A program made the translations under genes and the position numbers. Shown here one piece after another: positions 1 through 64,000 of a DNA stretch of 64,000 bases. This stretch comes from Eledone cirrhosa (Eukaryota). Below the pieces are notes generated by a model. That model searched no databases, had not been told where the DNA came from, and saw only the letters and a program-made list of their open reading frames with translations. The first letter of the stretch is position 1. The number at the start of each line of letters is the position of its first letter. The stretch lies in the NCBI GenBank assembly GCA_964016885.1, contig OZ024741.1, positions 166,160,001 through 166,224,000 of the forward strand, in the 5' to 3' direction.

Positions 1-15
1 AAGACAGCAGCAGCA

Positions 16-810
16 GTGGAAATATTAACAACAACAACAGCAATACCAAATGCAGCTGCAACAGAGACTCCAGTGCAAACATCACCAACAACAACAAGTG
101 AAAGAGTGGAGCTGGTACCCCTCCCCGACCTTACAGAATCAGACATGGAGTGTGAGGTGGGAGAGGGATGGCAAAAGGTCGTAAGAAGGCACAAACGCAG
201 AAGCAGCGCATCGTGGCCTTTGAAAAGGGAGGAAAGAAATGAGAAAAGGGTAAAGTCTACTGCAAAGAGACCCACAGCAGCAACACCACCAACACCATCA
301 CCACCCACACCAGCACCACCATCACCACCGGCGACAACCCCACCGCCAACAACACGTTCAACACCACCACCACAAGCACCAACATCGCAAACACAACAAC
401 AAAACACACACACCCAGCAACAACGACAAGAAAATAGCAGAACCACACCCCACCCCCAGAAAAACAAATGCACGGCAATAAATACACACAACAAGAAACT
501 AATGACTTACATAATTGAACACACAGACATTTCACAACAGGACTACATAATACCAGCACCAATCAAAACGCCAACTAACATAAGACTGCTAAAAATAGCA
601 CAGAAACAATACACAAACATTAAAACGAAATTCCCCAACGCAGTTGGTGATTTCAGGGACCTAGGAGGAACCATCAATCGAAGAGTATACTCAGACATTC
701 TCTTAGAAGAGCCGACGACCAGCCGAAGGGACGATTCAACGGTCCCTTCACCAGACGATCAAGTGAAAAGGGATGTAAAAACCATCCCTCCTCTACCAAA
801 AGTACGGTAA
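16..810 (+). CDS. Tx1 ORF1, C-terminal part (copy 1, truncated by window start)
   Basis: Matches the C-terminal 264 aa of the ORF at 4834-6930. Confidence 0.9.
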   Translation: MEILTTTTAIPNAAATETPVQTSPTTTSERVELVPLPDLTESDMECEVGEGWQKVVRRHKRRSSASWPLKREERNEKRVKSTAKRPTAATPPTPSPPTPAPPSPPATTPPPTTRSTPPPQAPTSQTQQQNTHTQQQRQENSRTTPHPQKNKCTAINTHNKKLMTYIIEHTDISQQDYIIPAPIKTPTNIRLLKIAQKQYTNIKTKFPNAVGDFRDLGGTINRRVYSDILLEEPTTSRRDDSTVPSPDDQVKRDVKTIPPLPKVR

Positions 811-845
811 GTGGTCTTTCCCATCTTTTCCACTCTATTTTAAAC

Positions 846-3800
846 ATGACCTCACTCAGAATAGGCAGCATAAATGCGCGTGGCTTGGGGTCGTCATGGA
901 AGCAGGGTCACCTGCTCAACGACCTCAGGTCACTAAACATAGATGTAGTGGCCATCAGCGAGACCAGAATCTCCGAAGCACGGGCCTTCGCACCGATCTT
1001 CGGCGGCTACGACGTGTACGCATCTCCCAGCCGTCCTGGATCGGGTGGAGGAGTTGCTGTGCTTTTTCGGAGAGGTTTGGATCTCGCCATACGGGCCATC
1101 TTCCTGGACCCAGAGGGTAAGCTGGTGGTGCTGGACGTAACCAGCGGAGACGGGCAAGCTTTCAGGCTAGTGGCCGTCTATGCCCCGACAGGAGCAGGGC
1201 GGCCTGATTTCTTCCGGCGTCTGGAGACCTTTCTTGGAACGTCCCGCTCTTTAGTGTTAGTGGGCGACTGGAACGGGATCTTAGATGCACGCTGGGACTG
1301 TGTGGGATTAGCGGATAGGGGTGGAGGGTGCAAGAGCCTCACCAACCTGCTCAGGCGTTTTGAACTGTCTGACAGGTACCGATTGGATTTCCCGAATGTG
1401 CCAATGTGGACTTGGACAAACCGCATAGGGTCATCCAGATCATATCTAGATAGAGTATTTTGTAGGGAAATAGATAGGTCTAGCATAGGCTGTCCACAAT
1501 TCAAGATAGTCAGCTACACGGACCACAAATTCGTGACCTGTGTGCTTGACTTAGATAGGCTTCATAGACGAGGACCCGGCTACTGGAAGCTAAACGCGTC
1601 CTTACCAGCGCGCAAGGCCTACAGAGACCGGATTAGCGAACTAGTTAAGCGGGCGTTGACGGGGGCCATCGTCAACAACAAGTGGTGGTTTGCTCTGAAA
1701 AGAGCGATTAGAATAGAATCGATTAGGTTTAGTAAGGCTTTAGCAATAGAGAAAAATAGAGCAGAGGGAGAACTAGTTAGAAAATTAGACGAGGCGCTTA
1801 GCAAAGGCATTGCGACCGACGTGCTTGCGGCGAAATTGGCCCTTGACCAATTCTTCAATGCAAAGCACGAAGGCTGCGTTGTCAGAGCTAGGGTGCGTGC
1901 TCTCAGACACGAGGGGACGAAAGCCGTTCAATGGGCCCGAGTGGCGGAGGCGCGTCGTGGCAACAAAGCCACGATCCGGTCTTTGGTGGACCACGACGGG
2001 CGCATGCTACTCGATCCCGGGCAAATGTGTGAAGCTTTTCAGCGACACTTCGCTCAGCTGTTCGGGGGCAGCGGGGGGCCGGGTAGAGGGATGGACTTTA
2101 GTGTCTACCTCGACGGACTGCCGCGGCTCTCGGCCACTGAGGCGAAGTGTTGCGAAAAGCCGATAACAGCCGCTGAAGTACGGGAGGCAATGACTGGCTG
2201 CACAAGGGGTAAATCGCCTGGTTTGGATGGTCTGCCCTATGAACTTTACGTACAGATGCCAGACTTGTTCGGAGGCCTCTTGGCGGACGTCTACTGCAAC
2301 TGGCAACAGAACGGGAGAATTCCCAGTTCTGTGAGCCGAGGAGCGGTGGCACTGCTGAGAAAGGATCCGAACAAGGGGGATAACATAGACAATTTCCGGC
2401 CCATAACTCTGCTAAACACAGAGTTTAAGATTTTGGCCAAGGTGCTAGCAAAGAGGTTGGCGCTTGTCGTTGGTGGTCTGGTGGGAGAGGCGCAGACATG
2501 CGCCATTCCCGACAGATCCATCCACGACAACCTCCACCTCATGCGATACATCGTAGAGAGGGTAGCTAGGGAACCTGGCACGGGTGGGTCCTTGATCAAT
2601 TTAGATCAGTCGAAAGCTTTCGATAGGGTCGACCATCGTTACTTAGCGGCAGTCCTGAGGGCGGCTGGCTTTGGGCCCGTCTTCAGAGGCTGGATCGCTG
2701 CCATGCACAGCGACATCTGCTCTGTGGTGAGAGTGAACGGTCACCTGTCGGAACCGTTCAACATCATGCGCTCGGTCCGCCAAGGATGTCCCCTCTCGTC
2801 CCTCTTGTACGTATTGACTCTCGAGCCATTACTGCACAAACTGGAGACGTTGAGGGGAGTCCCGCACGAACTAGGATGCGGAAGATCCGTGTCAGCATAT
2901 GCGGACGATGTCACCGTAGTGGTGTCGAACGCCAAACACATCGAGGCGATCGGCACTACACTAAGAGAATACGAAGCGGTTACAGGAGCAATGATCAACC
3001 AGGAAAAGTCAGTGGGCCTGCAGCTCGGCACCTGGAGAGGCAGGTCCATGCCGTCCAACAGCGTCGTCGGGCGCTGGACGGACGGACCGGTTAAATTGCT
3101 AGGGGTCTGGTTCGGTCCGGACCTCCAGACGGACAAAAACTGGGACGAGGTGACGAGCAGGGTGGCTTCTCTCACCCAGAAATGGGCGGAGAGGAAGCTA
3201 TCCCTGAAAGGTCGAGCGGAGGTGGCTAACGCGTACATCGCGTCTGTCATCTGCTACCGCCTAACCGTCGTACCTTGTCCTAAGCCTCGCCTGACTGCGC
3301 TGGAGCGTTTGCTCTTTCGCTTTTTGTGGAAGGGACGTGCTCCGATGGTCAGGCGGTCCATCTGTTGTCAACACCCGCTACGTGGAGGGCTGGGCATGCC
3401 GTGGCTGATGATGCGCAGGCACGCGCTCAGGCTACGACATCTCCACCTCTTCCTCGACGGTGATCAGGTGTGGTCGCCGTTTGCTAGACGCGTTTTTCCC
3501 CAGCTCGTTTCCTTGACGGAGCTGCAGTCCTGGGTCAAGCGAAGACCGAGAGGGAGCGCCTGGAGACTGGAATGTCTTCAGGCGCTCACAGCCCTCGACC
3601 AATCGGGCAATGTGATCGGTGGAAACTCCACCTCGGCGTTCTATAGAGGATTAGTGGAGGGGAAGAGCGACGACGTACTTGGGGAAACTCTAGGCGTCGA
3701 CGAAAATCAACTAGCCAATCTCTTCGGAAGAACTTTCGGGCCGGGGCCTATGGACAACTTCCAGAAATCTCTGGCCTGGCAGTGCTACCGAGGAGCCTTG

Positions 3801-4265
3801 CCAGTTCGGGATAAACTCTACAGGCATGGAGGTGCCGTCAGCCGGGCATGTCCGAGATGCGCGCAGGGCGACGAAACCGTCCTGCACGCACTCGTCCAGT
3901 GTCCGAAAATTGCTGACTTGTGGGTTTATGTCGAACACCTGCTGTCGCGTTTAGGACGGATCCAGCTATCATCTGAGTCTATCGTGAGGATTGCCCCGCC
4001 CTCCTCCTTTAGCCGGGAAGGGCAGGCAGTTTTTATCTGTCTGGTGGCCATGGCGAAAGAGATAGTATGGTGGACACGTTTGAAAGGGCTGAAGACGAGC
4101 ACTTACCTCTTCGGTGATGCTCTGATTGACTTTTTCAAATTTCATTTGAAAAGGAAAATCAGAGTAGAGAGGGAAGTGCTCTCTTCCCAGTATTTTGTTG
4201 AAAGATGGGTGAGAGAAGCAAGAATGGCCCGAGTGAATGGGCCGACTCTGAGTATATATCTGTAA
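846..4265 (+). CDS. Tx1 ORF2: APE endonuclease, reverse transcriptase, C-terminal zinc finger (1139 aa)
   Basis: EN motifs IGSINARGL, ISETR, VYAP, GDWN, YLDR, TDH; linker GPGYWKLN; RT motifs PGLDG, FRPITLLN, DQSKAFDRVDH, QGCPLS, YADD; GGLGMP; CPRC...ETVLHALVQC. Confidence 0.97.
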   Translation: MTSLRIGSINARGLGSSWKQGHLLNDLRSLNIDVVAISETRISEARAFAPIFGGYDVYASPSRPGSGGGVAVLFRRGLDLAIRAIFLDPEGKLVVLDVTSGDGQAFRLVAVYAPTGAGRPDFFRRLETFLGTSRSLVLVGDWNGILDARWDCVGLADRGGGCKSLTNLLRRFELSDRYRLDFPNVPMWTWTNRIGSSRSYLDRVFCREIDRSSIGCPQFKIVSYTDHKFVTCVLDLDRLHRRGPGYWKLNASLPARKAYRDRISELVKRALTGAIVNNKWWFALKRAIRIESIRFSKALAIEKNRAEGELVRKLDEALSKGIATDVLAAKLALDQFFNAKHEGCVVRARVRALRHEGTKAVQWARVAEARRGNKATIRSLVDHDGRMLLDPGQMCEAFQRHFAQLFGGSGGPGRGMDFSVYLDGLPRLSATEAKCCEKPITAAEVREAMTGCTRGKSPGLDGLPYELYVQMPDLFGGLLADVYCNWQQNGRIPSSVSRGAVALLRKDPNKGDNIDNFRPITLLNTEFKILAKVLAKRLALVVGGLVGEAQTCAIPDRSIHDNLHLMRYIVERVAREPGTGGSLINLDQSKAFDRVDHRYLAAVLRAAGFGPVFRGWIAAMHSDICSVVRVNGHLSEPFNIMRSVRQGCPLSSLLYVLTLEPLLHKLETLRGVPHELGCGRSVSAYADDVTVVVSNAKHIEAIGTTLREYEAVTGAMINQEKSVGLQLGTWRGRSMPSNSVVGRWTDGPVKLLGVWFGPDLQTDKNWDEVTSRVASLTQKWAERKLSLKGRAEVANAYIASVICYRLTVVPCPKPRLTALERLLFRFLWKGRAPMVRRSICCQHPLRGGLGMPWLMMRRHALRLRHLHLFLDGDQVWSPFARRVFPQLVSLTELQSWVKRRPRGSAWRLECLQALTALDQSGNVIGGNSTSAFYRGLVEGKSDDVLGETLGVDENQLANLFGRTFGPGPMDNFQKSLAWQCYRGALPVRDKLYRHGGAVSRACPRCAQGDETVLHALVQCPKIADLWVYVEHLLSRLGRIQLSSESIVRIAPPSSFSREGQAVFICLVAMAKEIVWWTRLKGLKTSTYLFGDALIDFFKFHLKRKIRVEREVLSSQYFVERWVREARMARVNGPTLSIYL

Positions 4266-4525
4266 ACTAAAGGTGGAAAACTGGGAGAGGGCACTTGCCT
4301 TGGTGGTCAGGGTCATTGTGGCTTTTTACTGGGCTTTCTCCACAAATGTCCCTCCGAAGTCTCCCCCCTATTGGGGAATTTTTCATTGTTATTTTCATTG
4401 TTATTTTTGTTACATCCTCTGTTTTTGTTTTTTTACACGCAGAAATGCCCATTTGTACCGTCCTGCATTGTCCTGCACTGTCCTTAATGTCTACTTTATG
4501 TAAACCCTTGTGGTTAATAAAGAAA

Positions 4526-4556
<31 letters not shown>

Positions 4557-4618
4557 ACTGGATAATTGCTGGCCTTGTGCCAAAAGTAGAAACAATTATT
4601 ATTATTATTATTATTATT
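4557..4618 (+). mobile_element. 38-nt SINE 3'-end fragment plus (ATT)n between Tx1 copies 1 and 2
   Basis: actggataattgctggccttgtgccaaaagtagaaaca matches the SINE 3' ends at ~35113-35150 and ~53580-53620. Confidence 0.9.
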
Positions 4619-4833
4619 GAATGCCATGGTTGACGGAGGCTCGGCTCTGTAAGGTATAGTAATTTTTAACCGTTAAAACAATTGTAAATTGTTTAAAACT
4701 TGAACCAAATTGTTGATAAAGACACCCTCCTCCTCGTGAGAGGGGTCTTTCTGTCCGTTATTTGGCCCTTCAGGGTTAAATAATCAGTTATTGGGGTTTT
4801 GTACCCAAAATTTCATTTTAAACAAAAAACAAC

Positions 4834-6930
4834 ATGGCTACGAAAAAGAAATTTCATACGTCACTCCCACTCATTCCGTCTTCTTCTTCCTCAATCATCA
4901 CTACAGCAGAGAGAAGATTGTCTCTCTCCCTCCCTTCTTTAAATGTGTCTCTCTCCCTCCCTTCTCTTTCGCAAATGACGAAAGAAAAGAAAAGTCTCGT
5001 GCAAAGCGTGCAAGGTTTCTCCACGACGACGACGACAGCGACGAAACAGGTGTGCGGGAAATACGAAAACCCAGTTCATTCGTCTGACGTCAGGAATAAT
5101 AGCAGTAGCAGCCGTAATAACAACAGCAACAGTGACAATGAAAACAACAGTAGCAGCCGCAACAGCATCACCAGCAGCATAAACAACAACAGCATTAGCA
5201 GCAGCAACACCAACAACAACCACAGCAACAGCGGCGGAGGCAGTAGTCGTAGTACCTGCAGCAACAACAAAAGTACCAGCAGCTCTGACGACAACAACAA
5301 CAGCAGAGAAAAACCAATCTCATTTGCAGGTATTGCGAAAAACTTGGAAACAATCCTCATAACAAATGAGGAATTAGAGGAAGCGAAGAAGATGGTGACA
5401 AAGAACGGACACCGAGCAATCTGCAAGGCAGCGAAAAATTTTTTCGAAACCCAAGAGCACTGTACGGTCACGTACCGTACAGTAAGTACAAAATCCCGTA
5501 GGGTGGAAAGAGCCACAGAGGCCCAAATACAAAAAGCCTTGGGGTCTGTGTGGCAGCGGAAAACGCACATCACCCGAGGCAAAAAATATGCCACCGTAGA
5601 CGTACTTTTTGCCACACCCCAGGAGGCAAAGGCCCAATCAGTAGTAACCCTAAGGAGCGAGGAAATGGTGTTGGTGCCCTCCTACTGTGGGCAAAAAATT
5701 GTGAGGGTCAAACTGACCCACGTCCCCCCCGGAATGACCCCTTCTTGGCTGGCCGCGTCTGTCCTCGTCGGAATCGAGGACAAAACAACTGTACTGCAAG
5801 TACAGAAAAAAGTAAGAGAAGATTGGGTCGGCTCCTCCATTGAGATGCTAATCCAAACCAACCAGGAGTGCATCGAAGCTATCCCGGATGTGATAGACTT
5901 CGATAACGGCACTCAACTGCCCATAAGTGTTGAGGGCAAACGCCCGAAATGCTTTCGCTGTGGATCGAAGACTCACCTCAGGGCCTTCTGCAACGAGAAG
6001 ACCCTGAGAAAGGAGAAAACCCCCCTCCTTCCGAATCCGGCTCCACAGCTACCAGCAACAGGACAAGCGGCAACCAGGAACGATAGGTCCGTGGCACCCA
6101 TACCCACTCCACGGAAATCAAAGACAGCAGCAGCAGTGGAAATATTAACAACAACAACAGCAATACCAAATGCAGCTGCAACAGAGACTCCAGTGCAAAC
6201 ATCACCAACAACAACAAGTGAAAGAGTGGAGCTGGTACCCCTCCCCGACCTTACAGAATCAGACATGGAGTGTGAGGTGGGAGAGGGATGGCAAAAGGTC
6301 GCAAGAAGGCACAAACGCAGAAGCAGCGCATCGTCGCCTTTGAAAAGGGAGGAAAGAAATGAGAAAAGGGTAAAGTCTACTGCAAAGAGACCCACAGCAG
6401 CAACAACACCAACACCATCACCACCCACACTAGCGCCACCATCACCACCGGCGACAACCCCACCGCCAACAACACCTTCAACACCACCACCACAAGCACC
6501 AACATCGCAAACACAACAACAAAACACACACACCCAGCAACAACGACAAGAAAATAGCAGAACCACACCCCACCCCCAGAAAAACAAATGCACGGCAATA
6601 AATACACACAACAAGAAACTAATGACTTACATAATTGAACACACAGACATTTCACAACAGGACTACATAATACCAGCACCAATCAAAACGCCAACTAACA
6701 TAAGACTGCTAAAAATAGCACAGAAACAATACACAAATATTAAAACGAAATTCCCCAACGCAGTTGGTGATTTTAGGGACCTAGGAGGAACCATCAATCG
6801 AAGAGTATACTCAGACATTCTCTTAGAAGAGCCGACGACCAGCCGAAGGGACGATTCAACGGTCCCTTCACCAGACGATCAAGTGAAAAGGGATGTAAAA
6901 ACCATCCCTCCTCTACCAAAAGTACGGTAA
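4834..6930 (+). CDS. Tx1 ORF1 gag-like RNA-binding protein (698 aa)
   Basis: CCHC knuckle CFRCGSKTHLRAFC, an upstream RRM-like segment (inferred), N/S-rich and P/T-rich low-complexity tracts; lies directly upstream of ORF2. Confidence 0.92.
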   Translation: MATKKKFHTSLPLIPSSSSSIITTAERRLSLSLPSLNVSLSLPSLSQMTKEKKSLVQSVQGFSTTTTTATKQVCGKYENPVHSSDVRNNSSSSRNNNSNSDNENNSSSRNSITSSINNNSISSSNTNNNHSNSGGGSSRSTCSNNKSTSSSDDNNNSREKPISFAGIAKNLETILITNEELEEAKKMVTKNGHRAICKAAKNFFETQEHCTVTYRTVSTKSRRVERATEAQIQKALGSVWQRKTHITRGKKYATVDVLFATPQEAKAQSVVTLRSEEMVLVPSYCGQKIVRVKLTHVPPGMTPSWLAASVLVGIEDKTTVLQVQKKVREDWVGSSIEMLIQTNQECIEAIPDVIDFDNGTQLPISVEGKRPKCFRCGSKTHLRAFCNEKTLRKEKTPLLPNPAPQLPATGQAATRNDRSVAPIPTPRKSKTAAAVEILTTTTAIPNAAATETPVQTSPTTTSERVELVPLPDLTESDMECEVGEGWQKVARRHKRRSSASSPLKREERNEKRVKSTAKRPTAATTPTPSPPTLAPPSPPATTPPPTTPSTPPPQAPTSQTQQQNTHTQQQRQENSRTTPHPQKNKCTAINTHNKKLMTYIIEHTDISQQDYIIPAPIKTPTNIRLLKIAQKQYTNIKTKFPNAVGDFRDLGGTINRRVYSDILLEEPTTSRRDDSTVPSPDDQVKRDVKTIPPLPKVR

Positions 6931-6965
6931 GTGGTCTTTCCCATCTTTTCCACTCTATTTTAAAC

Positions 6966-9900
6966 ATGACCTCACTCAGAATAGGCAGCATAAATGCGCG
7001 TGGCTTGGGGTCGTCATGGAAGCAGGGTCACCTGCTCAACGACCTCAGGTCACTAAACATAGATGTAGTGGCCATCAGCGAGACCAGAATCTCCGAAGCA
7101 CGGGCCTTCGCACCGATCTTCGGCGGCTTCGATGTGTACGCATCTCCCAGCCGTCCTGGATCCGGTGGAGGAGTTGCTGTGCTTTTTCGGAGAGGTTTGG
7201 ATCTCGTCATACGGGCCATCTTCCTGGACCCAGAGGGTAAGCTGGTGGTGCTGGACGTGACCAGCGGAGACGGGCAAGCTTTCAGGCTAGTGGCCGTCTA
7301 TGCCCCGACAGGAGCAGGGCGGCCTGATTTCTTCCGGCGTCTGGAGACCTTTCTTGGAACGTCCCGCTCTTTAGTGTTAGTGGGCGACTGGAACGGGATC
7401 TTAGATGCACGCTGGGACTGTGTGGGATTAGCGGATAGGGGTGGAGGGTGCAAGAGCCTCACCAACCTGCTCAGGCGTTTTGAACTGTCTGACAGGTACC
7501 GATTGGATTTCCCGAATGTGCCAATGTGGACTTGGACAAACCTCATAGGGTCATCCAGATCATATCTAGATAGAGTATTTTGTAGGGAAATAGATAGGTC
7601 TAGCATAGGCTGTCCACAATTCAAGATAGTCAGCTACACGGACCACAAATTCGTGATCTGTGTGCTTGACTTAGATAGGCTTCATAGACGAGGACCCGGC
7701 TACTGGAAGCTAAACGCGTCCTTACCAGCGCGCAAGGCCTACAGAGACCGGATTAGCGAACTAGTTAAGCGGGCGTTGACGGGGGCCATCGTCAACAACA
7801 AGTGGTGGTTTGCTCTGAAAAGAGCGATTAGAATAGAATCGATTAGGTTTACTAAGGCTTTAGCAATAGAGAAAAATAGAGCAGAGGGAGAACTAGTTAG
7901 AAAATTAGACGAGGCGCTTAGCAAAGGCATTGCGACCGACGTGCTTGCGGCGAAATTGGCCCTTGACCAATTCTTCAATGCAAAGCACGAAGGCTGCGTT
8001 GTCAGAGCAAGGGTGCGTGCTCTCAGACACGAGGGGACGAAAGCCGTGCAATGGGCCCGAGTGGCGGAGGCGCGTCGTGGCAACAAAGCCACGATCCGGT
8101 CTTTGGTGGACCACGACGGGCGCATGCTACTCGATCCCGGGCAAATGTGTGAAGCTTTTCAGCGACACTTCGCTCAGCTGTTCGGGGGCAGCGGTGGGCC
8201 GGGTAGAGGGATGGACTTTAGTGTCTACCTCGACGGACTGCCGCGGCTCTCGGCCACTGAGGTGAAGTGTTGCGAAAAGCCGATAACAGCCGCTGAAGTA
8301 AGGGAGGCAATGACTGGCTGCACAAGGGGTAAATCGCCTGGTTTGGATGGTCTGCCCTATGAACTTTACGTACAGATGCCAGACTTGTTCGGAGGCCTCT
8401 TGGCGGACGTCTACTGCAACTGGCAACAGAACGGGAGAATTCCCAGTTCTGTGAGCCGAGGAGCGGTGGCACTGCTGAGAAAGGATCCGAACAAGGGGGA
8501 TAACATAGAAAATTTCCGGCCCATAACTCTGCTAAACACAGAGTTTAAGATTTTGGCCAAGGTGCTAGCAAAGAGGTTGGCGCTTGACGTTGGTGGTCTG
8601 GTGGGAGAGGCGCAGACATGCGCCATTCCCGACAGATCCATCCACGACAACCTCCACCTCATGCGATACATCGTAGAGAGGGTAGCTAGGGAACCTGGCA
8701 CGGGTGGGTCCTTGATCAATTTAGATCAGTCGAAAGCTTTCGATAGGGTCGACCATCGTTACCTAGCGGCAGTCCTGAGGGCGGCTGGTTTTGGGCCCGT
8801 CTTCAGAGGCTGGATCGCTGCCATGCACAGCGACATCTGCTCTGTGGTGAGAGTGAACGGTCACCTGTCGGAACCGTTCAACATCATGCGCTCGGTCCGC
8901 CAAGGATGTCCCCTCTCGTCCCTCTTGTACGTATTGACGCTCGAGCCATTACTGCACAAACTGGAGACGTTGAGGGGAGTCCCGCGCGAACTAGGATGCG
9001 GAAGATCCGTGTCAGCATATGCGGACGATGTCACCGTAGTGGTGTCGAACGCCAAACACATCGAGGCGATCGGCACTACACTAAGAGAATACGAAGCGGT
9101 GACAGGAGCAATGATCAACCAGGAAAAGTCAGTGGGCCTGCAGCTCGGCACCTGGATAGGCAGGTCCATGCCGTCCAACAGCGTCGTCGGGCGCTGGACG
9201 GACGGACCGGTTAAATTGCTAGGGGTCTGGTTCGGTCCGGACCTCCAGACGGACAAAAACTGGGACGAGGTGACGAGCAGGGTGGCTTCTCTCACCCAGA
9301 AATGGGCGGAGAGGAAGCTATCCCTGAAAGGTCGAGCGGAGGTGGCTAACGCGTACATCGCGTCTGTCATCTGCTACCGCCTAACCGTCGTACCTTGTCC
9401 TAAGCCTCGCCTGACTGCGCTGGAGCGTTTGCTCTTTCGCTTTTTGTGGAAGGGACGTGCTCCGATGGTCAGGCGGTCCATCTGTTGTCAACACCCGCTA
9501 CGTGGAGGGCTGGGCATGCCGTGGCTGATGATGCGCAGGCACGCGCTCAGGCTACGACATCTCCACCTCTTCCTCGACGGTGATCAGGTGTGGTCGCCGT
9601 TTGCTAGACGCGTTTTTCCCCAGCTCGTTTCCTTGACGGAGCTGCAGTCCTGGGTCAAGCGAAGACCGAGAGGGAGCGCCTGGAGACTGGAATGTCTTCA
9701 GGCGCTCACAGCCCTCGACCAATCGGGCAATGTGATCGGTGGAAACTCCACCTCGGCGTTCTATAGAGGATTAGTGGAGGGGAAGAGCGACGACGTACTT
9801 GGGGAAACTCTAGGCGTCGACGAAAATCAACTAGCCAATCTCTTCGGAAGAACTTTCGGGCCAGGGCCTATGGACAACTTCCAGAAATCTCTGGCCTGGC

Positions 9901-10385
9901 AGTGCTACCGAGGAGCCTTGCCAGTTCGGGATAAACTCTACAGGCATGGAGGTGCCGTCAGCCGGGCATGTCCGAGATGCGCGCTGGGCGACGAAACCGT
10001 CCTGCACGCACTCGTCCAGTGTCCGAAAATTGCTGACTTGTGGGTTTATGTCGAACACCTGCTGTCGCGTTTAGGACGGATCCAGCTATCATCTGAGTCT
10101 ATCGTGAGGATTGCCCCGCCCTCCTCCTTTAGCCGGGAAGGGCAGGCAGTTTTTATCTGTCTGGTGGCCATGGCGAAAGAGATAGTATGGTGGACACGTT
10201 TGAAAGGGCTGAAGACGAGCACTTACCTCTTCGGTGATGCTCTGATTGACTTTTTCAAATTTCATTTGAAAAGGAAAATCAGAGTAGAGAAGGAAGTGCT
10301 CTCTTCCCAGCATTTTGTTGAAAGATGGGTGAGAGAAGCAAGAATGACCCGAGTGAATGGGCCGACTCTGAGTATATATCTGTAA
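6966..10385 (+). CDS. Tx1 ORF2 (APE-RT-zinc finger), copy 2
   Basis: 1139 aa with the same motifs as 846-4265. Confidence 0.97.
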   Translation: MTSLRIGSINARGLGSSWKQGHLLNDLRSLNIDVVAISETRISEARAFAPIFGGFDVYASPSRPGSGGGVAVLFRRGLDLVIRAIFLDPEGKLVVLDVTSGDGQAFRLVAVYAPTGAGRPDFFRRLETFLGTSRSLVLVGDWNGILDARWDCVGLADRGGGCKSLTNLLRRFELSDRYRLDFPNVPMWTWTNLIGSSRSYLDRVFCREIDRSSIGCPQFKIVSYTDHKFVICVLDLDRLHRRGPGYWKLNASLPARKAYRDRISELVKRALTGAIVNNKWWFALKRAIRIESIRFTKALAIEKNRAEGELVRKLDEALSKGIATDVLAAKLALDQFFNAKHEGCVVRARVRALRHEGTKAVQWARVAEARRGNKATIRSLVDHDGRMLLDPGQMCEAFQRHFAQLFGGSGGPGRGMDFSVYLDGLPRLSATEVKCCEKPITAAEVREAMTGCTRGKSPGLDGLPYELYVQMPDLFGGLLADVYCNWQQNGRIPSSVSRGAVALLRKDPNKGDNIENFRPITLLNTEFKILAKVLAKRLALDVGGLVGEAQTCAIPDRSIHDNLHLMRYIVERVAREPGTGGSLINLDQSKAFDRVDHRYLAAVLRAAGFGPVFRGWIAAMHSDICSVVRVNGHLSEPFNIMRSVRQGCPLSSLLYVLTLEPLLHKLETLRGVPRELGCGRSVSAYADDVTVVVSNAKHIEAIGTTLREYEAVTGAMINQEKSVGLQLGTWIGRSMPSNSVVGRWTDGPVKLLGVWFGPDLQTDKNWDEVTSRVASLTQKWAERKLSLKGRAEVANAYIASVICYRLTVVPCPKPRLTALERLLFRFLWKGRAPMVRRSICCQHPLRGGLGMPWLMMRRHALRLRHLHLFLDGDQVWSPFARRVFPQLVSLTELQSWVKRRPRGSAWRLECLQALTALDQSGNVIGGNSTSAFYRGLVEGKSDDVLGETLGVDENQLANLFGRTFGPGPMDNFQKSLAWQCYRGALPVRDKLYRHGGAVSRACPRCALGDETVLHALVQCPKIADLWVYVEHLLSRLGRIQLSSESIVRIAPPSSFSREGQAVFICLVAMAKEIVWWTRLKGLKTSTYLFGDALIDFFKFHLKRKIRVEKEVLSSQHFVERWVREARMTRVNGPTLSIYL

Positions 10386-10885
10386 ACTAAAGGTGGAAAA
10401 CTGGGAGAGGGCACTTGCCTTGGTGGTCAGGGTCATTGTGGCTTTTTACTGGGCTTTCTCCACAAATGTCCCTCCGAAGTCTCCCCCCTATTGGGGAATT
10501 TTTCATTGTTATTTTCATTGTTATTTTTGTTACTTCCTCTGTTTTTGTTTTTTTTACACGCAGAAATGCCCATTTGTACCGTCCTGCATTGTCCTGCACT
10601 GTCCTTAATGTCTACTTTATGTAAACCCTTGTGGTTAATAAAGAAATCATTATTATTATTATTATTATTATTGAATGCCATGGTTGACGGAGGCTCGGCT
10701 CTGTAAGGTATAGTAATTTTTAACCGTTAAAACAATTGTAAATTGTTTAAAACTTGAACCAAATTGTTGATAAAGACACCCTCCTCCTCGTGAGAGGGGT
10801 CTTTCTGTCCGTTATTTGGCCCTTCGGGGTTAAATAACCAGTTATTGGGGTTTTGTACCCAAAATTTCATTTTAAACAAAAAAAC

Positions 10886-12986
10886 ATGGCTACGAAAAAG
10901 AAATTTCATACGTCACTCCCACTCATTCCGTCTTCTTCTTCCTCAATCATCACTACGGCAGAGAGAAGATTGTCTCTCTCCCTCCCTTCTTTAAATGTGT
11001 CTCTCTCCCTCCCTTCTCTTTCGCAAGCGACGAAAGAAAAGAAAAGTCTCGTGCAAAGCGTGCAAGGTTTCTCCACGACGACGACGACAGCGACGAAACA
11101 GGTGTGCGGGAAATACGAAAACCCAGTTCATTCGTCTGACGTCAGGAATAATAGCAGTAGCAGCCGTAATAACAACAGCAACAGTGACAATGAAAACAAC
11201 AGTAGCAGCCGCAACAGCATCACCAGCAGCATAAACAACAACAGCATTAGCAGCAGCAACACCAACAACAACCACAGCAACAGCGGCGGAGGCAGTAGTC
11301 GTAGTACCTGCAGCAACAACAAAAGTACCAGCAGCTCTGACGACAACAACAACAGCAGAGAAAAACCAATCTCATTTGCAGGTATTGCGAAAAACTTGGA
11401 AACAATCCTCATAACAAATGAGGAATTAGAGGAAGCGAAGAAGATGGTGACAAAGAACGGACACCGAGCAATCTGCAAGGCAGCGAAAAAAAAATTTTTT
11501 CGAAACCCAAGAGCACTGTACGGTCACGTACCGTACAGTAAGTACAAAATCCCGTAGGGTGGAAAGAGCCACAGAGGCCCAAATACAAAAAGCCTTGGGG
11601 TCTGTGTGGCAGAGGAAAACGCACATCACCCGAGGCAAAAAATACGCCACCGTAGACGTACTTTTTGCCACACCCCAGGAGGCAAAGGCCCAATCAGTAG
11701 TGACCCTAAGGAGCGAGGAAATGGTGTTGGTGCCCTCCTACTGCGGGCAAAAAATTGTGAGGGTCAAACTGACCCACGTCCCCCCCGGAATGACCCCTTC
11801 TTGGCTGGCCGCGTCTGTCCTCGTCGGAATCGAGGACAAAACAACTGTACTGCAAGTACAGAAAAAAGTAAGAGAAGATTGGGTCGGCTCCTCCATTGAG
11901 ATGCTAATCCAAACCAACCAGGAGTGCATCGAAGCTATCCCGGATGTGATAGACTTCGATAACGGCACTCAACTGCCCATAAGTGTTGAGGGCAAACGCC
12001 CGAAATGCTTTCGCTGTGGATCGAAGACTCACCTCAGGGCCTTCTGCAACGAGAAGACCCTGAGAAAGGAGAAAACCCCCCTCCTTCCGAATCCGGCTCC
12101 ACGGCTACCAGCAACAGGACAAGCGGCAACCAGGAACGATAGGTCCGTGGCACCCATACCCACTCCACGGAAATCAAAGACAGCAGCAGCAGTGGAAATA
12201 CTAACAACAACAACAGCAATACCAAATGCAGCTGCAACAGAGACTCCAGTGCAAACATCACCAACAACAACAAGTGAAAGAGTGGAGCTGGTACCCCTCC
12301 CCGACCTTACAGAATCAGACATGGAGTGTGAGGTGGGAGAGGGATGGCAAAAGGTCGCAAGAAGGCACAAACGCAGAAGCAGCGCATCGTCGCCTTTGAA
12401 AAGGGAGGAAAGAAATGAGAAAAGGGTAAAGTCTACTGCAAAGAGACCCACAGCAGCAACACCACCAACACCATCACCACCCACACCAGCACCACCATCA
12501 CCACCGGCGACAACCCCACCGCCAACAACACCTTCAACACCACCACCACAAGCACCAACATCGCAAACACAACAACAAAACACACACACCCAGAAACAAC
12601 GACAAGAAAATAGCAGAACCACACCCCACCCCCAGAAAAACAAATGCACGGCAATAAACACACACAACAAGAAACTAATGACTTACATAATTGAACACAC
12701 AGACATTTCACAACAGGACTACATAATACCAGCACCAATCAAAACGCCTACTAACATAAGACTGCTAAAAATAGCACAGAAACAATACACAAACATTAAA
12801 ACGAAATTCCCCAACGCAGTTGGTGATTTCAGGGACCTAGGAGGAACCATCAATCGAAGAGTATATTCAGACATTCTCTTAGAAGAGCCGACGACCAGCC
12901 GAAGGGACGATTCAACGGTCCCTTCACCAGACGATCAAGTGAAAAGGGATGTAAAAACCATCCCTCCTCTACCAAAAGTACGGTAA
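10886..12986 (+). pseudogene. Tx1 ORF1 copy 3, split by a frameshift
   Basis: ORFs 10853-11557 and 11559-12986 together reconstitute ORF1. Confidence 0.85.
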
Positions 12987-13021
12987 GTGGTCTTTCCCAT
13001 CTTTTCCACTCTATTTTAAAC

Positions 13022-16000
13022 ATGACCTCACTCAGAATAGGCAGCATAAATGCGCGTGGCTTGGGGTCGTCATGGAAGCAGGGTCACCTGCTCAACGACC
13101 TCAGGTCACTAAACATAGATGTAGTGGCCATCAGCGAGACCAGAATCTCCGAAGCACGGGCCTTCGCACCGATCTTCGGCGGCTACGATGTGTACGCATC
13201 TCCCAGCCGTCCTGGATCCGGTGGAGGAGTTGCTGTACTTTTTCGGAGAGGTTTGGATCTCGCCATACGGGCCATCTTCCTGGACCCAGAGGGTAAGCTG
13301 GTGGTGCTGGACGTGACCAGCGGAGACGGGCAAGCTTTCAGGCTAGTGGCCGTCTATGCCCCGACAGGAGCAGGGCGGCCTGATTTCTTCCGGCGTCTGG
13401 AGACCTTTCTTGGAACGTCCCGCTCTTTAGTGTTAGTGGGCGACTGGAACGGGATCTTAGATGCACGCTGGGACTGTGTGGGATTAGCGGATAGGGGTGG
13501 AGGGTGCAAGAGCCTCACCAACCTGCTCAGGCGTTTTGAACTGTCTGACAGGTACCGATTGGATTTCCCGAATGTGCCAATGTGGACTTGGACAAACCGC
13601 ATAGGGTCATCCAGATCATATCTAGATAGAGTATTTTGTAGGGAAATAGATAGGTCTAGCATAGGCTGTCCACAATTCAAGATAGTCAGCTACACGGACC
13701 ACAAATTCGTGACCTGTGTGCTTGACTTAGATAGGCTTCATAGACGAGGACCCGGCTACTGGAAGCTAAACGCGTCCTTACCAGCGCGCAAGGCCTACAG
13801 AGACCGGATTAGCGAACTAGTTAAGCGGGCGTTGACGGGGGCCATCGTCAACAACAAGTGGTGGTTTGCTCTGAAAAGAGCGATTAGAATAGAATCGATT
13901 AGGTTTAGTAAGGCTTTAGCAATAGAGAAAAATAGAGCAGAGGGAGAACTAGTTAGAAAATTAGACGAGGCGCTTAGCAAAGGCATTGCGACCGACGTGC
14001 TTGCGGCGAAATTGGCCCTTGACCAATTCTTCAATGCAAAGCACGAAGGCTGCGTTGTCAGAGCTAGGGTGCGTGCTCTCAGACACGAGGGGACGAAAGC
14101 CGTTCAATGGGCCCGAGTGGCGGAGGCGCGTCGTGGCAACAAAGCCACGATCCGGTCTTTGGTGGACCACGACGGGCGCATGCTACTCGATCCCGGGCAA
14201 ATGTGTGAAGCTTTTCAGCGACACTTCGCTCAGCTGTTTGGGGGCAGCGGTGGGCCGGGTAGAGGGATGGACTTTAGTGTCTACCTCGACGGACTGCCGC
14301 GGCTCTCGGCCACTGAGGCGAAGTGTTGCGAAAAGCCGATAACAGCCGCTGAAGTAAGGGAGGCAATGACTGGCTGCACAAGGGGTAAATCGCCTGGTTT
14401 GGATGGTCTGCCCTATGAACTTTACGTACAGATGCCAGACTTGTTCGGAGGCCTCTTGGCGGACGTCTACTGCAACTGGCAACAGAACGGGAGAATTCCC
14501 AGTTCTGTGAGCCGAGGAGCGGTGGCACTGCTGAGAAAGGATCCGAACAAGGGGGATAACATAGAAAATTTCCGGCCCATAACTCTGCTAAACACAGAGT
14601 TTAAGATTTTGGCCAAGGTGCTAGCAAAGAGGTTGGCGCTTGTCGTTGGTGGTCTGGTGGGAGAGGTGCAGACATGCGCCATTCCCGACAGATCCATCCA
14701 CGACAACCTCCACCTCATGCGATACATCGTAGAGAGGGTAGCTAGGGAACCTGGCACGGGTGGGTCCTTGATCAATTTAGATCAGTCGAAAGCTTTCGAT
14801 AGGGTCGACCATCGTTACCTAGCGACAGTCCTGAGGGCGGCTGGCTTTGGGCCCGTCTTCAGAGGCTGGATCGCTGCCATGCACAGTGACATCTGCTCTG
14901 TGGTGAGAGTGAACGGTCACCTGTCGGAACCGTTCAACATCATGCGCTCGGTCCGCCAAGGATGTCCCCTCTCGTCCCTCTTGTACGTATTGACTCTCGA
15001 GCCATTACTGCACAAACTGGAGACGTTGAGGGGGGTCCCGCGCAAACTAGGATGCGGAAGATCCGTGTCAGCATATGCGGACGATGTCACCGTAGTGGTG
15101 TCGAACGCCAAACACATCGAGGCGATCGGCACTACACTAAGAGAATACGAAGCGGTGACAGGAGCAATGATCAACCAGGAAAAGTCAGTGGGCCTGCAGC
15201 TCGGCACCTGGAGAGGCAGGTCCATGCCGTCCAACAGCGTCGTCGGACGCTGGACGGACGGACCGGTTAAATTGCTAGGGGTCTGGTTCGGTCCGGACCT
15301 CCAGACGGACAAAAACTGGGACGAGGTGACGAGCAGGGTGGCTTCTCTCACCCAGAAATGGGCCGAGAGGAAGCTATCCCTGAAAGGTCGAGCGGAGGTG
15401 GCTAACGCGTACATCGCCTCCGTCATCTGCTACCGCCTGACCGTCGTACCTTGTCCTAAGCCTCGCCTGACTGTGCTGGAGCGTTTGCTCTTTCGCTTTT
15501 TGTGGAAGGGACGCGCTCCGATGGTCAGGCGGTCCATCTGTTGTCAACACCCGCTACGTGGAGGGCTGGGCATGCCGTGGCTGATGATGCGCAGGCACGC
15601 GCTCAGGCTACGACATCTCCACCTCTTCCTCGACGGTGATCAGGTGTGGTCGCCGTTTGCTAGACGCGTGTTTCCCCAGCTCGTTTCCTTGACGGAGCTG
15701 CAGTCCTGGGTCAAGCGAAGACCGAGAGGGAGCGCCTGGAGACTGGAATGTCTTCAGGCGCTCACAGCCCTCGACCAATCGGGCAATGTGATCGGTGGAA
15801 ACTCCACCTCGGCGTTCTATAGAGGATTAGTGGAGGGGAAGAGCGACGACGTACTTGGGGAAACTCTAGGCGTCGACGAAAATCAACTAGCCAATCTCTT
15901 CGGAAGAACTTTCGGGCCAGGGCCTATGGACAACTTCCAGAAATCTCTGGCCTGGCAGTGCTACCGAGGAGCCTTGCCAGTTCGGGATAAACTCTACAGG

Positions 16001-16440
16001 CATGGAGGTGCCGTCAGCCGGGCATGTCCGAGATGCGCGCAGGGCGACGAAACCGTCCTGCACGCACTCGTCCAGTGTCCGAAAATTGCTGACTTGTGGG
16101 TTTATGTCGAACACCTGCTGTCGCGTTTAGGACGGATCCGGCTATCATCTGAGTCCATCGTGAGGATTGCCCCGCCCTCCTCCTTTAGCCGGGAAGGGCA
16201 GGCAGTTTTTATCTGCCTGGTGGCCATGGCGAAAGAGATAGTATGGTGGACACGTTTGAAAGGGCTGAAGACGAGCACTTACCTCTTCGGTGATGCTCTG
16301 ATTGACTTTTCCAATTTCATTTGAAAAGGAAAATCAGAGTAGAGAGGGAAGTGCTCTCTTCCCAGCATTTTGTTGAAAGATGGGTGAGAGAAGCAAGAAT
16401 GGCCCGAGTGAATGGGCCTACTCTGAGCATATATCTGTAA
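13022..16440 (+). pseudogene. Tx1 ORF2 copy 3, frameshifted ~40 codons before the end
   Basis: 1100-aa ORF ends at 16324; the normal C-terminus continues in another frame to 16440. Confidence 0.85.
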
Positions 16441-16687
16441 ATTAAAGGTGGAAAACTGGGAGAGGGCACTTGCCTTGGTGGTCAGGGTCATTGTGGCTTT
16501 TTACTGGGCTTTCTCCACAAATGTCCCTCCGAAGTCTCCCCCCTATTGGGGAATTTTTCATTGTTATTTTTGTTACATCCTCTGTTTTTGTTTTTTACAC
16601 GCAGAAATGCCCATTTGTACCGTCCTGCATTGTCCTGCACTGTCCTTAATGTCTACTTTATGTAAACCCTTGTGGTTAATAAAGAAA

Positions 16688-16719
<32 letters not shown>

Positions 16720-16933
16720 GAATGCCATGGTTGACGGAGGCTCGGCTCTGTAAGGTATAGTAATTTTTAACCGTTAAAACAATTGTAAATTGTTTAAAAC
16801 TTGAACCAAATTGTTGATAAAGACACCCTCCTCCTCGTGAGAGGGGTCTTTCTGTCCGTTATTTGGCCCTTCGGGGCTAAATAACCAGTTATTGGGGTTT
16901 TGTACCCAATATTCATTTTAAACAAAAAACAAC

Positions 16934-19031
16934 ATGGCTACGAAAAAGAAATTTCATACGTCACTCCCACTCATTCCGTCTTCTTCTTCCTCAATCATCA
17001 CTACAGCAGAGAGAAGATTGTCTCTCTCCCTCCCTTCTTTAAATGTGTCTCTCTCCCTCCCTTCTCTTTCGCAAGTGACGAAAGAAAAGAAAAGTCTCGT
17101 GCAAAGCGTGCAAGGTTTCTCCACGACGACGACGACAGCGACGAAACAGGTGTGCGGGAAATACGAAAACCCAGTTCATTCGTCTGACGTCAGGAATAAT
17201 AGCAGTAGCAGCCGTAATAACAACTGCAACAGTGACAATGAAAACAACAGTAGCAGCCGCAACAGCATCACCAGCAGCATAAACAACAACAGCATTAGCA
17301 GCAGCAACACCAACAACAACCACAGCAACAGCGGCGGAGGCAGTAGTCGTAGTACCTGCAGCAACAACAAAAGTACCAGCAGCTCTGACGACAACAACAA
17401 CAGCAGAGAAAAACCAATCTCATTTGCAGGTATTGCGAAAAACTTGGAAACAATCCTCATAACAAATGAGGAATTAGAGGAAGCGAAGAAGATGGTGACA
17501 AAGAACGGACACCGAGCAATCTGCAAGGCAGCGAAAAAATTTTTCGAAACCCAAGAGCACTGTACGGTCACGTACCGTACAGTAAGTACAAAATCCCGTA
17601 GGGTGGAAAGAGCCACAGAGGCCCAAATACAAAAAGCCTTGGGGTCTGTGTGGCAGCGGAAAACGCACATCACCCGAGGCAAAAAATATGCCACCGTAGA
17701 CGTACTTTTTGCCACACCCCAGGAGGCAAAGGCCCAATCAGTAGTGACCCTAAGGAGCGAGGAAATGGTGTTGGTGCCCTCCTACTGTGGGCAAAAAATT
17801 GTGAGGGTCAAACTGACCCACGTCCCCCCCCGGAATGACCCCTTCTTGGCTGGCCGCGTCTGTCCTCGTCGGAATCGAGGACAAAACAACTGTACTGCAA
17901 GTACAGAAAAAAGTAAGAGAAGATTGGGTCGGCTCCTCCATTGAGATGCTAATCCAAACCAACCAGGAGTGCATCGAAGCTATCCCGGATGTGATAGACT
18001 TCGATAACGGCACTCAACTGCCCATAAGTGTTGAGGGCAAACGCCCGAAATGCTTTCGCTGTGGATCGAAGACTCACCTCAGGGCCTTCTGCAACGAGAA
18101 GACCCTGAGAAAGGAGAAAACCCCCCTCCTTCCGAATCCGGCTCCACGGCTACCAGCAACAGGACAAGCGGCAACCAGGAACGATAGGCCCGTGGCACCC
18201 ATACCCACTCCACGGAAATCAAAAACAGCAGCAGCAGTGGAAATACTAACAACAACAACAGCAATACCAAATGCAGCTGCAACAGAGACTCCAGTGCAAA
18301 CATCACCAACAACAACAAGTGAAAGAGTGGAGTTGGTACCCCTCCCCGACCTCACAGAATCAGACATGGAGTGTGAGGTGGGAGAGAGATGGCAAAAGGT
18401 CGTAAGAAGGCACAAACGCAGAAGCAGCGCATCGTCGCCTTTGAAAAGGGAGGAAAGAAATGAGAAAAGGGTAAAGTCTACTGCAAAGAGACCCACAGCA
18501 GCAACAACACCAACACCATCACCACCCACACTAGCACCACCATCACCACCGGCGACAACCCCACCGCCAACAACACCTTCAACACCACCACCACAAGCAC
18601 CAACATCGCAAACACAACAACAAAACACACACACCCAGCAACAACGACAAGAAAATAGTAGAACCACACCCCACCCCCAGAAAAACAAATGCACGGCAAT
18701 AAATACACACAACAAGAAACTAATGACTTACATAATTGAACACACAGACATTTCACAACAGGACTACATAATACCAGCACCAATCAAAACGCCAACTAAC
18801 ATAAGACTGCTAAAAATAGCACAGAAACAATACACAAATATTAAAACGAAATTCCCCAACGCAGTTGGTGATTTCAGGGACCTAGGAGGAACCATCAATC
18901 GAAGAGTATACTCAGACATTCTCTTAGAAGAGCCGACGACCAGCCGAAGGGACGATTCAACGGTCCCTTCACCAGACGATCAAGTGAAAAGGGATGTAAA
19001 AACCATCCCTCCTCTACCAAAAGTACGGTAA
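16934..19031 (+). pseudogene. Tx1 ORF1 copy 4, split by a +1 frameshift
   Basis: ORFs 16934-17944 and 17835-19031 together reconstitute ORF1. Confidence 0.85.
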
Positions 19032-19066
19032 GTGGTCTTTCCCATCTTTTCCACTCTATTTTAAAC

Positions 19067-22000
19067 ATGACCTCACTCAGAATAGGCAGCATAAATGCGC
19101 GTGGCTTGGGGTCGTCATGGAAGCAGGGTCACCTGCTCAACGACCTCAGGTCACTAAACATAGATGTAGTGGCCATCAGCGAGACCAGAATCTCCGAAGC
19201 ACGGGCCTTCGCACCGATCTTCGGCGGCTACGATGTGTACGCATCTCCCAGCCGTCCTGGATCGGGTGGAGGAGTTGCTGTACTTTTTCGGAGAGGTTTG
19301 GATCTCGCCATACGGGCCATCTTCCTGGACCCAGAGGGTAAGCTGGTGGTGCTGGACGTGACCAGCGGAGACGGGCAAGCTTTCAGGCTAGTGGCCGTCT
19401 ATGCCCCGACAGGAGCAGGGCGGCCTGATTTCTTCCGGCGTCTGGAGACCTTTCTTGGAACGTCGCGCTCTTTAGTGTTAGTGGGCGACTGGAACGGGAT
19501 CTTAGATGCACGCTGGGACTGTGTGGGATTAGCGGATAGGGGTGGAGGGTGCAAGAGCCTCACCAACCTGCTCAGGCGTTTTGAACTGTCTGACAGGTAC
19601 CGATTGGATTTCCCGAATGTGCCAATGTGGACTTGGACAAACCGCATAGGGTCATCCAGATCATATCTAGATAGAGTATTTTGTAGGGAAATAGATAGGT
19701 CTAGCATAGGCTGTCCACAATTCAAGATAGTCAGCTACACGGACCACAAATTCGTGACCTGTGTGCTTGACTTAGATAGGCTTCATAGACGAGGACCCGG
19801 CTACTGGAAGCTAAACGCGTCCTTACCAGCGCGCAAGGCCTACAGAGACCGGATTAGCGAACTAGTTAAGCGGGCGTTGACGGGGGCCATCGTCAACAAC
19901 AAGTGGTGGTTTGCTCTGAAAAGAGCGATTAGAATAGAATCGATTAGGTTTAGTAAGGCTTTAGCAATAGAGAAAAATAGAGCAGAGGGAGAACTAGTTA
20001 GAAAATTAGACGAGGCGCTTAGCAAAGGCATTGCGACCGACGTGCTTGCGGCGAAATTGGCCCTTGACCAATTCTTCAATGCAAAGCACGAAGGCTGCGT
20101 TGTCAGAGCTAGGGTGCGTGCTCTCAGACACGAGGGGACGAAAGCCGTTCAATGGGCCCGAGTGGCGGAGGCGCGTCGTGGCAACAAAGCCACGATCCGG
20201 TCTTTGGTGGACCACGACGGGCGCATGCTACTCGATCCCGGGCAAATGTGTGAAGCTTTTCAGCGACACTTCGCTCAGCTGTTCGGGGGCAGCGGGGGGC
20301 CGGGTAGAGGGATGGACTTTAGTGTCTACCTCGACGGACTGCCGCGGCTCTCGGCCACTGAGGCGAAGTGTTGCGAAAAGCCGATAACAGCCGCTGAAGT
20401 AAGGGAGGCAATGACTGGCTGCACAAGGGGTAAATCGCCTGGTTTGGATGGTCTGCCCTATGAACTTTACGTACAGATGCCAGACTTGTTCGGAGGCCTC
20501 TTGGCGGACGTCTACTGCAACTGGCAACAGAACGGGAGAATTCCCAGTTCTGTGAGCCGAGGAGCGGTGGCACTGCTGAGAAAGGATCCGAACAAGGGGG
20601 ATAACATAGACAATTTCCGGCCCATAACTCTGCTAAACACAGAGTTTAAGATTTTGGCCAAGGTGCTAGCAAAGAGGTTGGCGCTTGTCGTTGGTGGTCT
20701 GGTGGGAGAGGCGCAGACATGCGCCATTCCCGACAGATCCATCCACGACAACCTCCACCTCATGCGATACATCGTAGAGAGGGTAGCTAGGGAACCTGGC
20801 ACGGGTGGGTCCTTGATCAATTTAGATCAGTCGAAAGCTTTCGATAGGGTCGACCATCGTTACCTAGCGGCAGTCCTGAGGGCGGCTGGCTTTGGGCCCT
20901 TCTTCAGAGGCTGGATCGCTGCCATGCACAGCGACATCTGCTCTGTGGTGAGAGTGAACGGTCACCTGTCGGAACCGTTCAACATCATGCGCTCGGTCCG
21001 CCAAGGATGTCCCCTCTCGTCCCTCTTGTACGTATTGACTCTCGAGCCATTACTGCACAAACTGGAGACGTTGAGGGGAGTCCCGCGCGAACTAGGATGC
21101 GGAAGATCCGTGTCAGCATATGCGGACGATGTCACCGTAGTGGTGTCGAACGCCAAACACATCGAGGCGATCGGCACTACACTAAGAGAATACGAAGCGG
21201 TGACAGGAGCAATGATCAACCAGGAAAAGTCAGTGGGCCTGCAGCTCGGCACCTGGAGAGGCAGGTCCATGCCGTCCAACAGCGTCGTCGGGCGCTGGAC
21301 GGACGGACCGGTTAAATTGCTAGGGGTCTGGTTCGGTCCGGACCTCCAGACGGACAAAAACTGGGACGAGGTGACGAGCAGGGTGGCTTCTCTCACCCAG
21401 AAATGGGCGGAGAGGAAGCTATCCCTGAAAGGTCGAGCGGAGGTGGCTAACGCGTACATCGCGTCTGTCATCTGCTACCGCCTAACCGTCGTACCTTGTC
21501 CTAAGCCTCGCCTGACTGCGCTGGAGCGTTTGCTCTTTCGCTTTTTGTGGAAGGGACGTGCTCCGATGGTCAGGCGGTCCATCTGTTGTCAACACCCGCT
21601 ACGTGGAGGGCTGGGCATGCCGTGGCTGATGATGCGCAGGCACGCGCTCAGGCTACGACATCTCCACCTCTTCCTCGACGGTGATCAGGTGTGGTCGCCG
21701 TTTGCTAGACGCGTTTTTCCCCAGCTCGTTTCCTTGACGGAGCTGCAGTCCTGGGTCAAGCGAAGACCGAGAGGGAGCGCATGGAGACTGGAATGTCTTC
21801 AGGCGCTCACAGCCCTCGACCAATCGGGCAATGTGATCGGTGGAAACTCCACCTCGGCGTTCTATAGAGGATTAGTGGAGGGGAAGAGCGACGACGTACT
21901 TGGGGAAACTCTAGGCGTCGACGAAAATCAACTAGCCAATCTCTTCGGAAGAACTTTCGGGCCGGGGCCTATGGACAACTTCCAGAAATCTCTGGCCTGG

Positions 22001-22486
22001 CAGTGCTACCGAGGAGCCTTGCCAGTTCGGGATAAACTCTACAGGCATGGAGGTGCCGTCAGCCGGGCATGTCCGAGATGCGCGCAGGGCGACGAAACCG
22101 TCCTGCACGCACTCGTCCAGTGTCCGAAAATTGCTGACTTGTGGGTTTATGTCGAACACCTGCTGTCGCGTTTAGGACGGATCCAGCTATCATCTGAGTC
22201 TATCGTGAGGATTGCCCCGCCCTCCTCCTTTAGCCGGGAAGGGCAGGCAGTTTTTATCTGTCTGGTGGCCATGGCGAAAGAGATAGTATGGTGGACACGT
22301 TTGAAAGGGCTGAAGACGAGCACTTACCTCTTCGGTGATGCTCTGATTGACTTTTTCAAATTTCATTTGAAAAGGAAAATCAGAGTAGAGAAGGAAGTGC
22401 TCTCTTCCCAGCATTTTGTTGAAAGATGGGTGAGAGAAGCAAGAATGGCCCGAGTGAATGGGCCGACTCTGAGTATATATCTGTAA
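19067..22486 (+). CDS. Tx1 ORF2 (APE-RT-zinc finger), copy 4
   Basis: Intact 1139-aa ORF. Confidence 0.97.
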   Translation: MTSLRIGSINARGLGSSWKQGHLLNDLRSLNIDVVAISETRISEARAFAPIFGGYDVYASPSRPGSGGGVAVLFRRGLDLAIRAIFLDPEGKLVVLDVTSGDGQAFRLVAVYAPTGAGRPDFFRRLETFLGTSRSLVLVGDWNGILDARWDCVGLADRGGGCKSLTNLLRRFELSDRYRLDFPNVPMWTWTNRIGSSRSYLDRVFCREIDRSSIGCPQFKIVSYTDHKFVTCVLDLDRLHRRGPGYWKLNASLPARKAYRDRISELVKRALTGAIVNNKWWFALKRAIRIESIRFSKALAIEKNRAEGELVRKLDEALSKGIATDVLAAKLALDQFFNAKHEGCVVRARVRALRHEGTKAVQWARVAEARRGNKATIRSLVDHDGRMLLDPGQMCEAFQRHFAQLFGGSGGPGRGMDFSVYLDGLPRLSATEAKCCEKPITAAEVREAMTGCTRGKSPGLDGLPYELYVQMPDLFGGLLADVYCNWQQNGRIPSSVSRGAVALLRKDPNKGDNIDNFRPITLLNTEFKILAKVLAKRLALVVGGLVGEAQTCAIPDRSIHDNLHLMRYIVERVAREPGTGGSLINLDQSKAFDRVDHRYLAAVLRAAGFGPFFRGWIAAMHSDICSVVRVNGHLSEPFNIMRSVRQGCPLSSLLYVLTLEPLLHKLETLRGVPRELGCGRSVSAYADDVTVVVSNAKHIEAIGTTLREYEAVTGAMINQEKSVGLQLGTWRGRSMPSNSVVGRWTDGPVKLLGVWFGPDLQTDKNWDEVTSRVASLTQKWAERKLSLKGRAEVANAYIASVICYRLTVVPCPKPRLTALERLLFRFLWKGRAPMVRRSICCQHPLRGGLGMPWLMMRRHALRLRHLHLFLDGDQVWSPFARRVFPQLVSLTELQSWVKRRPRGSAWRLECLQALTALDQSGNVIGGNSTSAFYRGLVEGKSDDVLGETLGVDENQLANLFGRTFGPGPMDNFQKSLAWQCYRGALPVRDKLYRHGGAVSRACPRCAQGDETVLHALVQCPKIADLWVYVEHLLSRLGRIQLSSESIVRIAPPSSFSREGQAVFICLVAMAKEIVWWTRLKGLKTSTYLFGDALIDFFKFHLKRKIRVEKEVLSSQHFVERWVREARMARVNGPTLSIYL

Positions 22487-22748
22487 ACTAAAGGTGGAAA
22501 ACTGGGAGAGGGCACTTGCCTTGGTGGTCAGGGTCATTGTGGCTTTTTACTGGGCTTTCTCCACAAATGTCCCTCCGAAGTCTCCCCCCTATTGGGGAAT
22601 TTTTCATTGTTATTTTCATTGTTATTTTTGTTACATCCTCTGTTTTTGTTTTTTTTTACACGCAGAAATGCCCATTTGTACCGTCCTGCACTGTCCTTAA
22701 TGTCTACTTTATGTAAACCCTTGTGGTTAATAAAGAAATCATTATTAT

Positions 22749-22813
22749 ACTGGATAATTGCTGGCCTTGTGCCAAAAGTAGAAACAATTATTATTATTAT
22801 TATTATTATTATT
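22749..22813 (+). mobile_element. 38-nt SINE 3'-end fragment plus (ATT)n after copy 4
   Basis: Identical to 4557-4594. Confidence 0.9.
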
Positions 22814-23242
22814 GTAAACTTTTTTCAAGTTTCACTTGAAGAGGAAAATGAGGGTGGAGAGGCAAGTGGTGCCTTCTAGCAAGTTTGTTGAAAGGTGGGT
22901 GAATGTAGCGAGAGTGGTCCGAGTGAACGGGACCGCTCTGAATATACGTCTGTAGTTTGAGAGAGGGCGCTTGCCCTGGTGGTCAGGGTGGCCTGGTGGT
23001 CTTTTGTGTGGTTTTCGCCACGAGTAACCCTCGGAGGTTTCCCCCCTATTGGCGAATTTTTCATTGTTTGAATTTTCATTTTTATTGTTTATATATATAT
23101 ATATATGTTTCTATGTCTTTTTTTTTCTTTTCTTATATAAATAATAAAAAATATTTATACGCACAAAACCCACATCGTACCGCCCTGTACCGCCTGTAAT
23201 GTTTTTCTTGATGTCAGCCCTTGTGGCCAATAAAGAAATCAT

Positions 23243-23248
<6 letters not shown>
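22814..23248 (+). mobile_element. 5'-truncated Tx1 element of a related subfamily
   Basis: Encodes FFKFHLKRKMRVERQVVPSSKFVERWVNVARVVRVNGTALNIRL* (ORF2 C-terminus); 3'UTR ends CCCTTGTGGCCAATAAAGAAATC(ATT). Confidence 0.9.
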
Positions 23249-23317
<69 letters not shown>

Positions 23318-23319
<2 letters not shown>

Positions 23320-24314
23320 ATAATAATAATGATTTCATTTATTAGCCACAAGGGCCGACATGTAGGGGACAATATAAAGACAGGAACAGTGGGGGTTTAC
23401 AATAAGGTCGAGTAAAAGTGCACAATGGCAAGACTAATTTAACAATGAAAATATAAAAATATAAAATAAACTATGCATAAATATAACAAAATAAATTCCT
23501 CGATAGGGGGTGGACGACCCTGGGGTGATTCGGGTACCCCACCAATCCTGAACCACCCTGCGCTTCTAGGGCACCCAGGGAGAGCACCCCTCTCCTCAAG
23601 TTAGCCAGCCTATAGGCGCATGGTCAGAGTAGGCCCATTCACACGAGCCATTCTCGCCACATTCACCCACCTTTTAGCAAATGTACTGGGGGGCAGCACT
23701 TCTCTCTCCACCCTCACCTTCCTTTCCAGGTGGAACTTGAAGAAGTTGATGAGGGATTGGTCGAAGAGAAAAGTGTCTGTCTTTAGTCCTTTCAACCTGG
23801 TCCACCATATAATCTCTTTCGCAACTGCCACCAGACAGAGAAACATTTCCTGCTCTTCCTGACCTAAGGAAGACAGTGGATCGATCTTCACTATAGACTC
23901 GGCCGATAGCCGGATTCGTTCTACACGCGACAGTAGCTGTTCGACATAACTCCACAAGTCAGTAATGCACGGACATTGGACAAGTGCGTGCAGAACGGTT
24001 TCGTCGTTCTGTGCGCATCTTGGGCAGGTCCGTCTGACAGCACTTCCGTGCCTGTAGAGTTTATCCCGAACCGGCAGTGCCCCCCGGTAGCACTGCCAAG
24101 CGAGGGATTTCTGGAAATTGTCCATCGTCCCCGGCTCAAAAGTCCTCCGGTACAGACTGGTCAGTTCGACTTCGTCGAGGCCCAAAGCTTCTCCGAGTGC
24201 GTCATCGCTCTTGCCCACCACTAATCCACTATAGAACTCGAGAGTGGAAGCTCCACTGATCGCATTGCCCGCTTGGTAGAGGGCAGTGAGTGCCTCGCAA
24301 CTTCCAGGTGCCAG
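23318..24314 (-). mobile_element. 5'-truncated Tx1 element (ORF2 C-terminus 23610-24221)
   Basis: MDNFQKSLAWQCYRGALPVRDKLYRHG...CPRC homologous to the array ORF2; (ATT)n tail on the minus strand. Confidence 0.92.
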
Positions 24315-24501
24315 ATTGTTTCTACTTTAGGCACAAGGCCAGCAATTACCCAGTGCATTACTGGTACTTTATTTTATCGACCCCGTAAGGATGAAAGGCA
24401 AAGTCAACCTCGGCAGGATTTGAACTCAGATCGTAAAGGGACGAAACTATGCTGGAAAGCATGGCGTCCGACACTCTACTGATACTGCCAATCCACCGCC
24501 C
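24315..24501 (-). mobile_element. tRNA-derived SINE (family 1), full length
   Basis: A-box-like TGGCAGTATCAGT, B box GAGTTCAAATCC, body TTTGCCTTTCATCCTTACGGGGTCGATAAAATAAAGTACCAG; several copies in the window. Confidence 0.88.
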
Positions 24502-24552
<51 letters not shown>

Positions 24553-27500
24553 TTTCATTTATTGGCCACAAGGGCCGACATATAGAGGACAATACAAAAG
24601 ACTGGGACAGTGGGGTTTTACAGAAAAATCGAGTAAACAATATGAATAACAATAACAAAATAACAAGAAAAATGCAAAAAAATTCCCCAATAGGGGGGAT
24701 GACCACCCAGGGTTCGCTCAGGTACCCCACCAATCCTGAACGACCCGACGCTGCGAGAGCACCCTGGAAGAGCACCCCTCTCCTCCTCAAATTTACCCAC
24801 CTACAGGCGCATGACCAGAGTAGGCCCACTCACACGGGCCATTCTCGACACATTCACCCACCTTTTAGCAAATGTACTGGGGGGAAGCACTTCTCTACCC
24901 ACCCTCACCTTCCTTTCCAGGTGAAACTTGAAGAAGTTGATGAGGGATTGGCCGAAGAGAAAGGTGTCTGTCTTCAGTCCTTTCAACCTCGTCCACCATA
25001 CAACCTCTTTCGCTACTGCCACAAGACAGAGGAAAATTGCCTGCCCTTCCTGGCCAAAAGAAGGCGGTGGGTCGATCTTCACTATGGACTCGGCTGATAG
25101 CCGGATCCGTTCTACACGCGACAACAGCTGTTCAACATAACTCCACAAGTCAGTAATGCACGGACACTGGACGAGTGCGTGCAGAACGGTTTCGTCGCTC
25201 TGCGCGCATCTCGAGCAGGTCCGTCTGACAGCACTTCCGTGCCTGTAGAGTTTTTCTCGAACCGGCAGTGCCCCCCGGTAGTACTGCCAAGCGAGGGATT
25301 TTTGGAAATTATCCATCGTCCCCGGCTCGAAAGTCCTCCGGAAGTTCCACTTCGTTGACTATCAGAGCCTCTCCAAGTGTGTCGTCGCACTTGCCCACCA
25401 CTAATCCTCTCTAGAACTCGAGAGTGAAAGTTCCACTGACCGCATTGCCCGCCTGGTAGAAGGCAGTGAGTGCCTGGCAACATTCCAGATGCCAGTCACC
25501 CAGTCTCGGTCTCTTCTTGACCCAGGACTGCAGTTCAGTCAAAGAGACGAGCTGCGGAAAGGCCCGTCTGACAAACGGCGACCACACCTGTTCACCGTTT
25601 AGGCAGAATATCTGTAAATGCCGCAGCCTCAGCGCGTGTCTGCGCATCATTAGCCGCGGCATGCCCACCTCTCCACGTAGAGGGTGCTGGCAGCAGATGG
25701 ACCGCCTCACCAACGGAACCTGACCCCTCCACAAGAATTTGAAGAGGAGCCGCTCCAAGGTGGCGAGGCGCGAACGGGGGCAAAGGACGACGGTCAGACG
25801 GTAGTAGAATACGGACACAATGTGCGCGTTAACCACCTCTGCCCGACCTTTCAGTAATAGCTATCTCGCAGCCCATTTCTGGGTGAGACTGGCTACCCTG
25901 TCCATCACCTCGTTCCAATTCTTATCCACCTGGAGGTCTGGCCCGAACCAAACCCCGAGCAACTTTACCGCTCCATCCGTCCAGTGCCTAACGACGCTGT
26001 TTGACGGCATTGACTTGCTTCTCCAGGTGCCGAGTTGCAAGCCCACCGACTTTTCCGGGTTAAGTTTTGCTCCCGTCAACCTTTCATATTCCTCCAATAA
26101 CTTCTCGACCACCTCGATTTCTGAGGTGTCCGACACCATCACAGTGATGTCGTCCGCATAAGCCGACACAGCCTTTTCGCGTCCCAGTTCGTGCGGGATG
26201 CCCTGCAACAGCTCCACCTTCCGCAGTAAAGGCTCGAGAGCCAATACGTACAGAAGGGAGGAGAGAGGACACTCTTGACGGACCGATCGGGAGACCTGAA
26301 ACGGTTCCGAGAGGTGGCCATTAATTTTGACCATCGAGCAGGTGCCGCTGTGCATTGCAGCGATCCAGCTTCTGAAGACGGGGCCGAAGCCAGCCGCCTT
26401 GAGGACAGCCTCCAGGTACCGATGGCCGACCCTATCGAATGGTTTCGATTGATCTAAATTGATCAGAGCCCCACCAAAGCCAGGTTTACACCCTACCCTC
26501 TCTATGATGTATCGCATCAGATGCAGGTTGTTTATAGACCTGGTTGAGATTGCGCAAGTTTGCGCCTCCCCAACCAAATCCCCGACGACAAGCGCCAATC
26601 TTTTCGCTAACACCCTGCCCAAAATCTTAAAATCTGTGTTGAGCAGAGTTATGGGCCTGAAATTGTCTAATGTGTCCATTTTGTTCTCGTCTTTCCTTAT
26701 CTGCGTCACTACGCCCCGGCTCACAGAACTGGGAATACTCCCGTTCTGCTGCCAGTTCCAGTAGAGCGCTTCGATGAGATTGGAGAACAAGTCTGGCATA
26801 TTTACGTAAAGCTCGTAGGGCAGACCATCCAAACCGGGTGACTTGCGCCTCATGCAGCCGACAAGAGCATCCCGAATCTCGGCTGAAGTAATCGGCTTTT
26901 CGCAGCGCCCAGCGTCGGCCGTCGAGAGTTGCGGCAAGCAATCGAGGTAGGAACTGAAGTCCGCCACCGTCTCTGACCCGCCACTTCCCCCGAACAACCG
27001 AGCAAAATGTGGGCGAAAGACCTCACACACCCGCTTGGAATCGCTAACCAGGTTCTAACCTACGCGTCTTATCTAGGTCGAACATACAGATCACAAACTT
27101 GTGATCTGAATAGGCGACCGTTTTAAAACGTGGACAGCCTACACTATTTCTGTCTATTTTCCTAATGAATATCCTGTTTATATACGATCTAGATGACCCT
27201 ATGCGGTTATTCCAGGTCCACACTGGCGCATTAGGGAAATCTAGTCGGAACTGGCTGATCAGTTTTTTAAGGCTTTTGCACCCCCCGCTCCTATCGGATA
27301 CTCCCACACAGTCCCAGCGTGCATCTAAGATGCCGTTCCAGTCCCCCGCTAACAGTAAAGTGCGAGACGTACCCAGAAAGGCTTCCAGGCGTCTAAAGAA
27401 GTCCGGCCGTCCTGACCCAGTAGGGGCGTAGACGGCCACCAGTCTAAAGGCATCACCTTCGTTATTGTTCACGTCCAGGATCACCAACTTCCCGTCCAGG

Positions 27501-29980
27501 TCCCGGAAGATCGACCTTACCTCGAGATCCAGGCCTTTCCTAAACAGCACTGCCACCCCGCCTCCCATTCCCGGCCGACTAACAGATGCAAAGATATGAT
27601 AGTCGCCAAAAATGGGGGCTAGTGCGCGCGTGTCGGAAATCCTGGTATCGCTGACGGCAATTACATCCATTTCTAGAGACCTGACGTCGTTGAGCAGGTG
27701 ACCATGCTTCCAGGACGATCCCAAGCATCGAAAATTTAAACTTCCTACTCTTAATACGGCCATGTTGGCAGGCTAAAAGAGAGAGAGGAAAGGTTTACTT
27801 ACCTTCCGAGTACTTGTGAAGGTCGGATGGTTCGACCTCCATAGTTGGTGGGGTTTCTTTTGGGAACCCCTTTAAAAGCCTTGAAGTGGGTTTTACGTCC
27901 CGAGGAAAGCCGTCTCGTATCTCTTTGTATAAATCAAGCGACATTCGCACGAGAAACAAATCTTCCAGCACGCGAAATGTGCTCGATTTAAAAATTTCCC
28001 CCTCTTTTTGTATATCTTCACTTCGTGTTACGAGGGCCATCAGTTCCTTGTTGGCCCTCCTGACGAACACGAAGTTTTGTATGTTTTGTTGGTGTGATTT
28101 TATTTGTTTGCGTGGCTGTAGTGGTGATGGTTTTGGTGTTGTTGTTTCGGTTGTGTCCGTCTTTGTTGTGAGTGCAGTGTCTGTGATTTCAGATGTTTGT
28201 GTGTGTATTTGTTCTTGCGTCTGTTTAGGTTGTTTGCGTTTGGGGATTCTAGTGATGGTGATGGTTGTGTTGATGTTGGTGTTGTTGGGGAGATGTTTGC
28301 GTGGGTGCTGTCTGCATTTTTTACTGTGGGTGTTTTTGTGCTTTGTTGAGTTTTTTTTCTTTTTGTGTTTCCTTTTTTGTATTTTGGGGGATTTTGGTTT
28401 TCCCTCATCTTCACTACTGGTAGATGAGGGGTCTGTGTCTGTAAATGTGTCTGTATCTGTGTGTGTGTTTATGTTTTTATTGATGTGTGTATTTTTGTGG
28501 GAGAGGGGGAATTTGACAACTTTCCTCGTTTCCCCCCTCTGTGGTCAATGTTGCGGTGGTCTTTCTATTGGTGTTGTTGTTGGTGGTTTTGCCGGTGCTG
28601 GTGTTGGTTGTGGTCCTCGCCCCGGCGTCGGCAGCAGTGGAGCCCTTCGACACCTTGCATCTTTCAGCAGTTGAGGGCAGAAGGCTCGCAAATGGGTTTT
28701 TTCCCCACAAACAAAACAATGCGGCCTTTTGCCCTCGGTCATAATATGAATGACCGTACCATTCTGAAGGCGGATGTGGTCCGGGATTGTCTTCACATTC
28801 TCCGGCCTGATCTGGAGAAGTATCTCCAGGTCAACCCCGGACCAGTCCTTTCTGGCAGTTCTTGTCACTTCTATCGGGACGGTATCCGTCCCCTCCACAA
28901 TCGCACATCCCAGAAGCCACCACATGTCAATACCTAGTGGGATTCTGGGAATGCGGAGACGGGCCGTTCTTTTTCCCATGTGGGAGGGGTACATTATAAC
29001 CTTGCTAGTTTTGCAAGGTGTCATAGCGTGTTTCATAGCGAGGGCTTCTGACTTAAACAGCACCGAAATGGTGCCATATTGTCTGCCCCTCGCTATGTAT
29101 TCGGTGTCTTCTCTGATGCCCCTCAGCGTGACTTCGACATCTGCTTGTGGAATTAAAGCTGCCCTTTTGGTTTGTGCTGAGATGCATCTGTAATGCACCG
29201 TTCTGCGCTCCACTGCCTCAATAGCTTCTACCGGGACAGTTAAGTTGGCCCAGGTTTGCTCTTGCTTGATGAGCTTCCAGGCCTGGGCCAACTTTTCATC
29301 TTTGTTTGAGAGGTCCATGTTGAAGCATGGCCTCTTTTTGCCATGCTTCAACTGCCGCAGCGAAAGTGTTCTTGTTGTCATTGGGGGTGTTGTTGTTCTT
29401 GTTTGTGCTGTTGTTATCACTGTCGCTGTTATCATTGTTGTTTTCGGTGCCGCCGTTGTTCTCTGTGTAGTTGGTATTGTTGCTGTTAGTGTTGTCGCTA
29501 TTTGTTTTCATGTTAGTGGTGTTGATATTGTTGTTGCATTTGTCATTATTTCTGTTATCTGTATTTCCGCTGTCGCTGTTACTGTCATTTATTTTAAAAA
29601 TTAGAGTTCTCAGTGTTGTTATCATTGCAATCTTTATTCACATTGTTTGTGGTGGTGTTTGTTGTATCAATTTCTGTTAATTTCGTCGTAACGTTCCTCT
29701 CAATTTTTACGTCGTTGTCGCACGACAGCAGACATATCGCAGGGGGGCGTGACGCAGCTATGTTTTTTTTGGGGGGGGGGGGGTTCTCGATAATTTTTTT
29801 AAATGTAAAAAAGTTCAAATATTTGGGCCAAAAGGCCCAAATATTATACTTTCCCCATTCACAGAGCAAAGTCCAAGGGCTTGTATGCTTTACACAACAA
29901 CAAAAAATTCAATAAATAAGTTTTGACAGGTAAATAAATAAACTTACGAGAGCGAGCAAAAAGACGTCCGTTCAGACCCA
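24502..29980 (-). mobile_element. Decayed near-full-length Tx1 element (divergent subfamily)
   Basis: ORF1 pieces at 27795-29625 (CFVCGEKTHLRAFC); ORF2 pieces at 24801-27763 (EN, YADD, zinc finger) with stops and an in-element deletion at ~27044 between EN and RT; (ATT)n at both ends. Confidence 0.93.
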
Positions 29981-29994
29981 ATAATAATAATAAT

Positions 29995-30181
29995 CGTTTC
30001 TACTTTAGGCACAAGGCCAGCAATTACCCAGTGCATTACTGGTACTTTATTATATCGACCCCGTAAGGATGAATGGCAAAGTAAACCTTGGCGGGATTTG
30101 AACTCAGACCGTAAAGGGACGTAACTACGCTGGAAAGCATGGCGTCCGACTCTCTACCGATACTGCCAATGTACCACCGCT
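29995..30181 (-). mobile_element. tRNA-derived SINE (family 1), full length
   Basis: About 90% identical by eye to 24315-24501; flanked by (AAT)n. Confidence 0.88.
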
Positions 30182-30207
30182 CATAATAATAATAATATAT
30201 ATATATG

Positions 30208-30260
<53 letters not shown>

Positions 30261-30551
30261 GGGGGGAGAGAGAGAGATAGCTAGATAGATATATAGATAG
30301 ATGTATTTGTATGTACGTCTGTATGTGTGTATATGTATGTGTGATGATACTGTATGTGTGGGTAAATGTTAAAAGACTGCAAAACGGGCAATAACCTTGT
30401 TACTGATGTAGCAATAAAATATAAAGTGAATCGTATCAATATTAGGTTATCGATGATATATTTAGATGTGAAATTGTGCAGATTGTCACTGTAACCTGTT
30501 TATGTTGTACAACATATTATTGGGTAGGAACGATGTAAAACATATAGAACC

Positions 30552-32315
30552 AGAGCTAGATATGATGTATAGTAAAGCTAGATCTGGTGTATACTAATTA
30601 GAGCTAGATCTGGTGTATAGTAAAGCTAGATCTGGTGTATACTAATTAGAGCTAGATCTGGTGTATAGTAAAGCTAGATCTGGTGTATACTAATTAGAGC
30701 TCGCTCTGGTGTATAGTAAAGCTAGATCTGGTGTATACTGATTAGAGCTAGATCTGATGTATAGTAAAGCTAGATCTGGTGTATACTAATTAGAGCTAGA
30801 TCTGGTGTATAGTAAAGCAAGATCTGGTGTATACTAATTAGAGCTAGATCTGGGGTATAGTAAAGCTAGATCTGGCGTATACTGATTAGAGCTAGATCTG
30901 ATGTATAGTAAAGCTAGATCTGGTGTATACTAATTAGAGCTAGATCTGGTGTATAGTAAAGCTAGATCTGGTGTATACTAATTAGAGCTAGATCTGGTGT
31001 ATAGTAAAGCTAGATCTGGTGTATACTAATTAGAGCTAGATCTGATGTATAGGAAAGCTAGATCTGGTGTATACTAATTAGAGCTCGCTCTGGTGTATAG
31101 TAAAGCTAGATCTGCTGTATACTAATTAGAGCTCGATCTGGTGTATAGTAAAGCTAGATCTGGTGTATACTAATTAGAACTAGATCTGGTGTATAGTAAA
31201 GCTAGATCTGGTGTATACTAATTAGAGCTAGATCTGGTGTATAGTAAAGCTAGCTCTGGTGTATACTAATTAGAGCTAGATCTGGTGTATAGTAAAGCTA
31301 GATCTGGTGTATACTAATTAGAGCTAGATCTGATGTATAGTAAAGCTAGATCTGGTGTATACTAATTAGAGCTTGCTCTGGTGTATAGTAAAGCTATATC
31401 TGGTGTATACTAATTAGAGCTCGATCTGGTGTATAGTAAAGCTAGATCTGGTGTATACTAATTAGAACTAGATCTGGTGTATAGTAAAGCTAGATCTGGT
31501 GTATACTAATTAGAGCTAGATCTGGTGTATAGTAAAGCTAGATATGGTGTATACTAATTAGAACTAGATTTGGTGTATAGTAAAGCTAGATCTGGTGTAT
31601 ACTAATTAGAACTAGATCTGATGTATAGTAAATCTAGATCTGGTGTATAGTAAAGCTAGATCTGATGTATAGTAAAGCTAGATCTGGTGTATCTTAATTA
31701 GAACTAGATCTGGTGTATAGTAAAGCTAGATCTGGTGTATACTAATTAGAGCTAAATCTGATGTATAGTAAAGCTAGATCTGGGGTATACTAATTAGAAC
31801 TAGATCTGGTGTATAGTAAAGCTAGATCTGCTGTATACTAATTAGAGCTAAATCTGATGTATAATAAAGCTAGATCTGGTGTATACTAATTAGAACTAGA
31901 TCTGGTGTATAGTAAAGCTAGATATGGTGTGTAATAATTAGAGCTAAATCTGGTGTATAGTAATTAGAGCTAGATCTGGTGTATAATAATTAAAGCTACA
32001 TCTGGTGTTTAATAATTAAAGCTAGATCTGGTGTATAGTAATTAGAGCTAAATCGTGTGTATAATAATTAGAGCTGCATCTGGTATATAGTAATTAAAGC
32101 TAGATCTGGCGTATAGTAATTAGAGCTAGATCTGGTGTATAGTAAAGCTAGATATGGTGTGTAATAATTAGAGCTGCATCTGGTGTATAGTAATTAAAGG
32201 TAGATCTGGTGTATAGTAATTAAAGGTAGATCTGGTGTATAATAATTAAAGCTACATCTGGTGTGTAGTAATTACAGCTAGATCTGGTGTATACTAATTA
32301 GAGCTAGATCTGGTG
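30552..32315. repeat. Minisatellite, 48-bp dimer (22+26 nt) grading into 26-bp monomers
   Basis: gctagatctggtgtatagtaaa + gctagatctggtgtatactaattaga; phase recurs every 240 bp (5 x 48). Confidence 0.97.
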
Positions 32316-32332
32316 TTGGATTATTGGTCTAG

Positions 32333-32775
32333 AGAATTAATGATAGCCGCTCAATATTTGGTAGAGTGCCGGATTAAAGGATAGCCGTTCAATATTTGGT
32401 AGAGTGTCGGAATAAAGGATAGCCGTTCAATATTTGGTAGAGTGTCGGATTAAAGGATAGCCGTTCAATATTTGGTAGAGTGCCGGATTAAAGGATAGTC
32501 ATTTAATATTTGGTAGAGTGTCCAATTAAAAAATAGACATTCAATATTTGGTAGAGAGCCGGATTAAATGATAGCTGTTCAATATTTGGTAGAGTGCCGG
32601 ATTAAATGATAGCTGTTCAATATTTTGCAGAGTGCCGGATTAGATGATAACCGTTCAATATTTTGTAGCGTGCCGGATTAAATGATAGCTGTTCAACAGT
32701 TGGTAGAGTGCCTGATTAAACGATATCCGCACTTTATTTAGTAGAGTGCCGGATTAAACGATAGCCGTTCAATAT
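32333..32775. repeat. 38-bp minisatellite, ~12 copies
   Basis: Unit ggattaaaggatagccgttcaatatttggtagagtgcc. Confidence 0.95.
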
Positions 32776-32880
32776 TCTTCTTCTTCTTCTTCTTCTTCTT
32801 CTTCTTCTTCTTCTTCTTCTTCTTCTTCTTCTTCTTCTTCTTCTTCTTTATCATCATCATCATCATCATCATCACCTTCT
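32776..32880. repeat. (TTC)n/(ATC)n microsatellite
   Basis: Direct reading. Confidence 0.98.
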
Positions 32881-32914
32881 TCGCCCACTTATTCATGGGA
32901 GCTCAAGATATATT

Positions 32915-32996
32915 GTATGTAGTTCCGTCTCTTTGAATTCAAATCCCGTCGAACTCAACTTTGATCGTTTCAGAGTCGATAAATAAACAACCAGTG
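32915..32996 (+). mobile_element. Degenerate SINE family 1 body
   Basis: gaattcaaatcccgtcgaactcaactttg...gagtcgataaataaacaaccagt resembles the B box and body. Confidence 0.6.
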
Positions 32997-33163
32997 GAAT
33001 GTTTTCTAGTTCTTTGTATTACTAGAATATTTTTCAACACCCTGACGCGTGTATGAATATATGATAATAAACGCGCAATCACAGACACACTTTCAATAAC
33101 ACATACTCACAGACATACATGTTAGATGCTGTGAGTGTTAGGCGCTTTTTTCTGTAGTTTATC

Positions 33164-33278
33164 ATCACCCCTTCCTTCCTCAGTCATCTCTAGTGCGTGA
33201 CGGCATCACCCCTTCCTTCCTCAATCATCTCTAGCGTGTGACGTTATCGACCATTCCTTCGCCAATCATTGTGTGACG
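33164..33278. repeat. ~41-bp tandem repeat, ~3 degenerate copies
   Basis: atcaccccttccttcctcagtcatctctagtgcgtgacg repeated. Confidence 0.8.
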
Positions 33279-33314
33279 GAAGGATGGACGGAAGTTGCTC
33301 AAATTTATATATAG

Positions 33315-33382
33315 ATGAAGTCAAATGTCGCCGTCGTCTACCAGCTGTCGTGGGAGCGATTGGAACTTCCTCATGTACGCAG
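33315..33382 (+). other. Candidate host exon
   Basis: Bounded by AG|...CAG|GTATAG; open frame EVKCRRRLPAVVGAIGTSSCTQ. Confidence 0.25.
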
Positions 33383-33719
33383 GTATAGTTAACCAGAGCT
33401 GCTCTTGGTAGAACAGATATATAGTATTATATAGTATAAAGGAGCATTGAAACAAAGCCCTAAGAACACACAATACGAGAAATGAAATTTAACATCGAAA
33501 ATGGTATTTCAATGAGATCTCATTCAATGTAATACTTGTGGGAATTCTTATTTTCAGAAATATTTCACATAATAAACACGAAGAAAGAAAGAAATATTAA
33601 ATAATGAAATACGGAAAAGGGGGACGGGGGAAGAAATCCTACATCGCTTGTCTAGGCGTTATCTCTTATCTTCGTACTATAGAAAGAATGGCGAAATCCT
33701 TGCCGCGGAGAAAAACTAG

Positions 33720-34330
33720 CGAGTGCTGGATTAAACAATATTTAGTAGAGTGCCGAATTGAACAATATTTGGTAGAGTGCCGGACTAAATGGTAGTCGCA
33801 CACTATTTGGTAGAATGCCAGAATAAACGATATTTGGTAGAATGCCGGATTAAACAATATTTCGTCGAATGCCGAATTAAACGATATATGGTAGAGTGCC
33901 GGATTAAAAAATATATTGTAGAATGCCGGATTAAATGATATTTGGAATAGTGTCGAATTAAACGATATTTGGAAGTGTGCCGCATTTAACGGTATTTGGT
34001 AGAGTGCCGGATTAAATGATATTTGGAAGAGTGTCGCATTAAACGATATTCGGAAGAGTGCCGGATTAAACGATATTTGGTAGAATGACGGATTAAACGA
34101 TATATGGTAGAGTGCCGGATTAAATAATATCCATTCAATATCTGATTGAGTGCCGGATTAAACTATATTTGGTAGAGTGCTGGTTTAAACGATATCTGGC
34201 AGAATGGCGGATTAAACGATATTTAATAGAATGCCGGATTAAACAATATTTGGTAGAGTGCCCGATTAAAAAATAGCCATTCATTATCTGGTAGAGTGCC
34301 GGATTAAACGGTAGTTGGTAGAGAGCCGGG
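33720..34330. repeat. 27-bp minisatellite, ~22 copies
   Basis: Unit gagtgccggattaaacgatatttggta, i.e. the 38-mer lacking 11 nt. Confidence 0.95.
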
Positions 34331-34495
34331 CTTCTTCATCAAACGGGATATACTCCTTCCGAATTTGCGGGGACAATCGACAATATAGGAACTGAGGACA
34401 CCGGAGATTTCGATGGCTACTGGCACGAAAAGGGAGCGGTCGGTTATATTTCTGCAGCAGTGCCTGGGTTTGTGGCCGAAACGAAAAGATTAGAG
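34322..34495 (+). other. Candidate host exon
   Basis: GC-richer 58-codon open frame ending GAG|GTAAGA; weak acceptor. Confidence 0.3.
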
Positions 34496-34970
34496 GTAAG
34501 AATGCGTCGTAGAACATGGGGTCTCAGATTACAGATTTATCCACCTCTATTATCATCCGATGTCCATGGAGTTCTGCGTCTTTCGTTAGTATTTTTATTT
34601 TAAAAAGTAAATTTTTTTTAGGTCTTCCCTTAAAAAATTGTTTTTCGTTTTGTTTTGTTTCCGCTCGTTATCTTGTCGTCTCTTCGTTAATGTTCAGAAG
34701 TTTATCTACAAATGTGACGAACGTGTTTACCACTTCTCTCTGCATTTATTTCAATGGATTACATTTTTTAACACGATATCTTATTTTCTTCTTCTTGCTT
34801 TTTATCTTCCTTTCTTTTTTCTTCCTCTTTTTCTTTGTTTCATTCATGTCTCGTGCTATGAGGCCCCACACCTTTTCCCTGACGTCACACAAAATTCTGT
34901 GTTTTGTAGCTTAATGGCTAAAATTAATGTCTTGTCTCTCGTCTCTTACTCTACAGGACATTATATAAAT

Positions 34971-35156
34971 TGGATTGGCAGTATCGGTAGAGGGTCGGAC
35001 GTCATGCTTTGGCGCATAGAGTTACGGCCCTTTCCATTCTGAGTTCAAATCCCGCCGAGGTCAACTTTGCCTTTCATCCTTACGGGGTCGATGAAATAAA
35101 GTACCAGTAATGTACTGGGTAATTGCTGGCCTTGTGCCAAAAGTAAAAACAATTAT
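34971..35156 (+). mobile_element. tRNA-derived SINE (family 1)
   Basis: Same A/B boxes, body and 3' end as 24315-24501. Confidence 0.88.
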
Positions 35157-35373
35157 ATAAATAAGTATGAATGGTTTTCCGAAGAGAGGCGGAAAAAGAG
35201 TACATTTAAATAAGGTACTCAATACACTAGTGGAAAAGATACAGATACATTTCATATAGAAATGAATGTATATATATGCATATATATATATATATATATA
35301 TATATTAGTTTCAGAAGATCCCGTTAAGGGTGAAAGCAGCGATTCTTTGCTTAAACTTTAATAAATATATACA

Positions 35374-35438
<65 letters not shown>

Positions 35439-35446
35439 CAAATTCA

Positions 35447-35483
<37 letters not shown>

Positions 35484-35513
35484 CGATTCTCTAGAAAGGC
35501 CGGAAGATAGGTA

Positions 35514-35558
35514 AATATTGCTGATGAGATGTAACAACATCGAAACTAGTCCAATATT
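35514..35558 (+). ncRNA. Minimal type I hammerhead ribozyme
   Basis: aatattg-CTGATGA-gatgt(aaca)acatc-GAAA-cta-GTC-caatatt: full core, 7-bp stem I, 5-bp stem II, palindromic ACTAGT stem III, GUC site. Confidence 0.9.
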
Positions 35559-35805
35559 CCTTGTCTGGCTTTCTGGAGAATAGAGGAAAGGTGTTTCCTC
35601 GAAAACCAGTATGACTCTAAAAACCGGTTTGTCTGTGTGTTTACATACAGAATAGCTGGACACTCACAGTAAAGTGTCCAGTGAAAAACTCGGTACATCT
35701 ACATATGTACACATGTGTGTATTCATATGCATACTAGTATTTCAGTATACATATGTGGATGTACATTTTTAACTTAATTATATATATATACTGTATATAT
35801 ATATA

Positions 35806-36773
35806 TATATTAGAAAGATCGAGTATCGAAAAAACGGCGCACGAGTTCACGATAAACGAGATTCGACATGAGCGGCAGAGGGCTCAATAATTCAGATGAA
35901 TCAGAGCTATAACTATCGTTAAAATACCGTCACATATAGAACAAGTCTACAATCAACCATACGATATAAAATCGATAAAGGAAGATTCGGGACAAACAGA
36001 TAAAAAATATCAATAAAACAATACGTCAATAATTTAAATGAATGTAAAATCATACCCGGACCCACTAGACAGGTGTTAAATCTAGCTTCATGGGTTTCTG
36101 TAAATCCTTAGACTGTACTCTATCAGCTCACATATAAATATAAAAGCCTACTAGAGCAAGCGGAACGGAGTTTTACTTTCTCAACGAGTTTTTTTCCTGG
36201 CGGTAGAGGAGCCAACTACCAGTGAAAAACGCACATGGCATTAGACAAGGGAGATAACCCCTATATCCGCGAAAACAATTCGAGTGAATGTGGAAATACA
36301 CATATCGAATTAGAGTGCTCAATAGACATGTTAAAATAAAACAAAAGCTATTCATCACTCAATAGAATCGACAAAAAATGAACAATAAAATTAACTGGTG
36401 GATAGCTATGTCCAGAGCTAAATATATTAGAAAGATCGAGTATCGAAAAAACGGCGCACGAGTTCACGATAAACGAGATTCGACATGAGCGGCAGAGGGC
36501 TCAATAATTCAGATGAATCAGAGCTATAACTATCGTTAAAATACCGTCACATATAGAACAAGTCTACAATCAACCATACGATATAAAATCGATAAAGGAA
36601 GATTCGGGACAAACAGATAAAAAATATCAATAAAACAATACGTCAATAATTTAAATGAATGTAAAATCATACCCGGACCCACTAGACAGGTGTTAAATCT
36701 AGCTTCATGGGTTTCTGTAAATCCTTAGACTGTACTCTATCAGCTCACATATAAATATAAAAGCCTACTAGAG
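35806..36773. repeat. 617-bp-period partial tandem: two apparently identical ~350-bp direct repeats, TA-flanked
   Basis: 35806-36155 matches 36423-36773. Confidence 0.9.
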
Positions 36774-36782
36774 TATATATAT

Positions 36783-37094
36783 ATTTGAAAAAAAGGAAAA
36801 GAATGACTTCACTTGTAGTGTTAAAAAATATTTTGATTTAATTTTATAATATAATATTATGAGTTCGTAGATCCAGTAAGTTCTTTGTTAACTTCGGTGG
36901 GAAGAATTTTAGAGATTCCTGATTAACTTGGGCTGGACAACTTTCTCGCATTCCTCTGTCTGTGGCGATTGTCAAACTGAGATCAGGTTGTGTTGAAATG
37001 TGTGACTATATATAAGAGAGAGATTTGGATGTGTCTGCGGTGTGGCGTGTGGTGTTAATGAGTGTTGATGATGATGAAGGTCCGGAGGAATTAA

Positions 37095-37170
<76 letters not shown>

Positions 37171-37310
37171 TATATATATACACTCAGAAAATGGTGAGGT
37201 TGCAAGATAAGGGTGTTTGAGAAGGTGGTTGTAAACATACTCTCCTGCCGGTTTTATTTCATTAGCTGACCTACTACAAGTGAAGTCATTCTTTTCCCTT
37301 TTTCAAATAT
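36783..37310. repeat. Short TA-flanked element with ~36-bp terminal inverted repeats
   Basis: tttgaaaaaaaggaaaagaatgacttcacttgtagt versus its reverse complement at 37273-37310. Confidence 0.75.
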
Positions 37311-37422
37311 ACCTAACTGTATCAAGGATCTCACACATTTTCCAATATATATATATATATATATATTTCGTTTCTGAATTTGTTTAGCAAGATTCTTTAT
37401 CTGAAATCGTGTGTTGAAACCG

Positions 37423-37719
37423 ATATTGTTATACTTTGGGAGGGTCATGTTGCCAATAAGAAACACACGCACCAGTTGCTTTCACTTCAATTTATTATAA
37501 TAAATTTATAAATTTAGGAATTTATAAATTTCTGGTTGGTTGGTTGGTTCCACAATCAGATGGTTGTTTATATATTGTCAACATATATAAACAACCATCT
37601 GGTTGTGGAACCAACCAACCAACCAGAAATTTATAAATTTATTATAATAAATTGAAGTGAAAGCAACTGGTGCGTGTGTTTCTTATTGGCAACATGACCC
37701 TCCCAAAGTATAACAATAT
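37423..37719. repeat. Near-perfect fold-back palindrome (~140-bp arms)
   Basis: 37423-37573 is the reverse complement of 37583-37719 apart from a short internal duplication. Confidence 0.9.
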
Positions 37720-37940
37720 ATATATACACGATACAGCAGTACATGTAAGTTAGAGTAACCGGGGGAGAGGGAGGAGTTAATACAGAGACCGGACATAAGT
37801 CCTGAACCCGTACTAACAGCACGAGGGACAGAAAAAAAACGTCTGATCATAGCTAGAACAGGCGCAAAGAAGTAGAGACAACGAAATGAACACACACACA
37901 CACATTCACATACACACACACATATATATATATATATATA

Positions 37941-37980
<40 letters not shown>

Positions 37981-38001
37981 CATATGTATGTATATGTATA
38001 C

Positions 38002-38044
<43 letters not shown>

Positions 38045-38178
38045 ATATATATAATATGTATACATATGTATACATATACATATATACATATATATATATA
38101 TACATATATATTATATATATGTATATATATATACATATATATTATATATATATGTATATATATATACATATATAAATG

Positions 38179-38277
<99 letters not shown>

Positions 38278-38725
38278 CACTCACGATTACCTATTTGCTC
38301 TCACCTCTCTCTGCCTCTTCTTCGCCTCTGCTTCGCTTTATCTCCTTTTCCCCACCTTTCCAAAAACGTAATCTCTACCCATGAAAACCTATGTTTTGGC
38401 ACGTACTTAGTATTTATGTTTTATTAATTATAACTGACATTTCTTGAAGCTACAACAGAAATCGTGTTGTTGTTGTCTTTATTGTTGATAGAGTAAAGTA
38501 AGGTAATGGTGGTTGGAGAGTTATGATTGAGATGGCGGTTGTAATGATGGTGCTGGGCTGAGGGGGATGTTGGTGATGACTGGTAGTGGTAACGGTGGCG
38601 TTTATGATGAGGGGGTTTATAATATTAAATGATAAAGATGGTGGAGAATAATAAAGGATGATAACTATAATGATATTAACTGAAGAAGAAGAAGAAGAAG
38701 TAGAAGAAGAAGAAAGAAAGAAAGA

Positions 38726-38760
<35 letters not shown>

Positions 38761-39354
38761 GAAAGAATGATGATGATGAAGAAGAAAGAATGATGATCAT
38801 GATGATGATGATGATGATGATCAAGAAGAAGAAGAAGAAGAAGAAGAAGAAGAAGAAATATGAATGACTTATTTAGTCTAAATATGTTGATATAGACTTT
38901 CCAGCTATCCAGGTTACTTAACTAAAATGACGAATATAATTGAATTAAGCTGTTTTACGTTCTTTTATTAATCCCCCCTCTCCCCTTCTCTCTCATACCC
39001 TTTCCTTTTCGTTCACATATCTGTACAACTCAGTACACACACACACAAACACACACACACACGCATATATATATACACATGCATACATGAATGAGATATG
39101 TAAAATAATTTGACTTTGTTATCATTGTTAAATAAAATTAATTTTATTCTGAGTTAACATTCTATTGGTTTTTTTCCCTGGATTACATAAAATCTGTGGA
39201 TAAAATTTCTGTCTTGACTTTTTTTGAATTGAGATTGAATTATTTTCCCATATCTTACGTTAAATATTTTCCATCTTGACGTAATAGTCACTTATATGTA
39301 TGAATTACTTTTGGCTTCTTGCTCACATTAATTTCTCTATTTTCATTTATATAT

Positions 39355-39897
39355 AAATGGAATAGAATGACACGAAATTTCATTTCTCACTCTTAGTACG
39401 GCACTTACTTAAATGTAAGTATGTATGTATGTATACGTACATACATATATGTATACAGACGTACAGTAGTATGTATATATATATACATACATGCACACAT
39501 ATATATATGCACGTATCGGTTTACTGAACATTTATTATAATGCTCGGTTTGTTTGTTTGTAAACAAACAAACAGCCCGAATTACGCCGTACAGTGTTTAG
39601 GCAACCACGTCACCTTTTTGTTCAACACTGACACAGGAACGATGTACTAGTTTCAAGCTTATTAGCTATCGTCAGCATCGTATACCTTCCTGCCAAATGG
39701 TTGAACGTCTGAAAGTATATACTTTCCTTATGCATATTAACGGCTGAGCAGCCTAATTTGTATATCGAGTGAGTTCAGTCGGCCGGGCGCACCGAAAACG
39801 ATAAATGGAATAGAATGAAACGAAATTTCATTTCTCACTCTTAGTACGGCACTTACTTAAATGTATGTATGTATACGTACATACATATATGTATATC
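39355..39897 (-). mobile_element. Retrozyme-like non-coding element: 448-bp unit plus ~95-bp terminal direct repeat, one hammerhead
   Basis: aaatggaatagaatga... at 39355 and 39803; hammerhead at 39639-39681; second copy at 59666-60125 in opposite orientation. Confidence 0.75.
39639..39681 (-). ncRNA. Minimal hammerhead ribozyme
   Basis: Minus strand acgatg-CTGACGA-tagct(aata)agctt-GAAA-cta-GTA-catcgt. Confidence 0.85.
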
Positions 39898-39984
39898 ATA
39901 AATGTTTGATTCTTATAGAATTTTTAGTAATAATCAAGAACTGATTATACAGAGCGGTTGCCGGCCAAGCAGAAATTGAAAATT

Positions 39985-40287
39985 AGAATTGGCGCTCTGA
40001 AATAGCGATATATATATGAATGTATATATAGAAATTCTATAAGAATCAAACATTCATGATTTTCAGCAAACAGGTGGAGTACTTGGCTTTGATAAGTACC
40101 AATCAGTACGAAACATAGCTCTGTCAGCTTTATCTCCCCTGTTTGCTGAAAATTTAAAGTAAGTGAGACTGTCACTACTCTAAAACAATAGCATAAGGTC
40201 TTCGAATGCTTTTAATTAAGCATACAGTGTATTGCAAAATACACTATATATACATTCATATATATATCGGTATTTCAGAGCGCCAAT

Positions 40288-40290
<3 letters not shown>
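39985..40290. repeat. Element with ~47-bp inverted repeats and a degenerate hammerhead (40086-40128, +)
   Basis: agaattggcgctctgaaatagcgat... versus its reverse complement at 40243-40290; gct-TTGATAA-gtac(caatca)gtac-GAAAC...GTC-agc has two core mismatches. Confidence 0.65.
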
Positions 40291-40337
<47 letters not shown>

Positions 40338-40419
40338 GGAAAAATTTGAACAGGGACAAAACAGAGAGGCAGTACAACGAATGTTTATTAATTTCACGCT
40401 CTGGAGAGTGGGGTGTTGG

Positions 40420-40442
<23 letters not shown>

Positions 40443-40452
<10 letters not shown>

Positions 40453-40700
40453 CAACGAATGTTCTCATCTTCAAATATAATTAATTGTAATGATGAAAGA
40501 AAAATTAAACTATATGCTTCGGGGAAAAAACATTATAACAGTTTTATTTTGTTAGTCACATCAAATGAGTTGTTAAATCATTTACATAGTTTCTCTATGA
40601 TCCATTCATATGGGAATACTTCATTGAGGTAACCATCGTGGTAGTCTGCGTAATAGTCTTAGTTTTATACTTACTGGCAGGCAGACAGCCAACCAGCCAT
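40443..40700 (+). repeat. ~255-bp dispersed duplication (second copy 47602-47857)
   Basis: Near-identical sequence from ttataatcacaacgaatg to gccaaccagcca. Confidence 0.9.
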
Positions 40701-41037
40701 TATATATTTAAAAGATTAAATAAATAAATAAGTATAATTATATCATTTTTTTCTAAACCCATGTATATATCTTTGGGTGTATATATGTATATTTCTATAA
40801 ATAATTCTAAAATAACTCTTCAATATTTTTTTCAAATTTAGTAGCAAACCCTTTAAAAAATTTAAATAAGTATTTAAAATTTATCTAGCGTCTAAACTTA
40901 ACGGAACTTTTCAGTTTTAACGTTATCCTCATTAGCATATTCCACTTGAGTGTTGAACAATTCTATTCACTATCCTCACTGAACTCATAACATTAGGTTC
41001 ACATGAAGATATGTCACTATCTTAACACCAATTATTA

Positions 41038-41098
41038 TATTTTATCTGACGAAAGCGTACTTAAATATTAGTACCCTTGAAATACGTATAATAAAATA
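41038..41098 (+). ncRNA. Minimal hammerhead ribozyme
   Basis: tattttat-CTGACGA-aagcgtac...gtaccctt-GAAA-tacgta-ta-ataaaata. Confidence 0.8.
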
Positions 41099-41245
41099 AA
41101 TATGGTTTTATAAAGATATTTTCCATTTGTTAATATTATTGATATTAATGATACTCCGGATAAAAACTGTTGAGTGCTTCTAATCTGTTATAAAATTAAC
41201 TTTGTTGAATAATCAACAAATCAAATAACTCATTGTATATATAAA

Positions 41246-41463
41246 GGATCGATCGACTTTCGTCAAATCGGACCGAGGAAACAATGTTTCCGTTGGTCTT
41301 TCCAGTTGCTAGTACTATCTATCGGTCGCAACTCCAGGTAGAAGAAGCAACGTGAAATAAAGTGTCTTGCTCAAGGACATAACGCATCGCACGGTTCAAG
41401 AATCGAACTCACAACCTCAAGATTGTGAATCCAATTCTCTAACCATTCAGCCACACGCCTTCA
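41246..41463 (-). mobile_element. tRNA-derived SINE (family 2)
   Basis: Minus-strand head TGGCTGAATGG...GAGTTCGATTC followed by TGTCCTTGAGCAAGACACT; related copies at 59498-59642 and ~53740-53880. Confidence 0.75.
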
Positions 41464-41501
<38 letters not shown>

Positions 41502-41510
41502 AATTGGCAG

Positions 41511-41736
<226 letters not shown>

Positions 41737-41739
41737 CAG

Positions 41740-41783
<44 letters not shown>

Positions 41784-41810
41784 CTGCCAATATATATATA
41801 TATATATATA

Positions 41811-41967
41811 TACGATATTAAATAAATGGAAACTATATTTATAAAACCATATTTATTTCATTATATATATTTCATGGATATCATATTAACAATATGCTAT
41901 GCCTTCCTCAGACAAAATACAATATAAACAGTTTTATAGATAAATAGATTTGACATACCGTACAACA

Positions 41968-42019
<52 letters not shown>

Positions 42020-42173
42020 TGTTGTACGGTATGTCAAATCTATTTATCTATAAAACTGTTTATATTGTATTTTGTCTGAGGAAGGCATAGCATATTGTTA
42101 ATATGATATCCATGAAATATATATAATGAAATAAATATGGTTTTATAAATATAGTTTCCATTTATTTAATATC

Positions 42174-42176
<3 letters not shown>
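41811..42176. repeat. Perfect 160-bp inverted repeat around (TA)n, hammerhead-like motif in each arm
   Basis: Arms 41811-41970 and 42017-42176; CTGAGGA...GAAA-tatata-ta at 42068-42133 (+) and 41854-41919 (-). Confidence 0.88.
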
Positions 42177-42248
<72 letters not shown>

Positions 42249-42251
<3 letters not shown>

Positions 42252-45200
42252 GAAAAAGTGAAGAATAACATGGTCAACGGTACAAAAAAAAAGGAATTTA
42301 TTTACAATCTAACAATTGTTTCTTTGATTAAGTTGTCTAAAAATTGCTGAACACTAGAAGCAGTGCCACTCAATTTTAAATACGATCAAATCATCAGAGG
42401 ATATAACGGCAAATTTACAAATTCAAATTACAGCATCAATAATAATATTAATAATAAAGATAGAGAGAGAAAAAAAAGAAAGAAAGAGAGATAGATAAAG
42501 GAAAGAAAGAAAAAGGATAAGGAAAAAGAAAAAGAAAAAGAAAAAGAAAAAGAAAAAGAAAAAGAAAAAGAAATAAAAAAGGAAAAGGAGAAATGAAAAA
42601 GAGAAAGATATATAGAGAAAAAAAGATATTGAGAAAGGACGATAGAAAGAGGAGAGAAAAGGATAAAGGAGAAATAACGTAAGGAGAAATAACGTAAGAG
42701 AGAAAGAAAAATAGAGGGAAAATAATGATATCAACAATAAATGAATAAATGTTAATACATGAATAAATGTAAATAAATAAATAAATAAATAAGTAAATTA
42801 CATCTAGGGTGATATAAAATGATATAAAATATAAATATGAAAGTATGAAAATATGAAAATAATTAAGTAAAAATGTGCGGAGAAATTTAAACATATTAAG
42901 ATTATTGAAAGTGGTTATTGAGAGTAGTTAAAATGTAGAGAGATACGAAGGTAAAAATATGATAATTGTTTCTACTTTTGGCAAAATATATTTATGTGTG
43001 TATTGGTTATTTTAATAAATTAATTATATAATTAATTAATTAATTAATTAATTGTAAGTTATATTAGAAGTGAAAATGATATGATAAGATAAAATAAGAT
43101 AAAATGCCAGAGATGAAATAAATTTAGGGAAAGAAATATAGAGATAGAAAGTGAAATATAGAGATACATAAAATATTAATGTAAATATAAGAGGTTTTGA
43201 TGTTAATTCTTTGATAGATGATGACAATTATAACAATAATGATGATAATGGGATATTATAATAGATCTAAGTGGTACAAATTGGGTTATGGAATAGATAA
43301 GATGAATTAAGCTGGTCTAAAGTTCTCAAATTTGGTCGCCGTTTTAAGCCTACAGAAAATAGTTCTTTCAATTTTATTATTAAGTAGCATTTTGTTGTTA
43401 TTTAAAATTTGGAAAAGTTCCATATTACAAAGACCACAGTGGGACATGTCAACTCGATAGGCTGTTGCTGTTGATAGCTTCATCCAGCTGATTCTATATT
43501 CCATATTTGCATCTCTGAGTTGCCAAATTTGATTGGCGAGAGTCGTTGTATTTATGAGCTTCCTGTTAGTCATAGAGTGTCTATGGACATTCCACCGTTT
43601 CTTAAACTCGCCAGCTGTGGAGCCTATGCAGTGCCATGCTAAGCTGCCTGAATTTATAGTACATAGGTATACTATATTTAATTCTAGGCATCTATTTTGT
43701 AATGGGCATTTGTCATGTGCCGGTTCTTTCCTATGTGCCGGTTCTTCGATATGGTTTTGCAGGTTGTTATGCACAGGCTGAGCATTGTGTTTATTGATGT
43801 ATTGTGGTGATGTGTTCTGACGTGTGTTTGGTTGTGATGATGTTATATGCTTATGTTTTGTATTTGGTGTTATGGTACTTATTTGTGGGCTACTTGTATT
43901 ATAAATTATTTTATAGTTAATTTTATGTATGTGCGATTCTATGTTGTTGGCAGTGGAGTATGATAGTTTGATAGTTTTTCTATTAAAGATTTTATGATAT
44001 TTATGAATTTTAGGGAAGTGTTTGTCAACTAATTTGAAGAAAGTGAGGTAGTTTTGTTTTTATAGAGGAGTTAAACACTGGATTGAACCATAAGTACTTT
44101 CTATCTCTGCATCTTCTATAGTTAGTAGTGGTCTTTATATTAGTATTCTGTTCAATTAATTGACGTCCTTGTTGCCAATTTCTATGTTTAGTCCTAGATT
44201 TGTTGCTTCTATAGGTGTGGATAGTGTTATTTCTATTAAGTGTATTGTTATTTTTTGTATCTGGTATGTATTTGAGTCTCTCTTTATGGCTTGCCTTAAG
44301 TAAAGCTATGTTGTAGTAGTTAGCGTGTTCGTTAAAAATCTCTAGATTAGAAGATAGGCGCGAGATTCTAAGGGATATACTATGGAGTTAATTATGGATC
44401 GAGGGTGATTAGAGTTATAAATAATGTAAGCTAAATTTTAATTATTTTTATGGAAGAGTTCTATTAGTCCTGTGTTTAGGTTGAGCGATACATCTAAGAA
44501 GATGGCTTTTTTAGAGTTGAGTTCAAAAGTGATGTTAAGGCCTAAATTATTAAAGAATTTTCTAATCTTTTTCTGTAATCTTTTTAAGTTTTGATTATTT
44601 AGGTTTTTAGCTAAAAGTAATGTATCGTCTCTATAAATTCCTCCTTGCAGGTTATCAAATTCCTTATGTAAGATATGTGCTATATAAATTCCGACAATGT
44701 CCGTAACTTGGGCTGAATCATTTGATCCCATAGTTATATCGAAGTTATTCTGCTTATTTTTTCTTTCCCAGTAACTATTGTCGAATCTAATGATTGTTCT
44801 TCTAGCAGCTAGTATTATTTTAATTTCCTCTGGTGATAGGTCAGAGTTTTTTTGTACAAAGGATAGTGCCCTATTTAGGGTTACTGGGGAAATAGAAGAG
44901 TAGTAGTCATTAATGTCAAATTGTATGAAGTCGGAAGATTCTCTATTGTCTAATTTATTAAACCAATCTATTGCTTCATTAGTGTTACCCCAGAGCTTGA
45001 TTATTAGTTTTTCTTTAATTTTTGGTATTATTCTATCTAGTATAAACTTGCTAATTCTGCCTATATCTGATTTTGAAGCACATATTAATCTAATAGTAGG
45101 GTTAGTTTCGAAGTTATATTTATGATCCTTCAGATTAAAAGTGGGTTTACAAGGGGTTAGTGGTTCGGTTCTATCAGATATTTTGAGTTTTTCTACTATG

Positions 45201-45790
45201 TTAAGACCTTCCTTGTTAATGCTATTGAGTGTAGACTCTGTAGTTTTCTTGTATTTTTATGTAATTCCCGGCGTATAAAGTTGTTGTATGTATTAAGGCT
45301 CATGGTGTATACATTAGATGTTTTGTCTGCCTTTACTATAATACCATTGGTGTTACGTAGTTTTTTTAGTAGTGCATTGGTGTTATTTTGTAGTTTGTTA
45401 TGATGTGTTCGTTTTTTGAATTTAGTTTCCTTTATCATGTTCATGAGGTCAAGTTCAAAGGCATCAAGTTGTGGGTGCACGGTGGATTATTGCAGGATTT
45501 GAACCCATATTTTTCATTGATAGACCCATTATTTCTATAATTATTATTAATGATAGAAACAATTGTTAGACTGTAAATAAATTCCCTTTTTTGTACTGTT
45601 TACCATGTTATTCTTCACTTTTTCAATATTATTACTCCAAGATAAACTCACATAGGAATTCAAGTGAAATCATAAACTCGCCATTTACGTAAACCTATTG
45701 TTGAGTCAAACAACGCCCTACGCTAAAACTATCCATAATAATAAGTATTCACAACCTCTAACTGGATTACCTATAACGATATGTTGTTAT
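42249..45790 (-). mobile_element. Decayed Penelope-like element (RT plus C-terminal GIY-YIG) with inverted pseudo-LTR
   Basis: KADKT, MGS...IYRDDTLL RT motifs; CPLQNRCL...IVY...IGST...FKKRW...CGLC endonuclease; 42249-42322 is inverted at 45556-45628; TA flanks. Confidence 0.88.
42307..42402 (-). ncRNA. Hammerhead with extended stem II in the Penelope pLTR
   Basis: CTGATGA-tttgat...(~55 nt with inner helices)...atcaaa-GAAA-caattg-tta-gat; stem I weak. Confidence 0.7.
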
Positions 45791-45791
45791 T

Positions 45792-45840
<49 letters not shown>

Positions 45841-45845
<5 letters not shown>

Positions 45846-46553
45846 ATATAGAAATTATTGTGAGCAAGAAGCCAACAGTATTTCATAATATATAAGTGAC
45901 TATAACGTCAAAATGGAAAATAATTAACGTAAGATATGGGAAAATAATTCAAACTCAATTAAAAAAAAATCAAGACAGATTTTATCCACAGATTTTGTGA
46001 AATCCAGGGAAAAACCAATAGAGTCATTAACTCAGAATAAAATAAAGCTTAAATACTCATCCTTCAATTTGGAAAAAACTACAAATGCTCTATATAGTCT
46101 TAAAAAGACTATTTCACGAAATTTTCAGTGGGGATGGTCACGGTTGGAATGGTTCGTCAGTAGAGCTCAAACACGATAACCCTAAACTACTACCAAAATA
46201 TGCCAAAAAGGAAATTTAAAAGCAGGCTAGTTCACCTCGTGCGGAATTATAAAAATAAACACACATGGCGAGACATGGCTGGTGACGTCAGAATGAGACG
46301 AATGTCTATTTACAAGAAACAGCAGTCAAAAACATTCCGAAAAAAACTCTACAAAATATAAAGAGTTCAGCAAAATAGCAATATTATCGCGGTTTAAAAA
46401 AAAAAAAGACCGGGATTAGTCACAAATAATTTTAAGCACTCTAGGAAAAATTCCGAGTATAAATATAAATGAAAATATAAAAATTATTGTGAGCAAGAAG
46501 CCAACAGTATTTCATAATATATAAGTGACTATAACGTCAAAATGGAAAATAAA
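45841..46553. mobile_element. 629-bp unit with ~84-bp terminal direct repeat, TA-flanked
   Basis: 45841-45923 matches 46470-46553; a related inverted fragment lies at ~39135-39297. Confidence 0.7.
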
Positions 46554-46652
46554 TATATATATATATATATTTAAAAGTAATAAAAATAACGAAACAAATG
46601 GCACAGTACACGGAAGAAATATATTAGTTTAACGCTTGTAGCAGCAACAATG

Positions 46653-46688
46653 TCTTAACGTTTCGAACGTTAGTCCTTCATCAGAAGA
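46653..46688 (-). ncRNA. Minimal hammerhead ribozyme
   Basis: tctt-CTGATGA-aggac(taac)gttc-GAAA-cgtta-aga, with palindromic AACGTT. Confidence 0.75.
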
Positions 46689-46822
46689 TAAAGTTAGAAA
46701 TAGAAGATAAATAGAAAGTAAAGAGAGCTGAGAGGAAGGAACGGTTGGGGAAAATGAGAAAAAGTTGGGGAGAAAAAAACACGTGCGTAATTCTCTCTCA
46801 CTCTCTCTCTCTCTCTCTCTAT

Positions 46823-46886
<64 letters not shown>

Positions 46887-46896
46887 GTATATATAT

Positions 46897-47178
46897 AACG
46901 AAGGAGTTGTGGTAAGGAACCAGATGGACCATAGCGCACAAGAGTACTCAATACTTAGGGTAGTAGAATGAGTAATAGGAAAATGTATGACCCCGACGGC
47001 AGAGCTCAAGCCGTTTCGACGGCTATTTCTGGACTGTAAGGAACCAGATGGACCATAACGCACCAGAGTACTCAATACTTAGGGTAGTAGAATGGGTAAT
47101 AGGGAAAATATATGACCCCGACGTCCAGAAATAGCCGTCAAAACGGCTTGAGCTCTGCCGTCGGGGTCATACATTTTC

Positions 47179-47181
<3 letters not shown>
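46897..47181. repeat. TA-flanked element: 124-bp partial tandem plus inverted tail
   Basis: 46912-46997 matches 47036-47122; 47123-47181 is complementary to 46976-47034. Confidence 0.85.
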
Positions 47182-47230
<49 letters not shown>

Positions 47231-47960
47231 CTCTTTAAAATTTAGACACAGTAATGCATTTCCTACCTGAATTCTAAGCGCTGTAAATACCTATTTCTTC
47301 ATACTTTTAATCCTGTACATCATTTGAACATATATACTGAACATTCATGCAATTAATTATATCCTATAAATAAATTAAGATAGCATTCTTATCTTTAATC
47401 ACATCCGTGTCAGTAACCAATATAAACCATATAGTTCCTTATACGCCACCCAATCATTTGTCAATAACAAATTCCACAGTTTGAATGATTGTTCCTATAT
47501 TCAGTAATCTTGGTGTATATGGCATACCAACCTTGGCTCCAAACATTAAATACGTTCGTCACTATTGCTGCCATTAATGATGGCACGGCTCCATTGCTAT
47601 CTTATAATCACAACGAATGTTCTCGTCTTCAAATATAATTAATTGTAATGATGAAAGAAAAATTAAACTATATGCTTCGGGGAAAAAACATTATAACAGT
47701 TTTATTTTGTTAGTCACATCAAATGAGTTGTTAAATCATTTACATAGTTTCTCTATGATCCATTCATATGGGAATACATCATTGAGGTAACCATCGTGGT
47801 CGTCTTCGTATTAGTCTTAGTTTTATACTTACTGGCAGGCAGACAGCCAACCAGCCAGATCAACTGTAATTATACAAAATTTCAAGGAACGGTGCTACCC
47901 AATATTCTAGCGACACTGCCAATTCACTGCCTACAAATCCCCTCCCTCTCTCTCACTCTC

Positions 47961-48072
<112 letters not shown>

Positions 48073-48290
48073 GAGAAGAAAGAAGGAAGAATACTGCGTG
48101 GTTGCACATGGGTTACATATGATAAAATTAGTCCCTCGTCAGTGATTTGCCAACCATCATTGGTATTTCGTCGCATTAAAAATCATATACCTCAGGTTGG
48201 TGCGAGCAATAACTAAAAAAAGCTATTGGGACAAGTAAATCGCGTAAAGCGAGTGAGACAAGTAAACAACATAGAAGGATGAAAACAACG

Positions 48291-48369
<79 letters not shown>

Positions 48370-48375
<6 letters not shown>

Positions 48376-48670
48376 AAGTTAAATAAAAGTCAAATGATTA
48401 AAATTTAGCTTCGTTTATTACTGCTATATACATTTCAGTGACAGCCATCTTTGGCTGTGATCTCTTCAGGCAGTTTGAATTAGTATGGTATAGACAAGTA
48501 GCTGAAATATATATAGCAGTAATAAACGAAGCGAAATTTTAATCATTTGACTTTTATTTAACTTTATTTTACACTACTCCGGAGTAACCAAACCAACCTG
48601 CGCACTTCGTCGAGTGCTCCAGCCTGCATACTGAGGTGTTGGTATACAACCAACATATACTCAAAATCTA
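48370..48670. mobile_element. Inverted pLTR-like element with hammerhead (48420-48474, -)
   Basis: Arms 48370-48438 and 48502-48570; actgc-CTGAAGA-..acagcc(aaagat)ggctgt..-GAAA-tgtatata-gcagt. Confidence 0.75.
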
Positions 48671-48716
48671 TATATATATATATATAAGGATTAAAATACT
48701 TCTTGTTGTTTTAATT

Positions 48717-48754
48717 GCCCTGATGAGTCCTTAATAGGACGAAACATTGTTGGC
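48717..48754 (+). ncRNA. Minimal hammerhead ribozyme
   Basis: gcc-CTGATGA-gtcct(taat)aggac-GAAA-catt-GTT-ggc followed by AATAAA. Confidence 0.82.
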
Positions 48755-48795
48755 TAATAAAGACTTTTGATGTATTGAAGGTTTCTTTGTTTTAC

Positions 48796-48840
<45 letters not shown>

Positions 48841-48929
48841 AAAAGAGTCAGGACCTCGACGGCTGAGCTCCGACCGTTGCGGTCCTGAATCTTTTCATAT
48901 ATGTATGTGCGTGTGTGTGTGTGTGTTGT

Positions 48930-48975
<46 letters not shown>

Positions 48976-49458
48976 GCGCGTGTGTGTGTATGTGCGTGTG
49001 TGTCAATTATCAACATGGCTATTCTCTCTAGTTCCCTAGTTCCCCTCATTTTTGACGAAAGTTTATTTATATTACACCCCCCCCCCCCCCCCACACTTCC
49101 TGCCTTACCATTTACACAACTTATATTTTGTTCTCTTTCCAGCCGTATAACTTGATTCTTATTTGTTTACCTACCACCTTTTCCTTTTGAAAAAAACACT
49201 CCGTTGTTTTCCTATCTCTCCGTATTGTTGTTTCGTCTCATATGCACCATTCCGGCGGCTTGTTCACACCATCCTACAAATTGTGCTCACATCACTTATC
49301 TACGAACTTCTGCATTGCCCAGGGCGTGGCTGACAATGAGGATGGATGCTTTGATTCGTTCGTCCCATGTGTTTCTTTTTTTTTTTTTTTGCATGCACAA
49401 CCTTGCTATATATATAAATATATATAAATATATATATATATATAAATATAAAATATAT

Positions 49459-49505
<47 letters not shown>

Positions 49506-49513
49506 ATATATAC

Positions 49514-49593
<80 letters not shown>

Positions 49594-49677
49594 AGATTTA
49601 GCTTCATATATAATATATACAATATATAATTTATACAATATAAAATATATACAATATTTATATATATATATATTTAT

Positions 49678-49789
<112 letters not shown>

Positions 49790-49807
49790 GTATATATATA
49801 TATATAT

Positions 49808-49863
<56 letters not shown>

Positions 49864-49864
49864 G

Positions 49865-49975
<111 letters not shown>

Positions 49976-50383
49976 CATCACCCTTTATAATGGTCTATGA
50001 GAAACAGTTTCCTTGAATACAAATATTAAAAGTGCTTTTATACACGCATACTAACAAACATCACGCACGTACCTCTCTCTCTTACTCTCTGTTTCCCCTC
50101 ATGTTCTCTGTTTCTCCCCCTCTCATTCTGTGACTCTCTCTCTCTCTCTCCACATACACTCATACACTAATGGTCTTGCTTACGAGCGCATCTGTGTTTA
50201 TTCATTGAAGCAGTTGATAATTCATAAATCTTTCATGAAAAGTGGTTTGTTTCAAGATGAACGTTCCCATATTAGTGGCGAGAGAAAGGTTTTGATAGTT
50301 TGATAGGGAACATTGACTCCTGAACCTTTGATGTTTTAAAAAATTGTATTAGATTTATGATTTTGTTTACTTTAATATATATA

Positions 50384-50454
<71 letters not shown>

Positions 50455-50456
<2 letters not shown>

Positions 50457-50958
50457 AGTAAATATCTTTAAGTCGTTTGGAAGCCTCGACAATGCAAATG
50501 GGTAAATCTCCGGGTAACAAGATCCGGTGGTTGAGAGAGAGATGTAAGTGGGTCTACGTTGAGATGCGTGGTGTGTATAAGACGTGTAGAGGAATGAAGG
50601 AAAGAGTATAAAGGAAAAATAAAAAATATTCAAAGATATTCAAAACAACAAACAGCGGAGGACGCGTTTCGCACCTGTCCGACAGACAACCTTTCCCCCG
50701 GAAAAAAACCCCAGTTGATGGATGTGAATCCGAAATATATAGGGACTATTAAATCTCTCCCAAGGTAACTCTCTCTCGTGTTGTTATTTTTATTTTTCCT
50801 TTATACTCTTTCCTTCATTCTTCTACACATCTTATACACACCACGCATCTCAACGTACACCCACTTACATCTCTCTCTCCACCACCGGATCTTGTTACCC
50901 GGAGATTTACCCATCTGCACTGTCGAGGCTTCCAAACGACTTAAAGATATTTACTTAT
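50455..50958. repeat. ~175-bp inverted repeat enclosing degenerate hammerhead pieces
   Basis: Arms 50455-50628 and 50784-50958; ccc-cagttga-tggat(gtga)atcc-GAAA-tatata-ggg at 50709-50744; GAAACGCGTC half-site on the minus strand at ~50660-50671. Confidence 0.8.
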
Positions 50959-50993
50959 TATTCCACAATGCTTCAAGCAAACTTCAATACTCT

Positions 50994-51064
<71 letters not shown>

Positions 51065-51315
51065 TAAAATAACAGATTAAAGTTTAAGCAAAGAATCGCT
51101 GCTTTCACCCTTAACGGGATCTTCTGAAACTAACAAAGTCAATCTGTAAACGCAGAACTGGATATTTCAAAAAACGTTGCAACCGGAGGAAGACAGGAAG
51201 ACGATACTTTGGTTCATGGTGACGTTCGCTGGCAAAGAACGGGAAAAAAAACGAATAATACGTCATTAATAGGAGCGAGCCCTCTCTGGATTTTAGTCTT
51301 CAATTTTATTATTAT

Positions 51316-51358
<43 letters not shown>

Positions 51359-51578
51359 AAGAAAAACGTAAACCAAATAATACAATACAGATACGATTTA
51401 AATGTATTCGCAATCTTTTCGACGCCTTGGCATGTTTCCTTGTCACTATTGGAACCTTGCGATAACGATCGCGATCACCGTAAACGCCTAGAGGAGATAA
51501 CTCTTTTCTGGTTTCAGGGGTTGGAGGAGCCTATAAATCACTCATCTATGACGCCACATGCCATAACACTTTCTTTAG

Positions 51579-51786
51579 TGCCACCCTCATATCTTCTGTC
51601 ACGAACTCAGGCAGCACCGGTTCCCTCAGTATACGGATTGCGGTTTTGTCTCCGCGAAATTGAGAGGGAGACATGGTGTCTGAGGAAGAAAAGAGATTCG
51701 CGAGGTGGAATGGCTGATGTAGCGGGTGTTACTTGCTCTTCTCCACGGAGCACAGCTGACGTAAATTTTCCAGTCAAGAGTGTAAA
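51579..51786 (+). other. Candidate host exon
   Basis: ctttctttAG| ... AA|GTATGT boundaries; GC-richer; only one frame open; no recognisable motif. Confidence 0.3.
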
Positions 51787-52462
51787 GTATGTTCTCTTCC
51801 TATTTCTCCACTTCAATTTGTTTAGCCTCATTTTCTTTTTGTCATTATAATATTATATGAGTTTAGAAAATGTAGAAAATCTCGAAAGCAGGAACACTAC
51901 ATTTTCCGTCTATAGGTGTATTTTACAATATTTTCTAAGCTGCGTTCACAGCTATCTTCCTGCGTTCGAAATGTTCTATATTTCAACACACTCGACACTC
52001 CGGTGTTTATTATAATTGTATTTTAACTCTTAACATCCAGCTTGTTAACGCAAATATTTATAGTATATTTACTAGCAGACATATTACGATGAAAATTTGC
52101 AGTATTAGAAGTAAAGACTTGAAATGTTTAATATGATGTAATTATAGAGATGTTTTGTATTTTTCGAGGAAGGTTTTGCTAATGTGGTTTTATGAGGTAC
52201 AGGATATTGAAAACTAAATAAAATTTAGAATATAAATTATCAGAGCGTTGAGTGGATTTGAAATTCTTCAAAAATGTTGAAATCTCAAACGCAAATAAAA
52301 AGTAGTTTTGAGAGGTACGGAGGTCGCTTCTTCATAGCTGCTAATTACTTTACCATCTGTGAGGGTATTTTACCGGTTTTCTAAACCAATATTTATAGCA
52401 ATCGACCGTGGTTATAGTTATTTGCTGCGCTTGAGATTTTAACATTTTCTAAGAATTAAATA

Positions 52463-52531
52463 TAATTGTTACTACTTTAGGCACAAGGCTAGCAAAATAC
52501 CCAGTGCATTACTGGTACTTTATTTTATCGA
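52463..52531 (-). mobile_element. SINE family 1 3' fragment
   Basis: Matches 24315-24380. Confidence 0.8.
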
Positions 52532-52749
52532 ATGTTAATCATATATATAATTTATACTCTCTCTAGACGTTCATTTCAATTCTATCTTAACGTTTATTGG
52601 CTGATCATCACTAATTTAACGCTACATTATCCAGGCTAAGTAAGTATTGACTCGCCGGGAATAGCGTAACGTATTGATGAATATAAAATTGTGTGTGTAT
52701 GTACGTGTGTGTTTAGGGTGAGGTGTGTGTATTTAACGTGGGGTGCCTG

Positions 52750-52824
<75 letters not shown>

Positions 52825-53229
52825 GCCTATGTGTATATTTAGGATGTAGAGCCTGTGTAAGTATCTTTGTGTATATTTAGGGTGGTATGTGTGTGTGTGT
52901 GTGTGTGTGCGTGTGTGTCTGTACATAGGGTGTGATGTGTGTGTATCTGTATATAGGGTGTGGCGTGTGTGTATGTCTGTATGTATGTATTTAGAGTGGT
53001 GTGTGTGTGTGTGTGTGTGTACCTAGGGTGTGATGTGTGTGTATCTGTATATAGGGTGTGGCGTGTGTGTATGTCTGTATGTTTGTATCTAGAGTGTTGG
53101 GTGTGTATATTAAGAGTATAGTGTTTTAGATTTGCCTACATCACAGAGAATTACTGGGAAGCGATTTTACAGCGAGTGATATGACATCAAACAAGGTGTG
53201 GAGCTGATGAGATATTCAATAGCTTTGTA

Positions 53230-53880
53230 AATGTAAGGCATTGGAAACTGATCTGGCTCAATCCTTAATGCGTTGGACCTCCGTCAGTTCCAATGATAAG
53301 TGTTCTAGCTGTTTCAATTACGGAACAACCCGCCTAACAAATTAACATATAAATGGCTGAGTATTCCGAACGTATTCTTAACATAGTTTTCTACCAGATT
53401 ATGCGTGACACCACAGTGTGTGACAAGACTGGCCATTCGAATTACAAGCAAAATCCAACTTGTCTGAAGCCATGTTTTGCAGCAAAGATTTACGGCCCTT
53501 TATGGTCTGAGTTCAAATCCCGCCGAGGTTAAATTTGCCTTTCATCCTTACGGGGTCGATAAAATAAAGTACCAGTAATACTCTGGGATAATTGCTGGCC
53601 TTGTGTCAAAAGTAGAAACAATTATAATGTAAGTGACCAAGTATTTCACTGACACGTGTACCCATAACATAGTTCTCTAGGAGATGTGGCGTGACATAAC
53701 AGTGTGTGACAAGTATGCTCCTTTGAATAACAGTTACAAGTCATTTTTTTCCCGGCTGAGTGGACAGGAGCAACGTAAAAAAAGTGTTTTGCTCAAAGAT
53801 ACAATACGGTCCGGTAGGAGAATCGAACACACTGCCTTACAATCATGAATCCAGCTCATTAAACACTAAGCTATCCACCA
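53230..53880 (-). mobile_element. Degenerate SINE family 2-related sequence interrupted by a family 1 SINE
   Basis: ggagcaacgt...gtgttttgctcaaagatacaa core; internally duplicated segment at ~53370-53450 and ~53660-53735. Confidence 0.55.
53469..53625 (+). mobile_element. SINE family 1, 5'-truncated
   Basis: B box, body and 3' end present. Confidence 0.85.
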
Positions 53881-54103
53881 TCAGATGTCCTTCATAAATA
53901 AACATATAAATGACAATGTAAAATAAAGCCAAACCAAACGATTATCCCGATGTCTTTTAGAAAAAGAGATAACATTTGAACATCATTAGAGTTGATTCGC
54001 AATGGTTGCTATATTCACTTATCGTCTGTTAAGAATATATTAATATACTTGGTGTTTCTATTTAGTCGGAGAATTTCAGTTTGAAACTTTGTCTAATACA
54101 CCC

Positions 54104-57585
<3,482 letters not shown>

Positions 57586-57594
<9 letters not shown>

Positions 57595-58346
57595 GCAAGT
57601 TTGAAGAACTATTAGATAAAATATATACAGTTGTTTCCTCTTCCTAGTCCGTATAAATCAACCACATAAAAAATCATTTAAACGAGGCTATAAGTTTAAA
57701 ATGTAACTATGAAGAAATAATAGACAAATGATACAGACTATTTTCCGCGATGTACAGCCAGATAGAATTTATCCAGTTATTTATTTTAGCCTGTAGAAAT
57801 TGACTAGACAAATAATTAACTACACGGAGTTAGGTACAAAATAGAAGTTTGAAGAAAAAGTGCACATAAACTTTACCAAAATTCCTCTAGTCCCGACCAC
57901 CGGTGATTTCGTTCCATTTTTTGGATATACCCGATCTTGGATCTATCCACGAGGCTTGGAACTCATCAGGAGACACCCCGATTCTGGACTATGTTTTCTA
58001 CCATGATCCCCGCCAGAGATGAATTCAAAATGGCTTAGAACCATCACGTGGTCTGCGGTCAAAGCAGAAAATTTGTGATTGGTGTCTGTCGGTGAGTAGG
58101 CTGGTTGCTAGAAAGCGCAGCCGGATACTACCTATAGTTTTACTCAACCTTACGGGAGTATATATCAAATTCAAAGGGGTATATGTATATAATTAGACAT
58201 AGTCACAGATACATATATGAGTTTGGCTACCTTACACGGTGTGGCTCAATGAAGAATTAATTAAGCAAATAATCATTAATCAGAGGTATATATAAAATTG
58301 CAAGTTTGAAGAACTATTAGATAAAATATATACAGTATTTCCTCTT

Positions 58347-58350
<4 letters not shown>
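57586..58350 (-). mobile_element. Retrozyme/solo-pLTR-like element: 705-bp unit plus ~60-bp direct repeat, one hammerhead
   Basis: 57586-57646 matches 58291-58350; TA flanks; no ORF. Confidence 0.75.
57890..57974 (-). ncRNA. Type I hammerhead ribozyme with long stem II
   Basis: gtctc-CTGATGA-gttcca...tggaac-GAAA-tcaccggtg-GTC-gggac. Confidence 0.88.
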
Positions 58351-58393
<43 letters not shown>

Positions 58394-58579
58394 TTATTTA
58401 TTTATACCGGGTTCAATCGGGGGCAACCACAGTAAGCCAGGTACTCAATACATAGCAGAGTGTAACTATTTAATATAGAAATGGCTTCTACAGGACTAGA
58501 ACTGGGGAATCTCGTCAGAAGGCTCTTCTCGCAGTTTGTGATTTGAACTCGGGAATTTTACATTCTCCGAGCGAGAAGA

Positions 58580-58663
58580 GCCTTCTGACGAGATTACCCT
58601 TCTCAATGGAAATCCGCTTGGATTATCTGTTTATTTTGGGATTCGAAACTACGCGGTAAAGGC
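58580..58663 (+). ncRNA. Type I hammerhead ribozyme
   Basis: gcctt-CTGACGA-gattaccc...gggattc-GAAA-ctacgcg-GTA-aaggc. Confidence 0.82.
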
Positions 58664-58735
58664 ACATATAGTAAGTACAGCGAACCTTTTAAAATTTATT
58701 TTAAAACTTTCTTTCTATTTGCTAGACCTTGATTT

Positions 58736-58790
<55 letters not shown>

Positions 58791-58795
<5 letters not shown>

Positions 58796-59175
58796 ATCAA
58801 AAGATGGTTAAAAGAGTTCCATGTATTTTATTATGCGCATTTCAAAAACAAATATCATCATGCGATGACATTTGCGTTTTCGTCAGATAAAATAGGGAGA
58901 CATGATATGAAGGTTAAAAAACACTTGTGAATAGTGCAGTTTTAAATCAACATATTTAAATCAACATATTTTAAATCAACATATTTAAATCAACATATTT
59001 TAAATCAACATAATGTTGATTTAAAACTGCACTATTCACAAGTGTTTTTTAACCTTCATATTATGTCTCCCTATTTTATCTGACGAAAACGCAAATGTCA
59101 TCGCATGATGATATTTGTTTTTGAAATGCGCATAATAAAATACATGGAACTCTTTTAACCATCTTTTGATCTTAT
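58791..59175. repeat. ~160-bp inverted repeat with a hammerhead in each arm and five central 14-15-nt tandem repeats
   Basis: tattttat-CTGACGA-aaacgcaaatgtcatc(gcat)gatgatatttgttttt-GAAA-tgcgca-ta-ataaaata at 59072-59142 (+) and 58824-58894 (-); (ttaaatcaacatat) x5 at 58942-59011. Confidence 0.9.
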
Positions 59176-59274
59176 ATATTTATACTCCAGTCCTACAAAC
59201 TGTAGAGTGCTACTTATCCGATATCTGCATTGCTTTATTGTACTACAATAAAACTCACCTCCTACATATATATC

Positions 59275-59324
<50 letters not shown>

Positions 59325-59329
59325 TGTAT

Positions 59330-59369
<40 letters not shown>

Positions 59370-59497
59370 TGTTATGTAATGTGATAGCACCGTAACTCTT
59401 GTTGGAGTCATAAGGGCGCTATATACGGTGTTTCTTGGGCATTTTAAGCCTGACGGAGGCCATCCCCCTCTTTCTTCACACACACACGCACATCGAC

Positions 59498-59642
59498 AGT
59501 CGATTGACTTTCGTCAAATCGGACCGAGGAAACAATGTTTCCGTTGGTCTTTCCTATTGCTAATACTATCTATTGGTCGCAACTCCAGGTAGAAGGAGCA
59601 ACGTGAAATAAATAAAGAAATAAAGTTCAAGGACATAACACA
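59498..59642 (-). mobile_element. SINE family 2 fragment
   Basis: Matches 41246-41385. Confidence 0.75.
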
Positions 59643-59665
59643 TGGCCTGGTCCAGGACTTTCCTT

Positions 59666-60125
59666 ATGCATATTTCATTTTTTCCATTTATCGTTTTCGG
59701 CGCGCCCGGCCGATTAACTCACTCGATATGCAAATTAGGCTGCTCAGCCGTTAATATGCATAAGGAAAGTATATACTTTCAAACGTTCAATCATCTGGCA
59801 GGAAGGTATACGGTGCTGACGATAGCTAATAAGCTTGAAACTAGTACATTGTTCCTTTGTCAGTGTTGAACAAAAGGGCAACGATGGTTGCTAAACACTG
59901 TACGGCTTACTTCGGGATGTTTGTTTACAAACACACCGAGCATTATAATAAATTTTCGGTAAATGCTTACGTACATATATATATATATGTGTGCAAGTAT
60001 GTATATATACATACTACTGTACGTCTGTATACATATATGTATGTACGTATACATACTTATATTTAAGTAACAGCCTTACTAAGAGTGAGAAATTAAATTT
60101 CGTTGTTTCAGTTTTTTCCATTTAT
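59666..60125 (+). mobile_element. Second copy of the 448-bp hammerhead element (hammerhead 59810-59852)
   Basis: Reverse complement of 39355-39820; cggtg-CTGACGA-tagctaataagctt-GAAA-cta-GTA-cattg. Confidence 0.78.
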
Positions 60126-60212
60126 ATATATATATATAAATATATGTATATATATACATATACACACACATACAGACACATACACACACAGACACATACA
60201 CACACACACAGG

Positions 60213-60253
<41 letters not shown>

Positions 60254-60562
60254 TGTGAGATATGTAATTATGAATGGTTTGGGGAAGCTAGCACAATACG
60301 AAAAGGAAATATAATGGTGAAACTAAAGTAGAGTAAAGTAGGGAGAACAAAACATAATAATAGTTTTTACCTTATATTTCATAATATTTCGAGGTTAAAA
60401 CGCCCTTATTAGATGAGAAAATGGGAGAATCTTGTTTTTACGAGTTGTCCTTTTCCGATTGTTCTTAAACATATTCCAACCTTGAAATATGAAATATAAA
60501 ATGAAAACAAATGTTTTACCTTCATATGTAGCAGATATTGAAACTATGTGGGACTTTTCAGC

Positions 60563-60564
<2 letters not shown>

Positions 60565-60610
<46 letters not shown>

Positions 60611-60623
60611 ATCTTTCTTTCTT

Positions 60624-60691
<68 letters not shown>

Positions 60692-60846
60692 TTCTTCCAA
60701 CATTCCTTTCTAATTTAGTTTCTTCTTCTTCTTCTTCTTCTTCTTCTTCTTCTTCTTCTTCTTCTTCTTCTTCTTCTTCTTCTTCTTCTTCTTCTTCTTC
60801 TTCTTCTTCTTCTTCTTCTTCTTCTTCTTCTTCTTCTTCTTCTTCT
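60565..60846. repeat. (TTTC)n and (TTC)n microsatellites
   Basis: Direct reading. Confidence 0.98.
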
Positions 60847-61434
60847 ATATTTACGCCCTTAAGTAATCATATTCATTTTTCATTTTCTCTTTTATTCATA
60901 TTTTTTACTTTTATCCCCAAATGTTATCGGTGTTTCTTCATTTGTCCCCTTGTCCTCTTATCTCCCCGCCCCCTTTTCCTTTACTTCTTCTTTCTATCTT
61001 CTTTCTTTCCACTTGAGTTTTAGTCTTTTCTTCTAAGTTTCAGTTTTTTTCTAATCTTTCCCATTCCTCATTTCATTCTAGTAACTTATCACTGAAACAT
61101 TTCTTTGTTGCTTTCCTTTCACACCCACCTCCTCCGTACGTTTTATTTCATATTTCAAATGGAAGACATTTTTTTAAAAATTTTCTTTATTTGGTTTAAA
61201 AAAACCCAAGGTGAAATAGTTACTAGGCAACTAAATAATCTTTTCCAACGTTATGTGTAGAATATTTTCGGTGTTCTTTGCTTTCTTTAACAAAAAGCAT
61301 TCACACTAATATTTGAAACAGAAAAACTAATAGGTTTTATTTGAATACGTGGTCGAAATATGTTGTCTATTGTGGAGAACATATATTTTGACCTGATCGT
61401 TTCTCATTGAAAGAAATGGCTCGACATGAATAGC

Positions 61435-61525
61435 CTTCTTCTTCTTCTTCTTCTTCTTCTTCTTCTTCTTCTTCTTCTTCTTCTTCTTCTTCTTCTTCTT
61501 CTTCTTCATCATCGTCATCATCATC

Positions 61526-61562
<37 letters not shown>

Positions 61563-61692
61563 CCACCACCTTCTTCTTCTTCTTCTTCTTCTTCTTCTTC
61601 TTCATCATCGTCATCGTCATCTTCTTCTTCTTCTTCTTCTTCTTCTTCTTCTTCTTCTTCTTCTTCTTCTTCTTCTTCTTCGCCGTCGTCGT
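61435..61692. repeat. Compound (TTC)n/(ATC)n microsatellite
   Basis: Direct reading. Confidence 0.98.
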
Positions 61693-61734
61693 CCATTTTA
61701 TGTCATTGGCTGTTTCGCGGGTTATTGAATTACG

Positions 61735-61995
61735 TTGTGAGCTTAAGGTTCTAGCGAGATCAACCTTGCTTTCCATTCTTCCAGGGTCGTTAAAATATAG
61801 GACCAACCAAGTACTAGAGTCAGTATAATCGACTTTCTATGCGGCGAATTGGCAGAGTTACAACGTCGGATAGAGTGCTTTGTAGCATTCATTTTGACTC
61901 TCTGTTCTCTGATTTCAAATCACGCCGACGTCAACTTTGCCTTTCATCCATTCATGGACGATAAAAAAAGCACCTTTCAAGTACTGGGGTCGATT
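61735..61995 (+). mobile_element. Two degenerate SINE family 1-related copies
   Basis: ttggcagagt...gatttcaaatcacgccgacgtcaactttgcctttcatcc...gtactggggtcgat. Confidence 0.65.
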
Positions 61996-62172
61996 CTTCC
62001 TCTATATCTCTTTCTCACTTTCTTTCTCTCATTCTCTCTATCCTTCTCTGGAATAAATCAACTGTACTCAGTCCTGGAGAGGAGATGGGCTCCACCAAGT
62101 TTTAAAAATGCTCTAGAAACGCCATATGACAATATGGCGCCCCTACGACTCCCTGAGGAGTTACGTGTCCAT

Positions 62173-62226
62173 GCCATACCATACCATACCATACCATACC
62201 ATACCATACCATACCATACCATACCA
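62173..62226. repeat. (CCATA)n pentanucleotide repeat
   Basis: Direct reading. Confidence 0.95.
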
Positions 62227-62508
62227 ATCGACTTTCTAAGACCCACCACAACAGACCCACCTAAAATTACTGACCTTGGGCTTAAAACAAATCAATATTA
62301 TATTAGCTTGATCAGTCATTGATAGTTACACCAAAGTCTATCACCTACTGACCTTCTTCCTTAACTTTTACTGATATTAACACGCAGAAAATTAGAATGT
62401 CCATTTCACTAGTTAACGGTAAACTTAACTTATAGTAAGATTTGAGAATCTGACCTTATAAACAAACAGAAAAGAACAAGACAGATCTCTCTCTCTCTCA
62501 ATTATATT

Positions 62509-62634
<126 letters not shown>

Positions 62635-62729
62635 GAATTGAGAGCTGCGTGGTTGCACACGGGTTACATATGAATACGATTAGTCCTTCATCAGTGATTT
62701 TCCAACTTTCATTGGTATTTCATCGCTTT

Positions 62730-62765
<36 letters not shown>

Positions 62766-62770
<5 letters not shown>

Positions 62771-64000
62771 CATAGAAACACACATCCATACTCGCAATAC
62801 AGGAACACCCCATTCAATCTACAACCACGAACCCGAACCACATTTTACAACAACAAGGAATATAACAAACACAGGAGACCACTTAACATCAGCAGACAAC
62901 CCCTCTACCCCAACCATTTTTTAGACACAGCACACAGATACAGGCAAACAAAATAACACAAGCCAGAGAGAAGAAACCGAGAGAAATAAAAATTATCAAT
63001 CTAACTAGTGCAGAACCAACACCCAACCTTATCAACTTACTCTCCAAAGGTCTTAAATTCCCACTGACCCCACTACGTCCTAACTACTATGAAATGAAGG
63101 AAGACAGCACAGACTTCTGTAGAAAGTTACGACTCAGTGAAGAACTATTCGACCAGTACAATGAGGATGAATCATTAGCTAGAAATAGAAGCAATTACAC
63201 CCCATCAAAAGGTAGAAATAAAATCCTGGACGAATTCTGTGAACACATCACAAACTTCCCTTACCAACATTTGCACAGACAAAAACACAAGCCAAACCTC
63301 AACAAGAAAGAATGGGAAGAATTAAATAGATTAAAAACCGACATAACCATTATAATTAAAGAGGCTGATAAAGGGAGTACAGTAGTCCTAATGGAGACAG
63401 AATTCTATATCAACTTAGCGCTCTCCACTACAATCAACAGAACATTATGAGAAACCTAAAAACTCTGATCAACCAATACAAAGAAGGACTCACTAACAAG
63501 GAATTCAGCTTCATCACAGACTTCACAAGTAAATCCAGACTTTTCTACGGTATCCCTAAAGTACATAAAAGCGAATTAATAAGTAAGGCATGCAAGGAAG
63601 CCACAGACATCGTCATCAATGTCCTCTCACCCAATGATCTCAAATTAAGACCTATAATAGCAGGCCCCGCTTGCGAAACCCACCGCCTTAGCAACTTCAT
63701 TGATACCCTTCTCAAGCCTTTTCTCAAACACATCAAAAGCTATATAATGGACGACCTAGATATGCTCAATCACCTCCCTAATATGCCCCTTTCTGAACAA
63801 ACCCTACTAGTGACGTTCGATGTAGTCAACCTATACTCCAACATCCCCCACAACCTAGGAATAGAAGCTATCCAATTCTGGCTGGATAATTTCCACAATG
63901 AACTCCCACAACGCATCAAAAAAGAATTCGTGATAGAGGGACTCAAATTTATCTTGGAGAACAATTACTTCGTTTTCAATAACAAACCCTACAGGCAGAA
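62766..64000 (+). mobile_element. Decayed Penelope-like RT element, runs off the window end
   Basis: LLSKGLKF, PNLNKKE, IIKEADKGSTVV, FYGIPKVHK, RPIIAG, TFDVVNLYSNIP, LENNYFVFN; reading frame broken near 63440. Confidence 0.88.

Follow-up and report, generated by a model that had tools for sequence, protein, structure and literature searches.

Head-to-tail chains of an (ATT)n-targeting L1/Tx1-type LINE in Eledone cirrhosa, likely growing by insertion before resident copies

How several full-length LINE copies come to stand head to tail at one site is the question raised by a stretch of 64,000 nucleotides of Eledone cirrhosa contig OZ024741.1, here called the window. The array consists of six full-length L1/Tx1-type copies between window coordinates -13612 and 22740, the leftmost two lying outside the window. 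An earlier note, made from the letters alone, had described four near-identical copies with a common start after (ATT)n and an ATT end in place of poly(A), and this description holds. The three 5' ends in the window (4619, 10673 and 16720) share their first base (GAATGCCATGG) and are immediately preceded by (ATT)8, (ATT)8 and (ATT)10, respectively, the four 3' ends (4527, 10648, 16689 and 22740) read AATAAAGAAATC without poly(A), and identity among the copies is 98.6-99.2%. Copy W3 is present through its 3' part (1..4527, + strand; full copy from -1497), with an intact ORF2 of 1139 aa (846-4265, +) and a frameshifted ORF1. W4 (4619..10648, +), which is full-length from its 5' UTR to a 3' UTR terminating in AATAAAGAAATC, is the only one of the six copies with both ORFs intact: ORF1 (4834-6930, +) encodes 698 aa with a CCHC knuckle, and ORF2 (6966-10385, +) an APE endonuclease, RT and zf-RVT. 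W5 (10673..16689, +) is full-length with a frameshifted ORF1 and an ORF2 that stops at 1100 aa; W6 (16720..22740, +), also full-length, combines a frameshifted ORF1 with an intact ORF2 (19067-22486).

The copies had been called spacer-less, but pure (ATT)n fills just two of the four window junctions, J2 (10649..10672, +), where (ATT)8 forms the target duplication or spacer, and J3 (16690..16719, +), with (ATT)10. Junction J1 (4528..4618, +) is made of (ATT)9, a 40-nt SINE 3' piece (4555-4594) and (ATT)8, and J4 (22741..22813, +) of ATTATT, the same 40-nt piece (22747-22786) and (ATT)9; ATTATTAT alone separates the last copy, W6, from its SINE piece. J1 and J4 represent the left and right copies of a target duplication of ~70 bp around the W4-W6 block.

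The ORF2 product scores above the Pfam cut-offs for Exo_endo_phos, RVT_1 and zf-RVT, and its closest solved structure is human L1 ORF2p (E=1e-52; R2, 6e-22). With its N-terminal APE endonuclease, RT and C-terminal zinc domain, it places the element in the L1 group (L1/Tx1). In ORF1 a single CCHC motif is visible; a Pfam search with ORF1 gave no match, and its Atlas look-alikes (0.90-0.93), which are CCHC/ZCCHC3-RBD proteins, provide a lead only. A type I ORF1, carrying an RRM-like domain and a CCHC knuckle rather than Transposase_22, has been tied to the Tx1 clade (PMC5203782). No named Tx1 reference was among the 114 homologues or among the cluster members examined. Identity with Kibi or Koshi proper is ruled out by the target, (ATT)n rather than (TC)n or (TTC)n, and identity with Dong/R4 by the APE endonuclease and two ORFs, instead of a restriction-like endonuclease and a single ORF.

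Genome-wide, ATTATTATT, that is (ATT)3, precedes 1,529 of the 1,591 exact 5' 27-mers (96%; reversed-pattern control, 0), and (ATT)>=3 was present at 63/66 sampled 5' ends. On the 3' side, ATT comes first in 30/30 sampled ends and (ATT)3 in 25/30. Since 5' ends follow (ATT)3 this often although runs of (ATT)6 or longer number at least about 45,000 in 3 Gb, the ATT context is not due to chance, and both ends lie far above the share of flanks in one repeat (>20%) that marks a target-specific Tx1. The family is a young, high-copy L1/Tx1-type LINE sited almost only in (ATT)n microsatellites; this supports the target specificity proposed earlier and goes against the concern that most copies might have non-ATT flanks. 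Both ORFs are intact in 57/93 young full-length copies, and pN/pS of ORF2 variants is 0.09 for those at >=5 loci versus 0.66 for single-locus variants, which together count as support for retrotransposition. Fourteen of the 66 sampled 5' ends stand directly behind a 3' end of their own family, in keeping with the idea that the family's own ATT runs serve as targets; own tails make up 4/30 random ATT runs, and the enrichment is not significant (p=0.41). Sequencing runs under ten organism labels contain 0.44-0.82 of the element's sampled words, and the 5' UTR folds moderately better than shuffles (z=-2.8).

Similar arrays are present on many contigs; those compared here were chosen from hit lists, mainly on contigs C1-C4, and form a non-random sample. 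Such an array might go back to one insertion that unequal crossover has multiplied, or might be expanded only in the assembly, and units of 7,102 bp (just left of the window) and 5,848 bp, both 100% identical to their neighbours, would fit that origin. However, the window copies are 35-58 substitutions apart, like unrelated copies (median 45), which excludes assembly expansion within the window, and W4, W5 and W6 are each nearer to copies elsewhere in the genome than to each other. Spacers also differ, arrays of this kind recur on many contigs, and aged differences occur within some shared tracts. Single-insertion amplification is refuted for W3-W6, where pure unequal crossover and assembly expansion were both rejected, and is very improbable as the general account. 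The 7,102-bp duplicate is ambiguous and may represent either very recent unequal exchange or assembly duplication. Unequal crossover, offered in the earlier note as an alternative to repeated insertion, does not stand as an alternative but acts as a second visible process: a further duplicated unit, of 5,484 bp, shows 3 differences, D1 and D3 are the same, and the largest array reaches 21 copies and 127 kb. Expansion by unequal exchange, as in double-insertion tandems, is thus observed, with the reservation that assembly may have duplicated the two units of 100% identity.

That chains grow through repeated insertion is supported by the target duplications at the junctions and by the independence of W4-W6, the two features that define double-insertion tandems. 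Non-ATT sequence of the upstream flank recurs in the spacer at 13/41 junctions before a resident copy versus 2/72 solo or last copies (scored by eye; Fisher p=3e-5). These informative spacers, of 24-891 bp, are copies of the upstream flank, and spacers between tandem copies are nested on the left and all stop where the resident begins. In array A4, for example, nested spacers measure 160, 127, 127 and 140 bp, and two have a single ATT after AAATC.

The spacers bear on the claim that the tail of each copy regenerates the target. A long (ATT)n tail, carried by the RNA or made by RT, would place a new target behind each copy and let chains grow tailward. ATT begins 30/30 3' ends, 3' runs exceed 5' runs in solo or last copies (median 15 vs 9, with a 5' mode of 7), and 3/10 truncated copies lack ATT on the 5' side and have a long 3' run; these lengths and truncated copies fit a partly templated tail and count against the explanation preferred here. 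Pure-ATT spacers (24/41) are silent on the direction of growth. Yet some 3' junctions show one ATT followed by duplicated flank, copies of the SINE with the related tail end without any tail beyond their duplication, and downstream runs are often older tails of oppositely oriented R4/Dong-like elements (29/144 contexts, incompletely de-duplicated, the R4/Dong-like call being based on RT motif evidence). Moreover, every informative junction points to insertion on the head side, before a resident rather than in its tail. Tailward growth is therefore improbable. Because informative spacers copy the upstream flank and a lone ATT stands at some 3' junctions, the target appears to be regenerated by target duplication, and the LINE 'tail', read in this way, is largely target-site duplication.

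Growth at the head is also suggested by sequence shared between neighbours. Identical 5'-anchored tracts of >=1 kb link 12/41 neighbours versus 4/2,386 unrelated pairs, and identical 3' tracts 5/41 versus 29/2,386. In 40 pairs judged by eye, array-specific variants are common to the 5' end alone in 10 and to the 3' end alone in 0, with 3 further trios reciprocal. Breakpoints are biased to the 5' half (KS p~0.002), where 12/12 informative ones lie. The front copy of array D, for example, has a young body carrying the first 358 nt of an older resident. Spacer copying and 5'-anchored sharing together indicate that chains likely gain new copies at the head before unequal exchange enlarges them.

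The shared tracts could also have arisen later, after ordinary double insertions, through out-of-register crossover or gene conversion between a resident-only allele and an allele with the new front copy, which might equally produce some long spacer duplications. This reading is a real possibility, although we do not favour it. Unequal exchange is demonstrably at work in these arrays, tract lengths fall off from the left flank as in conversion, and the shared tracts appear younger than the body of the front copy: they hold 3 private differences versus 26.5 expected had every private variant arisen in place (10 versus 42.6 with a looser boundary). This deficit counts against a joining step that coincides with insertion; the two are compatible only if new copies inherit ~4-5 private variants from numerous donors outside the sample, a median copy carrying 5. 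A linkage test of which of two neighbours is chimeric gave 7/17. Later recombination would, however, require insertions almost only before residents to give ten 5'-only and no 3'-only pairs, uniform crossover would not put every informative breakpoint in the 5' half, and at some single-ATT nick sites, in array A4, no normal 5' junction is possible without a long duplication. Short truncated copies seem depleted before residents (1/14 versus 10/30, p=0.08), which is suggestive only.

Altogether, we consider it likely that this is an (ATT)n LINE that probably nicks at ATT and probably duplicates its target, that insertion before a resident copy builds the chains, head-to-tail because the ATT target is duplicated and newcomers land before old copies, and that unequal exchange likely extends them. 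Both element ends lie in ATT context genome-wide, and the first-strand nick would fall opposite an ATT. Target-primed reverse transcription would then start on an RNA ending ...AAAUC, with a short AUU overhang at most. Tandem spacers are copied from the front copy's upstream flank. The cDNA 3' end may pair with top-strand sequence that lies downstream of the nick, in an ATT run or at the homologous place in the resident, and copying back to the nick would duplicate the spacer and the 5' part of the resident, so that even a truncated cDNA would give rise to a chimera of full length. For this joining step, cDNA pairing seems about an even call from the sequence record, and later recombination only slightly less plausible. 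Unit duplication by unequal exchange, seen in several arrays, follows.

Chimeric L1 insertions, in which cDNA recombined with a resident L1, were reportedly described by Gilbert and colleagues in 2005. In R2, 5' joining through a cDNA/target heteroduplex has been described (Eickbush et al. 2013, PMC3774820). The Eledone model shares with these cases a cDNA 3' end that pairs with a homologous target to give uniform 5' junctions or chimeras; it differs in its proposed partner, an ATT run or neighbouring copy, in its outcome, chain growth, and in its derivation from sequence comparison.

Microsatellite-specific Tx1 elements, double insertion and unequal exchange are basic biology already known. 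Kibi at (TC)n, Koshi at (TTC)n and crocodilian families at (TTCC)n/(TTTC)n are microsatellite-specific Tx1 families (Kojima 2015, PMC4494074). Like them, the Eledone element is an APE-RT LINE with two ORFs and a microsatellite target, well over the 20% flank threshold of that paper. Unlike them, it uses (ATT)n, and a sister family uses (ATCT)n, neither of which is given as a Tx1 target in the literature covered here; it lives in a mollusc, has no fewer than 1,591 intact 5' ends and forms long tandem chains. A Drosophila R1 array with 33-nt target duplications is attributed to double insertion followed by unequal exchange (McGurk and Barbash 2018, PMC5932611), and tandem SINEU-3 and Utopia insertions are on record (PMC4494074; PMC4640811). 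Eledone chains resemble these tandems in head-to-tail order, target duplication between copies, repeated insertion and expansion by unequal exchange. They differ in duplications that span 24-891 bp and are nested on the left, and in a front copy that often carries the 5' part of the resident; moreover, non-LTR tandems described in these sources mostly contain 5'-truncated copies, whereas Eledone chains contain full-length ones. Dong, of the R4 clade, is described as (TAA)n-specific (PMC3812793), and R4 is listed among the restriction-like-endonuclease clades (PMC4640811). The microsatellite is common to both, and R4/Dong-like elements occupy these very sites in opposite orientation; since the Eledone LINE has an APE endonuclease and ORF1, its target choice is convergent. 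The likeness to HeT-A/TART arrays drawn earlier is loose. HeT-A/TART/TAHRE telomeric arrays (PMC5932611) are also head-to-tail chains with newcomers joined at the 5' end of a resident, but Eledone arrays are interstitial and dispersed, with endonuclease-type target duplications and no chromosome-end role seen. A telomeric role was rejected: the window lies 166 Mb into a contig of 416 Mb, the copies are scattered, and target duplications are present. A full-text literature search found neither an (ATT/AAT)n-specific cephalopod Tx1 nor head-side chimeric LINE chains; Repbase, Dfam, Kojima and Fujiwara 2004, the PMC4494074 supplements and the PMC13282606 repeat library were outside its scope and may already include the family.

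The joining of LINE 5' ends is a long-standing open step, of which nested duplications and shared 5' tracts offer a natural record; from 14/66 sampled 5' ends, hundreds of such junctions are expected. Within one assembly, the transition from transposable element to satellite can be followed from dimers to a mostly ORF-intact array of 127 kb, and arrays of this type can mislead assembly and microsatellite markers. More tentatively, and with somewhat less than even confidence, the LINE cDNA may routinely copy the 5' end of a downstream resident and so rescue truncated transcripts, intact chains may grow headward to satellite scale, (ATT)n and (ATCT)n sisters may have radiated recently, and the family may drive a 111,000-copy SINE.

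Related elements continue to the right of the array. One related ATT-flanked family is represented by a 5'-truncated 3' end (22814..23240, +; ~76% identical) in the ATT site of the array, followed by a 3' fragment of a second such family (23331..24307, -), a SINE copy with a Tx1-like tail (24309..24501, -) adjoining an (AAT)16 run, a degraded near-full-length sister element (24551..29979, -; ORF2 pieces with 69-73% amino-acid identity) with ATT runs on both sides, and an ATT-flanked SINE copy (29995..30183, -) directly upstream of the 5' end of the sister element. No credible match came from Rfam (22700-30400) or from ARAGORN (whole window). The abundant SINE (~111,000 copies; 111,418 exact copies of its tail in the genome) has the tail of the LINE and an ATTAT target in common with it, and the LINE is proposed as its candidate partner. 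SINE copies with a related tail have duplications of 11-21 bp, all beginning ATT (>=9 nt in 17/25; control, 1/25). One sister family is inserted at (ATCT)n, and the (ATT)n and (ATCT)n families make target switching by an APE endonuclease testable. Endonucleases of sister families with (ATT)n or (ATCT)n targets are 59-70% identical and differ in the hairpin loop, a part that influences nicking by L1.

The window begins within a head-to-tail array of an element with a 6.03-kb unit. Self-comparison bore out the four near-identical copies reported in the earlier note (98.6-99.2% identity; 5' ends at 4619, 10673 and 16720; 3' ends at 4527, 10648, 16689 and 22740), and the array even extends to the left, where the adjoining assembly adds two full copies and the remainder of the first, giving six in total (W1 to W6 in order). 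The description of the chain as spacer-less holds for the second and third junctions, which are pure (ATT)8 and (ATT)10, but not for J1 (4528..4618, after W3) and J4 (22741..22813, after W6), which carry an identical 40-nt piece (4555-4594 and 22747-22786), separated from the element in J4 by just ATTATTAT. It derives from the 3' terminus of a SINE whose tail has 111,418 exact copies in the genome. A direct repeat of about 70 bp therefore flanks the W4-W6 block and is most plausibly a long target duplication. The window copies are separate insertions, differing by 35-58 substitutions, and W4, W5 and W6 each have closer relatives at other loci than among themselves; in each of the pairs W3/W4, W4/W5 and W5/W6 the two members are independent. 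Assembly expansion, which the earlier note had considered, is ruled out for them by these substitutions and closer relatives elsewhere. W2 is a duplication product, and W1 and W3 have only their first 500 nt in common, with no array-specific variant there. Both ORFs are intact in W4 alone.

ORF2 (1139 aa) encodes an APE endonuclease, an RT and a zf-RVT domain; among solved structures, human L1 ORF2p matches it best. A Pfam search with ORF1 (698 aa) gave no match; one CCHC motif was found by eye, and the look-alikes in the Atlas are CCHC/ZCCHC3-type proteins. The element fits the L1/Tx1 group and, judged from its sequence, is likely a Tx1; among named homologues, one from Argonauta hians comes closest (74%). 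The host is probably an octopod. For Octopus vulgaris, a paper whose main text lacks the word 'target' tabulates active families of L1-Tx1 and Dong-R4 (PMC13282606); the portion consulted of PMC11481361 does not mention Tx1, and PMC5203782 links the Type I ORF1 to Tx1.

The proposed (ATT)n specificity is upheld across the genome. The 5' 27-mer has 1,591 exact copies, 1,529 of them after ATTATTATT-GAAT, and the 3' pattern, which also takes in older subfamilies, has 6,967. When flanks were tabulated in coordinate order on contig C1, at least three ATT units were found at 63 of 66 5' ends, and all 30 sampled 3' flanks started with ATT. The 66 5' ends lay directly behind the element's own 3' end (14), behind a sister family (5), behind the SINE (6) or elsewhere (41). 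At least 44,770 ATT runs of six or more units occur in the genome, and own tails made up 4/30 runs in a coordinate-order sample scored by eye; since this share does not differ significantly from the 14/66 self-adjacent insertions (p=0.41), such insertion is roughly proportional to target share. Low ORF2 pN/pS for variants at five or more loci (0.09, against 0.66 for singletons) and retention of both ORFs in 57/93 young full-length copies indicate that the recent spread is by retrotransposition. Many flanks are reverse-oriented elements that we take to be R4/Dong-like, with MDDLK motifs at 4/7 loci checked; at four loci, such RT elements share an ATT run with the element but face the other way. 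Sequencing runs under ten coded organism labels contain 0.44-0.82 of the 31-mers sampled from the element, which may reflect a wide range of hosts, transfer or mixing of samples.

The idea that the tail regenerates the target is not supported. Spacers other than pure ATT mostly repeat the flank that lies upstream of the front copy, the one directly upstream of the resident; scored by eye, such repeats (24-891 bp) occur at 13/41 junctions compared with 2/72 solo or last copies (p=3e-5). In one array (A4), the right ends of the spacers (160, 127, 127 and 140 bp) all coincide with the 5' end of the resident; two of the four start with a single ATT. The SINE, whose tail resembles that of the element, is flanked by duplications that measure 11-21 bp in the 14 cases outside repeats and at least 9 nt in 17/25 copies, every one beginning ATT (control, 1/25), and ATTAT follows 22/25 copies. 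The ATT behind a copy is thus largely duplicated target. However, 3' runs are longer than 5' runs (median 15 against 9, mode 7) and 3/10 truncated copies lack 5' ATT, both of which fit a partly templated tail. Elsewhere, C1:55,441,000-55,456,000 holds three copies with a spacer of about 890 bp that is itself duplicated, with no 5' sharing, and three 3' ends lie 395 bp apart in a short tandem of truncated copies at C1:45,777,187-45,778,011.

At the informative junctions, new copies were added ahead of a resident, whichever mechanism joined them. Identical 5' tracts of at least 400 nt were found in 17/41 adjacent pairs versus 75/2,386 unrelated pairs, and tracts of at least 1 kb in 12/41 versus 4/2,386; at the 3' end, the latter threshold gave 5/41 versus 29/2,386. 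Array-specific variants, compared by eye in 40 pairs with one old copy dropped, were shared at the 5' side only in 10 pairs and at the 3' side only in none, and breakpoints are skewed to the 5' side (p~0.002). The front copy of array D joins a young body to the first 358 nt of an older resident; a linkage test of polarity, asking which neighbour is the chimera, gave 7/17. Under the mechanism proposed here, a bottom-strand nick would be followed by reverse transcription, and the cDNA end, complementary to the top strand of the resident just downstream, would pair with it and copy back to the nick, duplicating the spacer and the resident's 5' part at once with no matching 3' product. Such pairing would account for the length of the duplications, for sharing on one side alone and for the concentration of breakpoints towards the 5' end. 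It is similar to chimeric L1 insertions, reportedly described by Gilbert in 2005. Heteroduplex-primed 5' joining in R2 also resembles it (PMC3774820), and the portion consulted of PMC11702581 shows small tandem duplications rather than a cDNA-resident chimera.

From sequence comparison, joining at insertion has about an even chance of being correct, and later exchange, by crossover or conversion between an allele that has the front copy and one that lacks it, is somewhat less probable. The age test bears on the two: shared tracts hold 3 private differences where 26.5 would be expected had variants arisen in place, which speaks for later exchange, but the argument weakens if the private variants of a copy are inherited from a large pool of donors, as the mosaic nature of the family makes plausible. 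Unequal crossover, the earlier note's alternative, does not explain the separate insertions of the window, yet it has operated elsewhere: in three trios, read by eye, the 5' part is common with the downstream neighbour and the 3' part with the upstream one, a reciprocal sharing that is the signature of unequal exchange. Their duplicated units measure 7,102, 5,848 and 5,484 bp with 0, 0 and 3 differences; the first lies immediately to the left of the window and may have been duplicated in assembly. An exact-junction search returned 30 (ATT)8 junctions and led to an array of 21 full-length copies over 127 kb (C4:357,932,481-358,059,754), mosaic, with several spacer types of 18-48 bp and both ORFs intact in 20/21 copies. 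In its copy 8, the first 210 nt carry 11 private changes to G, perhaps the mark of editing.

The phenomenon is real and richer than first described, yet assembled from known parts. Tx1 families are known to target other microsatellites, (TC)n, (TTC)n, (TTCC)n and (TTTC)n (PMC4494074), Dong targets (TAA)n (PMC3812793), and tandems that arise through double insertion and unequal exchange have precedents, R1 being the model case (PMC5932611; also PMC4640811). A full-text literature search returned neither an ATT-specific Tx1 nor head-side chimeric chains; Repbase and relevant supplements lay outside this search, so the family may already be catalogued.

A sister family with 2,772 exact 3' ends, of which 24/25 are followed by TATC repeats, forms its own head-to-tail junctions, and an example flanked by (ATCT)n lies left of the window. 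It is 65% identical to the ATT element in ORF2 and 59% in the endonuclease. In a comparison of one copy per family, the segment aligned with the L1 hairpin loop, whose swapping alters nicking (PMC1950540, in the part consulted), reads NRIGSSRS in both ATT families and NRSGQSRS in the ATCT family. A sequence starting GGCGACCTACG, frequent after ATT runs (7 loci), is probably the 5' end of another sister family, likewise targeted to ATT and forming chains with this element. The SINE (about 190 bp, Tx1-like tail) also stands at window 24309-24501 and 29995-30183; it inserts at ATTAT with duplications of 11-21 bp and is likely mobilised by these elements. The window further contains minisatellites with units of 48 bp (30552-32316), 38 bp (32342-32776) and 27 bp (33800-34270), and two RT fragments, Penelope-like by eye, at 55348-55824 (minus strand, weak RVT_1 match) and 63447-63998 (plus strand).

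Follow-up and report, generated by a model that had tools for sequence, protein, structure and literature searches.

The DNA analysed here, a 64,000-nt stretch of the Eledone cirrhosa genome referred to below as the window, contains two insertions of a non-coding repeat with a period of 448 nt. Copy 1, at 39353-39895, comprises 1.23 units; the overlap, in which 39353-39455 (103 nt) recurs at 39801-39895 (95 nt), differs between its two occurrences by one substitution and one 8-nt indel. The preliminary description had recognized the 448-nt unit plus partial repeat with one hammerhead, a terminal redundancy of about 95 bp and the non-coding nature of the unit, all of which we recovered, with the coordinates shifted by 2. 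The 3' end of copy 1 is the long end, unit position 448, and lies on a short TA run, and its 5' end corresponds to unit position 346.

Table 1. Positions of the two repeat copies and their parts in the window.
Feature	Position	Strand	Remarks
Copy 1, whole insertion	39353..39895	-	single arm, 1.23 units
One full 448-nt unit (positions q1-q448)	39353..39800	-	37% G+C; no stop-free frame >63 codons
Partial upstream unit (terminal redundancy, 95 nt)	39801..39895	-	
Type I hammerhead	39639..39681	-	predicted cleavage between 39645 and 39644 (after GUA)
'Tail', ~60 nt	39353..39411	-	separates two preferred 3' ends (q360-400, q441-448)
TA/CA-rich self-complementary segment	39410..39516	-	length variable among copies; predicted long hairpin
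Octamer-like motif (putative)	39756..39763	-	ATGCAAAT in 142/150 copies; altered in copy 1
Copy 2	59675..60125	+	1.04 units; long 3' end on (TA)n; hammerhead at 59810-59852
Inverted stub of unit (q62-79), 18 nt	59657..59674	-	at 5' junction of copy 2

Copy 2 lies on the opposite strand and is 86.7% identical to copy 1 over 480 columns. A diverged second copy with helix I changed to ACGGUG/CAUUGU had been reported before and is indeed present, with an extent of 59675-60125, given then as 59666-60125 (Table 1). We read the short inverted stub beside it as the remnant of a second arm. Target-site duplications, which in retrozymes exceed 4 bp when present, were not visible at either window copy, where (TA)n flanks would hide them. 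In neither copy do complete hammerheads occur in two or more units in a row; having one hammerhead, copy 1 would not release a monomer by itself, and it is probably an inert dead end.

Copy 1 abuts, tail to tail, the TA end of another repeat, which carries a hammerhead-like motif near 46160 whose helices II and III are long, has a partial terminal repeat and is found at 39138-39352 (+) and 45828-46551 (-); the same arrangement recurs at one further locus, L024. Elsewhere in the window, 1-23000 (+) is taken up by a 6.1-kb LINE-type element in four copies arranged head to tail, whose starts are 98-99% alike. This element encodes AP endonuclease, RT and zf-RVT in a 1,204-codon frame, with another frame, up to 702 codons long, upstream of it, and a diverged (75-79%) inverted copy follows at ~23600-28500 (-). 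Adjacent minisatellites of 48, 26, 38 and 27 nt with a common motif lie at 30400-34300.

A promoter role of the octamer-like motif in Table 1 is putative. In a search for an snRNA-type promoter, the unit matched the upstream regions of five host U2 genes no better than shuffled sequences did, and no perfect octamer was found in these five regions. The U2 snRNA genes form tandem arrays at ~307.35-307.45 Mb of contig C3 (2.2-kb spacing) and at ~36.17-36.18 Mb of contig C13, and the five inspected upstream regions have blocks in common near -250 and -60.

Hammerhead motif and its conservation

The hammerhead of copy 1 is composed of helix I (ACGAUG/CAUCGU), the core CUGACGA, helix II (AGCU/AGCU) with a U.U mismatch at its base, GAAA, the 6-nt palindromic helix III ACUAGU and the GUA site; a distal extension of helix I is predicted out to ~39634-39692. 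A type I scan of the window returned six matches, compared with none in each of 20 shuffles. In the 3.0-Gb genome the core pattern matched 12,628 times and the reversed pattern not once, and a motif just downstream of the core gave 19,082 matches with none for its reversed control. Based on the shuffle scan and the reversed-pattern control, the motif is not a product of chance. No Rfam family matched the window at gathering score; among 57 matches at E values up to 10 none belonged to a hammerhead family, and those to miRNA families, which fell on the TA/CA segment and were all below gathering score, were dismissed.

In an alignment of 157 copies, most of which had been selected on the core, 145 have an intact core, and each helix I pair holds in 150-155. 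The sole strongly polymorphic pair is A-U in 70, U.G in 61 and G.U in 17 of the 157 copies, while the base of helix II is mismatched in 155. Covariation was examined in 13 hand-picked sequences of three families, behind which stand few independent events: 92.9% of cells were paired (helix I 100%), compared with 73% in shuffles and at most 47% in slid alignments, and five of six pairs showed double changes. Two unrelated repeat families, a 310-nt tandem repeat and the one represented by the copy at window 35521, differ in their helices but keep the spacing, loop 2 and flanking motif. The unit outside the TA segment is not unusually folded (z -1.7 without this segment, z -6.2 with it).

The U.U pair at the base of helix II also occurs in the axolotl hammerhead HHR_Amex2, which cleaves poorly on its own and well as a dimer (PMC7229834). 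Of nine predicted frog retrozyme dimers, one cleaved in vitro and eight did not (Li et al. 2026). This outcome, the mismatched helix II base in nearly all copies and the missing Rfam match weigh against the retrozyme model.

Several other elements in the window and in the sampled loci carry related motifs. Hammerhead-like cores were noted at 41046 (+), 41911/42076, 46684 (-), 48469 (-), 48720 (+) and 58886/59080; two of these are inverted pairs, one of them lying within a perfect palindrome of 2 x 204 nt at 41790-42197. The sequence at 35481-35790 (+) represents a third retrozyme-like family, which is two-armed at locus L078; its hammerhead at 35521 has loop 2 and a palindromic helix III as in the 448-nt unit and different helices. 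A decayed two-armed repeat with a broken hammerhead core lies at 39896-40300, has relatives in 316-nt tandem arrays at L078 and has motifs in common with the 310-nt family. The 310-nt hammerhead unit itself, again with U.U at the base of helix II, forms tandem, two-armed arrays at four loci (L066, L095, L143, L166).

Insertion ends and two-armed structure of the family

The family is dispersed over many contigs, and the best 40 of 2,394 scored candidates are 98-100% identical to copy 1. We sampled 77 loci that cover 99 of the first 100 core matches listed and 37 further loci that match the downstream motif without the exact core; the latter belong mostly to a very young subfamily with units of ~456-526 nt and one loop 2 change. 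Most loci thus came in through the core pattern or through resemblance to copy 1, and they lie largely within the first 42 Mb of a single contig; the window locus (L001) as well as L131 and L196, which overlap or nearly duplicate L130 and L195, were left out of the variant, arm-pairing and young-subfamily counts. Units are mostly 420-526 nt long and head-to-tail arrays reach ~6 units. Multimers, on whose existence the preliminary description had made its candidate retrozyme depend, do occur: 11 of 86 arms carry two or more hammerheads, in line, at the level of the family, with the consecutive complete-hammerhead units that Li et al. (2026) call 'active'. Altogether 51 of the 86 arms are longer than one unit and nine exceed two, one of these (L080) being an alignment merge. 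Contigs of four sequencing runs contain the family or parts of it, which says nothing on expression, and matches of low coverage in two other organisms were disregarded.

The 3' ends of the 86 arms fall into two clusters ~60 nt apart, with 35 at q441-448, 39 at q360-400 and 12 elsewhere. A TA-rich flank adjoins 58 of the 74 clustered 3' ends, compared with 12 of the 86 5' flanks. The 5' ends occur throughout the unit; some surplus within the TA segment is due at least in part to ambiguous alignment. The check for circularly permuted endpoints that had been suggested earlier therefore came out divided, in that 5' ends scatter and 3' ends are fixed at two sites; randomly permuted 3' ends were rejected, since 74 of 86 fall at these sites.

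Unit pieces on both strands were found at 71 of 143 loci, of which 45 have them directly head to head; the other 26, whose pieces are not directly adjacent, were set aside. Among the 45 head-to-head insertions, 29 combine an arm with the long end and an arm with the short end, one has the long end on both arms, one has the short end on both, and 14 have an end elsewhere (p 2e-7), such that one arm per 3' site is seen in 29 of the 31 classifiable two-armed insertions. This pairing is the 'tail' signature of Penelope-like elements (PMC8557442, PMC3846280). The Penelope tail has been traced to two internal start sites of reverse transcription, with both target strands cut and extended in AT-rich DNA (PMC11167929). 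In the same study the anole Penelope protein used two adjacent internal start sites in vitro, uncut RNA was the main substrate, and hammerhead mutants left insertion unaffected. Together with the end positions, this work suggests that the tail boundaries of the 448-nt unit correspond to two reverse-transcription start sites.

Nature of the RNA template and relation to coding Penelope-like elements

Had the copied RNA been a cut linear monomer, many 5' ends would be expected at the cleavage site, q157. Patterns that require foreign letters before q157 matched 77 times and those for the control position q163 matched 83 times, and among 30 inspected matches for each, 14 and 22, respectively, were flagged as truncated; 3 of the 14 and 2 of the 22 end elsewhere, leaving 11 and 20 exactly at the tested position. 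Moreover, 93 of 98 downstream motifs run through the cleavage site, and gaps at q150-162 are rare among the 157 copies. The lack of an end pile-up implies that the copied RNA was continuous across the site. A continuous template may be a circle, an uncut multimer or scarlessly joined monomers, and the end data do not separate these. The circular or terminally redundant RNA template proposed in the preliminary description thus fits as far as continuity goes, and a circle in particular is not distinguished from its alternatives.

Arm lengths beyond the hammerhead fit an exponential distribution with a mean of 270 nt (KS p 0.32, n=74). Within the young subfamily, a single haplotype runs through every unit and both arms of an insertion (seven of seven segments at L143). 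Across the wider sample, 246 rare variants are confined to one unit, 11 are common to all units and 18 are partial; this predominance of private variants argues against late local duplication and is expected if the units arrived together. Unit length varies inside some young arrays (484, 502, 484 and 494 nt at L143; 472 and 526 nt at L159) and is constant in others (466 nt three times at L145; 508 nt twice at L169). One circle would explain the variation within an array only with slippage in the TA segment.

We give a little less than even chances to a model in which each insertion records two Penelope-type reverse transcriptases that start at separate fixed positions of a single circular ribozyme RNA and roll round it from both strands of a break. 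A model with the same element and a Penelope-type enzyme, in which a tandem master array is read through into an uncut linear transcript that serves as template and circles, if made, are by-products, is about equally credible. It is compatible with every end statistic, arrays of 4-6 units are available as possible masters, the differing unit lengths within some arrays are in line with it, and unprocessed RNA was the main substrate in vitro with no effect of hammerhead mutants (PMC11167929). However, progeny of a linear template cannot outgrow the parent, and most arms are short (nine of 86 exceed two units), so that long young arrays need a source; there is also no common 5' boundary that would mark a start site, and several units of the same length stand within one array at other loci (L145, L169). 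A circle is therefore put slightly ahead of an uncut multimer as the probable template, given that long young arrays need a source that outgrows its parent and by analogy with coral, mussel and axolotl retrozymes, for which circles have been shown.

We also considered that cut linear monomers serve as template and that multimers are built by template jumping between monomers. A 19-nt insert exactly at the cleavage site of L130/L131 and the 11 of 30 inspected matches ending at q157 speak for this. Still, ends at q157 are no commoner than at the control position, the run-through motifs and rare gaps described above argue against it, and a search for RNA-editing scars in 50 segments of 21 young loci counted 15 A>G against 20 T>C changes and hence no surplus of A>G, which makes template jumping an unlikely source of the arrays.

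With regard to the enzyme, the question arises whether the unit is simply the pseudo-LTR (pLTR) of a coding Penelope-like element with heavily 5'-truncated copies. Such elements are abundant here, one GIY-YIG query yielding 54,709 first-look candidates, the unit has all their insertion marks (PMC8557442), and a relationship to pLTRs has been described for frog retrozymes (Li et al. 2026). The query was the C-terminus of a broken Penelope-like element at 43307-45600 (-) in the window, which retains RT together with a GIY-YIG domain at its C-terminus. In 107 loci, a small number compared with >12,000 copies, no Penelope-like frame consistently adjoined the unit, and it is the next unit, not an ORF, that lies upstream of the hammerhead. 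Likewise, none of 65 inspected GIY-YIG ends had the unit as a consistent terminal repeat; unit copies downstream of such ends lie at varying distance and on either strand, and ends with a hammerhead of their own carry different motifs with a long helix II. The fetched loci contained nothing distantly homologous to the unit. A plain pLTR of a coding element, which the preliminary description had named as the case against a retrozyme, was accordingly not encountered among the loci examined, and we regard it as improbable. A search for an autonomous partner with the one GIY-YIG query and the Penelope fragments of the fetched loci gave no common terminal repeat, and three young arrays near one Penelope family proved to be separate insertions.

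An ORF with RT and GIY-YIG, as an autonomous Penelope-like element would have, was not found with the unit in the 107 loci or at the 65 GIY-YIG ends. The tail, inverted 5' arm, partial tandems and microsatellite target of Penelope-like elements are all present. The hammerhead departs from the minimal type defined for Penelope pLTRs, with a long helix II and a helix I of 4-5 bp (PMC4209133), in having a 6-bp helix I and a short helix II. So far as tested, the element works like a non-autonomous Penelope-like element and not like an autonomous one.

Growth of a satellite from solo inserts by local DNA duplication or unequal crossing over, a scenario discussed in Li et al. (2026), would account for array L039, in which rare variants are common to two of 4-5 units, and is very improbable in view of the dispersal over many contigs, the fixed 3' ends, the two-armed structure and the excess of unshared over shared rare variants (246 vs 11).

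Proposed mechanism and comparison with known systems

We consider it likely that the repeat is a non-LTR retrozyme-type insertion, written into (TA)n by a Penelope-like enzyme that starts at two internal sites of an RNA left uncut by the hammerhead, most likely a circle. According to this model, tandem copies would be transcribed, and hammerheads, probably paired as dimers in view of the 6-nt palindromic helix III, would cut out monomers; by analogy with coral, mussel and axolotl retrozymes, the monomers would be ligated into circles. A Penelope-type endonuclease would then cut both strands of a (TA)n target, and reverse transcription would start at q~385 on one strand and at q448 on the other; the end positions are observed, and the enzyme is the one they suggest. 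Each cDNA would run a variable distance, often more than one unit, and pass the cleavage site without a scar, after which two cDNAs would join head to head or one would join the flank, giving the structures that are observed. Copy 1 would have arisen in this way, as a single arm of 1.23 units. The likely role of Penelope is argued from the insertion footprints.

The retrozyme class is already known and copy 1 is probably inert; the value of the locus lies in the family. Its two presumed start sites, two-armed layout and lack of ends at the cleavage site constitute insertion-level evidence for the class of enzyme, and the family is a ready substrate for testing a circular against a linear template. 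If the rolling model were true, this family of >12,000 copies, very young subfamilies included, would provide direct evidence, at the genome level, that an animal viroid-like RNA undergoes rolling-circle retrotransposition. Mobilization by Penelope from circles has been proposed in retrozyme papers without insertion-level evidence (PMC7229834; Li et al. 2026); among the published accounts surveyed, we found none that provides such evidence.

By sequence and organization, the repeat classifies as a metazoan non-LTR retrozyme, as the preliminary description had suggested: it is non-coding, occurs in many copies, forms tandems and has a covarying type I hammerhead in each short unit and a G+C content <50%, and unit follows unit with no LTR-plus-internal-region layout. 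With the retrozymes described in PMC7229834 and Li et al. (2026, 10.64898/2026.07.22.740005) it shares the low-GC tandem unit with one type I hammerhead, the thousands of copies, the occurrence of monomers and multimers and the coexistence with Penelope-like elements. Retrozyme units measure 150-450 nt in the former and 51-972 nt in the latter. Unlike those described, the present family has its own sequence, with units of 420-510 nt and a TA/CA hairpin segment; two fixed 3' ends and a two-armed structure are, to our knowledge, not described for retrozymes in PMC7229834 or Li et al. (2026).

Likeness to Penelope-like elements extends to partial tandems, an inverted 5' arm, an optional 3' tail, 5' truncation, (TA)n targeting and a hammerhead in the repeat (PMC11167929, PMC8557442, PMC3846280, PMC4209133). 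In contrast to these elements, the family has no ORF, its tail is ~60 nt rather than 30-40 nt long, and its hammerhead is of the canonical type and not the minimal one with a long helix II. At their 3' end, non-autonomous Chlamys elements as a rule look like an autonomous family, whereas no partner was found here, and most Chlamys are without hammerheads, unlike the unit (PMC8557442). What the family has in common with those non-autonomous elements, of which MRC1 is an example (PMC8557442), is the multicopy head-to-tail insertion made by a Penelope-type partner, which is likely also the case for the 448-nt unit.
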